Shown: positions 1 through 64,000 of the stretch, in pieces | Layout: each line of letters begins with the position of its first letter | Position numbering within the stretch: the stretch's first letter is position 1 | Virus genome (UHGV): UHGV-1366603 | Length of the DNA stretch: 64,000 nucleotides | Direction: 5' to 3' (one strand) | Source: a virus | Position numbers and translations under genes: made by a program | The notes under the pieces: model-generated | What the model was told of the DNA's origin: nothing | The model's database searches: none | The model's input: only the letters and a program-made list of their open reading frames with translations

Positions 1-2151
1 GACGAGATGTTGGCACCTGGCGGTGAGTTATCAACCGAATCACCGCTGTGTAAGATGTGGGTGCGTAATCAGAAAACAGGAGACCGTGAAGAGAAATACA
101 CCACCGTTGATAAACTGTTTAAAACCGTAATCGATAAACAGATTATCTCCGCACCGTCATTAACCTTTTATATCCCAGAACACATCAAACGTTCCAAGCT
201 ATCAGAATTCACTGCCGCTAACGTAGCTAAACGTGCAGCGGTGAAAAAAGAGATGTTTGCTGCCGAAGCAGCAGGTAATAGAGTCTTACAGATTAACAAA
301 AAGAACGAACAGAACGCAGTCAAGACTCTGAACAACGGGATGTCAGGCGCATTCTCTTCTCCGTACACGATTATCTTTAACCAATCGTCTCACTCTGTAT
401 TAACGTCAACCTGCCGTACTGCAACCTCATTCGGTAACGCAGGTAACGAACGTTTATTGGGCGGTAATCGTCATTACGACACGCCGTCATGTATCATCGA
501 TCATTTCTTGTCCATCGGTACGTTAACCGATTGGGATAGCTTCAAGAAATGTATGGATACGTACGAACTCCATTATCCGACCGTAGAAGAAGTGATGGAC
601 GTGATTCATTATTCTGCGGACTTCTACTTTAAGAACGAAGAGGGGATGGAGTTTGTTGAGCACTATGTATCGAATGTTTCTCCGCTCACTCGCGCGGCAT
701 TTGTTTACATGGGTGATTTTTATCATCTTGCGAAGTACAACGATCAGTTCATGCGTGGTTTTATTACCGCGATGATTTCTCGTGAGATGATTGACGAAGT
801 CGAAGACTGGGATGCTGCGGAAAAAACCATTGATGGTGACATGCAGATCATCATCTCCCAGTTCCGTACTGACGTGGTGCCGATGGGTAAAGCATTCAGC
901 CACGTTAAGAAACTCGACGATAAGAAAAAGCCATTGCCGTGGGATCAGCAGGATGACTATAAGGAACTAATTCGTTCCGCTCTGTTCTTACAGAAAACCA
1001 TCGGTAAGTACGCACTTTTGATTCGCAATATCCTGACCACTAAAAACTTGCCGATTAATATCGCAAGAATGCCAGATGTGGTCCGTCGTGTAGGTGTGGT
1101 ATCTGATACTGACTCTACAATGATGACTGCACAGTGGTGGGCGGTTTGGTATACTGGTAAGCATTACGGTGAAGAAGCAACCCGTGTATCCAACGCAATG
1201 ATTTATATTGCAACGCAGCACCTGCGTCATCTGATGGCGAGTATGTCTGCGAATATCGGTGTAGCGAAAGAACGTCTGTTCTTGTACGCGATGAAGAACG
1301 AATTTAAGTTCGATTCGTTTGCATTAACGACCAAAGCAAAACACTACTTCTCACTGATTACCGGTCAGGAAGGTCAGCTGAAAAAAGATCCCGAGCTGGA
1401 AGTAAAAGGGGTGTCTTTACGTACTTCGAATATTCCACCGATTATCATGAAGGAGTTTAAGAATACCATTAAAGGACTGTGTGAGGTCGTAGCGCGTGGT
1501 GACCAGATTGAAATCATTCCGTTACTGGAAAAGGTTGCGCAGATCGAACACACCATTATGGATTCTATTCGTTCAGGTAATCCGGGTTATCTGAAAACAA
1601 CGAACATTAAGGAGCGTAGCGCTTATAACGAGAAGGACGAGAAAAACTATCACTACCATCGAATGTACAACGCTATCTTTGGTCCGAAGTTTGGTCATCT
1701 GGAAGAACCGCCTTACGACGCTGTAAAACTACCGGTGGTTTTAGAAAACAAAACCAAGATTAAAGAGTGGTTGGACAGCATCGAAGATCCGATTATCCGA
1801 AACGGTGCAACCGCGTGGTTTGAGGAGAACAATTTCCGTAAATACAAAACGTTGATTCTGCCAGAGCACTTAGTAGAGAACTACGGTATTCCTAAAGAAT
1901 TGATCGATATTGCGGACATTCGTCGCACGGCGTTCTCAACTGTAGAACCGTACTATCACATCCTTGAATGCTTAGGTGTGTTCATGATGGATAAAAACCG
2001 TATGCGTTTACTGTCGGATTTCTACGATAAAACTGCTGAAGACGATGGGCTGTATAAAGAGCTTGCGGAAGTACAGTATGTCAAGAAATCAGAAAGGGCA
2101 GGTGAGGATGATGAGGACGAAGATGATGAAGAAACATTCGATGAGGAGTAA
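1..2151 (+). CDS. hypothetical protein, 5'-partial (frame open to window start); strongly acidic C-terminal tail
   Basis: Long ORF (track 7..2151) with in-frame codons back to nt 1; ends GEDDEDEDDEETFDEE; hairpin plus T-run follows. Weak DTDS and KAKHY motifs were noted but are not enough for a polymerase call. Confidence 0.8.
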   Translation, partial: DEMLAPGGELSTESPLCKMWVRNQKTGDREEKYTTVDKLFKTVIDKQIISAPSLTFYIPEHIKRSKLSEFTAANVAKRAAVKKEMFAAEAAGNRVLQINKKNEQNAVKTLNNGMSGAFSSPYTIIFNQSSHSVLTSTCRTATSFGNAGNERLLGGNRHYDTPSCIIDHFLSIGTLTDWDSFKKCMDTYELHYPTVEEVMDVIHYSADFYFKNEEGMEFVEHYVSNVSPLTRAAFVYMGDFYHLAKYNDQFMRGFITAMISREMIDEVEDWDAAEKTIDGDMQIIISQFRTDVVPMGKAFSHVKKLDDKKKPLPWDQQDDYKELIRSALFLQKTIGKYALLIRNILTTKNLPINIARMPDVVRRVGVVSDTDSTMMTAQWWAVWYTGKHYGEEATRVSNAMIYIATQHLRHLMASMSANIGVAKERLFLYAMKNEFKFDSFALTTKAKHYFSLITGQEGQLKKDPELEVKGVSLRTSNIPPIIMKEFKNTIKGLCEVVARGDQIEIIPLLEKVAQIEHTIMDSIRSGNPGYLKTTNIKERSAYNEKDEKNYHYHRMYNAIFGPKFGHLEEPPYDAVKLPVVLENKTKIKEWLDSIEDPIIRNGATAWFEENNFRKYKTLILPEHLVENYGIPKELIDIADIRRTAFSTVEPYYHILECLGVFMMDKNRMRLLSDFYDKTAEDDGLYKELAEVQYVKKSERAGEDDEDEDDEETFDEE

Positions 2152-2157
2152 CCGTTC

Positions 2158-2180
2158 AACGTTAGCCCCTAACGTTTTGC
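2158..2180 (+). terminator. putative intrinsic terminator
   Basis: Hairpin aacgttag/ctaacgtt followed by TTTT just after the stop at 2151; T-run is short. Confidence 0.4.
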
Positions 2181-2220
2181 GATAAAATAAAGAGGTAACG
2201 TTGCACACTTGTGCAACGTT
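2181..2220 (-). terminator. putative intrinsic terminator for the minus-strand gene 2274..3335
   Basis: Perfect 10-bp inverted repeat aacgttgcac/gtgcaacgtt (2197..2220) followed on the minus-strand transcript by a U-rich tract (plus-strand gataaaataaa). Confidence 0.5.
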
Positions 2221-2273
2221 ATTACTCTATTATATGAGGATTCGAAAGAGTCCTCAGCGGGGGAGAGTAAGTC

Positions 2274-3335
2274 TTATTTTTCGAGTGCACTGTATAATGG
2301 CAGAATTAACTCGTGTCGGTAGTAGTTTCTTGCCGAACGTGTGAGTTTCTCCAGAATCTTTGCATCCTCGAAACGGGCAATCCTTACCATCAGATTAGAT
2401 TTGTATTTACCCATGCTCGCGTTGTCGTATTGCAGGCAGAACAATGCCCAATACCAGTTGACGATATTTCGATGCCAACTACCTTGAATTGTCGAACCGG
2501 GTTCTTTAAACAGAATTCGATCCAACGCCGTGGACGGTTTATGTGGGTCTTCAAAAATCTGAGGTATGTGAGCCATGACAACCGCAGGTAGAGGTTTACC
2601 AGCACGTAACGATTTTGAAATCGCTTTCGCGTGACGGATTGCTAAATCGCGTAGAGGTGGAGTCGGAATAACTCGTAACGGGTTTTCTTCTTCTATCTCT
2701 TTACCGAAGGCAATCGCACGATGAATATTTAAGAAAGCGATATCCATGTAACTGGGTAACATCCTGTAAATGATGTGTCGCTGCGCGTATACCAAGCGCG
2801 TGATGGGTTCTGGTTGTGTTCGGTAGTATTGTTCAGCAAGAACGTATTGCCACAGTAGTGCAACCAGATTTATCTCGATAATGCTGATCCCTCGGGGTTT
2901 GCCGTTACCGAGCGTCCAGTTAAGATTCGTGTATTCGTGATAAAGGTAAACCACCGGTGTGTAGTCACGGAAAGAAAGATTAGGATCGACAGGTCTCGCA
3001 ACTAACGAGATGATTTCATCCTGACCTTCTATAAAAGCGCCGTTAAAAACTTGACCATACTCCCCCACAGAAGTTAAGCGTAGAGCGTTGCCGATATCTG
3101 ACAGCTTTCGACGACAAGCCCATTCGATTTCTTCGTACGTGGGTTCACCGGCATAGCCGATAGCTGCTAAGATTTTTAGGACGAGATGACCAGAACCAAC
3201 GCTGGTTTGAATCGTTTCTAAATAGTTGCGAATGCGCTGGTTATTATTTTTTACGGCATTGACCAATTGTATAGCAGAAGGGTCTTCGTAGCGCCCCTTT
3301 ATGACTGCTTGGTTTAACTCGGCTTGACTGAACAT
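2274..3335 (-). CDS. hypothetical protein
   Basis: Track ORF 2274..3359; start moved to the second in-frame ATG (3333..3335), which has an AAGGAG Shine-Dalgarno 6 nt upstream. Lone minus-strand gene between + strand neighbours. Confidence 0.75.
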   Translation of the reverse strand: MFSQAELNQAVIKGRYEDPSAIQLVNAVKNNNQRIRNYLETIQTSVGSGHLVLKILAAIGYAGEPTYEEIEWACRRKLSDIGNALRLTSVGEYGQVFNGAFIEGQDEIISLVARPVDPNLSFRDYTPVVYLYHEYTNLNWTLGNGKPRGISIIEINLVALLWQYVLAEQYYRTQPEPITRLVYAQRHIIYRMLPSYMDIAFLNIHRAIAFGKEIEEENPLRVIPTPPLRDLAIRHAKAISKSLRAGKPLPAVVMAHIPQIFEDPHKPSTALDRILFKEPGSTIQGSWHRNIVNWYWALFCLQYDNASMGKYKSNLMVRIARFEDAKILEKLTRSARNYYRHELILPLYSALEK

Positions 3336-3387
3336 GACTGACTCCTTGGGGTTACACATAGGAAACGGTCACATTCTACTCACATTG

Positions 3388-3419
3388 AAAAATATCTGAG
3401 AAAGATATTATCTATGTGA
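3388..3419 (+). promoter_or_regulatory. promoter-like motif, copy 1 of a tandem 31-nt repeat upstream of 3542
   Basis: aaaatatctgagaaagatattatctatgtga; near-duplicate at 3469..3499; contains the recurring AGATATTATC core. Confidence 0.45.
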
Positions 3420-3468
3420 TGGTTCGGTGGTTAACTATTTTGAGTTATGTGTGTTCTAGACGCATTCT

Positions 3469-3499
3469 AAAATATCTCAGGTATATGTTATCTACGTGA
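3469..3499 (+). promoter_or_regulatory. promoter-like motif, copy 2, about 45 nt upstream of the 3542 start
   Basis: aaaatatctcaggtatatgttatctacgtga; same architecture as 3388..3419. Confidence 0.5.
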
Positions 3500-3541
3500 A
3501 CCAACACTACAATTGTATTAAACCTTTAAAGGATAAATAAA

Positions 3542-5380
3542 ATGGCTAAAGAGTTTAACGAAATTCCTAACAACGTAAATGCTGGCGCTGCTGGTGTAGA
3601 CCCGGCTCCGTCTTTTGGTGGTGTAGGTGCTGGTGCAGGCAGTGTGGATAACACCCACGCAGCAAATGCTTTCGGTGGTATGACTAAGAACATCTCCACT
3701 TTCGATAAAGCGTTCGGCTATATGTCCTACGTTTCTGCCGCTTCACATTTCACCGCGCTGATTGCGAAGATGGTTGAACGTAACCCGTACCTGAGCAAAT
3801 TCCGCTGCGGCGTTATCGACGGTGTGAATCCAGAAATGGGTTCTGCGGCATACGTTGCTGCGCCAGCAGATGAAAATGGCAGCCACTGGATGTATGGTAT
3901 CTTGTTCTTCGAACACGGTCAGTCTGTACGCTTCCGTGAAATCAACGGTAAAGAAACTTATTACACCCTGGCTTCTCTGTTTGGTCAGGCTGGTGTAATG
4001 GATTCTATCACCAAACAAATCTGCGAACAGCAGAACCTGCCGTCTGTGCAATTCATGGTAATGAACTGCATTCCAGATCTGGGTAAAACGCTGACTGAAG
4101 AGTGGGCTATCCAGCTGATGGGTCAGCTGACTCTGGGTATCTTTGGCCGTATTCCGGGCTACCTGGGTCAGCTGAAACTGACTCGCGGCGATCGCTTCGT
4201 TGCACAGGTAACTGCGGTAGACGAAGGTTCTCTGACTGACGTTAACGGCTCTGCACAACGTGCTGACCTGATGGTTCAGGTTGAACACACTCAGACCGGT
4301 AGCTTCGATACTAACCCGACGCTGATGTCCTCTGAACGTGTTCAGGGTTATCCGAGCGTTGCGGGTGTGGGTTACATCAACCTGCGTTATACTGGTCGCC
4401 GTGCACCTGAAAACGGTGTACAGGATTACAAACAGCTGCAAGCAGAAGTTGTTGTTTCTCTGATGGACTCTCAGTCTTCCGGGGCTATGGTACCAATCGA
4501 ACGTCAGCTGATTGAACTGGCTGCCTTCGCAGAAATCGCCGCTATCGGTGGCTGGCGTGAACGCTTCATGCACTCTCTCAACAAAACCGATCGTCGTTTC
4601 TCCCGCGTTATGGAATACGTAGAGTGGGGTGACAAACGTCCTGATCTGAGCAAAATCGATGGCAACCGCGAAGCTATCGAAGAGTGCCTGAACATGTTCG
4701 CCTACCCAGAAGCTGCGCTGGTTGTGAACCATCGTGCTGGTAACGGTATCGGTGGTCTCTCCACGATGTTCAGTGAAGTTTCCCAGGGTAACACTGGTAC
4801 ACTGTCTAACATCCTGACCATCCTGGACAACATGGCTCCGAAAGGTGCTACGGTGTTCACGCAGCGTTTCGCTGAAATGCTGAAAGTTAATACCATCACC
4901 TGCAACCACGTTGTTATCGCTGGCGTACCGACAGTTTCCGGTCAGTATTTCAGCAACAGCCAGAAACGTAGCTTCCAGGATCAGGACCTGGTGTCTGTAC
5001 TGAGCAAAGTTGGTGATAACCAACACGATGCCTACACTTACCTGTACGCGCAATCTTACTCACACCGTCAGTTCAACGCGACTGAACAGCGTTTGTACCT
5101 GCTGAAGCTGGCCGCTTCCCTGTTCGGCAGCAAACAGCCGGTCGTAACTGGCGAGTCCACCGATTTGGCAATCAACCCGAAATTCGCCAAAGCGCTGCTG
5201 GACTACGTGCGTGATAACTGCATCTTCCAAGTGAATGGTGTCACCGCAGTCAATAGCCTGGCTAATACGTTGTTCTTCAACAACGGCGGTGAAAACTTCA
5301 CTCTGTCTGGTAACGGCCCGAATTCCTTCGGCAGTGACTACAACATGTCATTCGCTTCCGGTAACTACAGCCCTATCTGA
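3542..5380 (+). CDS. abundant early protein; candidate chimallin (phage-nucleus shell protein) homolog, 612 aa
   Basis: Strong RBS (aaggataaataaaATG); codon usage heavily skewed to CTG/CGT/GGT/ACC; sits immediately upstream of the beta' N-terminal gene, as the shell gene does in phiKZ (gp54 then gp55, from memory); strong terminator downstream. Assignment is by synteny and size only. Confidence 0.55.
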   Translation: MAKEFNEIPNNVNAGAAGVDPAPSFGGVGAGAGSVDNTHAANAFGGMTKNISTFDKAFGYMSYVSAASHFTALIAKMVERNPYLSKFRCGVIDGVNPEMGSAAYVAAPADENGSHWMYGILFFEHGQSVRFREINGKETYYTLASLFGQAGVMDSITKQICEQQNLPSVQFMVMNCIPDLGKTLTEEWAIQLMGQLTLGIFGRIPGYLGQLKLTRGDRFVAQVTAVDEGSLTDVNGSAQRADLMVQVEHTQTGSFDTNPTLMSSERVQGYPSVAGVGYINLRYTGRRAPENGVQDYKQLQAEVVVSLMDSQSSGAMVPIERQLIELAAFAEIAAIGGWRERFMHSLNKTDRRFSRVMEYVEWGDKRPDLSKIDGNREAIEECLNMFAYPEAALVVNHRAGNGIGGLSTMFSEVSQGNTGTLSNILTILDNMAPKGATVFTQRFAEMLKVNTITCNHVVIAGVPTVSGQYFSNSQKRSFQDQDLVSVLSKVGDNQHDAYTYLYAQSYSHRQFNATEQRLYLLKLAASLFGSKQPVVTGESTDLAINPKFAKALLDYVRDNCIFQVNGVTAVNSLANTLFFNNGGENFTLSGNGPNSFGSDYNMSFASGNYSPI

Positions 5381-5412
5381 TAGATGTAGTAGTGCGTAAT
5401 TGGTAGTAATTA

Positions 5413-5454
5413 GGGACAGGGGAAAACCCCCTGTCCCTTCCCTCTCTTTTTTTG
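5413..5454 (+). terminator. intrinsic terminator
   Basis: gggacagggg-aaaa-cccctgtccc stem-loop followed by a T7 run. Confidence 0.85.
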
Positions 5455-5467
5455 TTGAGGATTTGGC

Positions 5468-6835
5468 GTGAAAGACAGATTACAATACTTCGGTGTATCA
5501 GGGCGATTAATCAGTCACGATAAAATGTTACGTGACGCTTTCAAAGAGGCGGAGGAAAAGGGCTATAAACCGCCGATGATTATCAATGATGTTGCGAAAT
5601 ATAAAGACACCATTGAGACGTCAGAGTTGATTAACCGAATCTTACAGAACCGGATAGTCGACGAGACGCTAAATTCGGCACCTATTTGTAGTATTGATTG
5701 TGAAGCACCTATCGTTCATCGATATAATCTCGGAATGCGATGTCCTACCTGCGGCTATGTGGTGACAGAACATCGTATTGTTTCAGAAGTCTGGATTCGT
5801 GCCCCGGAGGAAATAGGCAACTTTATTAACCCACGATTCTGGTCGATGTTTAACGCTTTCTTCGGTTCTAAACTTAAGAAGTTTAACCGAAACAAAGTGA
5901 CCGTAGAACGTGGTTCTGATTTATTGATGTGGATGTTAGATCCGTGTTATAAACCTGATAAAGACGAAGGTACTCGATCCCGAATAATCAAACGCATCTT
6001 TAGCGAGTATCAAGTTCCACGCGGTATTAGGAATTTTATTGACCACCATCGAACAATATTCAATATCTTAACTTCTCCTGAAGTCTGGAAAGAAATTTAT
6101 CCACCAACGAAAAATAACCGATATGAGAGCGAACGTACTCGCTTAGAGTGGAAAAAGTTCTTCGAAGAACAATCGCACACTTTCTTTCCGGTTCATCTTC
6201 CAATCATTTCACCCAAACTGATCGTTACGGAGGAACGACGTCAGGGTATCTTTATCGATCCTGTTTATACCAGTGCAATAGACGCGGTTAAGAACATCGC
6301 GTTACTTTATACCAATGCACGACGCATCCCAACCCATTTCATTATTAGTCGCGCATTAAAAGCAAATCGTCAGTTAGCGTACTTCTATATTGACCATCGT
6401 CAGGAGGTAATGGAAGGTAAACCTGGGTTCTATCGTGCCAAGTTAGGTTCAACACACATCCCGTGGGGTGGTCGTGTAACAATCTCTCCAATTTCAGAAC
6501 CGCACGACGCTATGAAGGTTATTGCACCTTGGCGTTGGTTAGTGACGTTAGAATCTGTAGCTATTGAAAACAAACTCGGTCGACGGAACTTCACACCACG
6601 GCAGTGTGAACGTGTTATTGCATTTGCATCAATGCAGTACGTACCGTTGGTTCATGAAATTATCAACGAACTTATTAAGGAGTCTCGTGGCGGTTACGGC
6701 CTGATGATATCAGCGCTACGAAACCCGACGCTTGTACAGTTGTCTATTCAGACATTATTTATCTCAGCTGTTAACCCTGATGTTACACAGTGCTCGTTAC
6801 GTATCTCCGATCGCGTCATCAAAGCTCCGAATGCT
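5468..6835 (+). CDS. multisubunit RNA polymerase beta' subunit, N-terminal fragment, exon 1
   Basis: GTG start with GAGGA RBS. Zn-finger-like CxxC...CPTC; GFYRAKLG..WGGRVTISP matches beta' [38 protein letters not shown] matches NRAPTLHRLGIQAF; exon ends ...RVIKAPNA (last nt T at 6835). The track ORF runs on to 6967 only because the intron is in frame until a stop. Confidence 0.85.
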
Positions 6836-7185
6836 AAAATTTGGCCCACTAGACGGGAAACCTCTAGTGCGTATCCCCCGAATTGCTGGGAACTCCTAAA
6901 GCTTACGATCCCGACAGGGTGGCGAAAGCCAGAAACAATTCGTAAGATAGCCTATGCTAACCAATAATGCTAAGGGTTGTGATAATGGATAACCAGCAGC
7001 GATGAAAATCGTTCAACGACTATCGAAAGGGTAAAACCGAGTAGAGTAGCTGCTTAGTTTAGCGGCGAAGTGGGGGAGACCTACGGGTAGCAATACCTAC
7101 GGTTATGATATAGTCTGTGCCCATGTGAAAACATGGGAGGGTGTCATTGCACACCTGCTCCAAAAGGAATGGAGTGGACAAACAG
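6836..7185 (+). ncRNA. group I self-splicing intron, 350 nt, no ORF, interrupting the beta' gene inside NADFDGD
   Basis: 5' exon ends in U (6835) and the intron ends in G (7185). P-like aattgctgg (6881..6889), Q-like ccagcagc (6993..7000), R-like gttcaacgactat (7011..7023) and S-like gatatagtctg (7107..7117) with GACUA/UAGUC P7 pairing. Flanking hairpins cactaga/tctagtg (6847..6869) and cccatg/catggg (7120..7137). Splicing restores NA|DFDGDQ. Confidence 0.75.
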
Positions 7186-7425
7186 GATTTCGATGGTGAC
7201 CAATTACAGGTTAGACGTTTAGTCGATACCACGGAGATGGATTTAGCGCTGGCTTATCGTCCAGATAACGGATTTATGTCCAGCACAAACGTAGACGAAG
7301 TGTCTAGCAGCATGGTGTTACACAATGAGCTTATCAGCATGGAAAACCGTTTCTTACGCGATACCGAAGAAGATCTGGAGGCGGGTATCGCCATCGACTC
7401 AGAATTAATCTTAATGGCGGGGTAG
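7186..7425 (+). CDS. multisubunit RNA polymerase beta' subunit, N-terminal fragment, exon 2 (begins DFDGDQLQV...)
   Basis: In frame with track ORF 7141..7425; DFDGDQ...RPDNGFMSS matches E. coli beta' DFDGDQMAVH...SPANGEPII. The GTG at 7141 is taken to be inside the intron, not a real start. Confidence 0.85.
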   Translation, partial: DFDGDQLQVRRLVDTTEMDLALAYRPDNGFMSSTNVDEVSSSMVLHNELISMENRFLRDTEEDLEAGIAIDSELILMAG

Positions 7426-7431
7426 TAAAAC

Positions 7432-8019
7432 ATGGGCATGTGGAATCTAGGCGGGTCTATTTGGCAGCGTCAAGACGAAAATAGCGGTATGTATCGTTAT
7501 TTCAAAGAGAACTTTAACCTGTCTAGTTTCGCACCGGATATGGTTGAGCGCGTGAAGCAGAAGTGTAATGAACTGATCTCATTGCAACGTTTCCGCGAAA
7601 TGTACGCAGCTGCGCGTAAGGTTCAAAATAGCGATGCAACGAATGTAGTAAGACAACTTGAAACTATCGGACAATTCCAGTTTGCGAATGAGGCGCTACA
7701 GCCGTTCTTAATTGCAATGCCGGAATACCGACAACTCTACAACAATAACATGGCGACGGGTTTTGAGAACGGTTACTCTAAGGTAGACCGATTCCGAGGC
7801 TCGGCGTACATGCACACTGACGATAACTATCGTGAAGTTACGTCAGGTATGTCAACGGAGTACGACGAGGATCGTATCTGGAACTGGGTATCCAACGAAG
7901 ATCGTTCCAATCGACTTACTCGCGTTCAGCAAGTTGACATGCAGATTAACTGGGCACGTATGCGAAGTTTTGACTGGGAAGATGAAGATCCTTGTTCAGA
8001 ACTTGGTGCGTCCTGCTAA
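7432..8019 (+). CDS. hypothetical protein
   Basis: ORF directly after beta' exon 2; terminator follows. Confidence 0.75.
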   Translation: MGMWNLGGSIWQRQDENSGMYRYFKENFNLSSFAPDMVERVKQKCNELISLQRFREMYAAARKVQNSDATNVVRQLETIGQFQFANEALQPFLIAMPEYRQLYNNNMATGFENGYSKVDRFRGSAYMHTDDNYREVTSGMSTEYDEDRIWNWVSNEDRSNRLTRVQQVDMQINWARMRSFDWEDEDPCSELGASC

Positions 8020-8022
8020 AGT

Positions 8023-8049
8023 GAGGGGCTTCGGCCCCTTATTTTTTCT
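8023..8049 (+). terminator. intrinsic terminator
   Basis: gaggggc-ttcg-gcccct hairpin followed by TTATTTTTT. Confidence 0.85.
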
Positions 8050-8088
8050 TAATTACAGCTCGAGCTATCAATGTGATAGGAGAGTAAG

Positions 8089-8472
8089 ATGGCTATTGCA
8101 GTAGGAACAGTTTCTACTCGCGGTTGGGCCAGAACTCCCCGCGAACGTATTCGTGAGGCAATGAATCACTATACAGAAGCAGGGTATAGCCAATCGCAGA
8201 TTTATCAAGGGAATGTGCGTTCATTAGCAAAAGCACAGCAAATGTATGCACAAGATCCCGACGGTCTTGCTTCCAAAGTCAAATCTGACCTGACGGCTAT
8301 TTACGGGAATATCTTCCCTGAAGGCGTTGAGGTCGAAACGAAATGGGAGTATCTCCCCGATACTGATGTTCGTTATCGTATCATTATTCAAGCTCGTGCG
8401 AAATCGGGCGGGATTTGGTACGATGTTGAACGGTATGTCGAAACTGAAACTTCAAGTATTGAGGACGAATAA
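8089..8472 (+). CDS. hypothetical protein
   Basis: RBS taggagagtaag before ATG. Confidence 0.8.
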   Translation: MAIAVGTVSTRGWARTPRERIREAMNHYTEAGYSQSQIYQGNVRSLAKAQQMYAQDPDGLASKVKSDLTAIYGNIFPEGVEVETKWEYLPDTDVRYRIIIQARAKSGGIWYDVERYVETETSSIEDE

Positions 8473-8474
8473 AG

Positions 8475-9137
8475 ATGAGTCAAGAACCAGGAAAATTTAA
8501 TGGGGTTCCTATTAATGAACTTTCTGGCCGCGCTAAATTCGAATACGATAAACTTCTGGAAATGGAGAGCGTACTCCAGCAAGGCCAGAATGTGTGCAGT
8601 GTTTTTACAGAATCGATGTTCCGTCGCCAGGGCTTACCTTTGTTGTCGGGGATGTTAGACGGTACGTTTAACGAAGACACCTGGGTGGATTACGTCGGCA
8701 GCGCGTTTGTTCCGTTACAGATTGTTTCGGATGCTGACCATTCTAAACTGTTATTCACTATCCCACCGCTGCTGAATACAGGTCGTTCTCTTCAACATGT
8801 TGAAGGTCAACCCTCTTTAACGGAAGAGACGGAAGCTATTCGCCAGACGGCTGATATCATCTCCGAAGTGGGTGAGCAGCAGTTGCACCAGATGATCGAT
8901 TACACGTTAGACGGTATCGAGAGACTGTCGTACGAAGAAAATGCACTGCGGGCAAAAAGAGTCATCGATCTCTTAAACTGGATTTTCCGTCGTTACCAAG
9001 TTAACGGTCAACTTCCTTATCCAGAAGGGTTGGAAGAACTTTGCAATCAGATTGAAGGTAAAAGTAAACCTGCTCAGGTTGTAGAGAAGAAACCTGAACC
9101 CGTTAAAACAAGACGTTTCGATGATTACGATTACTAA
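8475..9137 (+). CDS. hypothetical protein
   Basis: RBS gagga before ATG; overlaps the next gene. Confidence 0.8.
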   Translation: MSQEPGKFNGVPINELSGRAKFEYDKLLEMESVLQQGQNVCSVFTESMFRRQGLPLLSGMLDGTFNEDTWVDYVGSAFVPLQIVSDADHSKLLFTIPPLLNTGRSLQHVEGQPSLTEETEAIRQTADIISEVGEQQLHQMIDYTLDGIERLSYEENALRAKRVIDLLNWIFRRYQVNGQLPYPEGLEELCNQIEGKSKPAQVVEKKPEPVKTRRFDDYDY

Positions 9138-17123: not shown

Positions 17124-19364
17124 ATGAAAACACCAGTTGAGCTATTGAGCAGCGTCGCTGACCGTGAAGTCAATATCGCACAGGTATCAGGTGCAAGGGC
17201 ATCGATGGTAGGTAACCATATGAAGTCCTCGGTGCCGATTGACCATCCTGAACCGTCACCACACTTTACGGGCGCAGATACCAATTACCACGATTTTCTG
17301 TTTAACGATATTGTGGAAGACAGTGGGAGCATCTGTCATTACACAACTAAGGAAGGTAGACAACGTCGTGCAACGTTTACCCGTTATGGTCGTCGTGGGG
17401 ATTCCCGTGCGCTGGAACATGCGATATTCTTCCGCCGTGCAGAATGCCGTATTCCGGGCAAAACAATGATAGACGTTATCGAGATTAACTTTTATACTAA
17501 TCACGATAACGTGTTCTCTTCCGAGAAATGGGAATCACCAAAACTGCGTAGTTTGTTACGTGGTGAAACCGACCAGTTAGAAAAGGATGAAATCCTGACG
17601 ACGATGCCGTGCATGGTGGATGGTGAATTCGCAGACAGTGTAGTGCTGCCAACAGTTACCATTTCACACCCAGACATTATCGAGGATTCCTACACGATTT
17701 CCGAAGAAGCGGCACAGAAGCTTCACGGGTATGGGTTGAAGGTTATCGAGAAAACATTGCGTGAAGATGAATTCTTACTGGATACCTACGGTTATAACGA
17801 TCCCGAGGGAAATCGTGTACCGCGCTATTTTCCAGACGTGGGTGAAGCAATTCGTGACGACGGCTTAGTTATTGCTTCTCGTCGTTTCGATGACCTGTAC
17901 GCAGCGATTGATGCAACCTTAGGGGAAACCCAACACGTTTCTCCGTTCTTCGATAACTGTGATTACGTGGATGCCGATCCGATACACTATAAAGCGCGTT
18001 TGGAAAACAACCACGAACTGATGGAACGTAGCGGAACTCGCATTGTTGATATTCAGGTTTGGCGTGATGAAACGTCATGCGGTAATGGAACGAATAACAT
18101 TAACTGTACTGAAGAGAACAAACGTGAGCTTGACAAATACGCATTGGCGTTAAAGGACTACTACAATGCGATTGTTCGCTTCTATTTCTCCGTGTCGAGA
18201 GATAAAAACATTATCTGGTCTCCCAAAGCGTGTGTGTTGTTGGAGAAAGCTTTTGCATCCGAAACGTACGAAGTCTACGCAGAGTTTCGTGAAGAAATTC
18301 GCGGAGTGATTGAAGACGCAATTCGTCGCGGCGAATACGGTAAAGAGAACGTAAGTCAACAGATTATCTCTAAACTGACTTCGCCTGTTCAGCGTGGATT
18401 AAGCGATCCCATCAATACGTATACAATTCGTATCGCGGTACGTTATCCGATCCCGGTGACGGTGTCTTCTAAGATTACCGACCGTTCGGGTACGAAAGGG
18501 ATTGTGGGTCGTGTACTGCCAGTTGAACAGATGCCAATTAACGAGTTCGGCGAACGTGTCCACGTACTACGTTCAATGAACGCCGTAATTCGTCGTTCTA
18601 CTTACGCCGCGCTGTTCCACATGTATTGGTCAGCAGCATCTGAACAGCTGAAGATGCGCCTTAAACCAATGCTGGATGAAGGACGTATTGGTGAGTGTTG
18701 GGAAATCCTGATGGACTACCTCTCACGCTATAATCCAGAATGGGCGAACACGTTACAGGCTACGCATCCTACGGAGGATTTGCAGCGAGAACTCTTTAAA
18801 GAGATTTACGATTTCACTATCCGCATTTACTTACCTCACGAACTTGATGACACTCCGGTGGAAATCAGTGAACGTTTAGGTGAGTTTAAACCCCGTAAGT
18901 CTAAACTGCTTATTACCAATTACGACGGTAAACAGGAATGGACAAAAGACGAGTTTTACGTGGGTGGTGTAGAAACATTACGGCTTGATAAAACGGGACG
19001 TGAATTCTCAAGTATTTCGTCGATGTACCTGAACTACCTGGGCACGATTGATGCGTCTAACCAAGGACGTGGTTCGTATCCGGTAAACTATAAAACGCTA
19101 AAATGGGCTGGTCCTTCGGAAGAACGACTATTAGCGGGTTATGGTCCAGGTAACTACGAAGAGGTTCACGATAGGGCAAATAACCCTGCTGTACATCGTG
19201 AGATTTTAGTAGGGCTGTACCGATCTCAAACCCCTTCCAATCCGGGCGTACTGGTAGACCGGAATAAGCTCCCATTAGGAGATTCGCAGATTGACAGAAT
19301 GATGAAAAACATTCATAGCTGCGAAGGGTTTGAATTGGTGAAAATGAAAAGGGGCGAAGAATAA
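17124..19364 (+). CDS. multisubunit RNA polymerase beta subunit, C-terminal portion
   Basis: TDRSGTKGIVGRVLPVEQMPINEFGERVHVLRSMNAVIRRSTY aligns with E. coli beta [49 protein letters not shown]; aaaggag RBS. Confidence 0.7.
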   Translation: MKTPVELLSSVADREVNIAQVSGARASMVGNHMKSSVPIDHPEPSPHFTGADTNYHDFLFNDIVEDSGSICHYTTKEGRQRRATFTRYGRRGDSRALEHAIFFRRAECRIPGKTMIDVIEINFYTNHDNVFSSEKWESPKLRSLLRGETDQLEKDEILTTMPCMVDGEFADSVVLPTVTISHPDIIEDSYTISEEAAQKLHGYGLKVIEKTLREDEFLLDTYGYNDPEGNRVPRYFPDVGEAIRDDGLVIASRRFDDLYAAIDATLGETQHVSPFFDNCDYVDADPIHYKARLENNHELMERSGTRIVDIQVWRDETSCGNGTNNINCTEENKRELDKYALALKDYYNAIVRFYFSVSRDKNIIWSPKACVLLEKAFASETYEVYAEFREEIRGVIEDAIRRGEYGKENVSQQIISKLTSPVQRGLSDPINTYTIRIAVRYPIPVTVSSKITDRSGTKGIVGRVLPVEQMPINEFGERVHVLRSMNAVIRRSTYAALFHMYWSAASEQLKMRLKPMLDEGRIGECWEILMDYLSRYNPEWANTLQATHPTEDLQRELFKEIYDFTIRIYLPHELDDTPVEISERLGEFKPRKSKLLITNYDGKQEWTKDEFYVGGVETLRLDKTGREFSSISSMYLNYLGTIDASNQGRGSYPVNYKTLKWAGPSEERLLAGYGPGNYEEVHDRANNPAVHREILVGLYRSQTPSNPGVLVDRNKLPLGDSQIDRMMKNIHSCEGFELVKMKRGEE

Positions 19365-21463
19365 TGAAGGCGACTCCGGTTCACGTAAGAGACTTGTGCA
19401 AGTTGAATTCGGATCAGGTGTGGCTACTTCGGGGCGTTTACGACGTGTCCTTCGACGATGGGGTCACGTTGAGAATGTCCGGTCGACACATTAAGTTGAG
19501 CTGGCCGTATTGGGGATTAACCCAGTTTTATCCCCAGGTGCCAATCTCGTCGAACATGGCGTATAAGCATGGCGACACGGCAACTGACGATGCGCATCTG
19601 CGCTTTATGTCGTTGGCGGCTGTAGCAGCACGTAAGGCCGGAGTGGATCTGGCCGATACCCGTTACCTGTTATCGCAGCACGTTTATGCAAACGCGTTTA
19701 ACCTGACGGTGAAAAACCTGTTGTCGTATTGTGTTACCATTGACTACGATACGATGATGGAGATTTATCAGCATGAAAACTTCAAGCTAATTATTGAGTG
19801 GTCTAAACACTATCCGACGGGTTACGATGAAGAGGGTAACGATAAGGTAGAAGAAGCCTATCAACTCATTGAGAAAATCTTTAAAGATCCGAGACTCTCA
19901 AACAACCCAGTTGTCATGTCTGTGTTAGACCGCACACTGAAAATGGATCAGATTCTCCAGGCTTACATTCGTGGTAAGACTTCAGAGATTGACTCCCGTG
20001 TGTATTCTAACCAGGTATGGGAAGGTTTCTTCACCGGCCTGCATTCTGTTATCAGTCGACTGAAAGAAGCAGGTGCGACATCGCGTTCTCACCTGTATAA
20101 CACCGACAAGATTGCAGACGCAGAGTACGCATCGCGTAAGTTGCAGTTAGCGGCTAACGTGCTGATGTTCTTCGATTACGAAGACTGTGGTACACATCAC
20201 GTACACAGACACACCTTTACGAATTCGCCGTTGGAAGAAGCGAAATTCAAAGCGATGAAGGGAATGCGTTATCGCTTCGAAGGTACTGGTGGTCCGTGGT
20301 TACGATTCGAAGATGGTGAGTTTGAGAAAGTCTTGAACAAACCTATCGAGTTCCGTACCGCGATGTGTTGCAAAGGGATGTCACGACAGACTATCTGTGC
20401 AACGTGTATGGGTGACTTGATTTATAACCTGTCACCTGGCACGTCACCGGGTCACCTTGCGTCAACCGCAATTTCGGAAAAGGGTACTCAAGGTATTCTG
20501 TCGACGAAACACCTTGACTTCCTGCGTTATCTGCTGAACTTGGTTTTGTCACCAAGAATGCGTGATTATCTCACGGAGTATAAACACAACTCCGTTAAAG
20601 GGATTAGTTTACTGGAGAAGCCGCAATACGGTACTTGGGATGAATACCAACTGGTAATTTCGGATGAAGTCTATTCAGAGATTAGCCAGATTGCGTACCA
20701 TGAAGACCTGGACGATATTGATGAAACGGCACTCCCGGAAATTAATGACCTTACGTTTGTTCGTTTAGATGCAGAAGGGAATATCCTGGCAGAAGATCCG
20801 ATCGACGTTCGAATGGGCGTCTGCGGTAACTTCTCTAAGTCATTCCTTCGCTTCTTCTTGAAGAATCGTGATAAACTCGTATTTCCCAGCAAGAAAACGG
20901 TGCGTGTTCCGCTAAAAGGATGGAAACCGTCCTGGCCGATCCTAATTTATACGAATCGGTCTGAATCTATGGCGGAGTTTGTAGCAGGGTTGGAATTGAT
21001 TTTACGTTCGGTAGCATCGGACAAGTCAGATAACTTCGAACAGTTCTCGGACGAGTCAATGCGTTTGAGCAAGAAGAGTGGTAAGGTTAAACCGATTACC
21101 CTCGTTCAGATGCGTGGTGCCACGGAGAAACAATGTACTCATGCGTTGTTCTACGTGTTCAAATATATCCAACGTAAACTCAAAGGGATTCCGATGACGC
21201 ACATCGCGATTATGTTGGCAATCTCTCGTGTTGAGTCACCTACTAACCCATTCCCGGCAGTAGGGTTTGACAGTGAGGATGCTGATGCCGCAGAAGGAAA
21301 ACGCTTCGAAGATCACAATACGCTGATTGCGATGCGTTCTGCGATTCCGATGTTGCTGTTTGAGGGACAACAGAAGAACTTGGACAACGTGCGTTTCTAT
21401 ACGTCACGTAAACGTCCTGCTTCGTTGTACGACAATTCTGTCGCGGCAACGATTATTGAGTAA
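19364..21463 (+). CDS. probable RNA polymerase beta' subunit, C-terminal portion (bridge-helix-like segment)
   Basis: TAATG overlap with the beta gene; GHLASTAISEKGTQGILSTKHLD resembles the beta' bridge helix [21 protein letters not shown]. Similarity is modest. Confidence 0.5.
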   Translation: MKATPVHVRDLCKLNSDQVWLLRGVYDVSFDDGVTLRMSGRHIKLSWPYWGLTQFYPQVPISSNMAYKHGDTATDDAHLRFMSLAAVAARKAGVDLADTRYLLSQHVYANAFNLTVKNLLSYCVTIDYDTMMEIYQHENFKLIIEWSKHYPTGYDEEGNDKVEEAYQLIEKIFKDPRLSNNPVVMSVLDRTLKMDQILQAYIRGKTSEIDSRVYSNQVWEGFFTGLHSVISRLKEAGATSRSHLYNTDKIADAEYASRKLQLAANVLMFFDYEDCGTHHVHRHTFTNSPLEEAKFKAMKGMRYRFEGTGGPWLRFEDGEFEKVLNKPIEFRTAMCCKGMSRQTICATCMGDLIYNLSPGTSPGHLASTAISEKGTQGILSTKHLDFLRYLLNLVLSPRMRDYLTEYKHNSVKGISLLEKPQYGTWDEYQLVISDEVYSEISQIAYHEDLDDIDETALPEINDLTFVRLDAEGNILAEDPIDVRMGVCGNFSKSFLRFFLKNRDKLVFPSKKTVRVPLKGWKPSWPILIYTNRSESMAEFVAGLELILRSVASDKSDNFEQFSDESMRLSKKSGKVKPITLVQMRGATEKQCTHALFYVFKYIQRKLKGIPMTHIAIMLAISRVESPTNPFPAVGFDSEDADAAEGKRFEDHNTLIAMRSAIPMLLFEGQQKNLDNVRFYTSRKRPASLYDNSVAATIIE

Positions 21464-21466
21464 ACG

Positions 21467-21492
21467 AGAGGGGCCTGCGCCCCTCTTTTTTT
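21467..21492 (+). terminator. intrinsic terminator
   Basis: agaggggc-ctgc-gcccctct hairpin followed by a T7 run. Confidence 0.85.
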
Positions 21493-21505
21493 GTAAGAGG
21501 GGAGC

Positions 21506-23215
21506 ATGTACGAATTCCACATGACCTTTACCAGCATGGGGGTAAGGGTTGAAGTCCCGTGCCGACAGATAGAGTCGGCGATACTTAAGTGGGCAGAAGA
21601 ACATATGCACGCTCCTAAGATGGGCAAGCAATACGGTCGTATATTCACTGAACGTGGCGATCCGTATTACGCGCATATACCTTCTCTCCGCTCGTTTATC
21701 TTCCACAGGAACTTTTCTGAGCGTTTACGCATTATTATTAATCGTACGGCTACCGAATTTGGCATTGAGTATAAGCTTTACGAGCATTACTTAACGCAGG
21801 GAACACCTTATCGGTGTAAGTTTGAAAACTACGGCTTTAAGATGGTGGAGGACGATGAGAAATCACGTTTCTTTTACCAGAATGCTGTGGTTGAAACGGC
21901 TTGCGAACCAAATCGTTTTCAAACCATCTTTGAAATTGGTACAGGGATGGGTAAATCGAAAACGAACATGAAAGTAATGGTACGTAAGGGTGTCAGGACG
22001 CTACTGATTCACCGTCCGACGTACATCTCAAAATGGATGTTTGATTTAACTGAAGACCCAACGGGCTTACGTGAGTCGAAAGATGATGTTTTGGTTATCC
22101 AAGGCGTTCAGGCTATCTACGAAGCGTTAGAGATGGGGGAATCAGGCGAATTAGACAAACGTGGGATTAAGGTTATCATTATCTCAACGGTAACGTTGCA
22201 GCGATTCCTTAAAGAGTACATTAATACTGCCGCAACTAACCCAGTGAACATTGATGATTTCTACAACACCTTAGGCGTTGGGTTTTTGTCAATGGATGAA
22301 GTGCATGAGCATTTCCATCTGGTGTACATGGCAGGGATAATGCTCAACCCACCACCGTCTGTTGAGATGTCTGCGACGTTACAGCCGGGTGAATCAAAAG
22401 CGTTTTTAGCCGAACGGTATCGAGAGCGTTTTCCACAGGAGTCACGTATATGTATTCCGATCATTCCTGCTGTACACGTTAAGGCGTTGTATTACAGCAT
22501 TGAGAATAAACGGTTTGCGTGGTGGGCGAATAAGATGACGCCGTATAACCACAAGCTATTCGAAGGTAAGTTAATAAGTGAGAACATGCACTTATCTTAC
22601 GCGGATATGGTGTGGGACGTCATCGAGCGAACGTATCTGGCGGGTTACCAACCTGGTCAGAAAGTGTTGGTGTTGTTTGCAACCGTTGCGATGTGTGAGT
22701 TCTTTACAGAGTACGTGCGAGAGAAACTGGCACAGTCTGATAAGTTCCACGCGCTGATGGTTGCGAAATACAACGCGGGGGATTCGTATGACGACTTTAT
22801 TCAAGCGGATTTCTCGATTTCAACACCAGGGAAAGCAGGCACTGCGGTCGACAAACCGGGGTTGGTTCACATGTACATTACCACCCCTGTGGAAGACCAG
22901 CAGTTAAACCGTCAGATGGCCGGTCGTCCGCGTAAGATACTTCACAACGATTGGGGTGAACTCGATCCTGTTGTGTGGTTATTCCATTCACTCTCGATAG
23001 GGAAACACTGCAATTACTTGAATGCGCGTCAAAAGTCGCTGAGTGATTCTGTGTTGTCGTTTAAGATAGCCTCTTCACCGTATGTTGTAAGGAAAACCAA
23101 TGTTACTACCGCCGCAGCCGACCGAGCCAACAGCACCGTATGCCGGGCTGAACTTAGCAAGTTTTCTCGAAAAGGTTTTAAAGGCATACCCAGACGTCGA
23201 AAACGTCGTCGATAA
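21506..23215 (+). CDS. SF2 DExH-box helicase
   Basis: Motif I GTGMGKSKT, motif II MDEVHEH, motif III SAT, motif VI QMAGRPRK, in canonical order. The 3' end overlaps the next ORF by about 116 nt, so the true C-terminus is uncertain. Confidence 0.75.
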   Translation: MYEFHMTFTSMGVRVEVPCRQIESAILKWAEEHMHAPKMGKQYGRIFTERGDPYYAHIPSLRSFIFHRNFSERLRIIINRTATEFGIEYKLYEHYLTQGTPYRCKFENYGFKMVEDDEKSRFFYQNAVVETACEPNRFQTIFEIGTGMGKSKTNMKVMVRKGVRTLLIHRPTYISKWMFDLTEDPTGLRESKDDVLVIQGVQAIYEALEMGESGELDKRGIKVIIISTVTLQRFLKEYINTAATNPVNIDDFYNTLGVGFLSMDEVHEHFHLVYMAGIMLNPPPSVEMSATLQPGESKAFLAERYRERFPQESRICIPIIPAVHVKALYYSIENKRFAWWANKMTPYNHKLFEGKLISENMHLSYADMVWDVIERTYLAGYQPGQKVLVLFATVAMCEFFTEYVREKLAQSDKFHALMVAKYNAGDSYDDFIQADFSISTPGKAGTAVDKPGLVHMYITTPVEDQQLNRQMAGRPRKILHNDWGELDPVVWLFHSLSIGKHCNYLNARQKSLSDSVLSFKIASSPYVVRKTNVTTAAADRANSTVCRAELSKFSRKGFKGIPRRRKRRR

Positions 23216-23483
23216 ACTGTGTACCGACCCAACGATGTCCGTGGCGTTCCACTACTATATGGTAACGGAACACTTCGCCGGTATGCAGATTTTCCAACGT
23301 GGTAAATGTTATTACATTACGCGTAACTCCAGTATCCGCAACACCTCGTCTTACGAGCTTTACAGCTGGGTACTGTGGTCTGAAAACCCTGCGGGCAATA
23401 TTGATGAAAACCCGAAGGTGGCTTATCGACTATACTCTGAGAAATGGCACAGTTGGGTAGCCGTTCCTCACGATAGCAATTAA
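23100..23483 (+). CDS. hypothetical protein
   Basis: aagga RBS before ATG; terminator downstream; overlaps the helicase ORF tail. Confidence 0.6.
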   Translation: MLLPPQPTEPTAPYAGLNLASFLEKVLKAYPDVENVVDKLCTDPTMSVAFHYYMVTEHFAGMQIFQRGKCYYITRNSSIRNTSSYELYSWVLWSENPAGNIDENPKVAYRLYSEKWHSWVAVPHDSN

Positions 23484-23495
23484 AAAGTACAGAAC

Positions 23496-23528
23496 GGGTG
23501 TATATTGTGTACACCCTTTCTTTTTTTG
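23496..23528 (+). terminator. intrinsic terminator
   Basis: gggtgta...tacaccc hairpin followed by a T-rich run (tttctttttttt). Confidence 0.85.
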
Positions 23529-23544
23529 TTAAAGGAATATTAAA

Positions 23545-24117
23545 ATGTCACGTCGTAAGAAGAAACCCGCTTATAACCCACGTACTCTGGCGAAAAAAGA
23601 ACTTCGCGAAAGCGTGAAATCAGTGTATAAACTACTGGTTATCTTTGAAGAACAGATGAAGATTCTGGCGGAGCGTATCGACAAAGAACGTGAAGTCTTG
23701 GAAGCTCTGGAGGAGCCAGAATACAAAGCCTTTGCTATTAAAGCGTTGGACGAAGCCAAAGCTGCGTTCGTTGGCCTGATGGCAGAAGGGAAAGAAAAAC
23801 TGGGTGCAAAACTTATTGAGATCGATAAGGTTGCAACCAATGCAAAAACCATGCTGGAAAACAACAGCTGGGCGTCTGTGAAAGACGAGTTTAGCGTGGA
23901 AAGCATGAACGTAACCACGTTAGAGACCGAAGCCGTGTGGCTGGGTAAAGATATCCAGGGCGCTGCCATTGAAATCCTGTCGCTGTATAACGGCCGCGCT
24001 GATTTTGTAAAACGTGCTATGCACCAGGGCCACACCTTCGCAGAAGCCTACGAACTGCTTCAACAAGCTGAAGCCGCAGTAAAACAACCCGACACTGAAG
24101 TCGTTACCGAGGTATAA
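23545..24117 (+). CDS. hypothetical protein (basic N-terminus, predicted coiled coil)
   Basis: aaaggaat RBS; MSRRKKKP...; E/K/A-rich heptad-like sequence. Confidence 0.8.
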   Translation: MSRRKKKPAYNPRTLAKKELRESVKSVYKLLVIFEEQMKILAERIDKEREVLEALEEPEYKAFAIKALDEAKAAFVGLMAEGKEKLGAKLIEIDKVATNAKTMLENNSWASVKDEFSVESMNVTTLETEAVWLGKDIQGAAIEILSLYNGRADFVKRAMHQGHTFAEAYELLQQAEAAVKQPDTEVVTEV

Positions 24118-24119
24118 AA

Positions 24120-26078
24120 ATGTCTGATTCATTAGACCAACGTCCTGGCAATGGACGCCGTCGTCTACAGACGGAACCTGTACAGGTTCACATCCCTGAG
24201 CTCGACTACAGCACTATGTCAGCGGACGATGGGATTATGGCCATTAAACGTGCCAACCCACAACTGTCCTTTGCAGAAGCTGAAGAAGCGTACAAAGGAC
24301 TGAACGTGGTGAAAGAAGAACCTATTCTTCAACCCCCTACGTTTGAAGAAGAACCCCTTCCTGAATCTCTACAGACCGAACTGACAGGGCATCCCGTCAT
24401 TGCTGAAGTTGTAGAGCGTAAAGAAGTGGTCGTTGAAGAACGTAAGCCGGAACCTGTCCTGGTAGCGGAGAAAACGCGGGAAGAATATGTTCCACCGGCT
24501 CCTGAACCTCAGGCACCTGCGGCGGATCATGAACCAGAAGCGACTCCCGCAGTAAAAGAGAAAGCTTCTACCGATCGTATCAACTTCGGCGATCAGCCCG
24601 TTCACGAAGAGTTCTCGGAATTGGAAGAGGATTCAGAAGCGGCGATTATGGCCAGCTTCCGTACGCTTATCGGTCTTTGCCAGGACCCGAACCTGGTTGG
24701 AAACGATCTGAAGAAATTCTTCTCAAGTATTCCAACGAGCAAAGACGGGCGTTTGTTGTTCAAGTCCGAAGAACAGCGTGATTTGTACGAACGTCTGCGT
24801 CGTGCTCTGAACATGACACCACCGCGTTTGCAGAATAACTTACAAGCGTTTGATGTGGCGTTGTCACGTGACGACACAGCGTGGGAACAGCGTGTACAGT
24901 TGCCGGGGATGAATAAACCGGTAGGTCTGATCAGTACCCGTCTCAACCAGCAGACAGGCGCAATTGCAGCCCTGCGCCGTCGTCGTAAATCCGGTATTCC
25001 TAACTGGGTATGGCTACCTGCTACGGGTATCTTCGTCGGCTTCCGTGCACCGTTGGAGCGCGAGATTTGTGACTTCGACATTGAACTGGCGTTAGAAACC
25101 GCGAAGATTGGGATGCAGACTTACGGTCTGATGCTCTCTGCATCTTCTGGTGTGTACTTAAGCCACATGATCGAATTCGCTTTACGGTTTGTTACCGATT
25201 GCAGCTTAGACTGCGAAGGTAACGACATGAAGACCGTACTGATGGATACCATCGACATTGCAGACTACTGGTTACTGTTAATCGGCGTTATGCAGGCGAA
25301 GTTCCCAGGTGGTTTACCGTGGACACTGATTTGCGGTCACGAAGGTTGTGGTCATCAGGAAGACGTTCGTCTGAACTTGGCACGTTGCATCCGTATGGGG
25401 ACTTCTCTGTATACGGACATTCAGCGTAACCTGTGGGCACTTCAACGCGGTAAAGACGACGCGACTATTACCCGTGCTGACCAGCGTAAGTTTGTTGAAG
25501 AACACATCAAAGACCCATCTGCGATTTTCGAACAAGACGGGATCATCGTTAAGTTCGGTCGTTCTACTTTGGGTAAATTCTTCGACAACACCGAACGTTG
25601 GATTGAAGAAACTAACGCGGCCACAACCTCTGCTTTGGCAGAGAAGGGCACAGAACGTGAGCGTGAAGACCACTTACGCTTAACCGCTGAGGCACGTCGT
25701 CTAACCCGTTATGCGCACATGGTTGAATCTATCACCGTTATGGAAGAAATCTACGACGGTGAAGAATCCCACGAAGAACCTATCGTAGAGAAAGATTACG
25801 ATAAGATCGTCCAGATGCTGGAAGAACTGTCGTCCGATCGTAAATACGTGGCTAACTTCGAAGGCGCTATTGCGACGTACAACGACCGTAGCCGCCTGGC
25901 GGTGTTCGGGTATATGGGTCAACGTTGCCCAGCATGTGGTAAAGCCGATGAAGGTGAGAAAGAAGGTGTGTATCGTGGTATCGTAACGATTTCCCCGGAC
26001 CGCGTTTTTTTCGAGCTATCTCGAGTGGTGTTCGAGATTCAGCGGTTTATGAGGGATCAATTCGGCGTTACTGGCTAG
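24120..26078 (+). CDS. hypothetical protein (acidic Pro/Glu-rich N-terminal region, Cys clusters)
   Basis: 652-aa ORF; PE-rich low-complexity N-terminus; GHEGCGH and CPACG motifs. Confidence 0.8.
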   Translation: MSDSLDQRPGNGRRRLQTEPVQVHIPELDYSTMSADDGIMAIKRANPQLSFAEAEEAYKGLNVVKEEPILQPPTFEEEPLPESLQTELTGHPVIAEVVERKEVVVEERKPEPVLVAEKTREEYVPPAPEPQAPAADHEPEATPAVKEKASTDRINFGDQPVHEEFSELEEDSEAAIMASFRTLIGLCQDPNLVGNDLKKFFSSIPTSKDGRLLFKSEEQRDLYERLRRALNMTPPRLQNNLQAFDVALSRDDTAWEQRVQLPGMNKPVGLISTRLNQQTGAIAALRRRRKSGIPNWVWLPATGIFVGFRAPLEREICDFDIELALETAKIGMQTYGLMLSASSGVYLSHMIEFALRFVTDCSLDCEGNDMKTVLMDTIDIADYWLLLIGVMQAKFPGGLPWTLICGHEGCGHQEDVRLNLARCIRMGTSLYTDIQRNLWALQRGKDDATITRADQRKFVEEHIKDPSAIFEQDGIIVKFGRSTLGKFFDNTERWIEETNAATTSALAEKGTEREREDHLRLTAEARRLTRYAHMVESITVMEEIYDGEESHEEPIVEKDYDKIVQMLEELSSDRKYVANFEGAIATYNDRSRLAVFGYMGQRCPACGKADEGEKEGVYRGIVTISPDRVFFELSRVVFEIQRFMRDQFGVTG

Positions 26079-26191
26079 ACCCGAGAGAGATTCCTTCAGA
26101 CCACGTCATTAACACGCTTAAGTTAGACACCACCTCTTTATTCAAGCAACGCAGCACCCGCCCTATCACTTATCAAGAAGCGCATGACGAA

Positions 26192-26500
26192 TTGTTAGGT
26201 GCCTACGATTTGTCGATAGGGTTGGACACCGGTTCAAAGCACGTCGGTTTGTCAGATTTCGAAAACCCGGAATACGGGAGCTTACACGAAATCTGGATGG
26301 AAGTTTATTTGCGTGAGCAGATAAATGAACATTATCGACTCTCGTTTGACGAGTGGCTTAATCGGCCTCGTTGGGAGATTATGATGATGCTCCGTGTGCT
26401 TAATCGTCGTAAAGCGTCGATTAAGAAAATCATGAACGATGTTGCTGGCAGTGACCCAGAACTGCAAAATCTTGAGAAAGAGCTTAAGTTGAAAGGTTGA
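26192..26500 (+). CDS. hypothetical small protein (start uncertain)
   Basis: ORF with a TTG start and no clear RBS, but followed by a strong terminator. Confidence 0.4.
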   Translation: MLGAYDLSIGLDTGSKHVGLSDFENPEYGSLHEIWMEVYLREQINEHYRLSFDEWLNRPRWEIMMMLRVLNRRKASIKKIMNDVAGSDPELQNLEKELKLKG

Positions 26501-26504
26501 ATTT

Positions 26505-26546
26505 AAGGGAGTCTTAATAGACTCCCTTAGCTTTTTCTTTTTTTTT
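26505..26546 (+). terminator. intrinsic terminator
   Basis: Perfect 10-bp stem aagggagtct/agactccctt with taat loop, followed by a long T-rich run. Confidence 0.85.
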
Positions 26547-26580
26547 GCTTTGGTATGAACCCCTTGTATTGGAAAAGGCT

Positions 26581-27432
26581 ATGATTGACATTTATACAGA
26601 TTACGCCGCCGTTCTTACCGTCAATCGTTCGGAGGAACGTGCTGCACCGTTTCTGGATTTAGTCACGCTTTGCATGGACTACGGATACGACGTTGCGTTA
26701 AGTGATGTGTACTGGCAACCGTCTTCTGACCCGGCAGACGAAACGGTTCGATTAGAAGGCATTATCGTTAAGTGTGCGGTAGCGTTAGGTAACCGTCTAG
26801 GGATAGCGTTAAATCCCCAGGAAGTTTACCATAAACCTAAAGAGACCGTACGTATTCTGGACGGTATTACTTCCAAGTTTGAAGAGTTTGAAGACACCGA
26901 TACGCTTTACGGTATCGTGATGTCAGGCGAGACGCCGGAATACATTCTGGAAAGTATCTGTCGTTATGTTTACGGTGACGACAATATTCATTTCGAAAAT
27001 TTGGTTGTTCGGGTGTCTCCTCGTGTAATGACCGTGATGAGAAACTACCTGTCTTCTGTGACCGTAGACGAACAATTAGCGGCAGGTAACGACAAACGTT
27101 TGTCTCGTATCGCCGATTACCTTCGTTTATATCCTCAAAACCCATCAGCATTCGTATTCCTTAACTTACCAGACCTGCCTGATTTGACCGTGGTTCAGCA
27201 GTCGCTGGTCTTCGATATCGAGGACTACACGGAAGCCGAGCTGTTGGAAATGTATGCAGTGGGCTTAACGATTATCGATAACGAGGATTACGAAGATGCG
27301 TATGGTGCGTTATCAGAGAACCTGGAGAAGCTCAATAACGAAGGGTTAAAACCGATCCCTATCTTGCAACCTGCTCTGGAAAGCTTGAAGGAGATTTATA
27401 AGGTAGCGGAGGAAGACAATGACGAGATTTGA
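26581..27432 (+). CDS. hypothetical protein
   Basis: Track ORF starts at TTG 26545 inside the terminator T-tract; the ATG at 26581 with aaagg RBS is preferred. Confidence 0.75.
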   Translation: MIDIYTDYAAVLTVNRSEERAAPFLDLVTLCMDYGYDVALSDVYWQPSSDPADETVRLEGIIVKCAVALGNRLGIALNPQEVYHKPKETVRILDGITSKFEEFEDTDTLYGIVMSGETPEYILESICRYVYGDDNIHFENLVVRVSPRVMTVMRNYLSSVTVDEQLAAGNDKRLSRIADYLRLYPQNPSAFVFLNLPDLPDLTVVQQSLVFDIEDYTEAELLEMYAVGLTIIDNEDYEDAYGALSENLEKLNNEGLKPIPILQPALESLKEIYKVAEEDNDEI

Positions 27433-28720
27433 GTTTCTGGTGGCGGCGTGTAAAGCCGAAGCCTGGCGTCGCTTAGTGTGGCGTATTGCAATATTCAACA
27501 TGTCAGTGTTCCCGTCGAATCGTGAAGAACCTGAAGCGTTCGATATTACGTACATTGACGGAATGCCGCACTACTACGCGGTAGAAGATGGGAAAGGCGA
27601 TTGGCAGCCGATTACCGATGGCGTGAAGGATCAAGAACTGTTTATCCCCGAAGAACAGTTTGAGTTGAAAGTCGATGACTATCCAGGATTGGAAGGACCG
27701 ATTCCTACTACCGTAGGACGTTATATCTTTAACTGGGTTGTTATCTGGTATGCGTTCGGTACTCGCTTGCCGTATATGGGTATTTCACAAAACCCGTTAG
27801 AGTATCGTAAAGAGATGCACCGTCGCTGTTTGGATCACGAAACCGATGAACCCGAGAACGAAGGTGCTATTCGTCCGAGCATGATAGAACGCTTTGTAAG
27901 CGGCTTACACGAGCTTGCACCGTTAACCGCTGGTATTGCACCAACAGGTACACTTAGAAGCCTTACAGTGCATCCTGATGCGTATAAAATACGTGATGCG
28001 TTGCTGTTAAAGCATAAAGACGAGTTAGACGACCCCGCAGTGATTGTTAAGATAGAAAAAGCACTGGACGAACTGGATAAACAGTGGTTGTCGGGTGACC
28101 AATCTATCGAGTTCTATAACTCACCGAAATCACGAATGCGACGTCGTAAGTTGATGCTGATGTACGGGATTGAATCGTCTTTCCAGGAAGGGGGTAACTA
28201 TACGTTAATTCCTAACGCACTGGTGGAAGTCGATAAAGCGGGAATGGATAATCTGGTCGCGAAGTTTAACTCTATTCGTGAAGGTTCGTTCTCGCGTGGT
28301 GCGGAAACCGCGAAAGGCGGGGAACAGGTACGTATCATCCAGATGATTTTCCAGAACCACCGAATCGTTGCAGGTGATTGCGGGACGAAACTCACGCACC
28401 CTGTGGTTATCACAAAAGACAACGTAAAACGTTACGTTGGGATGAATGCGATGGTTAATGGGAAACTAACCTCGTTGACGGAAGAGTTTTTGAATAGCCA
28501 GCTAGGGAAAGTTGTGCGCCTACGCCGACCCATCTTATGTCAATACGGCCACATCGACTGCTGTACTGCGTGCTCCTCCGAAGCGAAAGGTGAAGAACCT
28601 CGCGCTATCGCGGCGGATATTTCGTCAGCGTTCTCTAACGTTATGTCCGTGGCAATGGCCGCAATGCACGGTAAAGAAACCGTCGTTCAAGAATACGATC
28701 CGTTGATCCATATCACCTAA
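27419..28720 (+). CDS. hypothetical protein
   Basis: gagga RBS; overlaps the upstream gene. Confidence 0.8.
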   Translation: MTRFEFLVAACKAEAWRRLVWRIAIFNMSVFPSNREEPEAFDITYIDGMPHYYAVEDGKGDWQPITDGVKDQELFIPEEQFELKVDDYPGLEGPIPTTVGRYIFNWVVIWYAFGTRLPYMGISQNPLEYRKEMHRRCLDHETDEPENEGAIRPSMIERFVSGLHELAPLTAGIAPTGTLRSLTVHPDAYKIRDALLLKHKDELDDPAVIVKIEKALDELDKQWLSGDQSIEFYNSPKSRMRRRKLMLMYGIESSFQEGGNYTLIPNALVEVDKAGMDNLVAKFNSIREGSFSRGAETAKGGEQVRIIQMIFQNHRIVAGDCGTKLTHPVVITKDNVKRYVGMNAMVNGKLTSLTEEFLNSQLGKVVRLRRPILCQYGHIDCCTACSSEAKGEEPRAIAADISSAFSNVMSVAMAAMHGKETVVQEYDPLIHIT

Positions 28721-28732
28721 GGATTATTAGTA

Positions 28733-29242
28733 ATGGCAACCAAAGACATTTCTACCCAAGATGCTCGTCCCGCTGCTGTTAAGCGCTCCGCAGAAGCGGC
28801 GGTAGCTTATAGCCAAGATGACTCTTATCAGGTAAACCTTATTGCTGCGCAGTTAGACGAAGCAGGGAATACCATCGGTACCAACAAACCGAAAAATACG
28901 TCGGAAGCAGACGACGCTTTCCGTAAACTGCATCAGTCTTTCCGTAGCCTGTTTGAACTGCGCGGTCAAGCGTTTATCGACGCTTTTAACGTTTTCGTTG
29001 CTGCTGCGATTAAACACAAGCGTAGCATCTTCTATTACCCGAATGTGAACTACCACCTGGATTGGTTCCACGATTCTGCTGAGCGTGAAACTTACGTGGT
29101 GTTTATCAACATGCTGGTACGTTTTGCTAACTCTCAAGATAAAGCAAACTTCGCACAGCGTGACAACGTTAACCGTCTGCTGCAACGTGTAACTGACCCA
29201 GAGCTGCAACAGCTGCTGGCGTACTGCTTCAACGCGGCTTAA
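28733..29242 (+). CDS. hypothetical protein
   Basis: taagga RBS; terminator downstream. Confidence 0.8.
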   Translation: MATKDISTQDARPAAVKRSAEAAVAYSQDDSYQVNLIAAQLDEAGNTIGTNKPKNTSEADDAFRKLHQSFRSLFELRGQAFIDAFNVFVAAAIKHKRSIFYYPNVNYHLDWFHDSAERETYVVFINMLVRFANSQDKANFAQRDNVNRLLQRVTDPELQQLLAYCFNAA

Positions 29243-29249
29243 TAAGCAT

Positions 29250-29290
29250 TACCCTACTCCCGAGAGGAGTAGGGTAGCTTTTATTTTTTC
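29250..29290. terminator. bidirectional intrinsic terminator between convergent genes (repeat copy 1)
   Basis: taccctactcc-cgaga-ggagtagggta hairpin followed by ttttatttttt; near-identical copy at 34616..34657. Confidence 0.8.
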
Positions 29291-31072
29291 TTAGTGAGTG
29301 GTTTTGATGTATTCAAACGGATCGGTAATAGCCTCACCTTGACGACGTAAGAACGCTTCTAACACAACGTTCTTATCCGGCAATAAGAAGAAGTCCGTTG
29401 CGATTTCCATTGCATTAACACGCCCTGCGGTAAGGTTAATCCCTACACGACGACGTACTTCTTCAGGAACACCATGAATACTTAGCAACTCGATTAACGT
29501 TGTTTCACGAGACTGGTTCATCATGTTCGTTGCAGAAGGATACGCCTGGGTTAAGTCCGCATCTGCGGTTTGCCCACGGAATGCAGTGTAGAAATCATCA
29601 AACTCTTTAATGATTCCTCGCAGACCGTTTTCCGCGTTCATACACGCAGTTAACGTAACAATCCAACCGTCCGTACCGATAACTTCTTCATCGAAATCAT
29701 TACGCATTGCACTACCTACACAACCGATAACCAATCCTTGTTCGTAAAGGTAGTAGGTGTAAGCAATACAAATACGTTTTGGTAACGAAGGGAAGATATC
29801 GTACATCGAATAACCTGCCAGTACGGAAATCGCCGAAGACAAGTCGTTCGTCTTTTTATCCAACAACACAATCATCAGGTTATCGAAGATGTTGTAAACG
29901 CAGTATTCGAGCGGGAACTCTTTCTGTGCTTTTAAGTGCCATTCCAGTTTCTCCTCGTAAGGCAGCTCTGGCAAGTCTAACTTGTTTAAGCCCAGTTCGG
30001 TTTCCAGAATAGCGTTAAGTTTGTAAGAAGGACGTTGACCTTCGTGAACCCTCAGTGAACGAAATAGACACATTGCATCCACACAGTAGAACGATGCGGT
30101 ACAATAAAGTACGTGCCACTGTTGTGAAGGTGCTTTGGTCAGTGATTTCGATTCCGTTTTCTTCGATGCTTCGTCTTTCTTGAAGTAAACACGACGGTAT
30201 TGTTTCGGTACATCGGGATGACAAAAGACGTCTTCCGGTGGAATCCCTGCGGCTTCTAGTGCTTCTAACATGCGTGAAATATCGAACTCGTGGTTCCATG
30301 CAACTAATAAGTCAGGTAGACGAGGGTGAATCTCTTCAAACATGCGTTGAATACAGCAGCCAGAGTTTAAGCATTCGTAAACGAAGATTTTATATCCAGC
30401 GATAACGTCCTTGATTTCGATCTTAGAATTGCCTTCTTTGTCTTTGCCACGAAAAGCAATTTTAGAAAGTAACTCCTGAGCACGTTTAATTAGTCGCGTT
30501 TCGAAGTTCTCACGACCACAACGCGCAACGTAGTCTTTCGTTGCGAAGAAATGAATTTCGTCATCCAAAACAAAACTCATAATCCAAGGGTCTCGAGATT
30601 TGTCTTCTTCTCGAGTTTCCACGTCGTATACACAAATACGGTTAGGTGAAACAGCGTTAGGCCATTTCTTTACATACCTTTCTTTAATCCAGCTGGTGAT
30701 AGGTAAGTCAGCCCAGTAAACGTACGGAGAGGTACAGACTTGACGTAATGAACGTTTTTTGTCAGGAAATCTTGCCCCTAAACCCATCTGGATAGTTTGC
30801 GACATCATCACATCCGTGGTCATGTATTCCTGACACTTGCTACGTTCTTCGTATTCTTTCTTTTCTTGATGGTTACGGTGTTGTGGTAAAGTAATGTAGA
30901 TAGGCCGTTTCAGATTTTCACGCATGACGATACGCGGGATGAATCTGCCATCTTTAGTATGGACGACCTCCTTTATGAGCACGAAGTCGTTTTCTTTCTG
31001 CTGATCGGTTGCGTACGAAACAAATTTGCACTCTTTGGCAATAACGTCTTCCGGTGCGTAATAGTTATTCAT
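29291..31072 (-). CDS. DEDDy-type 3'-5' exonuclease domain protein (possible proofreading or exonuclease subunit)
   Basis: Exo I VYDVETRE, Exo II WNHEFDISRM, Exo III YNIFD, in order. Track ORF 29291..31207; start moved to the in-frame ATG at 31072 (MNNYYAPE...). Confidence 0.6.
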   Translation of the reverse strand: MNNYYAPEDVIAKECKFVSYATDQQKENDFVLIKEVVHTKDGRFIPRIVMRENLKRPIYITLPQHRNHQEKKEYEERSKCQEYMTTDVMMSQTIQMGLGARFPDKKRSLRQVCTSPYVYWADLPITSWIKERYVKKWPNAVSPNRICVYDVETREEDKSRDPWIMSFVLDDEIHFFATKDYVARCGRENFETRLIKRAQELLSKIAFRGKDKEGNSKIEIKDVIAGYKIFVYECLNSGCCIQRMFEEIHPRLPDLLVAWNHEFDISRMLEALEAAGIPPEDVFCHPDVPKQYRRVYFKKDEASKKTESKSLTKAPSQQWHVLYCTASFYCVDAMCLFRSLRVHEGQRPSYKLNAILETELGLNKLDLPELPYEEKLEWHLKAQKEFPLEYCVYNIFDNLMIVLLDKKTNDLSSAISVLAGYSMYDIFPSLPKRICIAYTYYLYEQGLVIGCVGSAMRNDFDEEVIGTDGWIVTLTACMNAENGLRGIIKEFDDFYTAFRGQTADADLTQAYPSATNMMNQSRETTLIELLSIHGVPEEVRRRVGINLTAGRVNAMEIATDFFLLPDKNVVLEAFLRRQGEAITDPFEYIKTTH

Positions 31073-31143
31073 GTTTTCACTCTCAAATCTAGCGGCTGCT
31101 ATACTGATTTGTGGGTAATGTAATTTCTCAAAAGGAAACACAA

Positions 31144-32478
31144 ATGGGATACTGGCAAAATCACATTGCATCAGTTGCGGATGCAAAGGTTGTAGCCGCA
31201 GAATCAATTAAATTCCAAGATAAAAAGAAACTCGCAGAACTGGCAGACATTATTGCTAAATTTCGTGCAGCCGGAGACTTCAGTCCGGCCGGTTACGAGA
31301 GTTCTGGTGTTTCTGATTGGGTATTTAAAACCAACGGCATTAGCATTAACTTTAAGAACGGTAGCGAACTCGGATTATTCGACGTTGCCTTCGCAGGTGT
31401 AGAACCACCTAAGCTGGACGCGAACAGTCCGGTAATTGCGTCAATGGCGCGTGCACTGTACGCAGGTAATAAAGACCTGGACATGTACAGTAAGTTTATT
31501 AAAGAAAACGAACTGAACAGCAGCATTGACGATTCCAGTGCGAAAATCAGCGGCGACTTGAGCAAAGTCAGTTCCCCGCTTTATCTGACCCCGGTGCTGT
31601 TAGAGAAACTGGAGCTCACCGATTTGGAGGTTGCTGCGGTAATCCTTCACGAAGTCGGGCACGTTTATTATTACTTCCGTACGCTGATGCGTACCGTGGT
31701 AACGGATTTATTGGCAGACGCTGCGGCTAACCGCATCATGGAAAGCGAAGACCCAGCTGTTCGTTTACGTGTGGTTAAAGACGTTGAACGAATGCTGAAC
31801 ACGAAAGTGAATCAGCCTGAGACCATCTGCACTGAGTACAAGAAAGAAAACGTCTACATGCACCTGGTAACAGATTTGCTGTTAGACCGTCCGTTCATTA
31901 CCGGTAGTCAAGGCTTTGCAAACCGTACCTGGGAACGTGCTGCTGACGACTTCGCTGCCCGCTTCGGTGCGGCCCCGTACTTAGCTTCCGCGCTGTACAA
32001 AATGGAAACCAGCCCGTTCTATCTGCTGCGTAACTCGTCGTATATGAACATGGGTGTCCACCTGACGATTGAGTTGTTCCGTGTGACTGCGCTGATTGCC
32101 CAAGCTGCCATTCCGATTCTTCCGGTTATCTCTGTTACGTTCGGCATGATTCTGAACGACCCAGATAACACCATCTACGATCCGCCGCAGGAACGTTTTG
32201 AAGCGATGCGCCGTACGCTGGTAGAAGAACTGAATACCATCAAAGACAAAAACACGAAAGCGGCTAACGAGCAACGTAAACGTATTCTGGATGGTATCGC
32301 GGTAATTGACCGTATTCTCCTTACGGTTAAAGACAAAGATAACCTGTATCAGTTTATCTGGAAGACGCTGACACCGAAAGGGCGTCGTGACCGTGCTGCG
32401 GTGGATTATCAGCGCGCTATCGGGAAGTATATGTCGAATGACCTCCGTATCGCTTCTGCCATGTTTAACGTCGATTAA
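31144..32478 (+). CDS. putative zinc metallopeptidase-like protein (HExxH motif)
   Basis: AAVILHEVGHVYYY; track ORF starts at GTG 31111, ATG 31144 with aaaagga RBS preferred; divergent from the exonuclease gene. Confidence 0.55.
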   Translation: MGYWQNHIASVADAKVVAAESIKFQDKKKLAELADIIAKFRAAGDFSPAGYESSGVSDWVFKTNGISINFKNGSELGLFDVAFAGVEPPKLDANSPVIASMARALYAGNKDLDMYSKFIKENELNSSIDDSSAKISGDLSKVSSPLYLTPVLLEKLELTDLEVAAVILHEVGHVYYYFRTLMRTVVTDLLADAAANRIMESEDPAVRLRVVKDVERMLNTKVNQPETICTEYKKENVYMHLVTDLLLDRPFITGSQGFANRTWERAADDFAARFGAAPYLASALYKMETSPFYLLRNSSYMNMGVHLTIELFRVTALIAQAAIPILPVISVTFGMILNDPDNTIYDPPQERFEAMRRTLVEELNTIKDKNTKAANEQRKRILDGIAVIDRILLTVKDKDNLYQFIWKTLTPKGRRDRAAVDYQRAIGKYMSNDLRIASAMFNVD

Positions 32479-32492
32479 GTAAAGGTAAAACC

Positions 32493-32936
32493 ATGACGCA
32501 TAAAGTTTCTCTGAATTCGTTAGTTCTGGATTTTAAACGTGCTAACGAAGGTAAAGGTGTTCAGGCGCAGCGTGCCCTGACTGGCCTGGTTGCATTCTCG
32601 CTGGCGTATAATGCTGATATGCCGGACAACGGACCGTATGGTTCTAACGAAGTTTCACAAATCAAACTTCGACCACTGATGAAAAACGTGGTATCCGACG
32701 TTAACGAGCTTTACTGCGTTGACTTAGGCACTATTGAAGATCTGACCGTTGCGTTGTTCTGTAACCGTTACGACAGCGCCTGGGGTGGACGTCGTGCAAT
32801 TGAAAACTTCTCCGTACGTGAGATTTTCAACGAAGCCTTAGGTGATGACGTTTGGAACACCGTCAACCTGTGGCTGGAACGTTTTGTCGACGCAGTGAAA
32901 TTCTACATGGATGAAACGCGAGGCAAATTATCATGA
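32493..32936 (+). CDS. hypothetical protein
   Basis: taaaggtaaaacc RBS before ATG. Confidence 0.8.
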   Translation: MTHKVSLNSLVLDFKRANEGKGVQAQRALTGLVAFSLAYNADMPDNGPYGSNEVSQIKLRPLMKNVVSDVNELYCVDLGTIEDLTVALFCNRYDSAWGGRRAIENFSVREIFNEALGDDVWNTVNLWLERFVDAVKFYMDETRGKLS

Positions 32937-34606
32937 GCATGGAAATGACAGCAAACATTGCACAGCCGCAATGGAAACTCGACGAACTTCCAACCATTAT
33001 CGAACAGCGAATGGAAGAACGTATCGATTCTGTCAGCCAGCTCAACCTCTACATGCAGCGTAACGAAGCCGATTTGATTTACGGTTCACGTATTATCGCG
33101 CAGATTGAAGCGATTCTTCGTGAAGTTCGTAAAGCGGGTCTAAACCGTGACGTTGCCGTAGCGACGGAATCTTTGCGTCCGGGTACCATTCCGAAAGCGG
33201 TGCAGAGCATCCTGACGTCGAACTACAGCCGTACTCATCAGAAAGAAACCGTCATCGCGCTAGAGTCTTACGCGAACTTCGGTAAGATCAGTCTTATCGT
33301 GATGGTAATGATGGGGATTATGAAAATCCTGAACTGGATTATCAGTAACGCTGTACCGTTTGCAGGGGCTGCTGACGTGGATGGGGACGAGTATCGTGAC
33401 AAACTCTTAGAGAAGATCGATGCGGTTCCTTTCATTGAACGTCTGAAAATCACCGCGCTGAAAGAAGCGTATATGGAGGCGTCAAAAGGACTGAAAGACG
33501 GTGAATTGAATAACCTGGAACTGGCTATTCTGATGGCGGATGAAGTCCTGACGAACATGAACGCAGAAGACCTGTTGAACAAGCTCAGTGCGGCACTGGG
33601 CCGTTCTCCGTTCGTAGGGATGTTTAAAGACTACACGAAACGTCGTCAGAACGAACAGCAGGTTATCCACGATATCCTCGATACGTTGCTGCGTACTAAT
33701 ATCGGTTGTGCGGTATTCAGTCAGCAGGTTTGTGACGAAGTGTACAAAGGTTTACCGGCGGACGTTCGTAAAGCAGGTGTCAACATTCCTAACGAAGCGT
33801 TCTACCGTCAGATGGGAAGAAACCTGGAGAGCTTCTCCGCAGGGTTAAAACGTCTAGAACAGTCGTTAAAAGACCTCAAGATGTATTACTTGTCAGGTGA
33901 CCGCACACTGGGCACAAATCAAGAAAACCGCATTAGTGCAACGGGCATCGTTCAAGCACTGGCGTTGCTTAACGGTGAAATCGAAATGGCGTTAACCGAT
34001 TTTGCATCGTGCCGTGGTGCACCGCTACCAACGATGATGGTGAAATCCGATCGTGGCTTAATCGGCTATTCGTCTCGCGAGTTCGGTAATGGTTTCATCA
34101 TCGCTTCTGCGGGGGTTAACTCGTATTTCGGTTCTGCGGCTAACATGGAAATTATGCGCCAGGAGCTGAGCTTTACCAGCGGTGATTCTCGTGAACTGTT
34201 AGCGTGTCTGATAACGTTAGTCCGTAGCGGGATTACTAAAGGACCAGCCGATACGTCTCTCGACCGCTTCAAAGTGGTGGAGAAACAGATCGAGAAAGTG
34301 GTTAGCCAGTTGAAAGACATGTCTCGCCAATCGCGTTCTGGTATGAACAGCAAAGCTTGGCAGATGATGGAACAAGCGTTCCGTGACGAAGCACAACGTT
34401 CAGAACTGTACGAACTGAACTTTGGTCGTGAACTGACGACGATGACCGTGATGGACCCAGACCGAAACGTGTGGGATTCTGTTGCGTTTACGACGGAACT
34501 GATTAAGTCCTGGACAACTGCCGCCGGTGCGCTGGCGACGATTCTGAAACGGGCTAAGAACAACCCGCTGGTAAAAGGTGGGAAGTTTAATAAACTCGTC
34601 GACTAA
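32933..34606 (+). CDS. hypothetical protein (one predicted transmembrane segment)
   Basis: ATGA overlap with the upstream gene; hydrophobic stretch ISLIVMVMMGIMKILNWII. Confidence 0.8.
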   Translation: MSMEMTANIAQPQWKLDELPTIIEQRMEERIDSVSQLNLYMQRNEADLIYGSRIIAQIEAILREVRKAGLNRDVAVATESLRPGTIPKAVQSILTSNYSRTHQKETVIALESYANFGKISLIVMVMMGIMKILNWIISNAVPFAGAADVDGDEYRDKLLEKIDAVPFIERLKITALKEAYMEASKGLKDGELNNLELAILMADEVLTNMNAEDLLNKLSAALGRSPFVGMFKDYTKRRQNEQQVIHDILDTLLRTNIGCAVFSQQVCDEVYKGLPADVRKAGVNIPNEAFYRQMGRNLESFSAGLKRLEQSLKDLKMYYLSGDRTLGTNQENRISATGIVQALALLNGEIEMALTDFASCRGAPLPTMMVKSDRGLIGYSSREFGNGFIIASAGVNSYFGSAANMEIMRQELSFTSGDSRELLACLITLVRSGITKGPADTSLDRFKVVEKQIEKVVSQLKDMSRQSRSGMNSKAWQMMEQAFRDEAQRSELYELNFGRELTTMTVMDPDRNVWDSVAFTTELIKSWTTAAGALATILKRAKNNPLVKGGKFNKLVD

Positions 34607-34657
34607 AAAAAGAAGTACCCTACTCCTTTTCGGGAGTAGGGTAGCTTTTTATTTTTC
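34604..34657. terminator. bidirectional intrinsic terminator between convergent genes (repeat copy 2)
   Basis: A7 tract, then taccctactcc-ttttcg-ggagtagggta hairpin, then tttttatttttc. Confidence 0.8.
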
Positions 34658-37612
34658 TTAGTCTGCGGTGGTGTCGTGACGGTTGTAAACGATAACAACA
34701 TCGTCTTTCAGACCGATGTCACCGCTGGCTTCAATATCCAGTTTCTTACCAATCGTTGCGCGTGCAGCTTCGGATACCACAGTAAACAGACGCATGTCTT
34801 TGTCTGGCCCCATCGCATCCAACTCAACGCCGATAATCGACGTGTCAAGCGTTTCGCTGAGCTTATTACCAATCTCTGTTGCCGAGATAGTAAGATGTGA
34901 ACCCAAGTAGTCGTTGATAACTTGAGACGTTTTCTTACGAATCTGCGTTAACAGATCGCTGTTGCTACGGTTAGCCGCTGTGAGGTAATAACGAACGGTA
35001 AACTGGTTTTCAGCCGGTATCGGTGTAACCACCCCGTCTTCGGTACGCGCATCGATATAACCCATCGTGGTGATAGGAACGAAATACCCTTCCGTACGCT
35101 CTAACAACATCGGTTTTAACGTCGGTAGAACCACGGTCACGTAGTTAACGATATTCTCAATAACCGCGTTCAGATAGGATTTCGCAGACGCTGTGGTAGC
35201 GAATTTATAACGTGCGTCGAAGACTGCCATTTCACTACGGAACTTAATAGAACGTGATTTCGCAATCTTAGGATTACCGTACTCGTCTTTTACTAAGTCC
35301 CCTTCGCGGTGCAGGATAATCTGCTGGCCGGTTTCGTCAAGCTTAGGATCGCCTTTACGGTGTTCATAAGTGATTTGTAGCGGTGGTGTACGGCCTGCGT
35401 CGTACGTGTAAACCGGAACCCCATTCTCATCACGTTTCACCACGTCAATTTCCCACGTTGCTAATACGTCTTTGTCGTAATACTCGTAGTTGATGCTGTC
35501 AGTAACAGCACGAGCTTTACGCCAATAGTACGTCATCGCTTTACCCAGTTCGATTTTGAATATCTCGTGGGTAATACCGATAGCGTCACGAGAAGGCGCT
35601 GTGATTAACGTATCCATCTCTACACGTTCGTAGTTCCCAGGGTAATAACCTGTGCAACCGTAGAACAGGTTAAAATCTGTCAACAGAGGAACGGGTGTTT
35701 CCGTTGGGTTACTTCCGTTAATGCGCGTGTTGGTGAGTACCAGTTCGTCGTTACGGTCAACGTCCAGGTTAGTTTCCAGCAAGAACTCCCAAACACGTTC
35801 GCTGCCCTGCTTACCGACTAACGTACCGTTAATGTACGCCAAGGTGTTATCGGAATTACGAGGGCGGAAAGACAGCTGTGCAAAGACTTGGTCATCAGTC
35901 AGTGCCTGGTAAGGTGCTTCTGACTTCGTAACCGTACGCAACACATAACCTGCTTCCGTTTTCTCGATAGTGTAGTCAGCGGTAACGACGCTGAGCTCCG
36001 TCGAGACGTTGGTCGCAATAAAGCGTTTGGAGTTTAATAGCGGTTTATCCAACTGGTAAATACGCACGTCAATCGCTTTGTTGTTAATATCAACAACGTA
36101 ATGGAACGGTGTAAACAAATAACGGTTCGTGTTTGCTGCGTTAATCAGGTCTTCCTTACGCATGGTCTTCGCTAACACCGTCATTTCGGCATCTACAGTC
36201 AGACTGGTATCCGTAAAGCGATACAGCGTATCAGGAAGAATGGTCAGGCGATTACCGTTGACTTTCACTGTCGGAAGATTAACCAGCTCGTTCCAGGAGA
36301 AATAGAACGGGGCAGTAATCGTACCAATCGGTGAACTGACGTTAGCAATTGTCGATTCCAACATCGGTGCTGTCATGAAGTACGTACGACTGGTCACGTA
36401 GTCGTTAGGTTTAGACAACGTGAGACCGTAATCGGAAACCGTAGCTTCAAGCTGCTTTTCTGTCACAGGCAGTTTACGAGCACCTACGGCGTTGTTAACA
36501 ACGCGAGTACGTAAATCGCTGAACGAAAGCTGACTACGACCACCCGACAGCATCTTCCCAGCTTTTGCTGCAAGCTGTTTAATAGAGAACGCTTTAATCG
36601 GGTTGATATAGTTCGCGTCGTACTCTTCGTTTAAATCGCGTAGACTGAAACTATACTCATCAGACGGGTATGCAGAGATGTCCAGCTCCAACGGCCCTAA
36701 GGTCGTATAGACGTCCATCCTGATAGTCCCACTGACGAGATTCTTCGCCATGTAAATAGATGGAATCGTACAACGGATGTTACCGTTACCCACCTGAATC
36801 AATGCTGTTGGTGTGTTCGGGTCGTAAACATCGCGACTGTGGGTGTGCTGAATCTCTACCCACTTGTTGCTACCCGTTGCCTTCATCCAAACACGAACGT
36901 AGAAGAATTTGTTAGTGTAAGCACGGGTCATGACGAAAGTATTGTTACCTTCGACGGTGTTACTTTCTTCTTTCACCGCATACTGCATAACCGGGATATG
37001 AATAGCCAGCAGCTGTGACGACGTTGTGTTAGTGGACGTTAGTTCCCATTCCAGTGCGTTCGTGGAAACTGGTGAAATCGGTGATTGTGTTTCAGTAATC
37101 CACAGTACCTGGAAAGCCGGGTTCTCGTTCGTTCCGTATGGAAGTACACGGATTTCAATTGGATATTGAATAGCAAACGTGTAACCAGAAACCGTAAAGA
37201 CCGTGTCACGTGGGATAACGACTTTACGAACCCCCGCGATTTGCAACGGATACGCTTTCGAGATTAAGCTGTCAACGTCAATTAACAGTAACAGTTCTGT
37301 AGTAGCAGGCTGCGCAAAGACGTCAACGTAATCCACGTCTGACATGTGTCGGAACAGGTCATCGTACGTCTGTGCCATTGACGGGAACGTTTTAGGAATA
37401 GATTCCTGGAGCCCCATCAACGTCGCGTGCCCCATCATTGTTCCCATTTCTGCCAAATAAACGACAGGGTCGGTAGGGTCACGGAGATAAATCTGACCAT
37501 CGGCATCTTCAACATCTTGAAGCTGGTTTAGCAGCATTGTCTGCATCGCCGCAGGGTTGTGTGCGAACAGCAGAAGTTTCTTTGCCAAAGTATCGTAAGT
37601 TGTTGAACTCAT
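34658..37612 (-). CDS. hypothetical large protein, 984 aa (possibly virion structural)
   Basis: Long minus-strand ORF; its ATG overlaps the stop of the upstream minus-strand gene. Confidence 0.8.
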   Translation of the reverse strand: MSSTTYDTLAKKLLLFAHNPAAMQTMLLNQLQDVEDADGQIYLRDPTDPVVYLAEMGTMMGHATLMGLQESIPKTFPSMAQTYDDLFRHMSDVDYVDVFAQPATTELLLLIDVDSLISKAYPLQIAGVRKVVIPRDTVFTVSGYTFAIQYPIEIRVLPYGTNENPAFQVLWITETQSPISPVSTNALEWELTSTNTTSSQLLAIHIPVMQYAVKEESNTVEGNNTFVMTRAYTNKFFYVRVWMKATGSNKWVEIQHTHSRDVYDPNTPTALIQVGNGNIRCTIPSIYMAKNLVSGTIRMDVYTTLGPLELDISAYPSDEYSFSLRDLNEEYDANYINPIKAFSIKQLAAKAGKMLSGGRSQLSFSDLRTRVVNNAVGARKLPVTEKQLEATVSDYGLTLSKPNDYVTSRTYFMTAPMLESTIANVSSPIGTITAPFYFSWNELVNLPTVKVNGNRLTILPDTLYRFTDTSLTVDAEMTVLAKTMRKEDLINAANTNRYLFTPFHYVVDINNKAIDVRIYQLDKPLLNSKRFIATNVSTELSVVTADYTIEKTEAGYVLRTVTKSEAPYQALTDDQVFAQLSFRPRNSDNTLAYINGTLVGKQGSERVWEFLLETNLDVDRNDELVLTNTRINGSNPTETPVPLLTDFNLFYGCTGYYPGNYERVEMDTLITAPSRDAIGITHEIFKIELGKAMTYYWRKARAVTDSINYEYYDKDVLATWEIDVVKRDENGVPVYTYDAGRTPPLQITYEHRKGDPKLDETGQQIILHREGDLVKDEYGNPKIAKSRSIKFRSEMAVFDARYKFATTASAKSYLNAVIENIVNYVTVVLPTLKPMLLERTEGYFVPITTMGYIDARTEDGVVTPIPAENQFTVRYYLTAANRSNSDLLTQIRKKTSQVINDYLGSHLTISATEIGNKLSETLDTSIIGVELDAMGPDKDMRLFTVVSEAARATIGKKLDIEASGDIGLKDDVVIVYNRHDTTAD

Positions 37613-38916
37613 CAGTTAGTACCTGCCTCTGTAACAAGACCATTGACGCTGTCAAGTAATCCTGCTTTCTTGAGAATATATTGATAGTCTGCTTGGTAGA
37701 CATACCAGGTAAGCTTGCGCCGTACGGAATCGATATGTGGATAGCCGTAATAGTTAAATAAAGGCAATAACTGTGGCGCGATAGGAACAAGTTGGCTGCT
37801 GGCCATCGGGATAAAATTCCCCGAAGCGACTGAGCCGGGCTGCGGGAGCATATCTGGGTTAAACATCCCAACAGTTTTATTGAACATCTCCATGTAAAGC
37901 GGATCGTTAAACCGTGCCCCGATTGCTTGCCAGTTGATGTTAATCGTCACGTCGTCATTTAACTGCGGCTTTGAGTTATCGACGTTCGCCATTTGACCCG
38001 CGTTATCGTTCATCGGCCAGGCTACACAAATTGTCCAGAAACGGGTAATGTTCCCTAACGCATCGTAACGTAGACCGTAGATACGTGACTGGTAATCAAT
38101 GCGTCGTTGAATGGAGTTGCGCATCTTCGGACGGAACTTACCCATCTTAATACCCGCCATATACTCCAACCACACACCCATCATTCTCATTAACGGGTCA
38201 CCGTAGGGGTTGTTTAGGGACATTGACACAGAGAACGCGTTGTTGATTTCGTGCGTAGAATCAACCATACCCCACTGTTCGCGCATCAAGCCTTCACTGG
38301 CCATCCAGTTATCGACGGACTGATCGGGTGTTCCGCTTAAACTGATCAGCTGCGTACTGAGTATTGGTATGAACGCTTGTAGATTATCGAATCTTACCTG
38401 CGGCATAAACGGAGTACCTAAGCGGTTTCTTCGTATCCCCGTTTTGCTCTCAACAGGTGAGTCCGAAAACCCTAATTCGAAATCAGGGTCGAGAGCAGCA
38501 AGTATCGAATAATCTAAAGAGTCCTTCGGCTGCAATGCCATGTTTGACATTTTACGCGACTTGGCAATGTTGTCGTAGCACAGGTTGAAATCGGGCCGGG
38601 TAATAAATGTTAGACCACCGTATTCTCGGTTGATTGGCGTGGGGTTAGACGCCATCATATGGTTGAACCCCATGTAGGGGTTGGTCAAACGCTGCGCAGC
38701 AAGACCCAAACCTACAGTAAGGCGGATACGATCGTTCCATGCCGTAAGTTCGGTGTTTGCATCGTAAGGTGTTGCCGGATTGTTGTTGCTGAGTCGGTTA
38801 TTAAAATACCCGGCAACAGAAGGCACCGCGTCCGCGTTATTCGGATTGTGGAGAGAATCGTCGTAATCAGTATTCGGGTCATACCCCGGATCGTTCTTAT
38901 CTGTCTCGTCACTCAT
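37612..38916 (-). CDS. hypothetical protein, 434 aa
   Basis: Minus-strand ORF with GGAG RBS; translationally coupled to the 984-aa gene. Confidence 0.8.
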   Translation of the reverse strand: MSDETDKNDPGYDPNTDYDDSLHNPNNADAVPSVAGYFNNRLSNNNPATPYDANTELTAWNDRIRLTVGLGLAAQRLTNPYMGFNHMMASNPTPINREYGGLTFITRPDFNLCYDNIAKSRKMSNMALQPKDSLDYSILAALDPDFELGFSDSPVESKTGIRRNRLGTPFMPQVRFDNLQAFIPILSTQLISLSGTPDQSVDNWMASEGLMREQWGMVDSTHEINNAFSVSMSLNNPYGDPLMRMMGVWLEYMAGIKMGKFRPKMRNSIQRRIDYQSRIYGLRYDALGNITRFWTICVAWPMNDNAGQMANVDNSKPQLNDDVTININWQAIGARFNDPLYMEMFNKTVGMFNPDMLPQPGSVASGNFIPMASSQLVPIAPQLLPLFNYYGYPHIDSVRRKLTWYVYQADYQYILKKAGLLDSVNGLVTEAGTN

Positions 38917-38942
38917 CTTTAACTCCGGAGTTCATTAGGAAA

Positions 38943-40049
38943 ATGTTAGAAAAAACGTTTGAGACAAGCGTTGTCTCTTTCCTCTCCAGACTTCCCATGC
39001 TGTTTCGTTCGCGTGCGGAGTCGATGGAGGAATTTAACTCCGTGCTCTATAATGAGCACATTACCTTAGTCGAACAAAGCCTGCTGGGTTTAGATTACCT
39101 TCCGGGAATTCTGGAGAAAATCCAAGTTTTGCTGGCAGGAAACCAACTTACTGCAATCTCACTGTTAACGGGTGTGCCTGACGTTGATATTATCGGTACG
39201 CTGGATCAAGTAAGCACTCGTCGTAGCGCACTCGATAACGCAGTGCGGAGCGGCTCACGCTTAGCAGCACTGGCAGTCGGCGAATCTTCCCGCCTAGGAT
39301 TACCATCATACGATAAAATCGGCATTGCTGTGGGTGAATGCGCCCGCCGTGTCGCACAGGAATCCAAAGGTTCCGTTACCGGCGGTAAAGCAGACCCGAT
39401 TAAACAACTGTTCGATCAGGAAGGACTGTCTAACGGGAAAATGTTCTCTGTAACGTTTGAACGTGACGGTAATAAAGTCGAACTTCCAATGCGTTTACGT
39501 TTGGACGTTAAGTCCCTTCCGACCGACCAGATTGAAACTCTGATTGCATTCAGCGACCAGACGAAAACGTTCTGGGAACGTTGGCTGCGTGCACGTGTAG
39601 GTGCACTGAGCTACGTTAAAGACATTGCGTTTTGTAACGACCTGGTAGAAGAATACCGTAAGAACCGTTATCGCGATAAGTCAGGCTACTATCGTAAGAT
39701 GATGGAGAAGAAAAACGGTAACTGGCTGTCTGGCTTGCTGACGCTGGCACCGTCTATTAATAACGCTTCTTCTGTCATGGTGGTTTCTCAAGACACTATC
39801 GACGGTCTGACTGCCCAGCTAGGCGGTGAGTTTGACGATTTCAATATTCGTCAGCGTGTCTTTAAAGACACCTTAACCGTCTATTACGTGGTAGTGGATA
39901 CCGCGTGGAACCGCGTTACTATTTATACTCGCGGTCAGAACGGTTCTCAGGAACTTGATAAATCCGATTTCAGCAAAGCGAAGTCCGGTAGCGCCGATGT
40001 GAACAAAATCATTGAAGCGTATCGCTCTGGCGCACAGCCAGTTCTTTAA
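38943..40049 (+). CDS. hypothetical protein
   Basis: agga RBS; divergent from the 37612..38916 gene across a 26-nt spacer. Confidence 0.8.
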   Translation: MLEKTFETSVVSFLSRLPMLFRSRAESMEEFNSVLYNEHITLVEQSLLGLDYLPGILEKIQVLLAGNQLTAISLLTGVPDVDIIGTLDQVSTRRSALDNAVRSGSRLAALAVGESSRLGLPSYDKIGIAVGECARRVAQESKGSVTGGKADPIKQLFDQEGLSNGKMFSVTFERDGNKVELPMRLRLDVKSLPTDQIETLIAFSDQTKTFWERWLRARVGALSYVKDIAFCNDLVEEYRKNRYRDKSGYYRKMMEKKNGNWLSGLLTLAPSINNASSVMVVSQDTIDGLTAQLGGEFDDFNIRQRVFKDTLTVYYVVVDTAWNRVTIYTRGQNGSQELDKSDFSKAKSGSADVNKIIEAYRSGAQPVL

Positions 40050-40059
40050 GGGGTAAGGC

Positions 40060-40995
40060 ATGGCATTCCCGAATATGCTCGCTATGTTGTTGCCGAGCTT
40101 TGAAGCAACAAACTTGAAAAATCAGCTTTCGTCCAACTGCGATGCAATTGGCGAACAACTTTTACCACGTTTCCAGTCTTTACAAGAACTGGTAGCGTCG
40201 AAAGAAGGCAAACCGTTTAAATCGAAAACGGTACAAGAAATATCCGATGAAGTGGTTAACTACCTGCGGACTTCCGGTCTGGAAGCCAAAGGTCTCCGCA
40301 ATCCATCGATGTTAGAGTACATCGTTTCCTCGATGGAAAACGTGTTGCAGTTGCGTTCTTTCTTAGACCAATGTATTGCGCGTGACATTGGTAAATCGTT
40401 AGTCACGTCTTCAATGACGTTTAATAAATTAACGGTGCTCAGACTGCTTGACCTGATTGATTTCTTCACAGGTTACAGTGCTACGTTACTTAACTACGTT
40501 ACCGCAGAAGAGATTGCCGCTGTCGAAGGCTCGAATATTGAAGTGAAGGGCATCGGTCCGAATGACCTTCAATACCTCAATACTCGTTCGGTCTCTTACT
40601 GCATCGCCATCCGTGTTTTGGCAACGCCGGTAAATAAACTGAAAGCGGATTATGCCGAAATCCCAGAAGCGATTTTCAACGACGAAACTTACGGTGAGTT
40701 GGTTCAGCAGTTCGGTTCGGGCTCGACTGACCCGCTGGGAATGAGCAGTGTACCGTTCCCGATCTCATTGGTACTTCGCGTTCGTTTGAATATTGCTGAA
40801 AGGCAGATGGATAAATACGACGAGTGCGTAGAAGCAGCGAAAGCTGCGGAGTTGCGTATCCTGCTTTACAAAAAGCAAGTAGCGGAAGGTAAGGGAGATG
40901 CGCACATCGAAAAACTCATCGAGCTAAGTGAAAAGCATCTGTTGGAACTCAAGCATAAGCGTGAGCGTCTTGAGAAGAAATACGGTTTAGTGTAA
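40060..40995 (+). CDS. hypothetical protein
   Basis: aaggggtaagg RBS before ATG. Confidence 0.8.
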   Translation: MAFPNMLAMLLPSFEATNLKNQLSSNCDAIGEQLLPRFQSLQELVASKEGKPFKSKTVQEISDEVVNYLRTSGLEAKGLRNPSMLEYIVSSMENVLQLRSFLDQCIARDIGKSLVTSSMTFNKLTVLRLLDLIDFFTGYSATLLNYVTAEEIAAVEGSNIEVKGIGPNDLQYLNTRSVSYCIAIRVLATPVNKLKADYAEIPEAIFNDETYGELVQQFGSGSTDPLGMSSVPFPISLVLRVRLNIAERQMDKYDECVEAAKAAELRILLYKKQVAEGKGDAHIEKLIELSEKHLLELKHKRERLEKKYGLV

Positions 40996-41012
40996 ACCGT
41001 TAGGAGAGCCTC

Positions 41013-41573
41013 ATGTTTGAGCACGATAGTCCCGATTTTAATGTGGCTGTAGAGCGCATTAAAACCTATATGTCGATTTTATCAAAAAACCCAATCGACA
41101 CACACGATGACGAGCTTATTCACAAAACGCTGGAAGCGTGTGCGGTTGTATTACCGTACTTTCGTCTGTTAGCTGCTGACTCTGTGCAGCAGGTATTATA
41201 TGACGAATATCCGCAGGTCGGATTTACCTTTAATACGTTTTATAACGAAAGCGTAGCCTTCCTGCTTGATGGTAAACGACGCACTGTGACGTTAGGACAG
41301 TGGTCCGTATTGCTGTCGTCGTACATGAATGATGTTCGCAATACGAAGAACGTTGAACAGACGGGCTCATTGGGTGCACGTCTTCTTGCTGCTGCGTTTG
41401 GTCGCCGGGGTACTGTACGTAATATGGGTTCCGCTCACCAGTCTGTTGAGTGTAGCAAACGTCTTTTATCTTATGCAGACCATGAACTGCTGGCACGCTG
41501 GATGACACGCCCGAACGGGTTGTCCGACATGATCTCGTCGTTAGCAGTGTTTTTGAAAATCGCACGTCCCTAA
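41013..41573 (+). CDS. hypothetical protein
   Basis: taggagag RBS before ATG. Confidence 0.8.
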   Translation: MFEHDSPDFNVAVERIKTYMSILSKNPIDTHDDELIHKTLEACAVVLPYFRLLAADSVQQVLYDEYPQVGFTFNTFYNESVAFLLDGKRRTVTLGQWSVLLSSYMNDVRNTKNVEQTGSLGARLLAAAFGRRGTVRNMGSAHQSVECSKRLLSYADHELLARWMTRPNGLSDMISSLAVFLKIARP

Positions 41574-41632
41574 GGGGGCCCCTCATTCTAGGGGCGTGTA
41601 ATTGGGTTATATAACCAAAGGAAATAAACGAA

Positions 41633-42904
41633 ATGGCAAATTTCGCAAAAACTCGCGCCGCTCGTGAATCAATGGAAGCGGCCGATGAAGTAATCGACGG
41701 TATCAGCAACGTTGAACCGGCAGAAGAGAACCTGGACGTCCAGCTTGCGGACGTTGCATCTATCGACGGTCAGCTCGAACAGCTGGAAACCGACGGTGAA
41801 ACCCTGGCTGCCGATACCGAGCGTACTGAAGACGCTATCGAACAGGCGGAAGAAGCCGTTGCTAACGGTGAAGAAATGCCGGAAGAAGCGGTTGCCCTGC
41901 ATGAAGTGGCACAGGAATCCATCGCACGTCGTTGGAACCTGGAGCGTACTAAACTGGCTCGCGAATCCTATCGCCGTGGCCGTGGCATGACTGCTGCTGC
42001 GCAGGAAGGCTGGAAAGAAACCCTGAAAGGTCTTTACGAGCGTTTCATTCAGTTCTGTAAAGAAGTAATTGCGAAGATCAAAGACCTGAAACTGAAATAT
42101 TTCAACGTCGGTAAGACCGCACAGAAACGTGCGAAGAAATATCAGGAAATGATCCGCAAGCTGGGCAAACAAGATAAAGACAACATTTCTGGCGGCTTTA
42201 TCACCAAACTGTCCATCGAAGGTAAATTCGATGCTGCTGGCTCTATTGCCATTGCTAAAGAAGTGACCGCAGGTAAAGCTAAAGGTGCTATCAGTGCACT
42301 GGAAAAACAAGCTGGTGAAGCTGTGACTGCTGTTACCAAAGGTGACGATGACGCATTCAAAGCGATGCGTGGTGATCAGCCGGTTGAACTGTTTGGTAAA
42401 GCAGCGTCTAAACTGCATTCTCTGCCGAACTTTGAAAACGGCGATGCGTCTAAACTGCTGGCTCTGCCGGGCAACGCTTACGTTCAGGCTGGTACTAAAG
42501 AACTGGCTGGCGGCCACAAGTTCACCGCAATTGCGTTCATGAGCACCGGTGACGCTTCTGACGATAAAGAAGTGGCTACTCCGTCTGTTTCCGAAATGGC
42601 TGGCGCGGCATCTGCTCTGGAAGCGATCGGTAAAGGCTTCGAAGCTGTACTGAAAGATTTCCGTGCTTACGATTCTGAAATCGTGAAACTGCAACAGGCT
42701 GCTGAAAAAGCGTCCAACGCGCTGAACAACGAAAAAGACGAAAGTAAGTGGGAAGGACTGCGTAATGCACGTCAGGCCGCTGATCAGTCTGTGAAGAACT
42801 ACCAGACCCTGAACCGTGCCGTTAGCTATGTTGCTAACACCGTTATTAGCGGTCTGAACGGTTACCTGGGTGCTGGTATCGGCGCGTACAAAAAGTCTAA
42901 ATAA
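41633..42904 (+). CDS. paralog A of a tandem pair; abundant protein with acidic N-terminal region (possible processed head or internal virion protein)
   Basis: Starts MANFAKTRAARESMEA, ends GLNGYLGAGIGAYKKSK; host-optimal codon usage. Confidence 0.8.
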   Translation: MANFAKTRAARESMEAADEVIDGISNVEPAEENLDVQLADVASIDGQLEQLETDGETLAADTERTEDAIEQAEEAVANGEEMPEEAVALHEVAQESIARRWNLERTKLARESYRRGRGMTAAAQEGWKETLKGLYERFIQFCKEVIAKIKDLKLKYFNVGKTAQKRAKKYQEMIRKLGKQDKDNISGGFITKLSIEGKFDAAGSIAIAKEVTAGKAKGAISALEKQAGEAVTAVTKGDDDAFKAMRGDQPVELFGKAASKLHSLPNFENGDASKLLALPGNAYVQAGTKELAGGHKFTAIAFMSTGDASDDKEVATPSVSEMAGAASALEAIGKGFEAVLKDFRAYDSEIVKLQQAAEKASNALNNEKDESKWEGLRNARQAADQSVKNYQTLNRAVSYVANTVISGLNGYLGAGIGAYKKSK

Positions 42905-42980
42905 TTAGACTTACGCTCGTACAGTTCTTGAAATAAATCAATAGGGGAACGACGTGTTCCCCTTAGAGGAAAAGCTTAAA

Positions 42981-44243
42981 ATGGCAAATTTCGCAAAAAC
43001 TCGCGCCGCTCGTGAATCGATGGAAGCTACTGCTACTGTAGTTCCAGACGGCATCGAACTGCCAGCAGAATCTGTTGAAGGTACTCTGGCCGATATCGAA
43101 CATGATACCAAACCGATCGAAGCCCTGGACGCTGACGCTGAACTGCTGGCCGAAGACGGCGACGAAACTGATGCTCAACTGGATGTCCTGGATGAAGCTC
43201 AGGCCGCTGCCGACGGTGAAGGTGCTGGTGAAGACGGCGAAGAGCCGATGGACGCTGAAGAAGATATGCCGGACGACGCAGCGACTGCGCTGGACGTTGC
43301 TCAGGAATCTATCCGTTCTCGTTGGAACTTCGAACACCGTTCTTCCGTTGCACACGAATCCTACGGTTCTCGTAACCGTCGCCAGGTTGCTCGTGAATCC
43401 CTGTGGGAAGACATTAAAGCATTCCTGAAACGTATCTGGGAATGGCTGAAAGAACAAGGCCGTAAGATCAAAGATCGTTGGCTGAAATTCTCCAACCAGG
43501 GTAAATCCATCCAGGCTCGTTCTAAGAAATACGACGATGCTATTCGTAAACTGGGCAAACAGAAGAAAGATGAAATCTCTGGTGGCTTCATCAAGTCTCT
43601 GTCTATCGACGGTAAATTCGTTGGCGACGATCTGTCGCGCCTGAAGAATATCCTGAACCACGTCTCCACCTACTACAGTGGTAACGTTCAGAGCTTCCTG
43701 AACAACGGTACGGATATGGTTGGTAACGTCGTTAAAGGCGATGGTGCTAAAGTTGAGAAACTGAAAGCAGACTTCGCTGCTCTGGCTAAAGAAGACGTTA
43801 GCAAGTTCAAACTTGGTAACATGGCTCTGAAGATGGAGTACGACGAAGAAGGCGGATTTAGCTCCAGCTATGTGGAAGCTGAAAACCGTGCTGAAACCAA
43901 CGTGAAAACTCCGTCTGTTAGCGAACTGGCTAAGACCAATGCCTTCTTCAACGAAGTGGGTAAACAGATCGAGAAGAACGTTCTGGAATATCGTAAGACT
44001 GAACAGGCTCGCGAGAAATTCAGCCAGCAGATTGAGAAGCTGCTGAAAGAAATCGACAGCGTGAAGATCGACGAAAAACCGCAACTGACCGAATCTGTAC
44101 GTACCGCACGTCGTTACATCAACAGCATTAACCAGGCAGTGTCTCTGGGCGAGAAAGTTATTTCCTCTACTCAGAAACATCTGGCTGGCGGTCTGAACGG
44201 CTATATCTCCGCAGGTATCGCTGCTTACGAAAAATCTAAATAA
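42981..44243 (+). CDS. paralog B of the tandem pair
   Basis: Same N-terminus MANFAKTRAARESMEA and same end GLNGYISAGIAAYEKSK; track start GTG 42954, ATG 42981 with GAGGA RBS preferred. Confidence 0.8.
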   Translation: MANFAKTRAARESMEATATVVPDGIELPAESVEGTLADIEHDTKPIEALDADAELLAEDGDETDAQLDVLDEAQAAADGEGAGEDGEEPMDAEEDMPDDAATALDVAQESIRSRWNFEHRSSVAHESYGSRNRRQVARESLWEDIKAFLKRIWEWLKEQGRKIKDRWLKFSNQGKSIQARSKKYDDAIRKLGKQKKDEISGGFIKSLSIDGKFVGDDLSRLKNILNHVSTYYSGNVQSFLNNGTDMVGNVVKGDGAKVEKLKADFAALAKEDVSKFKLGNMALKMEYDEEGGFSSSYVEAENRAETNVKTPSVSELAKTNAFFNEVGKQIEKNVLEYRKTEQAREKFSQQIEKLLKEIDSVKIDEKPQLTESVRTARRYINSINQAVSLGEKVISSTQKHLAGGLNGYISAGIAAYEKSK

Positions 44244-44260
44244 TCTCTGATTGTTTAGTA

Positions 44261-44307
44261 GGAGAACCACCCTGTAATGGGGTGGTTCTCCCTTTTCTTT
44301 TTTTTTT
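44261..44307 (+). terminator. intrinsic terminator
   Basis: ggagaaccaccc-tgtaat-ggggtggttctcc hairpin followed by a T-rich run. Confidence 0.85.
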
Positions 44308-44322
44308 CGCATTAAAAATAAT

Positions 44323-44339
44323 CTCAGATAGATATTACC
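44323..44339 (+). promoter_or_regulatory. promoter-like motif CTCAGATAGATATTACC
   Basis: Recurring motif about 60 nt upstream of the 44399 start. Confidence 0.5.
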
Positions 44340-44398
44340 TTAGTGAGATTACGCTGTAATCATTTAACGACCTGTTTATTACGTTTAGGAGAATTATC

Positions 44399-45040
44399 AT
44401 GACACGTTACAATTTAGCCGACTTCTGCGATTGTGCCTTTTCTGTTGAAGGTGACAAACTTGTAATGGCTGCGCCAAACGCAAGAGTTTTATCGTTGTAT
44501 CAAGCCGAAGTTATTGCAATTTCGATTTGGTTGGCAAGGGCTATAGACGGCGGCTGTAAGGACCTTGATAAAGAAGTGTTGAAAGTCGGTCGTCGTGAAT
44601 TTGTGTATAAAGCAGAAATCCAGAACCGTTTACCAAAGACCTTTTTAAGCAGCTTGCTTAAAGATGTCAACACCCCAGTTGTCAGCCGAACATTTGACGG
44701 GGTGAAATATTACTCTTTTGAAGATTCGCACGTTGCTATCTGTGAAGGTGAGAATAAGTTTTTTACGACCGTTATCTACTTTCGTATTGCTGAACCTACG
44801 AAAGAAGAACTGGTTTGCAATACTGCGAACGATGTGGCCGTGATGCGTATGGACGATATCACCAGTGAACTATCTGGATTAAATGACATACCGCGTATTG
44901 TGGAGCGAGTCTTGGAAGGAGACGATTACTTTAAGTTGCTTCCGCTGGTAGCAAGCGAAGAAACAGAACAGGAAAGCGCTTTCATTCAGGTTAACCTTAC
45001 CGCTGCACAGGCGGTGGATCGTTTCTTCGAAGCTTTATAA
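44399..45040 (+). CDS. hypothetical protein
   Basis: taggagaa RBS; terminator downstream. Confidence 0.8.
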   Translation: MTRYNLADFCDCAFSVEGDKLVMAAPNARVLSLYQAEVIAISIWLARAIDGGCKDLDKEVLKVGRREFVYKAEIQNRLPKTFLSSLLKDVNTPVVSRTFDGVKYYSFEDSHVAICEGENKFFTTVIYFRIAEPTKEELVCNTANDVAVMRMDDITSELSGLNDIPRIVERVLEGDDYFKLLPLVASEETEQESAFIQVNLTAAQAVDRFFEAL

Positions 45041-45044
45041 TCAG

Positions 45045-45074
45045 AATGCCCTCCGTAGAGGGCATTATTTTTTC
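45045..45074 (+). terminator. intrinsic terminator
   Basis: aatgccctc-cgta-gagggcatt hairpin followed by ttattttttc. Confidence 0.85.
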
Positions 45075-45093
45075 GACCTTTAGGAGAATAGAA

Positions 45094-45645
45094 ATGAACA
45101 AATTTAATATCTTAGACGCTAAAATCGTATCCGAGTCTTCTATTCAGCAAGAAATCTTTCGTGTTCAGTTCGGTGAGAAAGTTCTGAATATTCCGCGCCC
45201 AGTTATGATTGGCTTAGCGATATTCGTTAACAACAGCCATTGCAACGGTTCGGCGTTGTCAGTTCTTGAGTACGGTAACTATCAGTTTTATATTCCAGAA
45301 CATCTCGAGTATAACCGTTTTATTGAACTTAAACCGTTCTATAAGTTCATGCTTGATGCAGGGTATTCGATTCTAACCAAAACGTATATTCGAGACTACT
45401 CGAAGTTAGAATCTTTCTATCGTGCTCGTGGTCTCCGTGTCCCACAACCGTTCGACGGATACCAGACCCGTGTTGTGTTAACTGCACCGCTAACGAAAGA
45501 ATTGGCTTCCTACAAACTGGATATCGAACAAAAACTGCTGCGTGACGACTTACTGAAAATCTATAACCAGTTGTCCGTGGTGCCTTCTTCAACTGTTTCG
45601 AACATTGAACCAGAGTACGGAATAAGACAATACATGGAAGGTTAA
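45094..45645 (+). CDS. hypothetical protein
   Basis: Track ORF starts at 45046 inside the terminator; ATG 45094 with TAGGAGA RBS preferred. Confidence 0.75.
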   Translation: MNKFNILDAKIVSESSIQQEIFRVQFGEKVLNIPRPVMIGLAIFVNNSHCNGSALSVLEYGNYQFYIPEHLEYNRFIELKPFYKFMLDAGYSILTKTYIRDYSKLESFYRARGLRVPQPFDGYQTRVVLTAPLTKELASYKLDIEQKLLRDDLLKIYNQLSVVPSSTVSNIEPEYGIRQYMEG

Positions 45646-45646
45646 G

Positions 45647-45952
45647 ATGAATCCGAGAGCCGACCGAATAGACGTGATACGTTTTGAAGAGTGTGAAACC
45701 GAGTACCAGGTTAAACGTATCGAATTACGTTTAGTTATCCCTAAGCTAAACGAACCTGAGTGGAACGGTGAGCTGATGGTGCCGCTCGCCGAACCAATTA
45801 AAACGGGAGCAGGTGAGATTAATTATCTTCATTTAGAAGCGGCTGGACGAAAAGTAACCGTTTGGCATCTTGCTGACGGTTACAAAACCAGTCAGCTTAC
45901 ACGTAAAGCTTTTATTCGGAAATTAAGAGAGTCGATGGGAGTTGTGAAATGA
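45647..45952 (+). CDS. hypothetical protein
   Basis: Short ORF coupled to its upstream and downstream neighbours. Confidence 0.7.
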   Translation: MNPRADRIDVIRFEECETEYQVKRIELRLVIPKLNEPEWNGELMVPLAEPIKTGAGEINYLHLEAAGRKVTVWHLADGYKTSQLTRKAFIRKLRESMGVVK

Positions 45953-46485
45953 CAGTTACTGTATCTTTGATTGCAGCAGCGGGACTTAATAATGAAATAG
46001 GGAAAGACAATAAACTCCCTTGGCATATTCCCGATGACTTGAAGAACTTCAAAGCACTCACGTCAGGTAAGGTCATCGTGATGGGACGTAAGACGTGGGA
46101 GTCGTTGGGGTATAAACCCTTACCAAACCGTCACCACGTTATCTTAACACGAAAACATGGCGGTGTTCCTGACATCGACGGTGTGTTGAACCTTAAAGGT
46201 GATATGGGGTCGGTTATCGAGTTTCTCAAGAAAGAAGTTGTGGAGAAAGATTACCCGAAAGAAATCTTTATTATTGGTGGCGCAGAGATTTACCAACAGG
46301 CGATGCCTTATGCGGATAAGATTTACTTGTCTCGTGTTGAGGTTAAGGTAGAGGGTGCAGATGCGTTCTTCCCTGAAATCGATCATGACGTGTTTAAATT
46401 GACTTATAACTTAACACACTGCTCGAAACCAGAAAGTGAAATTCCGCGTTGGCATTATCAGATTTGGAAAAGAGATGGAAACTGA
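45949..46485 (+). CDS. frd: dihydrofolate reductase
   Basis: SLIAAAGLNNEIGKDNKLPWHIPDDLKNFKALTSGKVIVMGRKTWESLGYKPLPNRHHVILTR...IIGGAEIYQQ...VEGADAFFP aligns along its length with E. coli FolA motifs. Confidence 0.9.
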   Translation: MTVTVSLIAAAGLNNEIGKDNKLPWHIPDDLKNFKALTSGKVIVMGRKTWESLGYKPLPNRHHVILTRKHGGVPDIDGVLNLKGDMGSVIEFLKKEVVEKDYPKEIFIIGGAEIYQQAMPYADKIYLSRVEVKVEGADAFFPEIDHDVFKLTYNLTHCSKPESEIPRWHYQIWKRDGN

Positions 46486-46771
46486 GTTTGTAACCTTAGA
46501 AAAACTCTTTTTAGGCAGCGTCGCGAAAAGGAAGATAGCCAGTTTCACTTGGAGCCGTACTCCCGTAAAATACGCGTTTCTACGTCGTTTACACTACGAG
46601 AAAAGCATCAAGCTGGTCTTGGTCGTGTTGTTCGAAAACAAACGCGGATTGTTGATTAATAATCATCGTTTTGCGGCGGAAATCTGGGCGACCACATCTG
46701 GCGGCGAGGAAGCGTCTGTTGGCTTTGCTAACGATGAGGTTATCTTTGAGGGTATACCTTATCTGTTATAG
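46475..46771 (+). CDS. hypothetical protein
   Basis: ATG (METEF...) overlaps the DHFR stop; track ORF starts upstream at 46436. Confidence 0.6.
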   Translation: METEFVTLEKLFLGSVAKRKIASFTWSRTPVKYAFLRRLHYEKSIKLVLVVLFENKRGLLINNHRFAAEIWATTSGGEEASVGFANDEVIFEGIPYLL

Positions 46772-46784
46772 CACAGATAAACAT

Positions 46785-46820
46785 AAAAGGGGACTTCGGT
46801 TCCCTTTTATTTTTTTTTCA
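46785..46820 (+). terminator. intrinsic terminator
   Basis: 10-bp stem aaaaggggac/gttccctttt with UUCG loop, followed by a T9 run. Confidence 0.85.
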
Positions 46821-46860
46821 TTTCGCGCCTGTGATATGACTATAACGAAGGAACAAGCCA

Positions 46861-48369
46861 ATGCAACAGTATTTTGAAATTCCGTCGTTAGACGCGACCA
46901 TTCGCAAACCAATAATCGATGGCGTTATACAACGTGTACTTAATGAATCAGGTATTGATAAAGCAGCGGTTGTTTTCCTCGATGAATTCAATAGCGCACA
47001 TCAGCCCGATTCCACGTTAGGCGACGGTACAGAAGTTGAGTACAGCTCGCCTGAAAAGGTGTATGTTGAAGTAGAAGAAGAACGCGATGAGTGGGCCAGA
47101 ATCAATCGTCAGGTTGGTCAGCAAGCCGAACCGTACTTCTTTGAAAACTCCGTCGATCAGGTGCGTGCCTGGCCCGTTAGAACGATGTATAACGTAACGG
47201 TAACGTTACGACGTACCAGTGCCTCGCGCGATGAGTTATTGCGCTGGACAAACCGTTTAGACTCGTTAGTGGACATGGGTCGGTATTCGACAATGACCGA
47301 GTCAGAAGCGTTTTATTATATTCCGAAGCCAGCACTGAAACTGTTGAATGCCTGCTATGTTGCCGCAGGAACTCGTGTACCGACGTTTGACGATTTTAAA
47401 GCCTATCTCAAAGCGTACTTTACCCCCGACGTGTTCCGCGCTGCTAACGTTGCCGGTGGTCAGGAATCTATTGCGGTACGCTATGCACCTACTCGCTTAG
47501 AGACTGTATACGACGTTCAGACACCTGCCTGGGATAAAGACGAGAACCACTGGGAAGCCACATTCGTTGTGCGTTTCTCTTATCAGCGTCCTGAAGAGAT
47601 TGTGGTTTCGTATCCGTATATCATCAACCAGACGCCGCTCCCTGATGAATACTGGCCAGAGATAGACCCACCGTGGGTGTCTAACGAAGAATTGGTGTAT
47701 CGTCATCCGCAACAAAAGAATCTCGATTCAACGTGGTGGATTAACGAAACCCGTCAGTATATTCGTTTACCGTATCTACTGTCACCGACAGAACAGTTCC
47801 ACCGTACACATTCCCCGTTAAAAGATAAACTCTTACACGTTTTCGGAACAGACGTTGTATTCGATGAAGACAACATGAGCTCACCGAAAGTGTTATCTGT
47901 GGAGGATTTACCGTACGAGTGGAATCCTGATTTGTTGCCGTATATCGAACACTGTCGTGCAATAGACCCTACCGGACAGACAGGTGTCTTCCGTGTGGAG
48001 TTGTTCGAAGAAGGCCAAATCATCGAACCGCGTTTCTATCATTGGGAAGACAATACCTTCTTTTTGAAAGGTCGTGATTTAAAAGTTAACAAGAGTTACT
48101 ACTTAACTGAATCGGTGATGTTCGACTGGCGAGGGATGAACCTGTGGCCACTCCAGCTTTATCCTAAAGCCGCGAAAGTGTTGATAGAATGGTTATTCCC
48201 GAAATGGGATGTACCGGACTGGTGGTGGGATAAACCCGTATTACCGCCGAGTGTTATCGACGACATTAATAAACTGATTCCTAACGTAGAAGCCCGCGTC
48301 TTGCTGACGGTGCTGAACTCGACCGTGATTACCATGCGAGGGACAGAGAATGCTCAAAGCGAAGCGTGA
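46861..48369 (+). CDS. hypothetical protein, 502 aa
   Basis: aaggaacaagcc RBS before ATG. Confidence 0.8.
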   Translation: MQQYFEIPSLDATIRKPIIDGVIQRVLNESGIDKAAVVFLDEFNSAHQPDSTLGDGTEVEYSSPEKVYVEVEEERDEWARINRQVGQQAEPYFFENSVDQVRAWPVRTMYNVTVTLRRTSASRDELLRWTNRLDSLVDMGRYSTMTESEAFYYIPKPALKLLNACYVAAGTRVPTFDDFKAYLKAYFTPDVFRAANVAGGQESIAVRYAPTRLETVYDVQTPAWDKDENHWEATFVVRFSYQRPEEIVVSYPYIINQTPLPDEYWPEIDPPWVSNEELVYRHPQQKNLDSTWWINETRQYIRLPYLLSPTEQFHRTHSPLKDKLLHVFGTDVVFDEDNMSSPKVLSVEDLPYEWNPDLLPYIEHCRAIDPTGQTGVFRVELFEEGQIIEPRFYHWEDNTFFLKGRDLKVNKSYYLTESVMFDWRGMNLWPLQLYPKAAKVLIEWLFPKWDVPDWWWDKPVLPPSVIDDINKLIPNVEARVLLTVLNSTVITMRGTENAQSEA

Positions 48370-49720
48370 TAAGCCGTCAACATTTGAACCCGTAGACCGG
48401 CCTATCCCCGAGTTAAATAAACCCCAGGACGGCGTAAAAGAAACCACCAATATCGTTACGCAACCCACCCGTACCACCGTTACTGATTTAGACCGTATTC
48501 CAAAGCAATACCTAATGAAGTATCTGGAAGGGTCAGCGTGGACGGTGGACTTCTTTAACTTCCTGAAAGGAAGAAACGACGCCAAGAAGTTTTTCGATTC
48601 GAAAGTGCTTACACCTGACCAACAGGTGGAGAAAATCATCGGGTTGGAACTGCGTGTAACGACACCGCTCGATCGTAGCCAAGACACCACGAACAAAACG
48701 TTCAGCATGTCAGGCGCTGCAACAATTGCAAACTCGATTATCCCTAACGAGGGTTGCTTTTTCATCGCCCCTATTGGTGATGGTCGTTTTGCGTTGTTTA
48801 ACGTTACCAACGTTGTGCGTATGTCGAATAACAAAGTCGCGACGTACAACATCGAATACACGTTACTTTTCGAAGTTGACCCAGAAACCGCAGAAACGAT
48901 TCGTCGTTGCACCGTACGTGAATACTACTACGTTGCAGAGCGTGCCTGGACAGGCGGTGATACACTTCTCACACCGAAAGAGTACCGCGCGTTCCTGGAA
49001 GTCGTTGACGCGATTGAAGATATTGAACAGACGTATGTGAAACGTTTCTACGACGGTGAAACGGCCACGTTGTTGTTCCCACACGATCGGCACAGTGACG
49101 GTTTGCGTAGCCGTGCTTACTACGACGTGTTCTTAGCGCTGTTTGTGCGCGCGCTGGGGTTACGTACCGTAGGTAAGGATATTCAGATTTATCCACATCC
49201 GCCGATGAACGTGGAGGATATTGAAACGGTGTGGACAGCGCTGCTGCAACAGTCGCCAACGTTCTTAGCAGATTACAAACGTGACAGTTCGGTGTGGCAA
49301 ACGAAAACTTTCCGTACGATGCAACATCGTAACTCGGTAACGTGGTCGCTGATTTCCGACACCCGATTCTTTACGGAAGAGTTAAAGCCAGGTTATGGGA
49401 TGGCGCAACGTTTCCCTGGCCAGTGGCCAGAATGGAAACCGTTTGAACCGGTTGAAGTTGAAAACTATCGTGGGAACGAAGGAGAGTCTATACCGGCCTT
49501 CTTACCGTTATCCTTTAAACCGTATCTGTTGAGCGAGACGTTCTACGACGGTTCTTACAGTTCGTTGTTGGAATACGGCTTGTACTTGTACCTGCATAAA
49601 CGTCCGCTACCGTCGGTAATTGCGTTAAAACTGTTTGAGGAAGTTTATAAGCTCCCGAAAGACGCACAGTTCTATTACATTCCGATGGTGTATCTGCTTT
49701 TAAGATATTCGAGGGATTAA
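48350..49720 (+). CDS. hypothetical protein, 456 aa
   Basis: Overlaps the upstream gene; gagggacagag RBS. Confidence 0.8.
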   Translation: MLKAKRDKPSTFEPVDRPIPELNKPQDGVKETTNIVTQPTRTTVTDLDRIPKQYLMKYLEGSAWTVDFFNFLKGRNDAKKFFDSKVLTPDQQVEKIIGLELRVTTPLDRSQDTTNKTFSMSGAATIANSIIPNEGCFFIAPIGDGRFALFNVTNVVRMSNNKVATYNIEYTLLFEVDPETAETIRRCTVREYYYVAERAWTGGDTLLTPKEYRAFLEVVDAIEDIEQTYVKRFYDGETATLLFPHDRHSDGLRSRAYYDVFLALFVRALGLRTVGKDIQIYPHPPMNVEDIETVWTALLQQSPTFLADYKRDSSVWQTKTFRTMQHRNSVTWSLISDTRFFTEELKPGYGMAQRFPGQWPEWKPFEPVEVENYRGNEGESIPAFLPLSFKPYLLSETFYDGSYSSLLEYGLYLYLHKRPLPSVIALKLFEEVYKLPKDAQFYYIPMVYLLLRYSRD

Positions 49721-49721
49721 T

Positions 49722-50261
49722 GTGTCAGTGAAACGTAGTGCAGCGTTTATGCTGTTCCATAAGTGGGTAGCATGGCGTGTCCCTGAATGGACAACCATCA
49801 CCCAGTATATGTCGCAAGAACACGGATTGTTCTTGCCGGATGACGAAAAGAAAGCACGAGCGATTTTGTTGAACAAGAAAACGGTGTATATGCGGCCATT
49901 TGAAGTGGCGGTGTATGCTGAGACCGGTGCTGCGTTAGATGTTCATGATCCGAACGACGGTATTATCGTTTACGGGTATATCATGGAACACCTGGCAGAT
50001 TGGTTACATTACATGCAAGAACCTCACCTGACGACGCGTAAAGTGCCGATAGAAGGACTACGTCAGTTCAACGCCTTAGCATGTAAACTCTTTCCTGTTG
50101 CTAACCGTTACGGTTACTTTAAGAAACCGGAAGTGACGATGGCGACGTCGGTACAAGCGTTATTTGGAGAGGTGCGTTTAGAAACGCAGCAACACCGTTT
50201 TAACGATACGATAATGCGACGTATAGAAGCGATTTATCGTAAAAGGGGAGGTATACTGTAA
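49722..50261 (+). CDS. hypothetical protein
   Basis: GTG start with gaggga RBS. Confidence 0.7.
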   Translation: MSVKRSAAFMLFHKWVAWRVPEWTTITQYMSQEHGLFLPDDEKKARAILLNKKTVYMRPFEVAVYAETGAALDVHDPNDGIIVYGYIMEHLADWLHYMQEPHLTTRKVPIEGLRQFNALACKLFPVANRYGYFKKPEVTMATSVQALFGEVRLETQQHRFNDTIMRRIEAIYRKRGGIL

Positions 50262-51580
50262 TGTCGTTTGGTCGGTTACAGAACATAGCAAACGTGCACA
50301 TTGCACAAGCGGCGGGATTACCGGCCATCGAATACGTACCTATCATTACGGTACGTGGTACAGTTATCAGCGTATTTAAAACGTTGTCGATAATCCATGC
50401 CAGTAACTTCGCACAGGACTTAACGACCATCACCCATCTTACCGTGATGATACCGTTGAGCCAACAGCGTGTGTTAACGTCCTCCGCAGACGGGGATTTG
50501 TCCGTGAAGATCTTAATGCGGACGATGAACAAGAAAACCGTTGCGAAACTCGACTATCGGGGTATCGTCGTGAACAACCACGATCCCGATATGGAATCGC
50601 CCACGATGTTCTTAGGTGAGTCTGACCAGAAAGCGTTAGCGGTCGTCACCCTGGAACTGATGGACGAGTCAATGTGGTTCTTACGTTGCCGTCAGGTCGG
50701 TGGGATTTATCACGAGACAGATGGCCTTAGCGTTGTTCGTGCGCTGCTGGCAGATACGTTACCTACCGGTGATGCGCCAGAAGGTCAGTTGGTGGGCGTG
50801 GAATACGAGGAAGAGGAGCAACAACCGTATCGGGATATTTTGATTCCTGACTCGGAAAGTTTCCTGTCTGTGTTCGATTACCTTCAGAATCGTTACGGGG
50901 TTTATAGCCAAGGATTGGGGGTGTTCCTTTACAAACACCGTTGGTATATTTTCCAACCTTGGGACTCTAAGAAGTTTTCATCAGCGAAGAATAAGCTGGT
51001 GATTATAAACCTACCGAAAGAGAAAGCAGCGTATCTGAATAAGACCTGCCACATTGACGGTGATGTGATTTACCTGATTTGTGGGGGTGATGTCCACACC
51101 TTCGAAGATAAAGACTCCTTAGCGCTAAACCAAGGTACCGGTTATCGTGTGGGGTCTATCCGTGCGTTGGATGGTCGTGCGTCCTCGTTCTCGTCAGGCG
51201 ACGTTTCTGCTACAACGTCTGATTCGTTCGTCTCAGCGGCTGACCCGACGCAATATCCAGGCGGCGTAGTTAACGCACCAATTGACCCGAACCAACACTT
51301 CTCGGACACAGATAAACCGCAACGGTCTAAGTTAGCGGCGGCGAAAGGGACGTTAACCGCAACAACCTGGAACGCTTCAACGTATGGCTTACTCCGTCCG
51401 GGGATGGCAGTAAAATACATTTATGCGAATAACTATGGTGTATACACGCGTTACGGAACATTAGTTGCAGAAGTTTTCCAAGGTGCAATTGATGGCGGTT
51501 CAGCGGCTTCACCACGGTTTAATACCATTAGTCAGTTGACGTTGTGGCTGACTAATGAAAATTTTACATCCACAACGTAA
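50261..51580 (+). CDS. hypothetical protein, 439 aa
   Basis: TAATG overlap with the upstream gene; aaaggggagg RBS. Confidence 0.8.
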   Translation: MSFGRLQNIANVHIAQAAGLPAIEYVPIITVRGTVISVFKTLSIIHASNFAQDLTTITHLTVMIPLSQQRVLTSSADGDLSVKILMRTMNKKTVAKLDYRGIVVNNHDPDMESPTMFLGESDQKALAVVTLELMDESMWFLRCRQVGGIYHETDGLSVVRALLADTLPTGDAPEGQLVGVEYEEEEQQPYRDILIPDSESFLSVFDYLQNRYGVYSQGLGVFLYKHRWYIFQPWDSKKFSSAKNKLVIINLPKEKAAYLNKTCHIDGDVIYLICGGDVHTFEDKDSLALNQGTGYRVGSIRALDGRASSFSSGDVSATTSDSFVSAADPTQYPGGVVNAPIDPNQHFSDTDKPQRSKLAAAKGTLTATTWNASTYGLLRPGMAVKYIYANNYGVYTRYGTLVAEVFQGAIDGGSAASPRFNTISQLTLWLTNENFTSTT

Positions 51581-51612
51581 GTTATGTCGACAGCAACCTA
51601 AAGGATTTGTTA

Positions 51613-52413
51613 ATGAGCAATTTACTTACTTTCCGCATGTCTGGTCAAACGTTAATGCAGATTGACGAGTACGAAAAAGAACATTTCGCTAAACCGTCCA
51701 AACTGTTAGAACGTTGCTTAAAGGTTATTCCAGGCGGCGAGCATTGTCAGCTAGATTTCGTCATGGCGTCTTCTGCTGACAAAACGGTCTCTGTTATCTA
51801 CACGGTTGACGGAGTACAGGGCCATCGCTTATTACCGATTGAAGAAAAAGGTTCTTTGGGTAATTTGTTGTTCTTGCACGCAATCACGACAGCGGTAGTG
51901 ACGGGTGCACTGGAAGCACAGTACGGTTTCGCGTATTGCTATTTCTACGCACAGAAACTGGCGAATGCGGTAGTTCCAGGGGAGCCGGAAACGTATCCGA
52001 AGTATATCGAACGTTTGCTTCCGACACACTTTGCTGAGTCTGACGACTATGAGTTCAATGCTTTCCGTTTCACGATGATTGGCGAAGCACGCGATCCTGA
52101 AAACACCATCGCGTTACGTGCTGTTGTTCGTTACGCGGTAATTTCGTCTGACAGCGGAATGGCAAGCAACTTCAACGAAGTGTTCCCGGTTATGCAACTA
52201 GGTCCGTATATCACGTTTAACGCGTACGTACCGTTTACTTGTCAGTTAATCGGCCCGCAGGATAACGATTCTATCCTCCCGATTACTGAAGAGAAAGGTC
52301 TGCATATTCGTGACGCCGTAGAAGTCATCAACGATAAACGTTTTACGATCTCATCGAAAAGCGGCATTGCTGATGAAGAACTTGCGGTCGTGAACAAAAT
52401 GCAAGTGATGTAA
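51613..52413 (+). CDS. hypothetical protein
   Basis: Track start TTG 51607; ATG 51613 with aaagga RBS preferred. Confidence 0.8.
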   Translation: MSNLLTFRMSGQTLMQIDEYEKEHFAKPSKLLERCLKVIPGGEHCQLDFVMASSADKTVSVIYTVDGVQGHRLLPIEEKGSLGNLLFLHAITTAVVTGALEAQYGFAYCYFYAQKLANAVVPGEPETYPKYIERLLPTHFAESDDYEFNAFRFTMIGEARDPENTIALRAVVRYAVISSDSGMASNFNEVFPVMQLGPYITFNAYVPFTCQLIGPQDNDSILPITEEKGLHIRDAVEVINDKRFTISSKSGIADEELAVVNKMQVM

Positions 52414-52419
52414 AATTAT

Positions 52420-52457
52420 CCCGTTACCTTTGTGGGTAACGGGATGTCCTTTTATTT
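52420..52457 (+). terminator. intrinsic terminator
   Basis: cccgttacc-tttgtg-ggtaacggg hairpin with a T-run (ccttttattt) shortly downstream. Confidence 0.7.
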
Positions 52458-52576
52458 ACTCGTAAACGCGTCTTAGACGTTGTTTTACACCTTAAGACGA
52501 TTAATGGTGTTTAAAAAATAAAAGGTCGTCAGAATGCGATACAGCGCGTTTTAGAGGGTGTTTTAATTAAAATATT

Positions 52577-52592
52577 TTCAGATATATATTAC
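52577..52592 (+). promoter_or_regulatory. promoter-like motif TTCAGATATATATTAC
   Basis: Contains TATATTAC, which I recall as the phiKZ early-promoter core; about 58 nt upstream of the small gene at 52650. Confidence 0.5.
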
Positions 52593-52649
52593 TTAGGTGA
52601 GAGAATTACGTAATACTCATTTATCGAATACCTAATTAGGAGCTATATC

Positions 52650-52793
52650 ATGATTTCTGTAAAACACAAAAAAGCTATCTTCGCTGTTGTTATCGCTGTT
52701 GTTCTGGGTTGCCTGTACCTGGATATCGACAAAGGCTACGACACTTGCATCGACAACGGTAACTCCGTTGCGCAGTGCACTGGTCGTGGTTAA
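52650..52793 (+). CDS. small hydrophobic protein, 47 aa (not in ORF track, below its length cutoff)
   Basis: TAGGAG RBS; MISVKHKKAIFAVVIAVVLGCLYLDIDKGYDTCIDNGNSVAQCTGRG; host-optimal codons; own promoter-like motif and terminator. Confidence 0.6.
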   Translation: MISVKHKKAIFAVVIAVVLGCLYLDIDKGYDTCIDNGNSVAQCTGRG

Positions 52794-52800
52794 TGTATAA

Positions 52801-52828
52801 GGCACCTTCGGGTGCCCTTAATTTTTTA
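52801..52828 (+). terminator. intrinsic terminator
   Basis: ggcacc-ttcg-ggtgcc hairpin followed by a T6 run. Confidence 0.85.
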
Positions 52829-52847
52829 TCTATTGGAGTATTTTTAA

Positions 52848-53663
52848 ATGAAAACTATCAAAGACTATTTTCCGACCGGCATCAGTAGCGACCATTTCGT
52901 ACCAGCGGATTCGATGGAAATCATCAGTAAGTCCAGTAGCGGTGAGTTTGTTATTTACCTAACTAATGTAGGAGGTAGACCGAGTTTCATTCTCCTCGAG
53001 CCTAAAGAAGTAAGTGTCTGTACGGTTGCTGTAAATGTTTCTTGCAGCCTTAGCTGGTTGAAGTCCAGATTGCTACGCTTGCTCGTGGTTAATACTGACC
53101 CAGTAGTACGCTTAGAGCGATTAAAAGCAATGAATGAAGTTATCCTGGGTTTTCTGCTACATCCTATTTACGGTAACCCTAAAGTCGCAGAAGCAATACA
53201 AAACGTACAGTTGGTGGAGTGGAGTGATATTGACTACGAGCGTGCCTCCGAATTTGTATTACAGGCAGACGACAACACCGGTGTGTTCTCACGAACGTTA
53301 GATAATGTAACGGTAACTGCACGTGTGTTGTTTGGTTTACAGCGCGTAGAGTTTGAATTGAAACACGTCTACGTGAGCAATAAACCGGAGATGGTGGAAA
53401 CGTTGATTCGTGCGTTCGCATACCCGTTAGATGGTGAATGGGAACAGCAGATTAATGATGCGTTAGGAGCCATGCATTTCCTGGCTGAAACGTTAAGGAA
53501 GGATGAGAAATTGAAAGGTCGTGTTTATCCAGAACACGATTTTGTTTGTGAAGAATGTGGAGCACAGTATCAAATCCGTGTTCCTTTAACCGGCCTAACA
53601 TTCCCGCAAGCCAACGTGCAATGTAAGGAATGTGGCCATGTTCAATACGTAGCGATTAAATAA
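52848..53663 (+). CDS. hypothetical protein with C-terminal zinc-ribbon-like CxxC...CxxC
   Basis: ttggag RBS; CEECGAQYQ...CKECGHVQY near the C-terminus. Confidence 0.8.
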   Translation: MKTIKDYFPTGISSDHFVPADSMEIISKSSSGEFVIYLTNVGGRPSFILLEPKEVSVCTVAVNVSCSLSWLKSRLLRLLVVNTDPVVRLERLKAMNEVILGFLLHPIYGNPKVAEAIQNVQLVEWSDIDYERASEFVLQADDNTGVFSRTLDNVTVTARVLFGLQRVEFELKHVYVSNKPEMVETLIRAFAYPLDGEWEQQINDALGAMHFLAETLRKDEKLKGRVYPEHDFVCEECGAQYQIRVPLTGLTFPQANVQCKECGHVQYVAIK

Positions 53664-53669
53664 AAGCAA

Positions 53670-53712
53670 CCCCTAATCCCGAAAAGGATTAGGGGTACAC
53701 TTTATTTATTTT
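53670..53712 (+). terminator. intrinsic terminator
   Basis: 10-bp stem cccctaatcc/ggattagggg followed by a T-rich run. Confidence 0.85.
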
Positions 53713-53737
53713 CGCTCTTAAAAAAGGAAATTGTGTC

Positions 53738-53893
53738 ATGAAGAATGTTAATGCAATGCTTAACCAGTCATTTGTTAACCAACAGCGTTTTCAGGAACGC
53801 TTAGCACAACTTAAAACACAACACAGACCGCCACAACAAAGAGTGGTTAAGAGCAAGTTTGGCGAAATGGTTTTCGAAAGAAAATCTTTCTAA
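53738..53893 (+). CDS. hypothetical small protein, 51 aa
   Basis: aaaaaggaaa RBS; ORF MKNVNAMLNQSF...; its own terminator follows. Confidence 0.5.
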   Translation: MKNVNAMLNQSFVNQQRFQERLAQLKTQHRPPQQRVVKSKFGEMVFERKSF

Positions 53894-53902
53894 TAACCGT
53901 TA

Positions 53903-53929
53903 AGGGGGTGTGACAGCACCCCCTTTTTT
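53903..53929 (+). terminator. intrinsic terminator
   Basis: gggggtg-tgacag-caccccc hairpin followed by a T6 run. Confidence 0.8.
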
Positions 53930-54052
53930 ACGCTTTAACTTTTCCAAAGAGAAGTTAAAGCAAGGTACGCTGCCACAACAGCGTACCTTTTACAACACCA
54001 TTACGTTTCCGTAATGGATTTCTTTAATCACCCTACAAAGAGGGCTTATACC

Positions 54053-54226
54053 ATGAACAATGGTTACTACTTTACTGACAAAATGCTTGCAGAACAGTAT
54101 GCAGCAAAAACCAATTTACAGCAACGTATCTACGAGTATAGTCAACTCGGCGTGAATAAACGATTAAAACCATCCACCAACCGTTTCACACAGATAATCA
54201 CTGAAAAAAGGAGCGAACGCTACTAA
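54053..54226 (+). CDS. hypothetical small protein, 57 aa
   Basis: Track ORF 54014..54226; ATG 54053 with gaggg RBS preferred. Confidence 0.5.
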   Translation: MNNGYYFTDKMLAEQYAAKTNLQQRIYEYSQLGVNKRLKPSTNRFTQIITEKRSERY

Positions 54227-54234
54227 CTAATACA

Positions 54235-54254
54235 GGGGGTGCACTACCACCCCC
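54235..54254 (+). terminator. putative terminator hairpin (weak T-tract)
   Basis: gggggtg-cactac-caccccc hairpin; a T10 run lies about 45 nt further downstream. Confidence 0.35.
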
Positions 54255-54361
54255 TACTTGGTTCAGTAGTTGACTTTCGTTCATAATTATTAGATGTCTT
54301 GTTTTTTTTTTGCTTTTCGGGACGCATAAGGGGTCGTAGGGGGAGCCGAAGCTCCCCAGAC

Positions 54362-55924
54362 TCAAAAGAGTTCGTCTCCCATACCGCCTGTAAAGACGTT
54401 AATCGACGATGCAGTTACTGTTTCTTCTTTATCGCAATCCCAAGGCAGAATGCCAACTTCACGGAAAGGTATTACTGTATAATGGTAAGCTTCTTTAGTA
54501 TCGATAATTGTACGGTGTTTACCACGTTGTACTTCTAAGTAACTATGTCCATTGACAACACGTTTGTTAAAATACATCTCACCGTCAGCTTCGTTATCCA
54601 AGCTGGAGCAGTTATCGTAAAGACCGCGACCTGGTAAGTTCTTGCAGAAACTTGCTGGGTCTAACGCTTTTAATTTTTTGCCTTCTGGTGAGATTTGGTG
54701 TGGTGCTAACAAGAAACCACGGTTACGTACTACCTGGATGTTTCGAGCGATACGATAAATTTCTTTAATGTCGCTACCGGCAATCCCGTTACCGTGACCT
54801 GCTTTACTGATAGTCCCGAAATAGTCTCCGCGAATCCCAGCTACATGATAACCTCGACGCTTTAAGTCCAGTATTAAGTCGTTTAAGTAGTGTATTTTAA
54901 AATCTGAGTTTGTGTGTTTCTGAAAGATGTATTCCCAACCGTTAGCCCGCATTTTACTACAGAGGTAGTCCGACATTTTTGTGTTGTGCAAAGCTTTCTC
55001 TTCGTCGGTAGCGTTTTCAGAAGCAACCATAACCGGTGCTTCACCTTCAAAATGACCGTAGAGCGCTTGGTACGCATACGCCAAGTTAACGTCCAGTTCG
55101 TTCTCTAAACTTAAATCGAGAATAACCGGCTGCAAATCCCCTTTAACGTTTTCCATTACTTTTTCAGGTGTATTGAATACCGGAATACTGATAGACAATA
55201 ACAGACTAAAAAGTGATTTACAGTTAAAAGGCAGTGCAGGCATTAGCCAAAGTTCTTCGGTAATCCCTTTGTTACAACCCAGCATCTGGTTAATGGCTTT
55301 CCATCCGGTACGTAAACCGTTACCCGCCGCTTTCTTACTGATGGAGTCGAACACGTGTACGAACGGTGCACGGTTATCCGTAATAAGTTCGCCTACAAGT
55401 GAGGGAATCTTATTATGAGAGCGTTCACTGAACGTAGAGAGACTATCTCTGAGGTCGTTGAGCGCCGTTTGTAAATCAACGCGCGTTTCGGTTCCGTTCA
55501 GTGCGCCTAACGTACGACCTAATTTTTGTTTCAGTTGTACGCCTTGAATAGCTTGACGTAATTGGAAGTAGTATTGTGCTACTTGACGGTTAAGATGCTC
55601 GATGCGTGCTTCTGGTTCTTCTGGAATATCATCTTCCAGGAATTTGGTAATCGTATCGTATAGAGGACGTATTTGCGTAGTGGCCAATTTCAAACGTTTC
55701 ATGACGTTTGTGTGGTCGTAAGGCATACCGCCGTCTATGATGGATGTGATGATATCCTTGATTTCGACGAGGGCGGCACGTTCGTCACCTTCCTCTACGT
55801 AATCAGGAAGCTTAGCCTCTAACAGCACTTTTCTTATGACCTCATGATCCTTCTCAGGGTCGGTCAACAGACTTTCAGTGTATAGTGTGGCTAATGCGGT
55901 TATCAACATCATTTTGTTATTCAT
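54362..55924 (-). CDS. hypothetical protein, 520 aa
   Basis: Minus-strand ORF with AAGGA RBS and a hydrophobic N-terminus (MNNKMMLITALATLY). Confidence 0.8.
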   Translation of the reverse strand: MNNKMMLITALATLYTESLLTDPEKDHEVIRKVLLEAKLPDYVEEGDERAALVEIKDIITSIIDGGMPYDHTNVMKRLKLATTQIRPLYDTITKFLEDDIPEEPEARIEHLNRQVAQYYFQLRQAIQGVQLKQKLGRTLGALNGTETRVDLQTALNDLRDSLSTFSERSHNKIPSLVGELITDNRAPFVHVFDSISKKAAGNGLRTGWKAINQMLGCNKGITEELWLMPALPFNCKSLFSLLLSISIPVFNTPEKVMENVKGDLQPVILDLSLENELDVNLAYAYQALYGHFEGEAPVMVASENATDEEKALHNTKMSDYLCSKMRANGWEYIFQKHTNSDFKIHYLNDLILDLKRRGYHVAGIRGDYFGTISKAGHGNGIAGSDIKEIYRIARNIQVVRNRGFLLAPHQISPEGKKLKALDPASFCKNLPGRGLYDNCSSLDNEADGEMYFNKRVVNGHSYLEVQRGKHRTIIDTKEAYHYTVIPFREVGILPWDCDKEETVTASSINVFTGGMGDELF

Positions 55925-55937
55925 GGAGCATCCTTAA

Positions 55938-56462
55938 ATGCAAATTCGTTTTAGTCCACCGTGGGAAGTTCAGCCTAACATAGATAAAGGCGCTGCCGTT
56001 AAAAGTGTAGAATTGCTCCAGGCAGGGTTCTTTAACTGGTTATATGACTGTCCGAATGGTTTCAGTTCTATCATTATACCTGAAGTAAGTCGTTCTGCTA
56101 TTTATAAAGCGTTGATGGCTCCGCCTGTGCTTCCAGGTAAATATTATGATCAGGTGTTACGTCTGGTCGAATCAGGCGAAAAGGTTTCCCTTGACGATTT
56201 ATATGGGGAAACAATTCCTTGTCGCTTACGCTGGGTCTTTACCCAACGTGGTGATACGATTGTGGCGTCATTTGCAGAAGCGAAGTCCGGTTCGGGTTTT
56301 TCTTCGGGTGAAGACCACGCTGCGAAAAAGATGTTCTGCGCAGAACTTTTTAAATATATGCGTACCAAGACTCGCGTCGTGGATGACTGCTTCAGTACCT
56401 CAACGCAGTTTGCCGCTAACGAAGTGCTGACGCAATTATACGCATGTCATTTATCTCATTAA
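55938..56462 (+). CDS. hypothetical protein
   Basis: GGAG RBS inside the 13-nt divergent spacer. Confidence 0.8.
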   Translation: MQIRFSPPWEVQPNIDKGAAVKSVELLQAGFFNWLYDCPNGFSSIIIPEVSRSAIYKALMAPPVLPGKYYDQVLRLVESGEKVSLDDLYGETIPCRLRWVFTQRGDTIVASFAEAKSGSGFSSGEDHAAKKMFCAELFKYMRTKTRVVDDCFSTSTQFAANEVLTQLYACHLSH

Positions 56463-56474
56463 GGTATTAAACAA

Positions 56475-58760
56475 ATGAAAGATACCCGAATCTCTAATTT
56501 AGAGAAACTCGTAGAAGCCGGTACTAGTCTGGCCCAAAACGTCATCGGCAACAACACCGCCAGCGAAATGTGGAATACGATTGTTGCAGGCGAGTCCGTA
56601 CGCAGCAACGCAAAAGTGTTTGGCGCTCTGCGTGACGAAGCATCACAGCACTATGCCAACGCTTTTGGTGGCAAGAAAATGTCTCATGCTGCGACTGTCG
56701 CCTCCGCAATGATTCTGGGCGCAGCTAACCACGGTAAAGACCTGCAAGAACGTGTTGCCCAGGAATACGCTAAGCCGGAATTCCACACCAAGTATAACCT
56801 GGATATTGGTATCCCTGGTGCGCAAGGTGGTGACTGGGGTCGTGAGCGCATGGTTGTTGCTCAGGAATACTACAGCAACAAAGACTACGACAAAAACCTG
56901 GGCCTGACCTGGACCCTGAACGTACGTGCTCTGGAAACTCAGTCCAAGTTTGCTGAAACACTGTTCCCGACCATTACCGTCGACACCAACGATGTTGGTA
57001 TTACCGTACGTACTAAAGTGACTACCGTTTCTCGCGGTATCATGAACGCGCTGCTGAGCAAAGACGTCGTTGAAGATCATCGTCGTCCGCTGCACAACGC
57101 ACTGACTGACCACACCGTTCTCCAGGACGAAGCGATCAACATCGTTCCTTACGTAATGGAAACCGGTGAAAACCAGGAATACTTCGTAAGCGAAGAACTG
57201 GTTCCGAACGAAACCGTTCGCCTGGGTCGTGTACCTCCGTATCCGACTAACTACCTGAGCTTTGCAAACGACACGCTGAACCTGTTCCAGCTGTCTGCGC
57301 ATCCGGGTATCGTTCAGGAAGGTTACGAAGAAACTGATGAAATCGCACCGGGTTGTGCTCTGGGCAGCCTGCTGATTTCTGTACGTAAACCGGCCGAAGA
57401 AGCGAAAGCGGGTAAATTCATCAAACTGCACGTTCGTGACATGCAGTTCGCAACCTTCCAGCGTCCTGCTGAAGGTGACGGCCGTGAACTGGTTCTGCAA
57501 TTCCGTCGTACCGCGTTCTCTCTGAATGCGAAAACCACTGACTGGAAAGGCGACGCTATTCCGGCTCTGCAAGCACTGGGCCAGAACTCCTACACCCTGC
57601 GCTACGTTATCACCATCACCATGTCCCTGTTCACCAGCGGCCAGTTCGGTGGTAAAGTAGACATTTCCGGCCACAAACTGGAAATCGAAGGTCTGTACGA
57701 TGCAACTGGTAACAAAGTTGATACCAAGTCTGGTACCGGTAAAGTTATCCTGGATGGCCTGAAACTTGAACTGATGGGCTGGCGCTTCGATGGTACTCGT
57801 ACCAACGAAAACCGTCGTACCCAGGGTCTTCTGCTTGACCCAATTTGGGAACAGGAAAACTACAAACTGCAATACGGTTCTCCGATTCTGACCAAGTCTC
57901 CGGTTGGTGTTGAATACGACGACACTGAACGTCTGGACGACCTGATCTCTGCGGTGAACATCCGTAACGAACAGCTGGCTATTACTCAGACGCTGTCTTA
58001 CACCGAAGCAGTACGTAACGCAGCCGCTGCGATGATCACTCCGTGGGACAAACCGGCTATCCGTGGTCTGGGCCGTCACTGGGTTGCTCCGTGGTTCAAA
58101 GAGTCTGACTACAAAGTCGATGAAGTTGTTCAGTCTCTGGATACCAAAGAAGCGCTGATCAACGCTCGTCAGGGTCTGTTGCAGCGTATCGGTAGCCAGG
58201 TAACTCAGGCTATCCAGGATTCTCGTTTCATTCCTGCACTGCGCCTGCTGACCGCTGATCCGGACATTCTGCCGAAAGTTATTATCGCAACTGACGAACC
58301 GACTGCATCTATGCTGCTGCTGGTTCAGGGCGACCAACGTCTGCTGGGCGACCGTTATGAATACGAAGTCGTTACCACCAACGATGACCGCTGGCGCATC
58401 TACAACGCAGCTGACGATTCCTGGACTCGTCGTCTGCAATGGTTCCTGAAAGTTCCGACTGCGGACGATGGTTCCTACTGCGTACTGAACTGGGGTAACC
58501 ACTTCTGGTCTCCGATCATGGTTACCAACATCAACATCCAGCGTAACGGTTCTACTTCTAAAGAACTGGCTGTACAGCCGCGTAACGCGCATATCTGCCA
58601 CTGCCCGATCACTGGTCTGATTTGGGTTAAAGGCATCACCAAACTGGTTGAAGAAAAACTGGCTTACAACGTTTCTGTAGAACAGAACGGCCAGAAACAA
58701 ACCGACGGTGGTGTAGCAGGTAATGTTGCTGGCGACGGTAAAGACAAAGCTGGTAAATAA
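56475..58760 (+). CDS. abundant virion protein; major capsid protein candidate, 761 aa
   Basis: taaggtattaaacaa RBS; very strong host-optimal codon bias; size close to jumbo-phage major capsid proteins; strongest terminator in the window follows. Product call is inference. Confidence 0.5.
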   Translation: MKDTRISNLEKLVEAGTSLAQNVIGNNTASEMWNTIVAGESVRSNAKVFGALRDEASQHYANAFGGKKMSHAATVASAMILGAANHGKDLQERVAQEYAKPEFHTKYNLDIGIPGAQGGDWGRERMVVAQEYYSNKDYDKNLGLTWTLNVRALETQSKFAETLFPTITVDTNDVGITVRTKVTTVSRGIMNALLSKDVVEDHRRPLHNALTDHTVLQDEAINIVPYVMETGENQEYFVSEELVPNETVRLGRVPPYPTNYLSFANDTLNLFQLSAHPGIVQEGYEETDEIAPGCALGSLLISVRKPAEEAKAGKFIKLHVRDMQFATFQRPAEGDGRELVLQFRRTAFSLNAKTTDWKGDAIPALQALGQNSYTLRYVITITMSLFTSGQFGGKVDISGHKLEIEGLYDATGNKVDTKSGTGKVILDGLKLELMGWRFDGTRTNENRRTQGLLLDPIWEQENYKLQYGSPILTKSPVGVEYDDTERLDDLISAVNIRNEQLAITQTLSYTEAVRNAAAAMITPWDKPAIRGLGRHWVAPWFKESDYKVDEVVQSLDTKEALINARQGLLQRIGSQVTQAIQDSRFIPALRLLTADPDILPKVIIATDEPTASMLLLVQGDQRLLGDRYEYEVVTTNDDRWRIYNAADDSWTRRLQWFLKVPTADDGSYCVLNWGNHFWSPIMVTNINIQRNGSTSKELAVQPRNAHICHCPITGLIWVKGITKLVEEKLAYNVSVEQNGQKQTDGGVAGNVAGDGKDKAGK

Positions 58761-58775
58761 TACCGAATAAAAAGT

Positions 58776-58816
58776 GTCTAAGCCCTTCGGGGCTTAGACC
58801 TTTTATTTTTTTTTTC
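58776..58816 (+). terminator. intrinsic terminator
   Basis: 10-bp stem gtctaagccc/gggcttagac with UUCG loop, followed by a T-rich run. Confidence 0.9.
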
Positions 58817-58830
58817 TTTCTATTATTTTT

Positions 58831-58845
58831 TGGATAGATATTATC
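58831..58845 (+). promoter_or_regulatory. promoter-like motif TGGATAGATATTATC
   Basis: Recurring motif about 36 nt upstream of the uORF at 58881. Confidence 0.5.
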
Positions 58846-58880
58846 AAAGGGAGACTGTCAGTTGGTTTAAAGGAGACTTT

Positions 58881-58931
58881 ATGGAAAAATTACAGTTAAA
58901 ACTAAAGATATGTACCATTATTAAAACTTAA
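58881..58931 (+). CDS. possible 16-aa leader peptide (uORF)
   Basis: Strong AAAGGAGA RBS then ATG; MEKLQLKLKICTIIKT; ends 12 nt before the 58944 ATG, which lacks its own RBS. Confidence 0.3.
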   Translation: MEKLQLKLKICTIIKT

Positions 58932-58943
58932 TCTGGCCCCTAC

Positions 58944-59954
58944 ATGAACCGTCTTGATATTGATGTGGTGCCCAGTATTACTGACCGCTCGTTGTATCAA
59001 AAGTCAGGACTGCAAAAACTCATCACTTTTGAGAATAATACTGGTGTGCCAATTTACGTCACTGAAACCAGTGGCGGTAGCTTTATTTTAACTCCGTCCA
59101 AAAGCCCGGCTGATGAGCATGGGGTTGTTGTTTATGTAACGTATCAATCGTTCGGAAATCTGGTTAACCTGAACGGGTTTGCAGAAGTCTTACCAGAAAA
59201 ACAATTCACTAAATTCTGTGCAGATTTAAAGGAGAAAGGAGAGGTCACACTCCGATACGTGGTTGACGATATCGGTGCTTTATTACGTGGGGACTTGGTT
59301 GTATTGAAGCAGCTAGGATTCGCTTTTTCAATTACACCAGTTCGATTAGAAAGTACGCCACCGAGCGTAAGACCAGGAGGCGAGAGAACTGAATTTACAT
59401 TAGGTGTTATTGTTGTGCAGCGTTACGACGATCCCGAACTATATCGTTGGATTAGATTCTACGGAACGCGCATGGAAGTACAGCCGATACTATCGCGGTA
59501 TTACGAACCGGGTGTGTATATGGTAATCGGAGGAGGAGACAAAGTAGAAGGGAGTAGGATGATTCACTTCGAGTTCGATGACTTACTGTCACCGTTCCGT
59601 GTTTTTAAAGATAAAGAAACAGCCACTGCGTTTCGATGGCAAGAAACGTTACCGGATATTCACGAGATAAAGGAAAAGCTGGAAAGTCAATACAGAGAAA
59701 AATTAGAAAGTTTGGATTCGGCAAAAGACAAACTGGAAATAGAACACAAAAAACAACTACAGAATTTGGCTTTGGAAAAGGAGCGTTTGACTCTAGCGTA
59801 TAAACAACAAGAACTAGAAGCAAAGTCTCGGGCAGAGGCACGAAAAGAATTCTACGAGACTCGTTCTTACATTCGTAAAGATGGGTCAGACCTATTTAAA
59901 TCAGTCCCTGCGTATCTGGCGGCGGGTGTCGCATTTATAGGGATGCTAAAGTAA
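58944..59954 (+). CDS. hypothetical protein (C-terminal coiled coil plus hydrophobic anchor)
   Basis: ORF with E/K-rich coiled-coil-like region and C-terminal VPAYLAAGVAFIGML. Confidence 0.7.
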   Translation: MNRLDIDVVPSITDRSLYQKSGLQKLITFENNTGVPIYVTETSGGSFILTPSKSPADEHGVVVYVTYQSFGNLVNLNGFAEVLPEKQFTKFCADLKEKGEVTLRYVVDDIGALLRGDLVVLKQLGFAFSITPVRLESTPPSVRPGGERTEFTLGVIVVQRYDDPELYRWIRFYGTRMEVQPILSRYYEPGVYMVIGGGDKVEGSRMIHFEFDDLLSPFRVFKDKETATAFRWQETLPDIHEIKEKLESQYREKLESLDSAKDKLEIEHKKQLQNLALEKERLTLAYKQQELEAKSRAEARKEFYETRSYIRKDGSDLFKSVPAYLAAGVAFIGMLK

Positions 59955-59964
59955 GGAGCGTGGC

Positions 59965-61740
59965 GTGTTTAAAGATGCAATCAGAAAGCTTAAAGAGGAT
60001 GGCAAAATAGTACCCTTTAACCGAGCGATTGCGGAAGGTGTCGGTTATACACAGGCCAAAGACGGTATACACGAGCGTGTTCAGATTATCTTGAAACGTG
60101 AGCTGGATTATCATCCTGTTGATAATCCGCGTGTTCCTGAAGGGCTGGCTGTATTAGGCGTACGGTTAATGTCACCGTTTGAAACGTTCATCTATAAGCT
60201 GTCTCGTTCTGAGAGCAGCAGAATGGATAGACGTCGTGGCGTGATGTCCATTGCGAATACCGATGCGTATATGGTCATGTCAACATTCCGTATTCCAGGA
60301 GATTCTCGACCGATCTCAAGACCGATTAACTTACCCTTTATCCGTCGTGGCGGTTTAATGAACTATTACGGTACGACGTATCACGTTGCACCGGTTATTC
60401 ACCAGCCAGGTATCTGTCGCGAACACGGTGGGGTATTTGTTAACTTTGACTTTAAACGTAAAGCCTCGTTGAAATTCTGTAAGCAACCTGTCCGTGTGTT
60501 AGTCAACGGTAAAAAAGAGGAGCTATTCTTACCAGGCACCAAAAACCTGTTCAAAGCGAAGAACGCAACACATCCTGATACTGACGAGAAACCGTTAATG
60601 TATTGGTTGTTCGGACGTTACGGATTTAAAGAAGCGATTAAACGCTATACTGGTGTTGATGTAGAAATTTATCCGTCGTTTAAGATCCCAGAACTCGATC
60701 TCAACGAGAAAGTTGTAATCAGTTCCGGTGAATCGAAATATAACCGTTCGATAATGTACGCGGTTGTCGTACCCGCAGAAGCATTGCCGAACGTGGATAA
60801 AGTTGGTTGGGATCAAAACGAGCATTTGTTGCTGGCCGCAATTGCTGCGTTCTTCAAAGCCGCTCACTACTATTGCAGTAAACAATCTATTAAGAACGGT
60901 AACGTCACGCCGCTCCCGCCGCTGTTTACCGCAATTAATGAGTTAGCGATGGAAGACGATATTGCTAACCTGAACTCTGCTCCGATTTGGCGTGAGATTC
61001 TGGGAAGAAGTATCGTAGGACTAAAACCTTCCGATATTGAGTTAGCACACAGTATGGCGAAACACTATACTGAATGCGATCGCTACGTTAACTCAACGTT
61101 CCGTGCAGAACTGAAGATGACCGATCCTGACATTCCAGACGACATGGATATGTTTGATTTCTTCTGGTATGCAACGAAACTGATGGTACGTACCCGGTTG
61201 ACCAAACAGGGTGACATTCCGTCGATGTACGGAAAACGTTTAACCGTGACTGACTACTTACTGTTAGGTGACCGTGGGTTTACACCAACGGTAGCGGCTA
61301 TTCGTTTCCATCTGGGACAAACGGAGAATCGTTCGCCAGAATCCTGCGCGAATATGATTCGTAGCGCACTCAATAAAGAAATTGTCACGAGTCTGGTGTT
61401 GCGTAATATCACCGGTAACGGTGGTGTAAGCTATTTCAACGCATCAACAGAGTCCATGGTACTAGGAGTATCCACACACGCAATCAGTCAAACTGAAACG
61501 GAATCTAAACGTAACAGCAAAGGCGGTAAAACGGTTAACCTTAACGACCGTACGAAACATGCTTCTGCATCGCACCTAGAATGCGGTAACGTTTATTACA
61601 TTCCGAAGTCGTCCCCATTCAAATGGGGTGTCCTTAACCCGTACATGAAAACTAACCGTCAGTTAGTGATGGTCCGTAATCCAAAACTTGACGAGTTAAT
61701 CCAAGCAACCGAAGAAGACATTGCGAAGATTGGCCGTTAA
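59965..61740 (+). CDS. hypothetical protein, 591 aa
   Basis: GTG start preceded by AAGGAG. Confidence 0.8.
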   Translation: MFKDAIRKLKEDGKIVPFNRAIAEGVGYTQAKDGIHERVQIILKRELDYHPVDNPRVPEGLAVLGVRLMSPFETFIYKLSRSESSRMDRRRGVMSIANTDAYMVMSTFRIPGDSRPISRPINLPFIRRGGLMNYYGTTYHVAPVIHQPGICREHGGVFVNFDFKRKASLKFCKQPVRVLVNGKKEELFLPGTKNLFKAKNATHPDTDEKPLMYWLFGRYGFKEAIKRYTGVDVEIYPSFKIPELDLNEKVVISSGESKYNRSIMYAVVVPAEALPNVDKVGWDQNEHLLLAAIAAFFKAAHYYCSKQSIKNGNVTPLPPLFTAINELAMEDDIANLNSAPIWREILGRSIVGLKPSDIELAHSMAKHYTECDRYVNSTFRAELKMTDPDIPDDMDMFDFFWYATKLMVRTRLTKQGDIPSMYGKRLTVTDYLLLGDRGFTPTVAAIRFHLGQTENRSPESCANMIRSALNKEIVTSLVLRNITGNGGVSYFNASTESMVLGVSTHAISQTETESKRNSKGGKTVNLNDRTKHASASHLECGNVYYIPKSSPFKWGVLNPYMKTNRQLVMVRNPKLDELIQATEEDIAKIGR

Positions 61741-61779
61741 CCACGAAAGACGTATTAAGACCTATTAGGAGAATTAAGA

Positions 61780-63390
61780 ATGGCAAGCTACAGTGAAACT
61801 CGTGAATTTATCTTGAAAGTTTTTATGGCTAAACAGGATCAACTGTTGAACTATCTCGTCGACGCGATGAACGCGAAAGGGATAAAAGAAGATCCGTTTG
61901 TTAATGCAGCCTGCATTGTGGGTAACTGGTATCTGCAAAACCGTCGTCCTATTGACCAAACTAACGTTGCGGTTATCGAAACCTTTAAGGCAACGCTCTA
62001 TAGCCGTCTGTTAGGTTTAGGTCTGACCCCGTTGCAGCCGGACATTCATAGCGCGTTAGAGAAAGCGTTTGTGCTGGCGAATCAGCTTGCAGAAGAAGCC
62101 CGTCGTGCAGGGCAGGGTGGATTTGGTGTACGTACTGAACCGGTTAACTTCGGTATTCAGAATTCGCAGAATGCGCAACCAACTGCACCGATTCAGGGTT
62201 CTTCTGTACCGATGGCCAGCTATACTCCGGCCGGTGTAACAGTGCAACCTGTACAACCCGCTCCGGTATTCGGCGGTACTCCGCAACCTCAACCTCAGCC
62301 GCAAACGCAGCCTGCTATTATTCAGCCGACTGTTCCGCAGGAAGTGATGAATAAAAGCAAGCCTGTGGATATGAATAAGGAAACGATGGATGACATCATT
62401 CAACGTGCTAACCGTCCTCACCATGACATTTTGCGGGTAGAAATTGTGGAAGACTATTTAGATCACGAGCTGAAAGAAAAGATTCAGCAAAACGTTGTTT
62501 CGCCGAAAGAAGCTAACACACGCGTCAAGAATTCTGTGTATGCAGAACATCGTGACTGGGGTGATAAGGTTAGTGAACTGGTTGAAGATAACGACAAACA
62601 ATATTGCTCGTATGACGATGCGGGTATCATGGTGAAAGTCGAAAGCGAATATCGTCTGTATCCGATGGCACAGACTGAAACTTCTGCGGTGTATCTCCAG
62701 GAGTTTTATAGCTCGGTTCGCCAGATTATCGACGATCTCGATACCGTACGTGATATTGACGATATTGAAAAGCTGATGGAGCGTGTTTCTAACGACGTCT
62801 TCAGACTGCGTGACCTTGCACAGCGTCTGTTAATGTACTTCCTCACCAAATCTGATGAGAATGAAACGTATCGTAGCGAATGCTCAGCGTTTACTCGTCG
62901 TTTCATTGCAACATTAACCGTGCTGGTTCACAACGCGATCTCCGTGGCATCTGCTTACGGTAAAGACGTTCCGGGTACGAAATTCGTACAGTTGGAATGC
63001 TGCCTGGATGACATGACCTACTTTAAAGAGACAGTGTATGGTCGTACCATCGGTGAAAACGGCGTGAGCAAGTCTGCGGATTACTTCCGTGAAATGTTCC
63101 TGCTGATTGCGCGTTCTCTGCGTAAGCTGCACATTCGTCTGACCTGCGATAATAAAGCCATTGAACTGTCTCAGGTAACGTACACGATTTCTCTGCAAGC
63201 AGATTATCAATCCGCTAACGATCGTCATATCGTGGAAATCTCATCGTTTGGTAATAGCTTCGAACCGATTGTTTCAATCTACGAAGTCATTAACCAGAAA
63301 GCACCAGAAGCGTTCATTAAACTTAAGACCCCGTCTCACGTTTATTCGCTACTGAGCACCGGTGACGTTACTGCACCAGTTCGTTATTAA
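61780..63390 (+). CDS. hypothetical protein, 536 aa (PQ-repeat linker)
   Basis: taggagaa RBS; TPQPQPQPQTQP repeat. Confidence 0.8.
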   Translation: MASYSETREFILKVFMAKQDQLLNYLVDAMNAKGIKEDPFVNAACIVGNWYLQNRRPIDQTNVAVIETFKATLYSRLLGLGLTPLQPDIHSALEKAFVLANQLAEEARRAGQGGFGVRTEPVNFGIQNSQNAQPTAPIQGSSVPMASYTPAGVTVQPVQPAPVFGGTPQPQPQPQTQPAIIQPTVPQEVMNKSKPVDMNKETMDDIIQRANRPHHDILRVEIVEDYLDHELKEKIQQNVVSPKEANTRVKNSVYAEHRDWGDKVSELVEDNDKQYCSYDDAGIMVKVESEYRLYPMAQTETSAVYLQEFYSSVRQIIDDLDTVRDIDDIEKLMERVSNDVFRLRDLAQRLLMYFLTKSDENETYRSECSAFTRRFIATLTVLVHNAISVASAYGKDVPGTKFVQLECCLDDMTYFKETVYGRTIGENGVSKSADYFREMFLLIARSLRKLHIRLTCDNKAIELSQVTYTISLQADYQSANDRHIVEISSFGNSFEPIVSIYEVINQKAPEAFIKLKTPSHVYSLLSTGDVTAPVRY

Positions 63391-63398
63391 GTTTGGAT

Positions 63399-63423
63399 TG
63401 GGGGTGGAAACATCCCCATTTTT
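63399..63423 (+). terminator. intrinsic terminator
   Basis: tgggggtg-gaaa-catcccca hairpin (one G-U pair) followed by TTTTT. Confidence 0.7.
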
Positions 63424-63434
63424 AAGGAGTGTGT

Positions 63435-63683
63435 ATGGCCGCTTATGTTGATTACAGTAAAGCCAAGATAGAGCTAAACGTAATTGATACCGTAGAGCGT
63501 TTAAAGCAACAACTTTCTTTGGAGTTATATCAACTTCGCGTCCGTATTCACGAGCGTGAACAACTTATTGAGAAACGTCCATTATTTATCGACGAGAAGC
63601 AGGTAAAACTTATCACTGCGGAGTTAGAAGTTATGGCCACAGAGAAACTGTTACTCGAAGAACGTATCGCTGCTATTGGTTAA
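63435..63683 (+). CDS. hypothetical small protein (coiled-coil-like)
   Basis: Track start GTG 63429; ATG 63435 with AAGGAG RBS preferred. Confidence 0.7.
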   Translation: MAAYVDYSKAKIELNVIDTVERLKQQLSLELYQLRVRIHEREQLIEKRPLFIDEKQVKLITAELEVMATEKLLLEERIAAIG

Positions 63684-63694
63684 TCACCACACAA

Positions 63695-63727
63695 GGAGAG
63701 CTTCGGCTCTCCTCCTTTATTTTTATT
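63695..63727 (+). terminator. intrinsic terminator
   Basis: ggagagc-ttcg-gctctcc hairpin followed by a T-rich run. Confidence 0.85.
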
Positions 63728-63771
63728 CCCCAATTTATTATAGCCGCCCACTATAGCGAGGGAATGAGGAA

Positions 63772-64000
63772 ATGATTAAATATGTTGTTATTAATGTAAA
63801 CTACGAACGTAGTCCACGTTTTCGCTTCGAATTACCTGAAACCAATGCAACCATGGAGTTTAATCGTTACCTGTTAGAACATTCAAACACCAAAGTCAAT
63901 CACGGTAGATACTGGCTTATCTACTATAATGCCCGTAATGAGTTACTGAAAGCCGTTAAGAAATCAGGTCAGTCAGAACTGTTAGCGAAACTGATGGCGT
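63772..64000 (+). CDS. hypothetical protein, 3'-partial (runs off window end)
   Basis: gagga RBS then ATG; open frame to nt 64000. Confidence 0.55.
   Translation, partial: MIKYVVINVNYERSPRFRFELPETNATMEFNRYLLEHSNTKVNHGRYWLIYYNARNELLKAVKKSGQSELLAKLMA

Follow-up and report, generated by a model that had tools for sequence, protein, structure and literature searches.

A probable chimallin gene preceded by twin early-promoter-like elements in an SPN3US/Erskinevirus-like jumbo phage

The analysed stretch of viral DNA, hereafter the window, comprises 64,000 nucleotides and carries near one end an open reading frame (ORF) of 612 aa, which we interpret as the chimallin gene of an SPN3US/Erskinevirus-like jumbo phage with two copies of an early promoter ahead of it; the probability of this reading as a whole is estimated at about 85%. 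Assignment of the ORF to chimallin is supported by its predicted fold, profile-profile comparison, a Pfam link, orthology with an SPN3US protein and gene order shared with phiKZ. The two elements are instances of a promoter type found throughout the genome rather than a chimallin-specific sequence. Coordinates of all features are given in Table 1.

Table 1. Location of the genes and sequence elements discussed in the text (window positions).
Feature	Position	Strand	Remarks
phiKZ gp52 (head protein) homologue, divergent	2274..3335	-	PHROG 3938; BLASTP E 6e-9
Conserved TATG	3357..3360	-	within TTCCTATGTG, 22 nt upstream of gp52-like start
Distal early-promoter-like element	3374..3419	+	repeat copy 1; 34.9 bits, independent matrix
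Proximal early-promoter-like element	3454..3499	+	repeat copy 2; 35.0 bits, independent matrix
Shine-Dalgarno AAGGA	3529..3533	+	8 nt 5' of ATG, read from sequence
Gene assigned to chimallin (ChmA, phage nuclear shell protein)	3542..5380	+	612 aa, ATG start, ORF call
Terminator-like hairpin and T-run	5412..5453	+	between chimallin and beta' gene
nvRNAP beta' N-terminal subunit (phiKZ gp55 homologue), exon 1	5468..6835	+	PHROG 2987; ends ...VIKAPNA
Predicted group I intron	6836..7185	+	350 nt, no ORF; between NA and DFDGD codons
beta' gene, exon 2	7186..7425	+	starts DFDGDQ...; BLASTP to SPN3US C-terminus E 1e-30
Early-promoter-like motif	11870..11911	+	25.1 bits leave-one-out; ahead of phiKZ gp68 homologue
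Early-promoter-like motif	17064..17105	+	10.0 bits leave-one-out, weakest of seven
Early-promoter-like motif	44309..44350	+	39.9 bits leave-one-out; best consensus match; after terminator
Early-promoter-like motif	52563..52604	+	20.6 bits leave-one-out; exact TATATTAC inside
Early-promoter-like motif	58815..58856	+	21.5 bits leave-one-out; after terminator of 56475..58760

The extent, strand and ATG start of the ORF agree with the first-pass annotation, and two expression features claimed there are borne out. The Shine-Dalgarno sequence corresponds to the strong ribosome-binding site that had been proposed, and TAAGGA is kept ahead of the gene in relatives. Codon usage is host-optimal, with a fraction of optimal (E. 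coli-type) codons of 0.80 that ranks third among the 56 genes of the window (median 0.545, sd 0.094), Leu being encoded by CTG in 87% and Arg by CGY in 100% of cases. The product matches PHROG 8316 (E 2e-242), and each of the 62 phage records that match it still carries the label "hypothetical protein". Metagenome or run assemblies are the sole source of the window phage. Megablast of the region found only 66 nt in common with three Erwinia phages (five records), located where the divergent gp52-like gene has its 5' end, and thus no close isolate.

The AF2 model of the 612-aa protein (pLDDT 75, pTM 0.78) displays an ordered core predicted at residues ~64-570, flanked by low-confidence tails (residues 1-63 and 571-612) in which pLDDT is mostly below 50 over segments 1-63, 571-599 and 610-612. 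Such tails would be expected, as the N- and C-terminal segments of chimallins link protomers. In the family alignment the N-terminal tail holds a conserved FD+AFG consensus motif, while F578, N580 and G592 of the C-terminal tail are invariant. The modelled core contains the two domains described for chimallin, an N-terminal α/β domain and a C-terminal GCN5-related acetyltransferase-like domain (PMC9365700). The first-pass annotation had put forward chimallin as a candidate to be checked by structure-based search, and a Foldseek comparison with the PDB upholds it: the best nine matches are all chimallin/PhuN chains (E values from 1.3e-21 to 3.6e-18; TM 0.58-0.71 over 540-595 columns), the tenth has an E value of 0.018 and nothing else is significant. 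In BFVD, 17 more jumbo-phage proteins of 590-690 aa were matched (E 3.8e-24 to 2.2e-15). Profile comparison leads to the same family, with hhalign aligning the family of the window protein with 24 phiKZ-type chimallins at 90% probability (E 1.6e-6, 491 columns) in a match that runs on into the C-terminal segment. The solved chimallins, namely phiKZ gp54, 201phi2-1 gp105, PhiPA3 gp53 (PhuN) and that of Goslar (PDB codes 7SQQ-7SQV, 8FNE, 8IGG; PF25677), share with the modelled window protein the two-domain fold (TM 0.6-0.7) and, judging by its low-confidence ends, probably also the disordered N- and C-terminal tails.

At the level of sequence the relationship is distant. Neither phmmer with the ORF product nor hmmsearch with a 26-member family profile retrieved a chimallin among PDB chains, Pfam PF25677.1 matched neither the 612-aa ORF nor four close homologues, and pairwise BLASTP against phiKZ gp54 was not significant. 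Since direct sequence searches fail, the protein is placed in the family by its fold, by profile-profile comparison and by transitive links. In a search of 1.8 billion proteins the family profile reached P0104 (E 1.6e-6), which in turn scores 35.4 bits against Pfam PF25677 Chimallin_Phikzvirus (cut-off 27). Precomputed PF25677.3 hits exist for 12 homologues, though not for the 612-aa protein. Could the ORF encode some other abundant protein with no more than a GNAT-like domain in common with chimallin? The failure of direct searches to match solved chimallins and the identity of just 13-16% in structural alignment would be compatible with this, but it is extremely unlikely, as the structural match covers both chimallin domains over ~560 columns, acetyltransferases are absent from the significant Foldseek PDB matches, by synteny the gene stands exactly where phiKZ has gp54 and the transitive link leads to the Pfam chimallin family.

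The chimallin assignment is further supported by SPN3US ACQ60_gp244, which shares 55% identity with the window protein across 92% of the latter, is of similar size (617 aa versus 612 aa) and was named a diverged chimallin by Laughlin et al. 2022 (PMC9365700); a 13.5-nm square lattice seen in SPN3US lysates has been ascribed to it. SPN3US is a separate phage, and at the nucleotide level similarity to the window is confined to the 66-nt stretch matched in the three Erwinia phages. The designation gp244 applies to the SPN3US chimallin in RefSeq locus-tag numbering only (YP_009153316.1), the gp244 of Thomas et al. 2016 being a small virion RNAP subunit. A confident function can be given to a gene still labelled hypothetical in 62 phage records.

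Genes around the ORF display the order DNA polymerase, gp52-like (minus strand), chimallin, gp55-like, SbcD and gp68-like, as in phiKZ, where gp50-gp52-gp54-gp55 is the matching series. The claim that the shell-protein gene is followed by a gp55 counterpart, as in phiKZ, therefore holds, the next gene matching phiKZ gp55 by BLASTP with an E value of 2e-39. The conserved block comprises a divergent family B DNA polymerase, gp52-, gp55- and gp68-like genes and RNAP beta subunits, as befits a chimallin gene in a jumbo phage that has two multisubunit RNA polymerases. Phages with phiKZ-type chimallin genes share with the window the slot beside nvRNAP beta' and an early-promoter element upstream, although phiKZ has a small extra gene, gp53, between gp52 and gp54 that the window lacks. 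SPN3US resembles the window more fully, its chimallin gene being flanked upstream by a minus-strand gp52-like gene and downstream by nvRNAP beta', with a promoter-like pair within a divergent intergenic region of ~206 nt.

The gp52-like gene most likely starts at the ATG at 3335-3333, which has AAGGAG upstream and gives a product of 353 aa, rather than at 3359; the gene call in the identical contig L004 likewise has 353 aa, and relatives are annotated at the equivalent start. The TATG further upstream could represent a candidate late (nvRNAP) promoter or a transcription start for this divergent gene, by analogy with the phiKZ late promoter consensus, T-3 A T G+1. The surrounding block CACATAGGAA is invariant in eight relatives, and Derbicusvirus members retain TATG (AGTATGAC).

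The region between the divergent genes holds one family of direct repeats, 46 nt long and spaced 80 nt apart. The copies match at 35 of 46 positions (76%), whereas 300 dinucleotide-preserving shuffles of the intergenic region gave a mean of 23.0 (sd 1.3) and a maximum of 27, and the repeat is thus well beyond chance. The two repeats reported in the first-pass annotation are therefore real, but they are 76-78% rather than near-identical (25 of 32 nt, 78%, over the span delimited there), and the second copy as delimited there begins at 3468, not 3469. The distal core, GATATTATC, lies at 3404-3412, 138 nt 5' of the ATG, and the proximal core, TATGTTATC, at 3484-3492, 58 nt from the ATG. Given the -10/-20/-30 layout of phiKZ-type early promoters, the distal start is predicted near 3416-3419 (GTGA), which would give a 5'UTR of ~124 nt; the proximal start is predicted near 3496-3499, with a 5'UTR of ~44 nt. 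Complementary 10-mers occur at 3416-3425 and 3498-3507. RNAalifold with 11 genomes predicts no pairs in the long 5'UTR that would arise from the distal start, and a conserved RNA fold was discarded.

Both copies belong to a motif of ~42 nt that occurs seven times in the window and comprises an A-rich segment, TCAGATA, GATATTAYC and GTGA. All seven are intergenic, on the plus strand and upstream of plus-strand genes, nvRNAP genes included. The gene that follows the motif at 11870 is homologous to phiKZ gp68, the fifth nvRNAP subunit (E 7e-10), and the motif at 17064 precedes the nvRNAP beta subunit genes at 17124..21463 (PHROG RNA polymerase beta subunit). Leave-one-out scores range from 10 to 40 bits, the top score in 20 shuffled windows being 13.0, so that the site at 17086, at 10.0 bits, is not above background by score alone. 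Most sites stand singly at the head of an operon, immediately behind a terminator; the ORF at 56475..58760 (761 aa) that precedes one of them would be the major capsid gene, judging by its position, which is that of the SPN3US major head protein. Searching the repeat halves as simple patterns showed no enrichment, and the family became clear from the core GATATTATC, with 35 matches at up to three mismatches against 14.4 expected, together with reading of the intergenic regions. Two coding-looking intergenic stretches, 31208-31980 and 32275-32492, proved to be one plus-strand gene, 31111..32478.

The window motif follows the same pattern as the early-promoter consensus published for N1M2, OBP, 201phi2-1 and phiKZ (..TTTCARRYAKATATTATYWAAGTGWA; TATATTAC). 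The early promoters of phiKZ (TATATTAC) and of N1M2 and OBP (TTTCARRYAKATATTATYWAAGTG) have the same three-block layout and nearly the same bases. In phiKZ, as in 201phi2-1, early promoters have an AT-rich element near -10 and more blocks near -20 and -30, a layout that both chimallin copies fit through their A-rich, TCAGATA and GATATTAYC blocks. A matrix built from five non-chimallin sites only (the independent matrix of Table 1) detects the early promoter of phiKZ gp54 at 24.6 bits, and it places a tandem pair at conserved distances in 11 of 11 genomes spanning at least five genera (Seoulvirus, Erskinevirus, Machinavirus, Wellingtonvirus and Derbicusvirus), with the distal copy 138-151 nt and the proximal copy 55-65 nt from the ATG. 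In SPN3US 22 strong sites were found, all on one strand, compared with one in the shuffled genome; they sit ahead of nvRNAP genes and many small early-type genes, and none of the 22 is directly upstream of virion structural blocks or vRNAP genes. This number is comparable with the early promoters of phiKZ (28-32) and N1M2 (31), and placement at operon heads is alike in the window clade and phiKZ-like phages. Putative phiKZ-type early promoters thus recur at the heads of co-oriented operons and are absent from late structural blocks. Taken together, the seven-member motif, the published consensus, detection of the phiKZ gp54 promoter and the pair in 11 genomes sustain the description of the repeats as promoter-like. 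They support reading them as promoters, and both copies would be active as such.

Two other explanations of the repeats were weighed against the early-promoter reading. Operators or iterons bound by a regulator of the phage or the host would account for the nearly palindromic core GATATTATC (GATAATATC on the other strand), which resembles many operators, and for the inverted repeat AATATCT/AGATATT in copy 1. That inverted repeat is missing from copy 2, however, all motif sites are co-oriented with their downstream genes, most follow terminators singly at operon heads and phiKZ has the same motif as an experimentally mapped promoter, making regulator sites very unlikely. Host sigma-70 promoters read by bacterial RNA polymerase are highly improbable: copy 1 does contain TTGAAA and TATTAT separated by 15 nt, and the core resembles a -10 box, but a sigma-70 scan of the plus strand from 3360 to 3541 found nothing, neither copy 2 nor the relatives retain the -35-like hexamer, sigma-70 promoters offer no equivalent of the conserved blocks at -20 and at the start site, and phiKZ-type phages transcribe without need of host RNA polymerase.

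Under the early-promoter reading, the two copies need not be equivalent. One might serve the injected virion RNAP early, and the other a different form of the enzyme or another period (middle or continuous expression), or be a weak or relic copy; this is possible, if rather unlikely. In phiKZ two starts have been mapped for gp54, the primary with an early and the secondary with a middle motif, and in relatives of the window phage the proximal copy is the weaker (16-31 bits versus 24-41 bits for the distal), which together suggest that the copies may differ in role. Their sequences also differ in relatives, the distal reading GTCAAAAAnAT..CAGATTGATATTATC and the proximal CATTCCATAAAT..CAGGCAGATATTATC, while the A-rich-TACTCAGAT half is common to the phiKZ distal element and the window motif. 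Finally, a TATG, which is the phiKZ late-promoter signature, occurs at the predicted distal start in the window, SPN3US, L005, SNUABM29 and Wellington. On the other hand, Asesino, Huxley, ChrisDB and the Derbicusvirus members do not keep this TATG, and the early-type matrix scores both copies equally high in the window phage (35/35 bits, distal/proximal) and high in a 71%-identical relative (36/40 bits). Unlike the phiKZ gp54 starts, both window copies score as early-type.

Downstream of the ORF, a hairpin with an 11-bp stem (5412-5422/5428-5438) and the loop AAAAC precedes a pyrimidine tract and the T7 run (5447-5453). The 70-nt stretch folds at -26.4 kcal/mol (z -3.4), and like elements end many other genes of the window. 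Because T7 starts 8 nt past the stem, a simple terminator scan does not report this hairpin, and termination efficiency is uncertain for the same reason. The strong terminator of the first-pass annotation is consequently retained as a stable hairpin, with its strength in doubt.

These features are consistent with the following scheme. The window phage would belong to the nucleus-forming (phiKZ-like) group and probably infects an enterobacterial host, and its chimallin, by analogy, would self-assemble into a square lattice enclosing replicating phage DNA. A virion-packaged multisubunit RNA polymerase injected with the DNA, as in phiKZ-type phages, would read the element through an A-rich block near -30, TCAGATA near -20 and GATATTAYC near -10, starting near GTGA. 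Transcription from two neighbouring starts, combined with a good ribosome-binding site and strongly host-optimal codons, could then ensure that chimallin is made in very large amounts from the earliest minutes of infection. The hairpin with its delayed T-run probably halts most transcripts after chimallin, and the read-through fraction would feed the nvRNAP beta' gene, which itself lacks a copy of the promoter motif. The early timing, the positions of the starts and attenuation by the terminator are deduced, and the part of the timing argument based on nvRNAP genes is weakened by 201phi2-1, in which early promoters are missing from some of them.

A chimallin gene with an early promoter is an expected feature of this phage group, and the current understanding of phage nuclei is unchanged by these results. 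They do indicate that SPN3US-like enterobacterial jumbo phages have in common with phiKZ both the fold of chimallin and the grammar of the early promoters. Tandem copies before chimallin, present in the window phage and all SPN3US-like relatives checked, distinguish this clade from phiKZ-like early promoters, and SPN3US has just one other locus with two motif copies within 200 nt. Across the clade the two copies keep a spacing of 77-93 nt and set distances from the ATG, though chimallin has diverged to 38% identity. It is tempting to propose, at somewhat less than even odds, that the tandem early promoter is a conserved and nearly chimallin-specific device of the SPN3US-like clade that sets the dosage and timing of the shell protein, with the copies read differently, for example one by the injected polymerase and the other also at later times. 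If so, the leaky terminator and the intron-bearing beta' gene would tie nvRNAP supply to chimallin transcription. The twin arrangement offers a testable element for how phages gain enough early shell protein and could serve as a strong expression cassette specific for a phage polymerase.

The beta' gene is split by a predicted group I intron within the NADFDGD catalytic motif. Rfam RF00028 matches positions 6825-7137 with 61 bits (gathering score 50), and the exon junction was set from the intron-less relative L005. The resulting boundaries, gcU/aaaa...acaG/gat, place a U at the end of the 5' exon and a G at the end of the intron, and the predicted spliced product of 535 aa has no stop and an intact NADFDGD motif. 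As far as residue 456 the beta' protein and its SPN3US orthologue are 67% identical. In contrast with the window phage, beta' has no intron in SPN3US, Asesino or the 71%-identical relative. The phiKZ gp55/gp56 intron, which also matches RF00028, interrupts its gene at the same codon boundary, after NA/NG and before DFDGD, but carries an HNH endonuclease gene (gp56), unlike the ORF-less 350-nt intron of the window.

The ORF, put forward in the first-pass annotation as a candidate for chimallin (the phage nuclear shell protein, ChmA/PhuN), is predicted to encode a chimallin, with four independent lines (fold, profiles, orthology with SPN3US and synteny with phiKZ) concurring. No chimallin was retrieved from the PDB by phmmer with the ORF or by a search with a 26-sequence family profile, the local Pfam copy gave zero matches for the ORF, and BLASTP against phiKZ gp54 was not significant. 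An AlphaFold model computed from the family alignment presents a pLDDT of 75 and a pTM of 0.78. Comparison of this model with the PDB, a check suggested at the outset, revealed that the best nine chains are all chimallin/PhuN, from Goslar, 201phi2-1 and PhiPA3 (E of 1.3e-21 to 3.6e-18 and TM of 0.58-0.71 over 540-595 columns), while the tenth match has an E of 0.018. In a viral structure library it hits 17 proteins encoded by other jumbo phages (RP12, RSF1, Noxifer, Eowyn, pTD1 and D3 among them), each 590-690 aa long. Profile comparison by hhalign, ORF family against 24 phiKZ-type chimallins, gave 90% probability (E 1.6e-6, 491 columns), and an exhaustive family-profile search of 1.8 billion representatives reached P0104 at E 1.6e-6. 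P0104 passes Pfam Chimallin_Phikzvirus (35.4 bits, cut-off 27) and P0103 falls below threshold; the name of this family, PF25677, was fixed by scanning phiKZ gp54, and a newer version of its model is recorded on 12 homologues of the ORF. The tails of the ORF (residues 1-63 and 571-612) were modelled with low confidence and contain conserved residues, consistent with the linking role of the N- and C-terminal segments between chimallin protomers (PMC9365700).

The ORF is 55% identical to SPN3US ACQ60_gp244 over 92% of its length. Laughlin et al. 2022 (PMC9365700) described "a diverged chimallin homologue (gp244) in SPN3US" sharing 10% identity with the chimallin of 201phi2-1; this protein is taken to be the 617-aa ACQ60_gp244 on the basis of RefSeq locus-tag numbering. 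The name "gp244" is ambiguous, denoting the 617-aa homologue only in the RefSeq locus tags followed by Laughlin et al. 2022; the numbering of Thomas et al. 2016 gives the name to a small beta' fragment of the virion RNA polymerase. The window gene adds a member to the established group of diverged, SPN3US-type chimallins; its phage has been recovered solely in assemblies. The gene order comprises a divergent family B DNA polymerase, a gp52-like gene (minus strand), the ORF, a gp55-like beta' gene, SbcD-like and gp68-like genes and RNA polymerase beta genes, the same order as around phiKZ chimallin.

[quoted passage not shown] Host-optimal codon usage, a strong ribosome-binding site and a strong terminator had likewise been proposed; the codon bias was borne out, and a good ribosome-binding site and a strong terminator-like hairpin are present. 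With 0.80 of its codons being E. coli-type optimal ones, the ORF ranks third among the 56 window genes (median 0.545). The terminator folds at -26.4 kcal/mol over a 70-nt stretch (z -3.4); it was overlooked by a simple scan because the T-run starts 8 nt after the stem. Three more genes display a similarly extreme bias (0.80-0.85): two of ~425 aa (41633..44243), corresponding in position to SPN3US genes annotated "internal head protein", and one of 761 aa (56475..58760), by position the putative major capsid gene. This pattern agrees with such bias being a mark of the most abundant proteins.

Features of the chimallin locus and sites of the promoter-like motif
Feature	Position	Strand	Remarks
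Divergent gp52-like gene start	3335..3333	-	353 aa; AAGGAG upstream
TATG within TTCCTATGTG	3357..3360	-	22 nt upstream of start 3335
Distal and proximal repeats	3374-3419, 3454-3499	+	One 46-nt direct-repeat family; 76% identical; 80 nt apart
Motif cores (seven)	3404, 3484, 11892, 17086, 44331, 52585, 58837	+	Anchored on core
AAGGA ribosome-binding site	8 nt before chimallin ATG	+	Sequence reading
Chimallin ORF	3542..5380	+	612 aa
Terminator hairpin	5412-5438	+	11-bp GC-rich stem; T-run starts 8 nt past stem
Group I intron	6836..7185	+	350 nt, no ORF; boundaries from intron-less relative (..VIKAPNA/DFDGDQ..)

The two upstream elements exist as first reported, although "near-identical" overstates their resemblance: 25/32 nt match over the span originally given, and they are merely similar. 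The top 46-mer match between them has 35 identities, against at most 27 when the intergenic region was dinucleotide-shuffled 300 times. When all window intergenic regions were read, the element was found five further times; the seven sites share the consensus cATTnAAAAWATnTCAGATA-GATATTAYC-TWAGTGAGA, and all are intergenic, on the plus strand and 5' of plus-strand genes, including the gp68-like and nvRNAP beta genes. Leave-one-out scores range from 10 to 40 bits, compared with maxima of up to 13, mostly <8, in 20 shuffled windows, so that score alone does not separate the weakest site (17086, 10 bits) from background. Just 12 nt separate the core at 11892 from the GTG listed as the start of the gp68-like gene (11904), so that translation of this gene probably begins at a codon further downstream. 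The strong site at 52585 (region 52563..52847) is followed by ~260 nt without a confident gene, containing one doubtful 57-aa minus-strand ORF from the gene caller, before the next plus-strand gene at 52848; several very small genes stand behind the equivalent SPN3US promoter, and by analogy this stretch may contain a non-coding RNA or small ORFs that escaped annotation.

The same motif is already in the literature as a predicted early promoter in related jumbo phages, with consensus TBYAWWWWWTTTCARRYAKATATTATYWAAGTGWA in N1M2, similar sequences in OBP and 201phi2-1, and TATATTAC in phiKZ. Early promoters of these phages are described as having an AT-rich element centred around -10 and conserved blocks at -20 and -30, and as being read by the virion RNA polymerase. 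A matrix derived independently, from the five non-chimallin window sites only, scores 35 bits on each chimallin copy and 24.6 bits on the phiKZ gp54 early promoter. It detects two sites before chimallin in 11/11 genomes tested (the window, its 71%-identical metagenomic relative, SPN3US, pEa_SNUABM_29, Asesino, Huxley, ChrisDB, Wellington, CR5, Phobos and EarlPhillipIV), with core-to-ATG distances of 138-151 nt (distal) and 55-65 nt (proximal), although protein identity has fallen to 38%. A refined matrix gave 22 strong sites across SPN3US, all on one strand (one in the shuffled genome); they precede nvRNAP genes and many small genes, and none in this genome-wide scan lies directly before virion structural blocks or virion polymerase genes. 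Close site pairs occur at just two SPN3US loci, chimallin (93 nt apart) and a second one (198 nt apart). The latter pair (72491 and 72689 of NC_027402) lies in the 332 nt that separate the major head protein gene from gp190 and a polymerase gene; the equivalent place in the window has a single site (58837). Judged by sequence, both repeats belong to a known early-promoter type, putative in this phage, and the original observation and its interpretation were both essentially right. Clade-wide conservation of the tandem pair is a small new observation and does not amount to a novel type of system.

By analogy with phiKZ, the injected virion polymerase would start at both elements, near 3416-3419 and 3496-3499, so that the 5'UTR would measure about 124 nt from the distal and 44 nt from the proximal start; no conserved RNA structure was predicted in the longer one. 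Together with the good ribosome-binding site and optimal codons, this would yield high early chimallin output. The beta' gene has no motif of its own in the window, as in 201phi2-1, and is probably expressed through hairpin read-through. The phiKZ chimallin gene belongs to several transcription units, and two starts have been mapped for it, the primary bearing an early motif and the secondary a middle motif; two starts before chimallin were therefore already known. Both window copies, in contrast, look early-type.

On the opposite strand, the divergent gene most likely begins at 3335 rather than 3359. The conserved block CACATAGGAA, or TTCCTATGTG on the minus strand, is present in the window and its relatives and contains TATG, the phiKZ late-promoter signature. 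Its position would suit a late head-protein gene, and a candidate late promoter is proposed.

A group I intron (Rfam RF00028 match at 6825..7137; 61 bits, gathering score 50) is predicted to split the beta' gene (5468..7425). It falls precisely at the boundary of the NA and DFDGD codons in the catalytic motif, with U ending the 5' exon and G ending the intron. The listed ORF 5468..6967 corresponds to exon 1 with read-through and ORF 7141..7425 to exon 2; predicted splicing restores a 535-aa protein with the NADFDGD motif intact. The beta' genes of SPN3US, Asesino and the 71%-identical closest relative lack the intron, whereas phiKZ gp55 has a group I intron at the same codon boundary, carrying the HNH endonuclease gp56. 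The phiKZ intron was predicted in 2002, though long-read RNA sequencing did not reveal its splicing; a cryo-EM study of the phiKZ enzyme places DFDGD at gp55 residues 417-421, which implies the spliced form.

Follow-up and report, generated by a model that had tools for sequence, protein, structure and literature searches.

Distribution of a repeated AT-rich motif

The stretch of DNA analysed here (the window; 64,000 nt of virus genome UHGV-1366603) is collinear with the genome of Salmonella phage SPN3US, with protein identities of 33-84%, and carries eight copies of an AT-rich motif, all on the + strand. The initial annotation had listed seven copies, all of which were found where it placed them, and had overlooked an eighth at 13285-13318, inside the ORF 11937-13565. 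The core was also as it described, but the motif is longer, the repeated AGATAGATATTATC forming part of a pattern of ~34 nt, T-c-N-AAaaaattTcAGATAgATaTTAtcT-NN-gtGA. In an alignment of 31 sites, conservation extends upstream to an A/T tract and to a T located 13 nt ahead of the core. Copies are also referred to below by the coordinates of their cores (3399, 3479, 11887, 13298, 17081, 44326, 52580 and 58832).

A search of the whole window for AGATAKATATTA, allowing at most one mismatch, returned six matches, all on the + strand, where 0.25 were expected and none of 100 shuffles reached six. A weight matrix built solely from SPN3US sites detected exactly these eight window sites, at 19-46 bits; the null reached at most 17 bits, and no other position in the window exceeded 8 bits. 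Copy 3479 (AGGTATATGTTA) departs further from the core, yet scores 40 bits by weight matrix. Non-coding DNA makes up 4.76% of the window and contains seven of the eight copies (binomial p ~4e-9, hand calculation). A loose-pattern match at 56134 scored below 8 bits and was taken as chance. Other over-represented k-mers in the window, TTATCGACG and ACGGTAAAGA, were scattered inside coding regions with no common context, and their enrichment was therefore attributed to codon-usage effects.

Two copies stand in tandem before the chimallin gene: the distal P1 (3386..3419; 31-42 bits), with a predicted start near 3418 (+/-3), and the proximal P2 (3466..3499), which has the variant core AGGTATATGTTATC, a predicted start near 3498 and a 5' UTR of ~44 nt. 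The copy at 11874..11907 precedes a gp68-like gene, with a predicted start near 11906 and a 5' UTR of ~31 nt, and that at 17068..17101 (predicted start near 17100) lies between divergent genes, ahead of the polymerase beta/beta' operon. The copy at 44313..44346 has the core GATATTAC, which falls between the two subclasses considered below, and precedes a 213-aa ORF (44399-45040; predicted start near 44345), while that at 52567..52600 is of subclass B (AGATATATATTACTTAGGTGAGA) and precedes a 47-aa ORF (52650-52793; predicted start near 52599). The copy at 58819..58852 (predicted start near 58851) follows the terminator of the major capsid gene and is succeeded by a 16-codon micro-ORF (58881-58931), a 336-aa gene (58944-59954) and a gp123-like gene. 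The eighth copy lies 282 nt before the gene starting at 13599, with a predicted start near 13317.

The motif had been placed 30 to 60 nt upstream of a start codon, usually right after a terminator, and both descriptions hold in part. Five copies lie 23-53 nt from a start codon; copy 3399 is 123 nt away, and copy 58832 is 92 nt from the 336-aa gene, the 30-60 nt spacing being true there only for the micro-ORF. Predicted 5' UTRs are 24-124 nt long, reaching 282 nt at the intragenic copy; a good Shine-Dalgarno sequence precedes most of the downstream start codons. Strong terminator hairpins end 22 nt before copy 44326 (44261-44291) and 20 nt before copy 58832 (58776-58799), and, as a less clear case, a hairpin with a poor T tail ends 29 nt before copy 11887. 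For copy 52580 the nearest upstream terminator is 121 nt away, and copies 3399, 3479 and 17081 lie in divergent intergenic DNA with no terminator. Further terminators close the 47-aa ORF unit (52801-52816) and the polymerase beta/beta' operon (21466-21487), and one on the + strand (8018..8045), with a 12-bp stem followed by a T run, probably ends the early unit comprising the chimallin and beta' fragment genes.

Genes downstream of the copies

The first gene after P1 and P2 (3542..5380, + strand) was assigned by fold match to chimallin, the shell protein of the phage nucleus. Its product is 55% identical to SPN3US RefSeq gp244, which was named a diverged chimallin by Laughlin et al. 2022. An AlphaFold model (pTM 0.77; residues 1-63 and 571-612 of low confidence) was matched by Foldseek to the Goslar, 201phi2-1 and PhiPA3 chimallins with E of 5e-21 to 2e-17 and TM of 0.6-0.7, the next match after the solved chimallins having an E of 0.013. 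The predicted model has the traits expected of the family, a chimallin fold with flexible N- and C-terminal tails. Sequence-only searches (phmmer against the PDB, Pfam, and hhalign against PHIKZ054) gave no chimallin match, and the fold search alone succeeded. The candidate shell protein that had been listed among the motif's downstream genes is thus identified as chimallin by the Foldseek matches to solved structures (lowest E 5e-21).

The next gene (5468..7425, + strand) encodes a gp55-like beta' fragment of the non-virion RNA polymerase (phrog_2987; blastp PHIKZ055, 3e-38) and is split by a group I intron (Rfam RF00028, 61 bits) into exon 1 (5468-6835) and exon 2 (7186-7425), the intron occupying ~6836-7185. 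Joining the exons restores the polymerase NADFDGD motif that the intron interrupts. A strong hairpin at 5412-5438, between the chimallin and gp55-like genes, may attenuate read-through, so that the gp55-like gene may be poorly served by P1 and P2. The + strand gene at 11937..13565 is the orthologue of PHIKZ068, the fifth subunit of the same enzyme (phmmer, PDB 7OGP chain B, 8e-10; blastp gp68, 2e-9). Two further subunits are encoded by a two-gene operon (17124..21463, + strand), comprising a gp71/73-like gene (17124-19364) and a gp74-like gene (19364-21463; phrog_3295 and phrog_3015; blastp PHIKZ071/073/074), and another by the PHIKZ123 orthologue (59965..61740, + strand; phmmer, PDB 7OGP chain E, 2e-17; phrog_2943). 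Orthologues of all five phiKZ non-virion polymerase subunits, together with chimallin, are therefore found downstream of motif copies, with the caveat of the hairpin before the gp55-like gene.

These gp55-, gp68-, gp71/73-, gp74- and gp123-like genes bear out the earlier proposal that a fragment of an RNA polymerase beta subunit is among the genes served, and the proposed small hydrophobic protein was likewise confirmed. The 47-aa ORF belongs to phrog_8574. The 213-aa ORF matched no PHROG and has no SPN3US homologue, although its promoter copy is conserved. Apart from chimallin and the polymerase subunits, the genes downstream of the copies are small and variable.

A probable fragment of the virion RNA polymerase is encoded at 27419-28720 (phrog_2962); it is the orthologue, at 72% identity, of SPN3US RefSeq gp224, annotated as an RNA polymerase beta subunit. 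According to Thomas et al. 2016, gp224 is reportedly the virion fragment, gp42 in the original numbering. It is the only virion-polymerase gene within the window, the remainder of the enzyme being assumed from SPN3US. In the matrix scan of the window, no motif copy was found directly upstream of this fragment or of the capsid gene.

Conservation in SPN3US and its relatives

The complete SPN3US genome contains 23 copies of the motif, all on the + strand, and 21 of these are intergenic and just upstream of + strand genes. Read against the annotation, they lie 45-155 nt before + strand starts, with the exception of a conserved intragenic copy, and the two minus-strand matches are only palindromic echoes of + strand copies. 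Given this placement, the objection that copies might be scattered randomly relative to genes is not upheld. An unbiased count gave ATAGATATTAT and AGATATTATCT as the most frequent 11-mers in SPN3US.

The motif is conserved at orthologous sites in three other genera. Escherichia phage Lh1B and Erwinia phage Stratton retain such copies, as do close relatives from IMG/VR and Logan. Three IMG/VR and Logan contigs, ~98% identical to the window, carry the same sites and two more upstream. As an IMG/VR query, the exact 14-mer AGATAGATATTATC was too unspecific, the matches listed being mostly unrelated contigs. P1 has orthologues at 15614 in SPN3US, 16652 in Lh1B and 16448 in Stratton, each an island of identity in a diverged spacer, and the AGG(C/T)A variant of P2 recurs at the corresponding site in each of the four phages. 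In a four-phage alignment of the copy at 11874, the core is invariant and the flanks have diverged, while the upstream hairpin is kept by compensatory changes. Orthologues of the copy at 17068 lie at 28969 in SPN3US, 30361 in Lh1B and 29893 in Stratton, and the SPN3US orthologues of the copies at 44313, 52567 and 58819 lie at 56294, 65413 and 72486, respectively.

The intragenic copy 13298 scores 19-21 bits, barely above the null (maximum 16-17 bits), and has no GTGA block. It occurs at the same codons in SPN3US (25226), Lh1B (26618) and Stratton (26066), and is encoded in all four phages as GAT AGA T(T/A)T TAT, in which AGA is a rare Arg codon (5.8% of Arg codons). It is a candidate internal promoter.

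Across the SPN3US sites, G/T and T/C at two diagnostic positions co-vary, with 15, 6, 1 and 1 sites in the four combinations (Fisher p = 5e-4). It is conceivable, if doubtful, that SPN3US-like early promoters form two functionally distinct subclasses. On this tentative division, subclass A, AGATAGATATTATCT-NN-GTGA, which is OBP-like, would head conserved core genes (chimallin, the non-virion polymerase subunits and neighbours). Subclass B, AGATATATATTAC(C/T)TAGGTGAGA, which is phiKZ-like and has a conserved transcribed leader, would head small, fast-replaced accessory genes in lower-GC islands. Such subclasses could differ in strength, in timing, or in a co-injected factor that aids the virion polymerase.

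Relation to known early promoters and alternative readings

The early promoters of phiKZ, with the core TATATTAC, were reportedly described by Ceyssens and co-workers in 2014. Copy 52580 includes this sequence (52585-52592), and its earlier identification as a phiKZ core proved accurate, TATATTAC being listed as a phiKZ promoter (PMC7058600 Table 2); phiKZ early promoters were also treated by Wicke et al. 2021 (PMC8244752) and Putzeys et al. 2024 (PMC10914365). Within 50 kb of phiKZ sequence, eight copies of TATATTAC lie on the + strand and none on the - strand; PHIKZ054 and PHIKZ068 are among the genes preceded by one, and there the window matrix recovered TTTGAGAT(T/C)TATATTAC. For PHIKZ054, a primary start site bearing the early motif has been mapped (PMC8244752). 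As in phiKZ, the motif combines an AT-rich core near -10 with an upstream T/A tract, subclass B sites include the exact TATATTAC, and copies stand at operon heads on the main coding strand and before orthologous genes (chimallin and PHIKZ054; the gp68-like gene and PHIKZ068). In contrast to phiKZ, most copies here have GATATTATC instead of TATATTAC, and GTGA is conserved where transcription is predicted to begin; two early-type copies stand in tandem before chimallin, where phiKZ has one early and one middle promoter (PMC8244752); and a copy lies directly before the beta/beta' operon, whereas the matrix detected no copy at the corresponding phiKZ location.

The window motif is also in register with the longer consensuses of OBP, N1M2 and 201phi2-1. 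The consensus of Pseudomonas phage OBP, AWWWWWTTTYARRYAKATATTATYWWADTG (PMC7058600 Table 2), matched four window sites with at most three mismatches, where none was expected, and a shortened version matched all eight. With OBP and Klebsiella phage N1M2 the motif shares a near-identical consensus over ~30 nt (AWWWWWTTTYARRYAKATATTATYWWADTG vs AAAATATCTCAGATAGATATTATCTTAGTG; PMC7058600) and a position before early-looking operons, polymerase subunit genes included; the phage genus and hosts differ, and the promoters there, like those here, are bioinformatic predictions. The 201phi2-1 consensus obtained by ONT-cappable-seq, TTTRARR-BTATATTACDWHDGTG, contains the same blocks, with mapped start sites ~10 bp downstream of its AT-rich core and conserved positions at -10, -20 and -30 (PMC11512511). 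In that phage, however, only six mapped starts bear the motif, each preceding a hypothetical gene, and transcription of the polymerase beta/beta' genes relies on a middle promoter, whereas here the motif directly precedes them (PMC11512511). Since the non-virion polymerase genes of 201phi2-1 are not all near early promoters, the tidy arrangement seen here is not universal (PMC11512511). AR9 and PBS1 likewise have a phage-specific AT-rich motif near -10 that is active early and has been ascribed to a multisubunit virion polymerase, but its sequence is different, the genome contains uracil and no nucleus is formed (PMC5312081).

Four features expected of Chimalliviridae early promoters are present, namely an AT-rich core of ~10 nt of the type (T/G)ATATTA(C/T); extended upstream conservation at about -20 and -30, as in phiKZ and 201phi2-1 (PMC8244752, PMC11512511); numerous copies per genome, largely intergenic and oriented towards genes close downstream; and a position ahead of the non-virion polymerase genes and other early functions. 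A motif of this kind near -10 occurs in every jumbo phage that encodes its own polymerases, and was confirmed as an early promoter wherever transcripts were profiled (PMC7598289). By analogy with these systems, the eight sites are very probably the phage's early promoters, belonging to the long AT-rich, phage-specific class of phiKZ-like (Chimalliviridae) jumbo phages. A literature search on SPN3US-like phages found no transcript, start-site or timing data, and the assigned function therefore rests on homology; from homology, too, we infer early timing, use by the virion RNA polymerase and the exact start sites.

A mechanism can be proposed from phiKZ, 201phi2-1 and AR9. The multisubunit virion RNA polymerase would be injected with the DNA and would need neither the host polymerase nor new protein synthesis. 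It would read the block AGATAgATATTAtC near -10, the A/T tract near -20 and the conserved T near -31/-32, and transcription would begin in the conserved GTGA, ~6-9 nt past TATTAT. The early transcripts would encode chimallin, all five subunits of the later-acting non-virion polymerase and small accessory proteins. According to reviews, in vitro evidence that a purified virion polymerase recognises early promoters is lacking even for phiKZ.

The non-virion polymerase could instead use the motif as a middle-class promoter, or the motif could serve mainly as an operator for a phage regulator; PHIKZ054 does carry both an early and a middle promoter (PMC8244752), and chimallin here has two tandem copies. 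We regard this as very improbable, because the motif heads the genes of all five non-virion polymerase subunits, and that enzyme would be unable to initiate its own production there. The middle promoters of phiKZ also differ, having a weak AT-rich or TACT motif near -22/-24, as do the late ones, which carry TATG where transcription starts. Partial inverted repeats (TATCT-n-AGATA and AGATA-n5-TATCT) and the minus-strand palindromic echoes produced by the core would suit an operator; by our own reading, however, only ~8 of 31 aligned sites have the left arm TATCT and the right arm is missing from subclass B, so conservation does not extend to the dyad.

Host sigma-70 promoters used by the bacterial polymerase right after injection, in which TATTAT would be the -10 box and the A-tract an UP element, are very improbable. 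TATTAT agrees with TATAAT at five of six positions, the upstream region is A/T-rich, and some jumbo phages with their own polymerases remain rifampicin-sensitive (PMC7598289). A sigma-70 scan nevertheless called none of the eight sites, and no -35 hexamer is conserved at 16-18 nt spacing, the sole TTGAAA (site 3399) being 15 nt away by direct reading. Conservation is moreover continuous over ~34 nt, covering positions that sigma-70 does not read, and in phiKZ transcription from the same motif is independent of rifampicin and protein synthesis. This reading was rejected, and so were N4-type promoters, extruded DNA hairpins recognised by a virion polymerase, which are extremely improbable: the phage, like N4, carries a polymerase in its virion and sites 3399 and 13298 fold better than shuffled controls, but the other six of the eight sites fold no better than shuffles (z-scores above -1.3, energies of 0 to -1.7 kcal/mol), predicted stems vary by site with no hairpin common to all eight, and the jumbo-phage enzyme is a multisubunit beta/beta' polymerase unrelated to the single-subunit N4 enzyme.

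The motif is almost certainly this phage's version of the known phiKZ-family early promoter, and so an expected feature and not a new type of element; reviews already anticipate one in every such jumbo phage, and current understanding is unchanged. The motif provides a map of the early transcription units of an uncultivated SPN3US-like jumbo phage, with eight predicted start sites, and the sites, as predicted short, host-independent promoters, could serve the engineering of such phages. If the subclasses are real, they would imply, along with the conserved tandem copies ahead of chimallin and the candidate promoter set into the gp68-like gene through a rare AGA codon, a finer early programme than a single 'early' class. 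The early-promoter positions before the shell and gp68-like genes are conserved from Pseudomonas phage phiKZ to enterobacterial phages, which supports a family-wide bootstrapping circuit in which the virion polymerase would transcribe the genes for the shell and the second polymerase.

Conserved motif copies in the window

All seven promoter-like copies that the initial annotation had placed upstream of + strand genes were seen on reading the sequence, and the motif observation is confirmed. The core AGATAKATATTA, searched at ≤1 mismatch, gave six matches, all on the + strand, against 0.25 expected; among 100 dinucleotide-preserving shuffles, no count was as high. The copy at 3479, the seventh, has diverged further. 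Alignment of the seven copies revealed a conserved block far longer than the annotated one, ~34 nt, cATT..AAAATATCT.AGATAGATATTATCTa.GTGA. A weight matrix made from these copies (the window matrix) scored them at 34–43 bits. Shuffled sequences reached 16 bits at most, and the sole further match to exceed this was an eighth, intragenic copy at 13298, with 21 bits.

The gene calls assign 95.2% of the window to coding sequence, and seven of the eight copies lie within the remaining 4.8% (binomial probability ~4e-9, calculated by hand from these figures). With TATTAT set at about −12 to −7, transcription would start inside the conserved GTGA, near 3418, 3498, 11906, 13317, 17100, 44345, 52599 and 58851 (each ~±3 nt). 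Predicted leaders measure 24–124 nt, or 282 nt for the intragenic copy. The annotated spacing of 30–60 nt to the start codon describes some copies but not others. The same is true of their location after a terminator: strong terminators end 20–22 nt upstream of the 44326 and 58832 copies, and the 11887 copy is preceded, at 29 nt, by the end of a hairpin whose T tail is weaker, but the terminator before the 52580 copy is 121 nt distant, and the 3399, 3479 and 17081 copies lie between divergent genes.

Two further features of gene organization were observed. Bidirectional terminator hairpins between convergent genes, at 29249–29277 and 34616–34643, share an identical 11-nt stem, TACCCTACTCC / GGAGTAGGGTA, and flank the block 29291–34606. 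Head-to-head genes 13 nt apart (55924–55938 and 56462–56475) comprise a − strand gene for a DnaB-like helicase and a + strand gene ahead of the major capsid gene; given the 13-nt gap, their promoters must lie inside coding sequence, and no early motif occurs at this junction.

Conservation in related phages

The window is distantly related to Salmonella phage SPN3US, Proteus phage 7, Escherichia phage Lh1B and Erwinia phages, with ~73% nucleotide identity in a few alignable segments only; contigs ~98% identical to it are present in IMG/VR and Logan. It is collinear with SPN3US 11.5–77.3 kb (protein identity 33–84%), and mirrors the phiKZ gp50–gp75 gene order (DNA polymerase, gp52, shell protein, gp55, SbcD, gp66–70, gp71–74, helicase).

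Random placement relative to genes had been named as a result that would refute the promoter reading. In a scan of the complete 240-kb SPN3US genome with the window matrix, the motif passed this test: 23 copies were found on the + strand, 45–155 nt upstream of annotated + strand start codons, except for an intragenic copy and another whose nearest downstream ORF is small and unannotated. Two minus-strand matches are merely echoes of the partly palindromic core. An unbiased k-mer count gave ATAGATATTAT and AGATATTATCT as the most frequent SPN3US 11-mers. Conversely, a matrix built solely from SPN3US sites recovered exactly the eight window sites (19–46 bits), with no score above 8 bits in the rest of the window (null maximum, 17).

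Each window copy has an SPN3US counterpart, and in Lh1B and Erwinia phage Stratton copies precede the chimallin, gp68-like and beta/beta' genes, with the intragenic one also present. In alignments of orthologous spacers, the motif blocks form islands of identity in otherwise diverged sequence, and the upstream terminator hairpin is preserved through compensatory changes. The intragenic copy encodes Asp-Arg-Tyr/Phe-Tyr, for which each of the four phages uses GAT AGA T(A/T)T TAT; AGA is a rare codon (5.8% of Arg codons), and its retention points to selection at the DNA level.

The copies fall into two sequence subclasses, AGATAGATATTATCT..GTGA and AGATATATATTAC(C/T)TAGGTGAGA, told apart by two positions that vary together in SPN3US (Fisher p = 5e-4). 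The second is found upstream of small accessory genes in lower-GC stretches, and is retained while the downstream genes are swapped between phages.

Early-promoter interpretation

Predicted early promoters of jumbo phages have been tabulated (PMC7058600, Table 2), with the consensus sequences TBYAWWWWWTTTCARRYAKATATTATYWAAGTGWA for N1M2, BSHAWWWWWTTTYARRYAKATATTATYWWADTG for OBP, ...TTTRARR_BTATATTACDWHDGTG for 201phi2-1 and TATATTAC for phiKZ. The OBP consensus matched four window copies at ≤3 mismatches (0 expected), and a shortened version matched all eight. In 50 kb of contiguous phiKZ sequence, the window matrix detected TTTGAGAT(T/C)TATATTAC upstream of PHIKZ054, encoding the shell protein, and PHIKZ068; TATATTAC occurs there eight times on the + strand and is absent from the − strand. 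A primary start site with the early motif has been mapped for PHIKZ054 (PMC8244752), and in 201phi2-1 mapped starts lie ~10 bp downstream of the motif, with conservation at −10, −20 and −30 (PMC11512511). According to a review (PMC7598289), such a motif, centred near −10, is to be found in all jumbo phages with their own polymerases, and transcript profiling, where carried out, has in each case shown it to be the early-promoter consensus; phiKZ and AR9 transcribe their early genes independently of host polymerase and protein synthesis, and this transcription is for that reason assigned to the virion polymerase. Comparative and literature evidence supports reading the eight sites as putative early promoters.

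The motif is less probably an operator; dyad symmetry is not conserved from site to site. Use by the non-virion polymerase, the second phage RNA polymerase, is also improbable: copies stand before the genes of that very enzyme, and the middle and late promoters of phiKZ differ in appearance from the motif. A sigma-70 scan called none of the eight sites, which show no conserved −35 at usable spacing. N4-type hairpin promoters are not supported either: the eight sites have no hairpin in common, and for six of them folding is no stronger than in shuffled sequence.

Genes downstream of the predicted promoters

At the sequence level, the 3542–5380 product (612 aa) matched neither solved chimallins nor the local Pfam. 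It shares 55% identity with SPN3US RefSeq gp244, named a diverged chimallin by Laughlin et al. (2022), and its homologues belong to precomputed Pfam family PF25677 (Chimallin_Phikzvirus). Its AlphaFold model (pTM 0.77, disordered tails) matched all solved chimallins with E values of 5e-21 to 2e-17 (next match, 0.013), and the adjoining genes match phiKZ gp52 and gp55. By homology, family, predicted fold and neighbours, we identify this protein as a chimallin. The tandem motif pair upstream (3399 and 3479) is kept in all four genomes, with the AGG(C/T)A variant always in the proximal copy.

A G+C-rich hairpin of 11 bp, with a T-rich tract after it (5412–5438), separates the chimallin and gp55-like genes; as RNA, the spacer folds at −30 kcal/mol (z −3.3). 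The hairpin is probably an attenuating terminator, which would keep shell transcripts well in excess of polymerase transcripts, and its strength may limit read-through into the gp55-like gene.

Downstream of two conserved copies, the genes at 44399–45040 and 52848–54226 lie in the window's lowest-GC stretches (0.42–0.43); tblastn found no homologue of them in SPN3US, and most lack a PHROG match. At these loci the cargo is exchanged and the promoter kept. A 47-aa ORF (52650–52793; MISVKHKKAIFAVVIAVVLGCLYL..., phrog_8574) is a candidate gene for a small lipoprotein, given its hydrophobic, signal-like stretch and its lipobox-like VLGC; it stands alone as a one-gene unit between the 52580 copy and a terminator at 52801–52816. 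Between the 58832 copy and a 336-aa gene with a poor ribosome-binding site lies a micro-ORF of 16 codons (58881–58931) whose Shine-Dalgarno sequence is strong. The equivalent place in SPN3US holds an unannotated 27-codon ORF (72541–72624) and, unlike the window, a second promoter copy.

Orthologues of all five phiKZ non-virion polymerase subunits are present on the + strand, each downstream of a motif copy: gp55-like (5468–7425; phiKZ gp55 match), gp68-like (11937–13565; PDB 7OGP_B, 8e-10), gp71/73-like (17124–19364) and gp74-like (19364–21463; both phiKZ matches), and gp123-like (59965–61740; PDB 7OGP_E, 2e-17). The 17081 copy and a terminator at 21466–21487 bound a two-gene polymerase operon.

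The gp55-like beta' gene contains a group I intron at 6825–7185 (Rfam RF00028, 61 bits, E 5e-13), with no ORF within it. Exon 1 (5468–6835) ends in Asn-Ala and exon 2 (7186–7425) begins with Asp-Phe-Asp-Gly-Asp, and joining the two would rebuild the catalytic NADFDGD motif; the predicted spliced product is 535 aa, versus 531 aa from the uninterrupted SPN3US gene. The Lh1B gene likewise has an intron (20090–20411) and is annotated as two 'subunits'; SPN3US and Erwinia Stratton have no intron in this gene.

The matrix placed no copy in the window directly upstream of the virion-polymerase fragment (27419–28720) or the capsid gene. This is the arrangement expected from a bootstrapping logic. The sites belong to a well-described kind of element, which will not surprise the specialist and serves as an aid to annotation.

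Follow-up and report, generated by a model that had tools for sequence, protein, structure and literature searches.

An ORF-less group I intron within the catalytic NADFDGD codons of an RNA polymerase beta' gene in a phage related to SPN3US

Host gene, insertion point and intronless alleles

In the 64-kb stretch of phage DNA analysed here (the window), the gene for an RNA polymerase subunit is split between the A and D codons of its catalytic NADFDGD motif. The ORF at 5468..6967 reads ...RISDRVIKAPNA to position 6835 and then continues through unrelated sequence to a stop codon at 6965-6967, and the rest of the motif is encoded from 7186 (GAT TTC GAT GGT GAC CAA, DFDGDQ) in a different frame, within the ORF at 7141..7425. 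How could an intact catalytic subunit be produced from such a gene? An earlier note, made from the letters of this DNA, had proposed that the intervening nucleotides are a group I intron. Both ORFs exist as it described them, and its 6835/7186 coordinates hold exactly. Our analysis indicates that 6836..7185 on the plus strand is very probably a splicing group I intron of 350 nt with these boundaries, in which the 5' exon ends with gcU at 6835, A6836 is the first intron residue and G7185 is the last.

The 535-aa product expected from splicing matched PHROG 2987 'RNA polymerase beta subunit' (E 2e-161) and phiKZ gp55 in PDB 7ogp chain A (E 7.8e-37, residues 68-505), and it showed 66-68% identity to SPN3US_0023 and the phiEaH2 ortholog. 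A weak match to Pfam RNA_pol_Rpb1_2 at residues 418-465 spans the junction, and NADFDGDQ is present once the product is spliced. Four zinc-binding cysteines, C74, C78, C92 and C95, are invariant in the alignment with SPN3US and phiEaH2. The polymerase identity that had been read from beta' hallmarks was upheld by the PHROG and gp55 matches; the zinc motif, on the other hand, is CxxxC...CxxC and not CxxC..CxxC as claimed. By these protein matches, the host gene is the N-terminal half of the non-virion RNA polymerase (nvRNAP) beta', the ortholog of phiKZ gp55 and SPN3US_0023. The genome is distantly related to the SPN3US/phiEaH2 jumbo-phage group (ca. 72% nucleotide identity) and was absent from the collection of phage isolates that was searched. 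A 612-aa ORF upstream of the gene, 3542..5380, occupies the position of phiKZ gp54; it matched PHROG 8316, the function of which is unknown, and gave no PDB phmmer match, no Pfam match and no significant BLASTP similarity to phiKZ gp54.

An intronless allele was found in L007, a metagenomic phage contig in IMG/VR. Its flanks were 98.5% identical to the window over 2.7 kb upstream and 2.3 kb downstream, the alignment broke at 6835 and at 7186-7188, and a 165-aa query taken from the spliced protein was encoded by L007 in one piece with 100% identity. The boundaries are fixed to the base: the 350 nt are precisely what L007 is missing, and its gene specifies the protein expected from splicing. Another contig, L008, was also uninterrupted at the insertion point, as were the genes of SPN3US and phiEaH2, to which the spliced protein aligned without insertions or deletions at the junction (...RVIKMANG^DFDGDQ; the caret marks the insertion point here and below). 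In PDB 7ogp, phiKZ gp55 reads LKAPNADFDGDQL, and the alignment to this phiKZ-like beta' N-terminal subunit (E 8e-37) was gap-free over the junction (query, ...IKAPNADFDGDQLQV; gp55, ...LKAPNADFDGDQLNL). These results indicate that exon ligation restores the conserved reading frame of L007, SPN3US, phiEaH2 and phiKZ gp55, in agreement with the junction that had been predicted.

RNA family, fold and covariation

A search with Rfam covariance models matched 6825..7137 (plus strand) to RF00028, the group I intron family, over the full-length model (1-253) with 61 bits and an E value of 5e-13 (gathering cut-off, 50 bits), which bears out the group I assignment of the earlier note. With the threshold relaxed to E<=1, the 64-kb window gave no further Rfam match, and no tRNAs were found in it. 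The match ends at the P9 hairpin (7137), and the last 48 nt of the intron comprise the P9.1 and P9.2 hairpins, a P9.0 strand and the terminal G. In the Rfam alignment, the P4 5' strand AAUUGCUGG and the P4 3' strand CCAGCAGC correspond to the P-like and Q-like elements picked out by eye before, J6/7 plus the P7 5' strand GUUCAACGACUA to the R-like element, and the P7 3' strand GAUAUAGUCU to the S-like element, so that the proposed GACUA/UAGUC pairing is P7. In group I introns, P7 houses the guanosine-binding site. A family-wide scan with the R/S core pattern returned at least 120 stretches, which shows that this core is common to many phage introns and is not diagnostic of the lineage of the window intron.

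The predicted fold of the intron was more stable than that of 100 out of 100 dinucleotide shuffles (z = -4.24). According to the ORF list, no ORF capable of encoding an endonuclease lies within 6836-7185; the ORFs that touch the intron are the read-through of exon 1 to 6965-6967, a spurious ORF that opens with GTG at 7141, and an antisense ORF of 57 aa.

Six introns at the same site (those of the window, L018, L021, Lh1B and JN03, and that of L023 with its ORF removed) were aligned for covariation analysis; they represent only three distinct lineages, namely the window type, the Lh1B type and L023. RNAalifold recovered P1, P2, P3, P4, P5 with a branched extension, P6, P7.2, P8, P9, P9.1 and P9.2, and the P7 pseudoknot (GACUA/UAGUC) was added by hand. 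In the alignment, 99.1% of the cells were paired compared with 33-46% in slid controls, and 35 of the 90 pairs had changed on both sides compared with 2-5 in the controls. The covariation score was reached by none of 500 shuffles. P4, P6 and P7 were invariant in all six introns and are thus uninformative for covariation, while P3, P5, P8 and all of the peripheral helices covary. Compensatory changes were found at 5 of 7 pairs in the P5a helix, 5 of 6 in P7.2 and 6 of 7 in P9, and P9.2 was replaced wholesale in Lh1B. P7.1 is supported by the alignment as read by eye (UCGC/GCGA in Lh1B, GAGC/GCUC in L023). Judged from these compensatory changes, the intron RNA fold is under selection. Because P7.1 and P7.2 lie between the 5' strand of P7 and the 3' strand of P3, the intron is assigned to subgroup IA.

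The two ends of the intron are marked by conserved pairings (Table 1). The U•G wobble at the 5' splice site (U6835•G6843) is kept in all six introns, and both adjacent P1 pairs covary (CG/GC and AU/UA). Exon GCU and intron AA pair with UUGGC in the window, exon GGU and UC pair with GAGCC in Lh1B, and exon GCU and UC pair with GAGGC in L023. Read from these pairings, the guide sequence tracks the exon codon across the window, Lh1B and L023. At the 3' end, P9.0 (UGU 7116-7118 with ACA 7182-7184), which directly precedes G7185, was paired in six of six by RNAalifold (columns 306-308 with 378-380), and all six homologs end with ...ACAA(A/G)CAG^ ahead of GA(T/C)TTCGA. The P1 loop of the window intron has only 3 nt. 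As a candidate read from the sequence, P10 may form between GAUUU of exon 2 and intron residues 6837-6841; it is weak in the window (4-5 bp, A-U), and the equivalent in Lh1B is a perfect 6-bp UUUCGA/UCGAAA helix. The terminal G would be placed at 7185 by P9.0 and, plausibly, by P10.

Table 1. Features of the interrupted nvRNAP beta' gene and its intron (positions in the window)
Feature	Position	Strand	Remarks
Exon 1, nvRNAP beta' N-terminal-half gene	5468..6835	+	456 codons, GTG start, ends ...RVIKAPNA; ORF list, translation
Group I intron	6836..7185	+	350 nt, ORF-less, subgroup IA-like; Rfam, presence/absence in L007, covariation, fold z-score
P1	6833..6845	+	G6833-C6834-U6835 and A6836 (A6837) with (U6841) U6842-G6843-G6844-C6845; splice site after U6835
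P2 hairpin, GAAA loop	6847..6869	+	9 pairs, 5 compensatory
P3 5' strand UCCCCC	6874..6879	+	Partner 7072-7077 GGGGGA; helix of 7 pairs, 3 compensatory
P4-P5 domain	6884..6998	+	P4 6884-6889/6993-6998; P5 6894-6896/6987-6989; branched P5 extension 6902-6980
P6 hairpin	6999..7012	+	Invariant; RNAalifold
P7 5' strand GACUA	7018..7022	+	Pseudoknot partner UAGUC 7111-7115; invariant in six; Rfam R/S consensus
P7.1 and P7.2 peripheral hairpins	7023..7066	+	P7.1 7023-7040; P7.2 7049-7054/7061-7066; between P7 and P3'
P3 3' strand	7072..7077	+	Covariation alignment
P8 hairpin, GCAA loop	7078..7104	+	Covariation alignment, sequence
P7 3' strand UAGUC and P9.0 5' strand	7111..7118	+	UAGUC 7111-7115, then U7116-G7117-U7118
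P9, P9.1 and P9.2 hairpins	7120..7175	+	P9 7120-7137; P9.1 7139-7156; P9.2 7157-7175
P9.0 3' strand and omega-G	7182..7185	+	A7182-C7183-A7184, G7185; 3' splice site after 7185
P10 candidate	7186..7190	+	Exon-2 GAUUU with A6837-U6841 (AAAUU)
Exon 2	7186..7425	+	79 codons and stop, DFDGDQLQV... start; contiguous with exon 1 in L007, L008, SPN3US and phiEaH2

Distribution and movement of the intron

Among 215 phage records with this gene segment, most were uninterrupted. A gap of 356 nt at the position of the window intron divided the segment in the Escherichia phages vB_EcoM_Lh1B and EC001 and the Salmonella phages JN03, SPLA3, SPLA5c and 1252; Rfam matches at this site scored 69.4 bits in Lh1B and 68.6 bits in JN03. 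The GenBank records of the intron-bearing relatives either carry two CDSs, 'beta subunit 1' and 'beta subunit 2' (as in Lh1B), or leave exon 2 unannotated, as would be expected from the suggestion in the earlier note that automated annotation would call two genes here. In a 237-kb contig, L023, the same insertion site is occupied by a version of 1412 nt (AAC GCT^TCGACA...). The ORF of this intron lies in the P1 loop, matches HNH_3 and NUMOD1, and is 28% identical to phiKZ gp56 (E 1e-19). L018 is an intron-containing sibling that is 98.6% identical to the window, and L021 (intron-plus) and L008 (intron-minus) constitute a second pair in a lineage with ca. 75% identity to the window. No group I match was obtained in 20 IMG/VR relatives that are more distant and whose protein match stops near the motif; these truncations of the match therefore represent divergence.

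The introns of the window and L021 were identical at 342 of 350 positions (97.7%), whereas their flanks were 74.9% and 77.0% identical. The intron was present in the window and L018 and absent in L007, and likewise present in L021 and absent in L008, with flanks that were 97-98.5% identical within the pairs. Two marks of a homing intron, namely sporadic, precise alleles and discordance between the intron and its host gene, were thus found. An endonuclease of its own was absent from the window intron and present in its same-site relative L023. The discordance of intron and flank identities, together with the two plus/minus pairs, points to recent horizontal movement of an endonuclease-less intron between diverged phages. 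The window copy is an ORF-less derivative within the mobile lineage that includes L023, and we infer that it was most plausibly transferred by trans-driven homing or through recombination between co-infecting phages.

It is also possible, although we consider it the less probable course, that the intron splices and is immobile, being a vertical passenger that was gained long ago and lost sporadically and precisely, with its high identity caused by strong purifying selection or an assembly artefact. The lack of an endonuclease ORF in the intron is in keeping with such a history, as is the result of a tblastn search of the 64-kb window with the L023 HNH enzyme and phiKZ gp56, in which nothing fell below E 0.07; the absence of a homing-endonuclease ORF claimed in the earlier note was thereby confirmed. 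When IMG/VR was scanned for enzymes close to that of L023, the contig of L023 itself was the sole match. Co-conversion tracts were not resolvable beyond ca. 20-30 nt from the junction, and the exon identity of the window and L021 returned to ca. 75% within ca. 30-60 nt of it, with no long tract seen between these two. In addition, L018, L021 and L007 are from one metagenome assembly (3300045988), in which homogenisation of the intron by the assembler is possible. However, an identity of 97.7% in the intron against 75-77% in flanking essential coding sequence is hard to explain by selection, and the loops and peripheral helices are also identical, although they are free to differ in Lh1B and L023. 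Furthermore, two independent lineages each hold both alleles, and L023 carries a version with an endonuclease at this very site. These observations favor a recently mobile intron.

The empty site of L007, which reads ATT AAG GCA CCT AAC GCT^GAC TTT, showed an anomaly. Of the 78 differences between the window and L007 in ca. 5.1 kb, nine were synonymous third-position changes at -15, -12, -9, -6, -3, +3, +6, +12 and +18 from the insertion point. At the background rate, ca. 0.5 changes would be expected in this 34-nt span (Poisson estimate ca. 1e-9, uncorrected for scanning). Comparison with the outgroups L021 and L008 showed that four of the nine (-15, -12, +3 and +6) are unique to L007. The cluster could be a short co-converted patch, or the empty site may have been selected for escape from an endonuclease. 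Across jumbo-phage clades, a span of 18 nt at the NADFDGDQ codons contains at least three distinct points of insertion. We tentatively propose, as a minority possibility, that the ORF-less intron still spreads between ca. 75%-identical phages by means of the HNH enzyme of co-infecting ORF-bearing relatives, that the NADFDGDQ codons are a contested homing hot-spot, and that the changes at the L007 empty site are selected endonuclease resistance. If this is true, the locus would bear the footprint, in a natural population, of the interference competition by way of introns that experiments have demonstrated for PhiPA3 and phiKZ.

Splicing and its alternatives

The conserved pairings suggest a conventional course of splicing. 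The gene would be transcribed as a single pre-mRNA, in which P1 would arise from pairing of the internal guide sequence UUGGC (6841-6845) with the last residues of exon 1, and U6835•G6843 would mark the point of cleavage. Attack after U6835 by an exogenous guanosine held in P7 would follow, and P9.0 and P10 would then dock G7185 and exon 2. Ligation of the exons would yield ...RVIKAPNA^DFDGDQLQV..., restoring the Mg-binding NADFDGD in the 535-aa protein, and the ligated product would carry APNADFDGDQLQVR across the junction. In a long-read transcriptome study of phiKZ, no spliced reads were seen for that phage's own predicted introns under the conditions used (PMC10914365).

A decayed, non-splicing remnant, with two polypeptides from 5468..6967 and 7141..7425 assembling non-covalently, is very improbable. 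Such a split would have precedent, since the beta/beta' subunits of jumbo phages are naturally divided into several polypeptides (PMC7598289), and the GenBank annotation of Lh1B does call two CDSs; moreover, an ORF in the frame of exon 2 starts from a GTG at 7141 that is preceded by GGGAGG. However, GGGAGG abuts this GTG with no spacer, and a division here would interrupt NADFDGD and append stretches of 44 and 15 junk residues, whose amino-acid sequence is not conserved from the window to Lh1B. P1, P9.0 and all of the peripheral helices, on the other hand, stay paired through 35 compensatory changes, which makes sense only if the RNA must fold and splice, and closely related phages have an uninterrupted gene. 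An intron ending instead at the G of 7137, where the Rfam alignment stops, with exon 2 read from 7138 in the frame shared with 7186 to give ...KAPNA-RVSLHTCSKRNGVDKQ-DFDGD, can practically be dismissed, since it would place inside NADFDGD 16 residues that are absent from L007, L008, SPN3US, phiEaH2 and phiKZ gp55, since 7139-7175 forms two hairpins with compensatory changes whose length and sequence differ in Lh1B while the pairing is kept, and since P9.0 pairs 7116-7118 with 7182-7184, beyond 7137.

With splicing of 6836..7185 as the preferred reading, the true product of the gene would be one 535-aa catalytic subunit, and several Seoulvirus genomes in GenBank, which list two 'subunits' or a truncated gene, need correction. 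The locus also offers a natural test case: one community contains phages that are near-isogenic and either have or lack the intron, a near-identical intron occurs in a host that has diverged to 75%, and an endonuclease-bearing cousin exists. It bears on whether ORF-less introns move and whether empty sites evolve resistance, and it is relevant to competition between co-infecting phages. Knowledge of how group I introns work is unchanged by the finding.

Comparison with known introns

The T4-type phage introns in td, nrdB and sunY (subgroup IA2) share with the window intron the subgroup IA architecture with P7.1/P7.2 and a place at conserved codons of essential genes of nucleic-acid metabolism, and some natural copies are ORF-less. 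Their host genes differ from that of the window intron.

The closest precedent for the host gene is the intron with the HNH endonuclease gp56 in phiKZ gene 55, known since the phiKZ genome paper and attributed to Mesyanzhinov et al. 2002 in the papers that cite it (PMC11512511 and PMC10914365). The phiKZ record lists PHIKZ055, the HNH ORF PHIKZ056 and PHIKZ056.1, and the mature protein in PDB 7ogp corresponds to PHIKZ055 plus PHIKZ056.1. The intron scores 75.6 bits in Rfam, and its ends are cct aaU^ggacaa...aatacG^gct gat ttt (N^ADFDGD). It shares with the window intron the host gene, the catalytic motif, the RNA family and the core strings of P4, R and S. phiKZ gp56 is homologous to the L023 enzyme, and in both of these introns the ORF directly follows the 5' splice site, in the P1 loop. 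In contrast, the phiKZ site lies 3 nt upstream (aaU^GCU, N^ADFDGD) of that in the window (gcU^GAU, NA^DFDGD), and the phiKZ intron holds a 334-aa ORF whereas the window intron holds none. The two introns are not alignable outside the core (blastn, E<1e-5), and their host phages belong to different genera. Further introns are found in the same gene. That of the Pseudomonas phage PS119XW (Pawinskivirus) is also ORF-less (Rfam, 75.7 bits) and is located after NADFDGD^Q, and kmuB-type phiKZ-like phages have a second intron at HRN^PTLQR. Introns in vRNAP genes of the phiKZ group are marked in Figure 7 of the SPN3US paper.

The PhiPA3 intron that carries the HNH endonuclease gp210 interrupts a virion-RNAP beta subunit gene. 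It acts in the competition of PhiPA3 with phiKZ and is the paradigm for a competitive role of such elements when jumbo phages co-infect (Birkholz et al. 2024, PMC11620839). Like the window intron, it is a group I intron in a multisubunit RNAP gene of a jumbo phage and adjoins the conserved catalytic aspartates. It differs in that it interrupts the beta subunit of the virion enzyme at another site and carries an active endonuclease, and no competition phenotype can be inferred from the PhiPA3 case for the ORF-less copy in the window.

The nearest counterparts of the window intron are those of the six Seoulvirus phages named above, which occupy the identical site, are ORF-less and form the same helices. 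They measure 356 nt compared with 350 nt in the window and show ca. 71% sequence identity to it. The exon codon is GGU (Gly, NGDFDGD) in the Lh1B type and GCU (Ala) in the window, and the guide sequence is changed to compensate. The lengths of P9.2 and P6 also differ, and the records do not describe these segments as introns. No published description of the Seoulvirus/SPN3US-group intron (Lh1B, EC001) was found in the literature covered, which lacked most subscription journals. Introns of this kind, in this host gene and even at this motif, are already known from phiKZ and its relatives. What is new is the SPN3US-like lineage, the exact site NA^DFDGD, the ORF-less state and the population evidence; this lineage and this insertion point thus join the introns known to target jumbo-phage RNA polymerases at their active-site codons.

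Insertion points in the gp55-family gene and an empty site

The active-site region of the gp55-family gene contains at least four different intron insertion points among jumbo phages, namely HRN|PTL, PN|ADFDGD, NA|DFDGD, and DFDGD|Q. Introns in this gene of phiKZ, PS119XW, and kmuB are listed in the table; one of the two kmuB introns bears a truncated HNH ORF. The P1 loop of the same-site intron in L023, a relative of the window, holds a homing-endonuclease ORF with HNH_3 and NUMOD1 domains. This ORF shows 28% identity to phiKZ gp56, the HNH endonuclease of the gene 55 intron, and no close relatives of it were found elsewhere in IMG/VR.

The IMG/VR contig L007 carries an intronless allele and is elsewhere 98.5% identical to the window. 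Nine synonymous differences, all at third codon positions, cluster at −15 to +18 nt around the empty insertion site (L007 2740-2780, compared with 6820-6835 and 7186-7204 of the window), and four of them were found in L007 alone. This clustering could reflect the evolution of endonuclease resistance, or it could represent a short conversion patch.

Distribution of the intron core and annotation of the host gene

The core pattern GTTCAACGACTA...GATATAGTCTG was present in at least 120 IMG/VR stretches, three of which (L100-L102) lie on a single 247-kb contig (IMGVR_UViG_3300031555_002387). An intron core with 67% identity was found at positions 1960-2210 of L103 (a 207-kb contig), and its flanks showed no similarity to the gp55-type gene.

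The intron-containing gene is mis-annotated in the GenBank records of Seoulvirus isolates. The Lh1B and EC001 records split it into separate CDSs named "beta subunit 1" and "beta subunit 2," and the JN03 record gives a truncated CDS with exon 2 left unannotated.

Features of the window and of related sequences
Feature	Sequence	Position	Strand	Remarks
Intron-containing gene	Lh1B (L001)	3254-5205
Intron-containing gene	JN03 (L004)	1559-3350
Same-site intron	L023 (IMGVR_UViG_3300011862_000001)	1884..3295		1412 nt
Introns (n=2)	kmuB (L208)	~1660-1964; ~2073-2569		gp55-family gene
Intron	PS119XW (L006)	~1783-2144		gp55-family gene
Intron	phiKZ (L005)	~1770-3140		gp55-family gene
DNA polymerase match	Window	7..2151		PHROG 2927
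612-aa ORF	Window	3542..5380	+	Directly upstream of polymerase gene; PHROG 8316, unknown function
436-aa antisense ORF	Window	3743..5053	-	Overlaps 612-aa ORF
SbcD-like nuclease match	Window	9121..10269		PHROG 100
Another RNAP beta-type subunit match	Window	17124..19364		PHROG 3295; Pfam RNA_pol_Rpb2_6

Neighboring genes in the window

No RNA-family matches were obtained in the regions matching DNA polymerase, the SbcD-like nuclease, and the other RNAP beta-type subunit. The 612-aa ORF occupies the place of phiKZ gp54 relative to the polymerase gene. At the sequence level, no resemblance of this ORF to gp54 or to entries of PDB or Pfam was detected.

Follow-up and report, generated by a model that had tools for sequence, protein, structure and literature searches.

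Overlapping genes for the probable betaC and beta'C subunits of a phiKZ-type non-virion RNA polymerase in a jumbo phage genome

Two adjacent, overlapping genes of UHGV virus genome UHGV-1366603 raise the question of which RNA polymerase they help to build, and whether that enzyme belongs to the virion or the non-virion set of a jumbo phage. The window, by which we mean the whole 64,000-nucleotide stretch that was analysed, carries both genes intact on the + strand, ORF1 encoding 746 aa and ORF2 encoding 699 aa, with coordinates exactly as given in a first-pass annotation of this DNA. That annotation had proposed a split, multi-gene, phiKZ-like RNA polymerase and had left the enzyme set undecided. 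Our analysis indicates that ORF1 and ORF2 very probably (roughly 0.93) encode betaC and beta'C, two of the five subunits that make up the non-virion RNA polymerase (nvRNAP) in a jumbo phage of the phiKZ/SPN3US type (Table 1). The phage-made split non-virion RNA polymerase is a well-known enzyme type, of which the locus provides one more example. The phiKZ nvRNAP is known to be absent from virions, early-made, rifampicin-resistant and responsible for transcription of late genes (PMC4666361, PMC8287921, PMC7598289).

Table 1. Features of the betaC-beta'C locus and of related RNA polymerase genes in the window
Feature	Position	Strand	Basis or remark
AGATAGATATTATC, AT-rich conserved motif, candidate early promoter	17081..17094	+	30 nt 5' of ORF1 start
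Shine-Dalgarno AAGGAG, 7 nt 5' of ORF1 ATG	17111..17116	+	read from sequence
ORF1, nvRNAP betaC, orthologue of phiKZ gp71-73 and SPN3US gp34	17124..19364	+	profiles, blastp, hhalign, fold
Shine-Dalgarno-like AGGGG in final ORF1 codons, 9 nt 5' of ORF2 ATG	19350..19354	+	sequence
TAATG stop/start overlap of ORF1 and ORF2	19362..19366	+	sequence
ORF2, nvRNAP beta'C, orthologue of phiKZ gp74 and SPN3US gp35	19364..21463	+	profiles, blastp, hhalign, fold
Terminator-like hairpin (9-bp stem, 6 G-C pairs), then T-run	21466..21494	+	3 nt past ORF2 stop
beta'N exon 1, orthologue of phiKZ gp55 and SPN3US gp23	5468..6835	+	PHROG 2987, 5e-137
Group I intron, 350 nt, ORF-less, within NA/DFDGD codons (NADFDGD)	6836..7185	+	Rfam RF00028
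beta'N exon 2, opens with DFDGDQ	7186..7425	+	frame and motif
gp68-like fifth subunit (phiKZ gp68 is sigma-like, promoter-binding)	11904..13565	+	blastp, PDB, PHROG 3209
Virion-set paralogue, gp80-like	27419..28720		blastp
betaN of nvRNAP, orthologue of phiKZ gp123	59965..61740	+	blastp, PDB, PHROG 2943

Profile searches place both proteins in RNA polymerase families. ORF1 matched PHROG 3295 (E 9e-255) and exceeded the gathering score of Pfam RNA_pol_Rpb2_6 (25.3 vs 23.4 bits), and ORF2 matched PHROG 3015 (E 1e-222, 742 bits), so the resemblance to RNA polymerase is not a chance match. For ORF1, the nearest solved relative is phiKZ gp71-73 (PDB 7ogp_C, E 1e-30), which is also its blastp match among the phiKZ proteins (E 9e-29). 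Residues 5-675 align to E. coli beta 658-1283 (hhalign, probability 98.6%), and ORF1 thus spans only this portion and not a complete beta. The beta C-terminal active-site peptide proposed in the first-pass annotation, GTKGIVGRVLPVEQMP...VHVLRSMNAVIRRSTY, is located at residues 456-494. All 30 homologues compared keep an ED motif (E187, D188) and two catalytic lysines, K450 and K458, that align with E. coli beta K1065/K1073 and gp71-73 K386/K394. The AF2 model (pLDDT 80, pTM 0.71) retrieved 8que_C as its best Foldseek match (1.6e-44, TM 0.65-0.78), followed by bacterial beta (7e-27), and the protein is 71% identical to SPN3US gp34. The beta-side double-psi beta-barrel, including both lysines, is contributed by ORF1, as are the ED motif and the clamp and flap regions of the C-terminal part.

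ORF2 is most similar among solved structures to phiKZ gp74 (PDB 7ogp_D, E 1.2e-32), again in agreement with blastp against phiKZ (E 5e-39), and is 73% identical to SPN3US gp35. The bridge-helix-like segment that had been noticed in ORF2 is borne out by a moderate hhalign match (85.6%, E 5.5e-6) that pairs residues 195-386 with positions 734-938 of E. coli beta' and takes in the bridge helix, the cysteines of the Zn site and the trigger loop's first helix, which carries H383. All 32 homologues compared retain H383 and the four zinc-site cysteines (C275, C336, C345, C348), the latter aligning to gp74 C288, C341, C350 and C353. Because a Pfam search of ORF2 returned no match, the hhalign support is moderate, and the AF2 model (pLDDT 74) is of low confidence over residues 195-247, the bridge-helix call leans mainly on homology to gp74. 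Foldseek ranked 8que_D first (5.7e-28), then AR9 7s01_D (1.2e-14) and bacterial beta' (~6e-8), with low TM-scores (0.25-0.37) that are expected for an extended multi-domain chain modelled at this pLDDT. ORF2 is therefore classed with the RNA polymerases by profile, gp74 homology, hhalign and fold alike, and provides the bridge helix, zinc site and trigger loop.

The flanks of the gene pair carry putative transcription signals. The upstream copy of AGATAGATATTATC is the sole exact match in the window; with at most one mismatch the motif occurs at 3399, 11887, 17081, 44326 and 58832, in every case intergenic and on the + strand, and with at most three mismatches it occurs 14 times against 4.6 expected. 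In Erwinia phage Asesino the motif has 4 matches against 0.11 expected, at relatively the same positions, including 5' of the ORF1 orthologue. According to a review, motifs of such kind mark early operons, and nvRNAP genes are early genes transcribed by the virion enzyme (PMC7598289). From its position, its conservation and this precedent, AGATAGATATTATC is a candidate early promoter for the virion RNA polymerase. Downstream, the region has no excess of terminator-like sites (7 vs 6.4 expected by chance), and the case for the hairpin past ORF2 consequently leans on its strength and position. Together, the upstream motif and the downstream T-run hairpin suggest that ORF1 and ORF2 form a bicistronic early operon.

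Within this putative operon, the two genes meet in the TAATG described in the first-pass annotation (...GAA GAA TAA TG AAG), with the TAA at 19362-19364 and the ATG at 19364-19366 sharing one base. Across 17 related loci (>=54% identity), the two genes are joined by TAATG, TGATG or ATGA, an overlap of 1 or 4 nt, and a GGGAGGA counterpart of the internal Shine-Dalgarno is kept in relatives. From an overlap conserved in all close relatives, we infer that translation of ORF1 and ORF2 is coupled. A somewhat unlikely alternative is that the one-base overlap reflects genome compaction, the genes being real nvRNAP genes of which ORF2 starts independently at its own Shine-Dalgarno. An AGGGG or GGGAGGA Shine-Dalgarno indeed lies 7-12 nt 5' of the ORF2 start in all relatives, the phiKZ pair is parted by 30 nt with a separate Shine-Dalgarno, and other short overlaps are common in the window (e.g. 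32933/32936 and 45949/45952). However, the TAATG/TGATG/ATGA overlap persists down to 54% protein identity despite changed junction nucleotides, and betaC and beta'C are needed 1:1 in one complex (PMC8287921), both of which argue for coupling over mere compaction.

The catalytic DFDGD motif of the enzyme belongs to a third gene, beta'N, which had been annotated at 5468..7425. Its outer coordinates hold, but the frame is not continuous: a group I intron separates its two parts, so that the first stops at 6967 and reading continues in 7141..7425. The intron matches Rfam RF00028 at 61 bits (E 5e-13, covering 6825..7137) and has a fold z-score of -4.25; its boundaries were placed by the U before the 5' splice site, the G as final intron base, and the restored frame and motif. 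Removal of the intron restores NADFDGD, which contains the Mg-binding DFDGD, and the spliced product matches 7ogp_A (E 7.8e-37) in an alignment that crosses the junction uninterrupted. The interrupted beta'N gene, together with an ORF1-identical 'hypothetical protein' recorded in NCBI from a Salmonella enterica serovar Chester assembly, could be taken to mean that ORF1 and ORF2 are decayed or inactive copies in a bacterial genome, left as a phage remnant. We regard this as very improbable, given that the interruption is a genuine group I intron, that the Chester-assembly contig, at 223 kb, is as long as an entire jumbo-phage genome, and that near-identical contigs of 151-225 kb are present in a viral contig collection. 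In addition, ORF1 and ORF2 are full length against their orthologues and keep the invariant residues of catalysis and structure.

The remaining subunits of the nvRNAP are also encoded in the window. The betaN gene, which the first-pass annotation had not identified there, is in fact present, with matches to gp123 (blastp 6e-20), 7ogp_E (1.9e-17) and PHROG 2943 (1.9e-170). The gp68-like gene matches gp68 (blastp 2.5e-9), 7ogp_B (8e-10) and PHROG 3209, and its position agrees with the synteny of phiKZ gp68. All five nvRNAP genes, namely beta'N with DFDGD, gp68-like, betaC, beta'C and betaN, are therefore found within the window, as expected of the split phiKZ-like enzyme that had been proposed; the roles of the phiKZ subunits are published (PMC8287921). 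Gene order is collinear with both phiKZ gp50-gp82 and SPN3US gp18-gp47. The genome also has a second, paralogous virion set, represented in the window by a gp80-like gene (phiKZ gp80 match 1.6e-46) that is 72% identical to SPN3US gp42, which has been assigned to the virion RNA polymerase set (PMC5105663); the other virion subunits lie outside the window. Because blastp against the phiKZ proteins matched non-virion subunits only, with no match at E 0.01 of ORF1 to the virion subunits gp149 and gp178 and none of ORF2 to gp80 and gp180, we assign ORF1 and ORF2, on sequence grounds, to the non-virion set. That they instead encode the virion-packaged polymerase, which transcribes early genes after injection, is the least probable reading of all: both sets are split beta/beta' homologues that PHROG labels uniformly as 'RNA polymerase beta subunit', and ORF2 has a weak secondary match (23 bits) to PHROG 2962, the virion paralogue family, but the blastp matches are to gp71-73 and gp74, a separate virion paralogue gene exists, and the best structural matches are the phiKZ and AR9 non-virion enzymes.

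These features of the non-virion betaC-beta'C pair can be combined into a model for its expression. In this model, a single early ORF1-ORF2 transcript would run from AGATAGATATTATC, where the injected virion RNA polymerase would initiate, to the hairpin past ORF2. Ribosomes ending ORF1 at the TAA would restart at the overlapping ATG, aided by the internal Shine-Dalgarno, and this restart would yield near-equimolar betaC and beta'C. The two chains would then join the other three subunits in a complex that, as in phiKZ, would transcribe middle and late genes without the host polymerase. Since the catalytic DFDGD is in exon 2, an active nvRNAP would presumably also need splicing of the beta'N mRNA. 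It is tempting, if quite doubtful, to speculate further that the 1-4 nt betaC/beta'C overlap, strictly conserved in the SPN3US/Erskinevirus clade, is an assembly device through which the chains pair co-translationally in the cytoplasm. Such a heterodimer might nucleate a five-subunit complex that is assembled before entry into the phage nucleus, with the active enzyme further gated by self-splicing of the ORF-less intron in the NADFDGD codons of beta'N.

The closest counterparts of the pair are SPN3US gp34/gp35 (Seoulvirus) and Asesino gp51/gp52 (Erskinevirus), direct orthologues at 71-75% protein and ~72% DNA identity with collinear gene order and the same one-base stop/start overlap; in the phage record collection, no match to the window exceeded ~72% DNA identity. 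SPN3US gp35 has already been named the nvRNAP beta' C-terminal subunit (PMC5105663), and Asesino carries the AGATAGATATTATC upstream motif as well. Unlike the beta'N gene of the window, SPN3US gp23 and Asesino gp40 are without an intron. The phiKZ nvRNAP, composed of gp55, gp68, gp71-73, gp74 and gp123 (PDB 7OGP, 7OGR, 8QUE, 9RJS), is the same five-subunit set, with beta and beta' each split into matching N- and C-terminal parts and with the catalytic lysines, bridge helix, zinc site and trigger helix in common, although the proteins are only 21-27% identical. The gene neighbourhoods are likewise similar, comprising DNA polymerase, shell-protein position, beta'N, SbcD, gp68-70, betaC, beta'C and helicase. 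The phiKZ beta'N is also interrupted by an intron at the NA/DFDGD site, but there the intron houses an HNH gene, gp56, and the one in the window has no ORF. Moreover, phiKZ gp71-73 is interrupted by an intron with the HNH endonuclease gp72, whereas ORF1 is continuous; a 30-nt spacer separates betaC from beta'C in phiKZ in place of the 1-nt overlap; and gp123 lies ~55 kb from gp74, compared with 38.5 kb downstream for betaN in the window.

More distant enzymes share the same core. The nvRNAP of Bacillus phage AR9 (PDB 7S00, 7S01, 7UM0, 7UM1) has the split architecture but is far more distant; in sequence and fold searches, respectively, its chain C matches ORF1 at 3.7e-16 and 5e-36, and its chain D matches ORF2 at 6e-4 and 1e-14. 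The DNA of AR9 contains uracil, and the phage uses a different promoter-specificity subunit (PMC7598289). In bacterial RpoB and RpoC, the core catalytic elements are alignable at beta 658-1283 and beta' 734-938, at an identity of about 20-24% in conserved blocks only. Relative to the bacterial enzyme, the phage polymerase has no alpha or omega subunits and its beta is split too, while beta' is split at the site where cyanobacteria split theirs (PMC7598289). In the window, betaC is followed by beta'C, a gene order that differs from the bacterial rpoB followed by rpoC.

The two plus-strand genes ORF1 (betaC-like) and ORF2 (beta'C-like), which overlap as TAATG, were confirmed from the sequence. 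The first-pass annotation could not decide whether they belong to the non-virion RNA polymerase (nvRNAP) or to the second, packaged polymerase of phiKZ-like jumbo phages. In local blastp searches with the subunits of the two phiKZ enzymes as targets, ORF1 matched gp71-73 (9e-29) and ORF2 matched gp74 (5e-39), and the virion subunits gp149, gp178, gp80 and gp180 gave no match to either. The PHROG families split likewise, with ORF2 scoring 742 bits against PHROG 3015 (1e-222) and 23 bits against PHROG 2962, the family matched by the product of a gp80-like gene 6 kb downstream (2.7e-169). ORF1 and ORF2 are 71% and 73% identical to SPN3US gp34 and gp35, and a genetic and proteomic study of SPN3US assigns gp35 to the nvRNAP as its beta' subunit and places gp42, which is 72% identical to the gp80-like product, with the virion enzyme (PMC5105663). 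Gene order in the window is also collinear with phiKZ gp50-gp82, Erwinia phage Asesino gp35-gp68 and SPN3US gp18-gp47. Together, the blastp results, the PHROG split, the collinearity and the orthology to gp34 and gp35 indicate, at the level of sequence, that the pair belongs to the nvRNAP set. The reading of the pair as virion subunits is rejected; the gp80-like virion subunit is a separate gene, and its position 6 kb from the non-virion pair means that the window contains members of both enzyme sets. A pseudogene reading of the pair was also considered and rejected.

Features of the window and motif sites in Asesino (7ogp chains are from a phiKZ nvRNAP structure)
Feature	Position (strand)	Size	Matches or basis
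ORF1, betaC-like	17124..19364 (+)	746 aa	
ORF2, beta'C-like	19364..21463 (+)	699 aa	
betaN gene	59965..61740		gp123 6e-20; 7ogp_E 1.9e-17; PHROG 2943 1.9e-170
gp68-like fifth subunit gene	11904..13565		gp68 2.5e-9; 7ogp_B 8e-10
Virion-set subunit gene	27419..28720		blastp to phiKZ gp80, 1.6e-46
beta'N group I intron	6836..7185	350 nt, ORF-less	boundaries from removal restoring frame
AGATAGATATTATC motif sites in Asesino	6497, 14716, 16132, 19955		

ORF1 is the C-terminal half of beta rather than a whole subunit, as in a profile alignment of 30 homologues its residues 5-675 align to E. coli beta 658-1283 (probability 98.6%, E 7e-16). Residues 402-508 match Pfam RNA_pol_Rpb2_6 (25.3 bits against a gathering score of 23.4), and PHROG 3295, 'RNA polymerase beta subunit', matches at 9e-255. 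The closest PDB sequence is chain C (gp71-73) of the phiKZ nvRNAP (1e-30), with the AR9 non-virion enzyme second (chain C, 3.7e-16); further matches fall on many bacterial beta subunits at about their residues 800-940. The active-site peptide reported in the first-pass annotation lies at residues 456-494, and a region equivalent to NMQRQAVP was found. Across the profile of 30 homologues both residues of the ED motif (E187 and D188) are invariant, and the invariant lysines K450 and K458 correspond to E. coli K1065 and K1073 and to gp71-73 K386 and K394. A fold search with the AlphaFold model (pLDDT 80, pTM 0.71) returned phiKZ chain C at the top (1.6e-44, TM 0.65-0.78), then AR9 chain C and bacterial beta.

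For ORF2, Pfam and NCBIfam gave nothing useful, and its identity therefore comes from PHROG matches, a search of PDB sequences, profile-profile comparison and a fold search. Taken together, these support the earlier proposal of a C-terminal part of beta' with a segment resembling the bridge helix. Residues 7-556 match phiKZ gp74 in the PDB (1.2e-32), with AR9 chain D at 6e-4. In a profile alignment of 32 homologues, residues 195-386 align to E. coli beta' 734-938 (85.6%, E 5.5e-6), a region that spans the F-loop and bridge helix, the second zinc site and the first trigger-loop helix. C275, C336, C345, C348 and H383 are invariant among these homologues and correspond to E. coli C814, C888, C895, C898 and H936; the four cysteines match the gp74 zinc ligands C288, C341, C350 and C353 given in the structure paper (PMC8287921). 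The AlphaFold model (pLDDT 74) is weak across residues 195-247, and its fold search ranked phiKZ chain D first (5.7e-28), ahead of AR9 chain D and of bacterial beta' chains at about 6e-8.

The first-pass annotation did not identify a betaN portion in the window, but such a gene is present and matches gp123, its structural chain and a PHROG family. There is also a homologue of gp68, which in phiKZ is sigma-like and required for promoter binding. All five phiKZ nvRNAP subunits thus have a homologue in the window, and a single 64-kb stretch encodes the complete non-virion enzyme and one virion subunit.

The beta'N gene, earlier described as one gene at 5468..7425, has the correct outer span and consists of two frames rather than one ORF. 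The first frame ends at 6967 and the second, 7141..7425, bears DFDGDQ. An Rfam group I intron match (6825..7137; 61 bits, E 5e-13) lies at this interruption, and excising the intron joins ...KAPNA to DFDGDQ..., yielding a 535-aa protein; Asesino gp40 is 533 aa and has no intron. A U precedes the 5' splice site and pairs with G in P1, and the last base of the intron is G; the intron splits the catalytic motif exactly between NA and DFDGD. The spliced protein aligns without interruption across the junction to phiKZ cryo-EM chain A (PHIKZ055 + PHIKZ056.1; 7.8e-37), indicating that phiKZ has an intron in the same place; that its polymerase genes contain introns is a long-standing prediction (PMC10914365). 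Given that DFDGD lies in exon 2, splicing would be required for an active enzyme. Full-length intron relatives with 70-73% identity are found in further SPN3US-like phages, namely SaP7, Proteus phage 7, phiKp_32 and EC001, where several of the matches underlie genes annotated as RNA polymerase beta subunits.

The organization of the pair suggests how it may be expressed. The motif AGATAGATATTATC lies at 17081..17094, 30 nt ahead of ORF1, and with at most one mismatch it occurs at 3399, 11887, 17081, 44326 and 58832, always on the plus strand and in intergenic DNA, preceding the gene at the position of the phiKZ nuclear-shell gene gp54, the gp68-like gene, ORF1 and the operon leading to betaN. 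On the coding strand the motif recurs at these positions and at 13298, also ahead of other operons. In Asesino the motif is found at equivalent places, including before gp51 (4 matches against 0.11 expected). A review of jumbo-phage polymerases describes a conserved AT-rich motif of ~10 nt before the early operons of each such phage, and nvRNAP genes as early genes read by the injected virion enzyme (PMC7598289). Based on its position, its conservation in Asesino and this precedent, we read AGATAGATATTATC as a candidate early promoter that the virion polymerase would use. A sigma-70 promoter scan of 16600..23600 gave 9 sites against 9.8 expected and so is uninformative; such a count agrees with a phage that makes no use of the polymerase of its host.

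ORF1 is preceded by a strong Shine-Dalgarno sequence, AAGGAG, and 3 bases past the ORF2 stop is a G+C-rich 9-bp hairpin followed by a T-run (21466..21494); the preceding gene ends with a similar hairpin at about 16707-16735. A terminator scan of the region found 7 sites against 6.4 expected, not above chance, and the hairpin at 21466 is used as evidence by its position and strength alone. The motif, the Shine-Dalgarno sequence and the flanking hairpins make ORF1 and ORF2 look like one bicistronic unit. At the junction, GAA GAA TAA TG AAG, the stop and start codons share one base. An overlap of the form TAATG, TGATG or ATGA is present in 17/17 relatives (at least 54% identity), kept alongside a GGGAGGA-like Shine-Dalgarno within the upstream gene, whereas phiKZ has a 30-nt spacer in its place. 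This conservation fits, and does not prove, translational coupling for 1:1 output of the two proteins.

Several neighbouring features merit description. At the gp54 position, flanked by the DNA polymerase/gp52 homologues and by beta'N, is a 612-aa gene (3542..5380) with an antisense ORF of 436 aa (3743..5053) inside it. It matches PHROG 8316 (2e-242), and neither a PDB sequence search nor blastp to phiKZ gp54 gave a match, so as a shell protein it would be very divergent. Phage-nucleus formation is therefore suggested solely by synteny and PHROG 8316. The products of 13599..15302 (gp69/Imp1 position) and 15323..16702 (gp70 position) end in about 40-90 low-complexity Gly/Ser/Phe residues with many FG/SFG repeats; by blastp only the latter matched phiKZ, with no match of the former to gp69. 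In the orthologues from Asesino the tails are rich in Gly/Leu, and in phiKZ gp70 the tail is rich in Met/Gln, indicating that the tail is kept as a feature as its composition changes. Long ORFs oppose each other at 42954..44243 (+; 429 aa) and 42963..44312 (-; 449 aa), where the coding strand is not obvious by length alone, and at 56475..58760 (+; 761 aa) and 56643..58700 (-; 685 aa). Near-identical hairpins at convergent gene ends (29243..29290 and 34607..34657; CCCTACTCC ... GGAGTAGGG, then a T-run) look like a reused bidirectional terminator. Two unusually long stretches without an ORF of at least 100 aa, 52414..52847 (434 nt) and 53664..54361 (698 nt), lie in the lowest-GC part of the window (0.426), and neither a tRNA nor an Rfam family reaching the gathering score was found in them. 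The composition profile is unremarkable (GC 0.43-0.48), and a tRNA scan of the whole window found none.

The phage appears to be undescribed. Among 50,697 phage records the best DNA match has about 72% identity, and among the homologues found the nearest named proteins are 65-71% identical, SPN3US gp35 itself reaching 73%. Identical proteins occur in sequencing-run assemblies and in IMG/VR contigs of 151-225 kb. The longest contig recorded for the ORF1 protein cluster, 223 kb, suggests that a complete jumbo-phage genome was assembled together with a Salmonella isolate or is carried by one. A 'hypothetical protein' at NCBI identical to ORF1 comes from a Salmonella enterica serovar Chester assembly, a record that points to Salmonella as host.

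The initial observation is thus confirmed, and its interpretation is supported and sharpened to the non-virion set, a complete enzyme and a beta'N intron. Work on the split two-polymerase system of phiKZ-like phages goes back to 2014-2015, and a cryo-EM structure of its non-virion enzyme is available. The enzyme type, split sites, five subunits and structure are all already published, and the SPN3US and Asesino orthologues are already annotated as RNA polymerase subunits, leaving little consequence for new biology. The work fixes the annotation of a phage whose ORF1 protein NCBI labels 'hypothetical' and provides a candidate early-promoter motif common to the window and Erwinia phages; the subunit, intron and motif data could aid comparative work on jumbo-phage transcription and intron mobility. 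It also documents a compact group I intron at the catalytic-site codons interrupted in phiKZ. The phiKZ intron occupies the same NA/DFDGD site and has the HNH gene gp56 inside, whereas the intron in the window is endonuclease-free, and SPN3US and Asesino lack a beta'N intron.

Follow-up and report, generated by a model that had tools for sequence, protein, structure and literature searches.

The DNA analyzed here, a 64,000-nucleotide stretch of virus genome UHGV-1366603 (hereafter "the window") from an SPN3US-like jumbo phage, contains a helicase gene whose reading frame runs on across the start of the next gene, which raises the question of whether two proteins are genuinely encoded by the same nucleotides or whether one of the two gene boundaries is wrong. 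A sequence-only reading of the locus had offered a genuine overlap, a sequencing or frameshift artefact and a regulated C-terminal extension as candidate explanations; the span that it gave, 21506-23483, covers the helicase together with its downstream neighbor (here called gene D), not the helicase alone. The explanation that we favor, with a probability of about 60%, is a true dual-coding overlap maintained over evolution, in which a basic helicase tail was overprinted upon the older gene D and has been kept by selection, likely as a nucleic acid tether.

The window phage is a distinct, undescribed relative of the SPN3US-group phages. A search of the phage collection returned no nucleotide match to the window at 80% or above, and the helicase closest to that of the window (92%) comes from Salmonella enterica assemblies. 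The helicase gene (21506..23215, on the plus strand like all features below; 569 aa, stop codon TAA at 23213-23215) lies just 3' of the genes for the beta and beta' subunits of the non-virion RNA polymerase (nvRNAP) and is followed by D (23100..23483; 127 aa). The helicase-D pair is bounded upstream, after the RNA polymerase beta'-like gene, by a terminator-like GC hairpin (21466..21487) whose 9-pair stem contains 6 GC pairs and precedes TTTTT, and downstream, after D, by another terminator-like hairpin with a T-run (23496..23516). The two genes appear to form one unit between these hairpins, which would presumably be cotranscribed.

That the first gene encodes an intact SF2 DExH helicase core had been read from motifs I, II, III and VI, and invariant alignment columns back this reading. 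Motif I (Walker A; TGMGKS, aa 146-151, 21941..21958) carries the invariant residues G147, G149 and K150, and motif II (DEVH, aa 264-267, 22295..22306) carries the invariant D264, E265 and H267; motif III (SAT, aa 289-291, 22370..22378) is recognized in both sequence and alignment, motif V reads STPGKAGTAVD (aa 439-449), and the key residues of all these motifs, motif VI included, are invariant across 24 homologues. Motif VI (QMAGRPRK, aa 470-477, 22913..22936) is present as claimed, but the pattern given for it, QxxGRxxR, does not hold, the family showing QxxGRxR with Q470, R474 and R476 invariant. The protein matches PHROG 16 ("DNA helicase"; E value of 6e-51), and a tblastn search with it matched 289 phage records, including PHIKZ075 of phiKZ (E value of 6e-23). 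Homology, the conserved site 3' of the nvRNAP beta/beta' genes and the PHROG 16 match together indicate that the helicase belongs to the phiKZ gp75/SPN3US gp36 orthologous group, and SPN3US gp36 has been paired with phiKZ ORF075 (Thomas 2016, PMC5105663, Table S1). The name gp75 is ambiguous, denoting the major capsid protein in SPN3US and the helicase in phiKZ; the helicase itself is often annotated as "hypothetical" or even as "terminase."

The predicted structure points to the same class. The AlphaFold model (pLDDT 87.3, pTM 0.77) contains two tandem RecA-like domains and has 495 Foldseek matches in the PDB at an E value of 0.001 or below; among the 50 matches listed, nearly all are SF2 ATPases, with XPB, UvsW, SNF2, RecQ/WRN and DEAD-box proteins leading. 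The top matches are XPB II, TFIIH XPB and T4 UvsW (E values of about 3e-13 to 6e-13), with SNF2 and RecQ nearly as good and an identity of only ~12%, and the TM-scores to XPB and UvsW reach only 0.27-0.5 because the domain orientations differ. At the sequence level, a search of the PDB gave no match, a profile search gave a marginal match to XPB II over motif I (E value of 0.25), and a Pfam search gave no match at an E value of 0.1 or below. Since the window helicase itself lacks a Pfam match, its membership in the Pfam families is indirect, through homologues: among the 24 family members, 8 match ResIII (PF04851; best E value of 3.9e-7) and 7 match DEAD (PF00270). By its motifs and predicted fold, the protein is best described as an SF2 helicase/translocase, possibly of the XPB/UvsW-like type.

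The second gene, D, is the orthologue of SPN3US gp37. It matches phrog_9835, a PHROG without assigned function, at an E value of 1.7e-60 over residues 8-125 of 127, and it has no match in Pfam. Its AlphaFold model (pLDDT 75.6) includes helices at residues 19-29 and 33-42 with a pLDDT of ~86-88, and a comparison of this model with PDB folds found no match (best E value of 0.75). A large protein database yields only 10 homologues of D, since full-length calls of this gene are rare. The SPN3US homologue of D is a real protein: in mass spectrometry, 6 and 4 spectra were assigned to gp37, under a 14.6-kDa (127-aa) model (Thomas 2016, PMC5105663, Table S4). The expected N-terminal peptide sequence of SPN3US gp37 is MLTPPRPAEPLPPYIGMTLASFLENILK. 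The good ribosome-binding site that had been noted for a gene starting at 23100 is confirmed as a Shine-Dalgarno sequence, AAGGA (23089..23093), which lies 6 nt before the ATG and inside helicase codons V529-R530-K531. It is conserved in close relatives, reading TAAGGAAA in 13 of 14, with AGG invariant in all 14. We infer that D initiates independently at the ATG at 23100.

The two open reading frames share exactly 23100..23215, that is, the 116 nt including the helicase stop codon TAA that had been estimated before, with D in the +1 frame relative to the helicase. An overlap of 113 or 116 nt is found in 14/14 distinct close relatives (nonredundant genomes spanning Seoulvirus, Erskinevirus, Machinavirus, Wellingtonvirus and Derbicusvirus, with helicases 51-92% identical) and also in three deeper metagenomic lineages, L032 to L034, at a helicase identity of 42-46%. 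The overlap is thus genuine in the sense first proposed, being present with both frames conserved in every SPN3US-like genome examined. The helicase frame is open through the first 37-38 codons of D in 17/17 tail-bearing lineages, while four of five lineages without a tail have 3-4 stops in the corresponding frame. At sites where a synonymous T in D would create a stop in the helicase frame, T occurs in 0/72 cases versus 10.3 expected. The openness of the helicase frame across the start of D exceeds chance. Within the overlap, amino acid identity averages 0.48 in the tail and 0.67 in D.

Which of the two frames came first? The helicase of Vibrio phage pVp-JHP1101 has 530 aa and ends in SKFIIK followed by a stop codon, with the start of D 8 nt further on, and in outgroup L028 the gap between helicase and D is 1 nt. 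The tail has no counterpart in the helicases of phiKZ (gp75), RAY, RTH11, P0115, P0118 and P0119. Conversely, the N terminus of D (LxxFLxxVLKAYPxVED) is conserved in outgroups L011 and L028, whose helicase stops earlier. Divergence in the overlap is 0.229, 0.229 and 0.444 at D codon positions 1, 2 and 3, a D-frame pattern, so the overlap evolves as the D frame. From these sequence comparisons, D is the older frame, and the helicase tail looks overprinted upon it. Homologues ending near residue 530, together with a lack of peptides from the overlap, had been proposed as evidence that would speak against the overlap; distant homologues do end there, at the equivalent of residue ~531, yet this makes the tail a derived addition rather than an unreal one. 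In a neighbor-joining tree without branch support, two lineages that lack the tail (P0100/L030 and P0101/L031) fall within the tail-bearing clade, so that in at least some cases the helicase can do without it.

The tail itself (aa 532-569; 23099..23212) lies, but for base 23099, entirely over the first 38 codons of D and holds 13 K+R versus 2 D+E, for a net charge of about +11. The basic run RRRKRRR noticed earlier is indeed its end (GIPRRRKRRR and stop), encoded by 23192-23212. AlphaFold predicts aa 544-569 to be disordered (pLDDT <50), and aa 532-543 are modeled with low confidence.

Given that the D frame dominates the evolution of the overlap, that the tail is predicted to be disordered and that tail-less lineages nest among tailed ones, the overlap could be real and the tail a tolerated, functionless read-through, whose basic character would be a by-product of the G-V-E-D-V-A codons of D. 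The chance of the frame staying open given the D sequence is 17-80%, and the unused frame in outgroup L011 also reads SRRRHR before a stop, but without significance when set against the codon usage null for L011 itself. We nevertheless consider this explanation unlikely. When the D protein was held fixed and synonymous codons were drawn from local usage, the last eight tail residues contained 5-7 R+K in 14/14 close genomes versus ~2.0-2.5 predicted (P <2e-4 to 0.045; these per-genome values are not independent, because the genomes are phylogenetically related). Among the deeper lineages, L032 and L034 showed significant enrichment and L033 did not (P 0.10-0.14). No R/K enrichment over the same null was found in the tail-less controls L011, L028 and L031; only the tail-less L030 showed an excess (P 0.03), and this lineage seems to retain the remnant of a tail that it once had. 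In addition, synonymous differences in D fall along the overlap, from 0.625 in codons 2-13 to 0.426 in codons 14-29 and 0.323 in codons 30-37, against a baseline of 0.558. The reduction is moderate, with a column permutation P of 0.0003-0.007 that does not fully account for phylogeny; of 504 contiguous windows along the helicase, only 11 show synonymous variation this low. It coincides with the distal tail, whereas the first ~12 tail residues (D codons 2-13) show no drop and thus no constraint. Two lineages separate basic character from the D codons: L032 carries an RRRKRR end over a different segment of D, and in L035 (P0112; a single metagenomic contig) the tail, of 65 aa and net charge +18, does not overlap D at any point. 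Together with the absence of stop-creating T described above, these sequence-based signals (the R/K excess, the low distal synonymous variation in D and the nonoverlapping tail of L035) suggest that the tail is under selection for basic residues.

The G-initial codon run of D (G-V-E-D-V-A) does give part of the arginine richness of the tail for free. Poly-arginine as a pure by-product of the VEDV motif of D was rejected on account of the unenriched L011, L028 and L031 and of the poly-arginine over another part of D in L032.

It is also conceivable, though we regard it as rather improbable, that the overlap is chiefly regulatory, with ribosomes translating the helicase tail coupling or throttling the translation of D and so fixing the helicase:D ratio, the tail peptide being secondary. 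The Shine-Dalgarno sequence and ATG of D inside helicase codons, the apparent single unit between terminators and the strikingly constant length of 113 or 116 nt would fit such a role. However, 116 nt is far beyond what termination-reinitiation coupling needs, and neither the R/K enrichment nor the nonoverlapping basic tail of L035 would be explained. An RNA structure masking the ribosome-binding site of D and coupling the two translations is not supported by the fold of 23040-23160, which is no more stable than that of shuffled sequences (z = +1.06). Moreover, gp37 but not gp36 was seen in virion preparations of SPN3US (Thomas 2016, PMC5105663, Table S4), so that a fixed complex of the two proteins is not indicated. 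As for a regulated C-terminal extension, no supporting evidence was found, and the tail is the constitutive end of the open reading frame.

Very improbable is the absence of any overlap, with D beginning at the internal Met46 (23235), past the helicase stop. Public 82-aa gene calls do start there (P0124 and P0125; >100 contigs), as do many automatic annotations, and the phiEaH2 RefSeq entry and CR5 also have shorter calls. Yet Met46 is not conserved (L in Stratton, I in SPN3US), while M1 is invariant and the Shine-Dalgarno sequence is conserved. Residues 1-45 diverge in the way expected of a coding D frame, are conserved in outgroups without overlap and contain the two confidently predicted helices. 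This start site was accordingly rejected. A sequencing or assembly error, or a programmed +1 ribosomal frameshift fusing the helicase to D, has next to no credibility, for although D lies in the +1 frame and a CTT-AGC-A in the overlap bears a superficial likeness to Ty1-type CUU-AGG-C slip sites, this stretch lacks conservation, differing in Caitlin, CR5 and others, and no stable RNA structure accompanies it. D has its own conserved Shine-Dalgarno sequence and ATG, in the outgroups the helicase ends at its own stop and D, a separate gene, begins at its own start, and the architecture recurs in more than 17 independently sequenced lineages, which disposes of the artefact suggested before.

Under the favored explanation, a maintained dual-coding overlap, the helicase core ends at SPYVVRK531 without a stop codon, so that ribosomes would read 38 more codons, over the Shine-Dalgarno sequence and the first 38 codons of D, and would thereby add the putatively disordered, strongly basic tail. 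D would be started separately at its own ATG, from a Shine-Dalgarno sequence that the helicase codons V-R-K spell. The tail would have arisen by overprinting, through loss of the helicase stop codon in a lineage with D in the +1 frame, and selection for basic residues would have kept it since. By analogy with other helicases, it likely acts as a nonspecific DNA- or RNA-binding tether for an XPB/UvsW-like translocase linked to the nvRNAP genes of the phage. More tentatively, and with somewhat less than even expectation, we propose that a functional and disordered poly-basic module for nucleic acid binding arose de novo by read-through of an XPB/UvsW-like helicase into the start of an older gene and was kept by selection throughout the SPN3US-like radiation, L035 having reached the same solution without overlap. 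If this is true, it is tempting to speculate that the tail could adapt the helicase to the phage RNA polymerase, or to the genome inside the phage nucleus.

As two proteins from one DNA stretch, this is a real but fairly ordinary case that leaves the current understanding of phage biology unchanged. It does make gene calls correctable across the whole phage group, in which gene callers, as they avoid long overlaps, often cut D to 82 aa, trim it still more or overlook it altogether. It also offers a clean, datable case of a protein segment created by overprinting, with natural controls in the tail-less sisters, the apparent relic in L030 and the nonoverlapping tail of L035, and a testable feature in the form of the +11 tail on a conserved helicase beside the nvRNAP genes of jumbo phages.

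Among known systems, the closest are SPN3US gp36/gp37 and the corresponding pairs in Erwinia phages phiEaH2, Stratton, Asesino, Caitlin, Huxley, Wellington and Derbicus and in Cronobacter phage CR5, which share with the window the gene order (nvRNAP beta, beta', helicase, small protein), the +1 frame relation and the 113/116-nt overlap, at 51-75% identity for the helicase and 61-72% for D. Their tail ends in RRRRRR, one codon shorter than the RRRKRRR of the window, and in several relatives, unlike in the window, the helicase contains an intein. A literature search found no paper discussing the SPN3US gp36/gp37 overlap or the helicase tail. At greater distance, phiKZ gp75 (537 aa) and other Chimalliviridae helicases (RAY gp250, 515 aa, and that of RTH11) share the SF2 core at ~24-31% identity, and their genes likewise directly follow the nvRNAP beta' gene (gp74 in phiKZ). 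In contrast to the window helicase, these proteins end right after the last core strand without a basic tail, and no D homologue comes next, hence no overlap. At 40 min, a fusion of phiKZ gp75 was recruited into the phage nucleus or beside it (bioRxiv 10.1101/2024.03.24.586471). Beyond jumbo phages, the best structural matches to the predicted core are XPB (archaeal XPB and TFIIH XPB/Ssl2) and T4 UvsW, and in T4, too, the uvsW gene precedes a small open reading frame of its own, UvsW.1 (PMC7824862). D cannot be equated with UvsW.1 or Bax1, since it has no detectable fold relative.

For the tail, the nearest analogy is offered by the DEAD-box proteins Mss116p and CYT-19, in which a short disordered Arg/Lys-rich C-terminal extension tethers the two-RecA-domain core nonspecifically to nucleic acid. 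The window tail is likewise short, predicted to be unstructured, basic and attached to a two-RecA-domain core, although Mss116p and CYT-19 belong to another SF2 subfamily and the window tail is encoded inside another gene. For the overlap, the overprinted (dual-coding) genes of phiX174 and lambda Rz/Rz1 provide the precedent: in them, a younger frame has been superimposed, on one strand, upon an older frame in which synonymous variation is depressed, and it encodes a disordered product of biased composition. The window shows the like, its tail being predicted to be disordered. The window differs from them in that only a 38-codon C-terminal extension is overprinted rather than a whole gene and in that a sister lineage, L035, has a tail that does not overlap.

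The helicase ORF (21506-23215, plus strand, 569 aa) ends in KGFKGIPRRRKRRR and shares 116 nt (23100-23215, plus strand) with the downstream ORF, here called D (23100-23483, plus strand, 127 aa), which is read in the +1 frame relative to it. D has a Shine-Dalgarno sequence (AAGGA, 23089-23093, plus strand) with a 6-nt spacer to its ATG, and terminator-like hairpins mark the upstream (21466-21487) and downstream (23496-23516) edges of the pair. The sequence-only reading had described an overlap of about 116 nt, a ribosome-binding site, and a basic tail, all accurately. Its SF2 motifs I (TGMGKS), II (DEVH), III (SAT), and VI were all found, as was motif V, except that motif VI (QMAGRPR) follows QxxGRxR, one residue shorter than the QxxGRxxR quoted; key motif residues are invariant across the 24 homologues compared.

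A Pfam search with the window helicase recognized no helicase family. PHROG 16 ("DNA helicase") matches residues 7-521 (E value of 6e-51), Pfam ResIII is matched by 8 of 24 family members, and an AlphaFold model built with 24 homologues as input (pLDDT 87.3, pTM 0.77) has XPB, T4 UvsW, and SNF2-type ATPases as its nearest solved structures in Foldseek (E value of ~3e-13, ~12% identity). Together, these matches point to a divergent XPB/UvsW-type SF2 enzyme, either a translocase or a helicase. Public labels of its orthologues include "terminase large subunit," "transcript termination protein," "UvsW-like helicase," "RAD2/SF2 helicase," and "hypothetical protein," of which "terminase" is very likely wrong. 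About 30 of 119 homologues are 796 to 942 aa long (e.g., P0046, P0062, P0068, and P0072, Erwinia phage Kwan, and some Salmonella assemblies), nearly all with intein/homing-endonuclease Pfam matches (PF14528 LAGLIDADG_3 and PF05203/PF05204 Hom_end); compared with these, the window helicase has no intein.

The junction was recovered from 14 nonredundant close relatives (helicase identity, 51 to 92%) in the genera Seoulvirus, Erskinevirus, Machinavirus, Wellingtonvirus, and Derbicusvirus and among IMG/VR contigs. In all 14, the helicase continues into D for 113 or 116 nt before ending with an arginine run, and D begins M[LI]xPP right after the helicase's SPYV[VI]RK. Three metagenomic lineages (L032, L033, and L034; 42 to 46% identity) also have a +1-frame overlap of 113 to 116 nt, with tails that differ in sequence and retain their basic nature. 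D's M1 is invariant across the relatives aligned, and its Shine-Dalgarno sequence, formed by the helicase codons V-R-K, is likewise conserved. Of the options raised beforehand, a genuine overlap is thus borne out by the layout shared among these 14 relatives and three deeper lineages, and the same recurrence speaks against a sequencing or frameshift artefact.

Comparing homologues for the natural helicase C terminus gave a divided answer: distant relatives do end at the equivalent of about residue 531, with D adjoining, but the 14 close relatives extend into D. The 530-aa helicase of Vibrio phage pVp-JHP1101 terminates in SKFIIK, with D starting 8 nt on; in lineage L028 (539 aa), D starts 1 nt past the helicase stop. 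The tail (residues 532-569, over D's first 38 codons) is absent from phiKZ gp75, RAY gp250, the RTH11 helicase, P0115, P0118, and P0119, and the N-terminal D segment LxxFLxxVLKAYPxVED is already conserved in outgroups without the overlap. Positions 1, 2, and 3 of D codons diverge by 0.229, 0.229, and 0.444 within the overlap and by 0.235, 0.197, and 0.551 outside it, and in the overlap the helicase frame is most variable at codon position 1, unlike a primary frame. These observations make D the ancestral frame, on which the helicase tail was overprinted. Since D is already in the +1 frame in L028 and the tail-less outgroup L011, merely losing the helicase stop would be enough to produce the overlap.

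Several independent lines suggest, with moderate confidence, that the tail itself is under selection. The fraction differing among codon pairs sharing the same D amino acid was 0.625 in D codons 2-13, 0.426 in codons 14-29, and 0.323 in codons 30-37 (baseline outside the overlap, 0.558). In column permutation of this drop, P was 0.0003 with D columns as the reference and 0.007 with helicase columns, and equally low values occurred in just 11 of the 504 contiguous windows of the helicase. When the D protein was held fixed and synonymous codons were drawn from local usage, about 1.8 to 2.5 Arg+Lys were predicted among the last eight tail residues, compared with 5 to 7 observed in each of the 14 genomes (per-genome P from <2e-4 to 0.045, values that are not independent because the genomes are related). 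The excess is significant in L032 and L034 and not in L033; tail-less L011, L028, and L031 showed no enrichment. In L032, the terminus RRRKRR lies over another D segment, CADGSVD, so the poly-Arg does not simply follow from the VEDV motif. The tail frame over the 38 codons holds three or four stops in four of five tail-less lineages and none in 17 of 17 tailed ones. Net tail charge across lineages is +9 to +18, with acidic residues nearly absent. D's G-initial codons by themselves account for some of the arginine bias, and neutral read-through is the main rival to selection; set beside the synonymous drop and the Arg+Lys excess, it seems unlikely.

Two further lineages also bear on selection of the tail. 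Tail-less L030 (4096-4210 of a Logan ERR1301552 contig), nested within the tailed clade in a neighbor-joining tree without support values, has a helicase stop at an ATGA junction with D, which one extra base ahead of the ATG places in the +2 frame; the old tail frame, behind three stops, still reads RRRDR (P = 0.03), apparently the remnant of a tail since lost. L035 (P0112, 37% identity) has a tail of 65 residues and net charge +18 that lies wholly upstream of D, an independent, nonoverlapping version. This tail (4080-4279 of a Logan SRR10074419 contig, the single contig of L035) has a high content of Asn, Lys, and Arg; 48 nt separate the helicase stop from the start of D.

In the AlphaFold model, the helicase core is confidently folded to its last strand (518-528), and pLDDT is ~67 for residues 532-543 and below 50 for 544-569, which fits disorder. 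D is modeled (pLDDT 75.6) as a Pro-rich coil (1-18), helices (19-29, 33-42, and 46-56), and a small sheet, and a solved-structure search with this model gave no significant match. Mapped onto D, the tail's unconstrained first part coincides with the coil and its constrained basic stretch with the first two helices. D is a real protein, since its SPN3US counterpart gp37 was detected by mass spectrometry in purified virion preparations, from a 14.6-kDa (127-aa) model with 6 and 4 spectra; tailless SPN3US particles lacked gp37, and gp36, the helicase orthologue, was not detected in virions (Thomas et al. 2016, PMC5105663). Conservation supports the 127-aa form. Public data often call D as 82 aa from Met46 at 23235 (P0124/P0125, >100 contigs), or as 37 aa (phiEaH2 RefSeq), 64 aa (CR5), or 88 aa (L032), and leave it uncalled in SPAsTU, L033, and L034.

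Building on the observed architecture, conservation, direction of overprinting, and selection signal, we propose that a single transcription unit would yield both proteins. The helicase would be translated across D's start, thereby gaining a disordered poly-basic tail, and D would be initiated independently from its own accessible Shine-Dalgarno sequence; local RNA there shows no excess of structure over shuffled sequence (z = +1.06). The tail would most likely tether the helicase nonspecifically to DNA or RNA, by analogy with SF2 helicases that have such basic tails. A regulatory role, through ribosome traffic over D's start, is compatible with the other readings and appears less probable still than neutral read-through. 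A downstream D start, sequencing error, and programmed frameshifting are each very unlikely, given the invariant M1, the conserved Shine-Dalgarno sequence, and the overlap in all close relatives.

The region belongs to an SPN3US-like jumbo phage, its top nucleotide matches (72 to 74% identity) being Erwinia phages Stratton and phiEaH2 together with SPN3US-group Salmonella phages. No record in the phage collection reached at least 80% nucleotide identity (compared via 21000-24200), the nearest helicase (92%) comes from Salmonella enterica assemblies (P0001, with 293 sequences), and IMG/VR contigs UViG_3300045988_078609 and _095954 encode a 99% identical D; the phage therefore appears to be undescribed and probably infects Salmonella. 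Downstream of D, 23545-24117 (phrog_8045) and 24120-26078 (phrog_8054) keep their order in all relatives; gp38, the SPN3US homologue of the former's product, was likewise detected in virion preparations, with few spectra (Thomas 2016, Table S4).

We found no published analysis of the overlap and nothing in the literature on the helicase tail. Upstream of the helicase lie RNA polymerase beta-like (17124-19364, Pfam Rpb2_6) and beta'-like (19364-21463) genes, split with a 1-nt overlap at 19364, which correspond to the jumbo-phage non-virion polymerase (SPN3US gp34/gp35, phiKZ gp71-74); this block likewise precedes gp36 in SPN3US and gp75 in phiKZ (Thomas 2016, Table S1). A fluorescent fusion of phiKZ gp75, a distant homologue of the window helicase, is cytosolic early in infection, and at 40 min its recruitment to the phage nucleus, either inside or adjacent to it, is seen (bioRxiv 10.1101/2024.03.24.586471). 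The overlap is already drawn in some GenBank/RefSeq records, including those of Stratton (gp51/gp52) and SPN3US (gp36/gp37), and there is precedent both for long same-strand overprinting overlaps and for basic tails on helicases.
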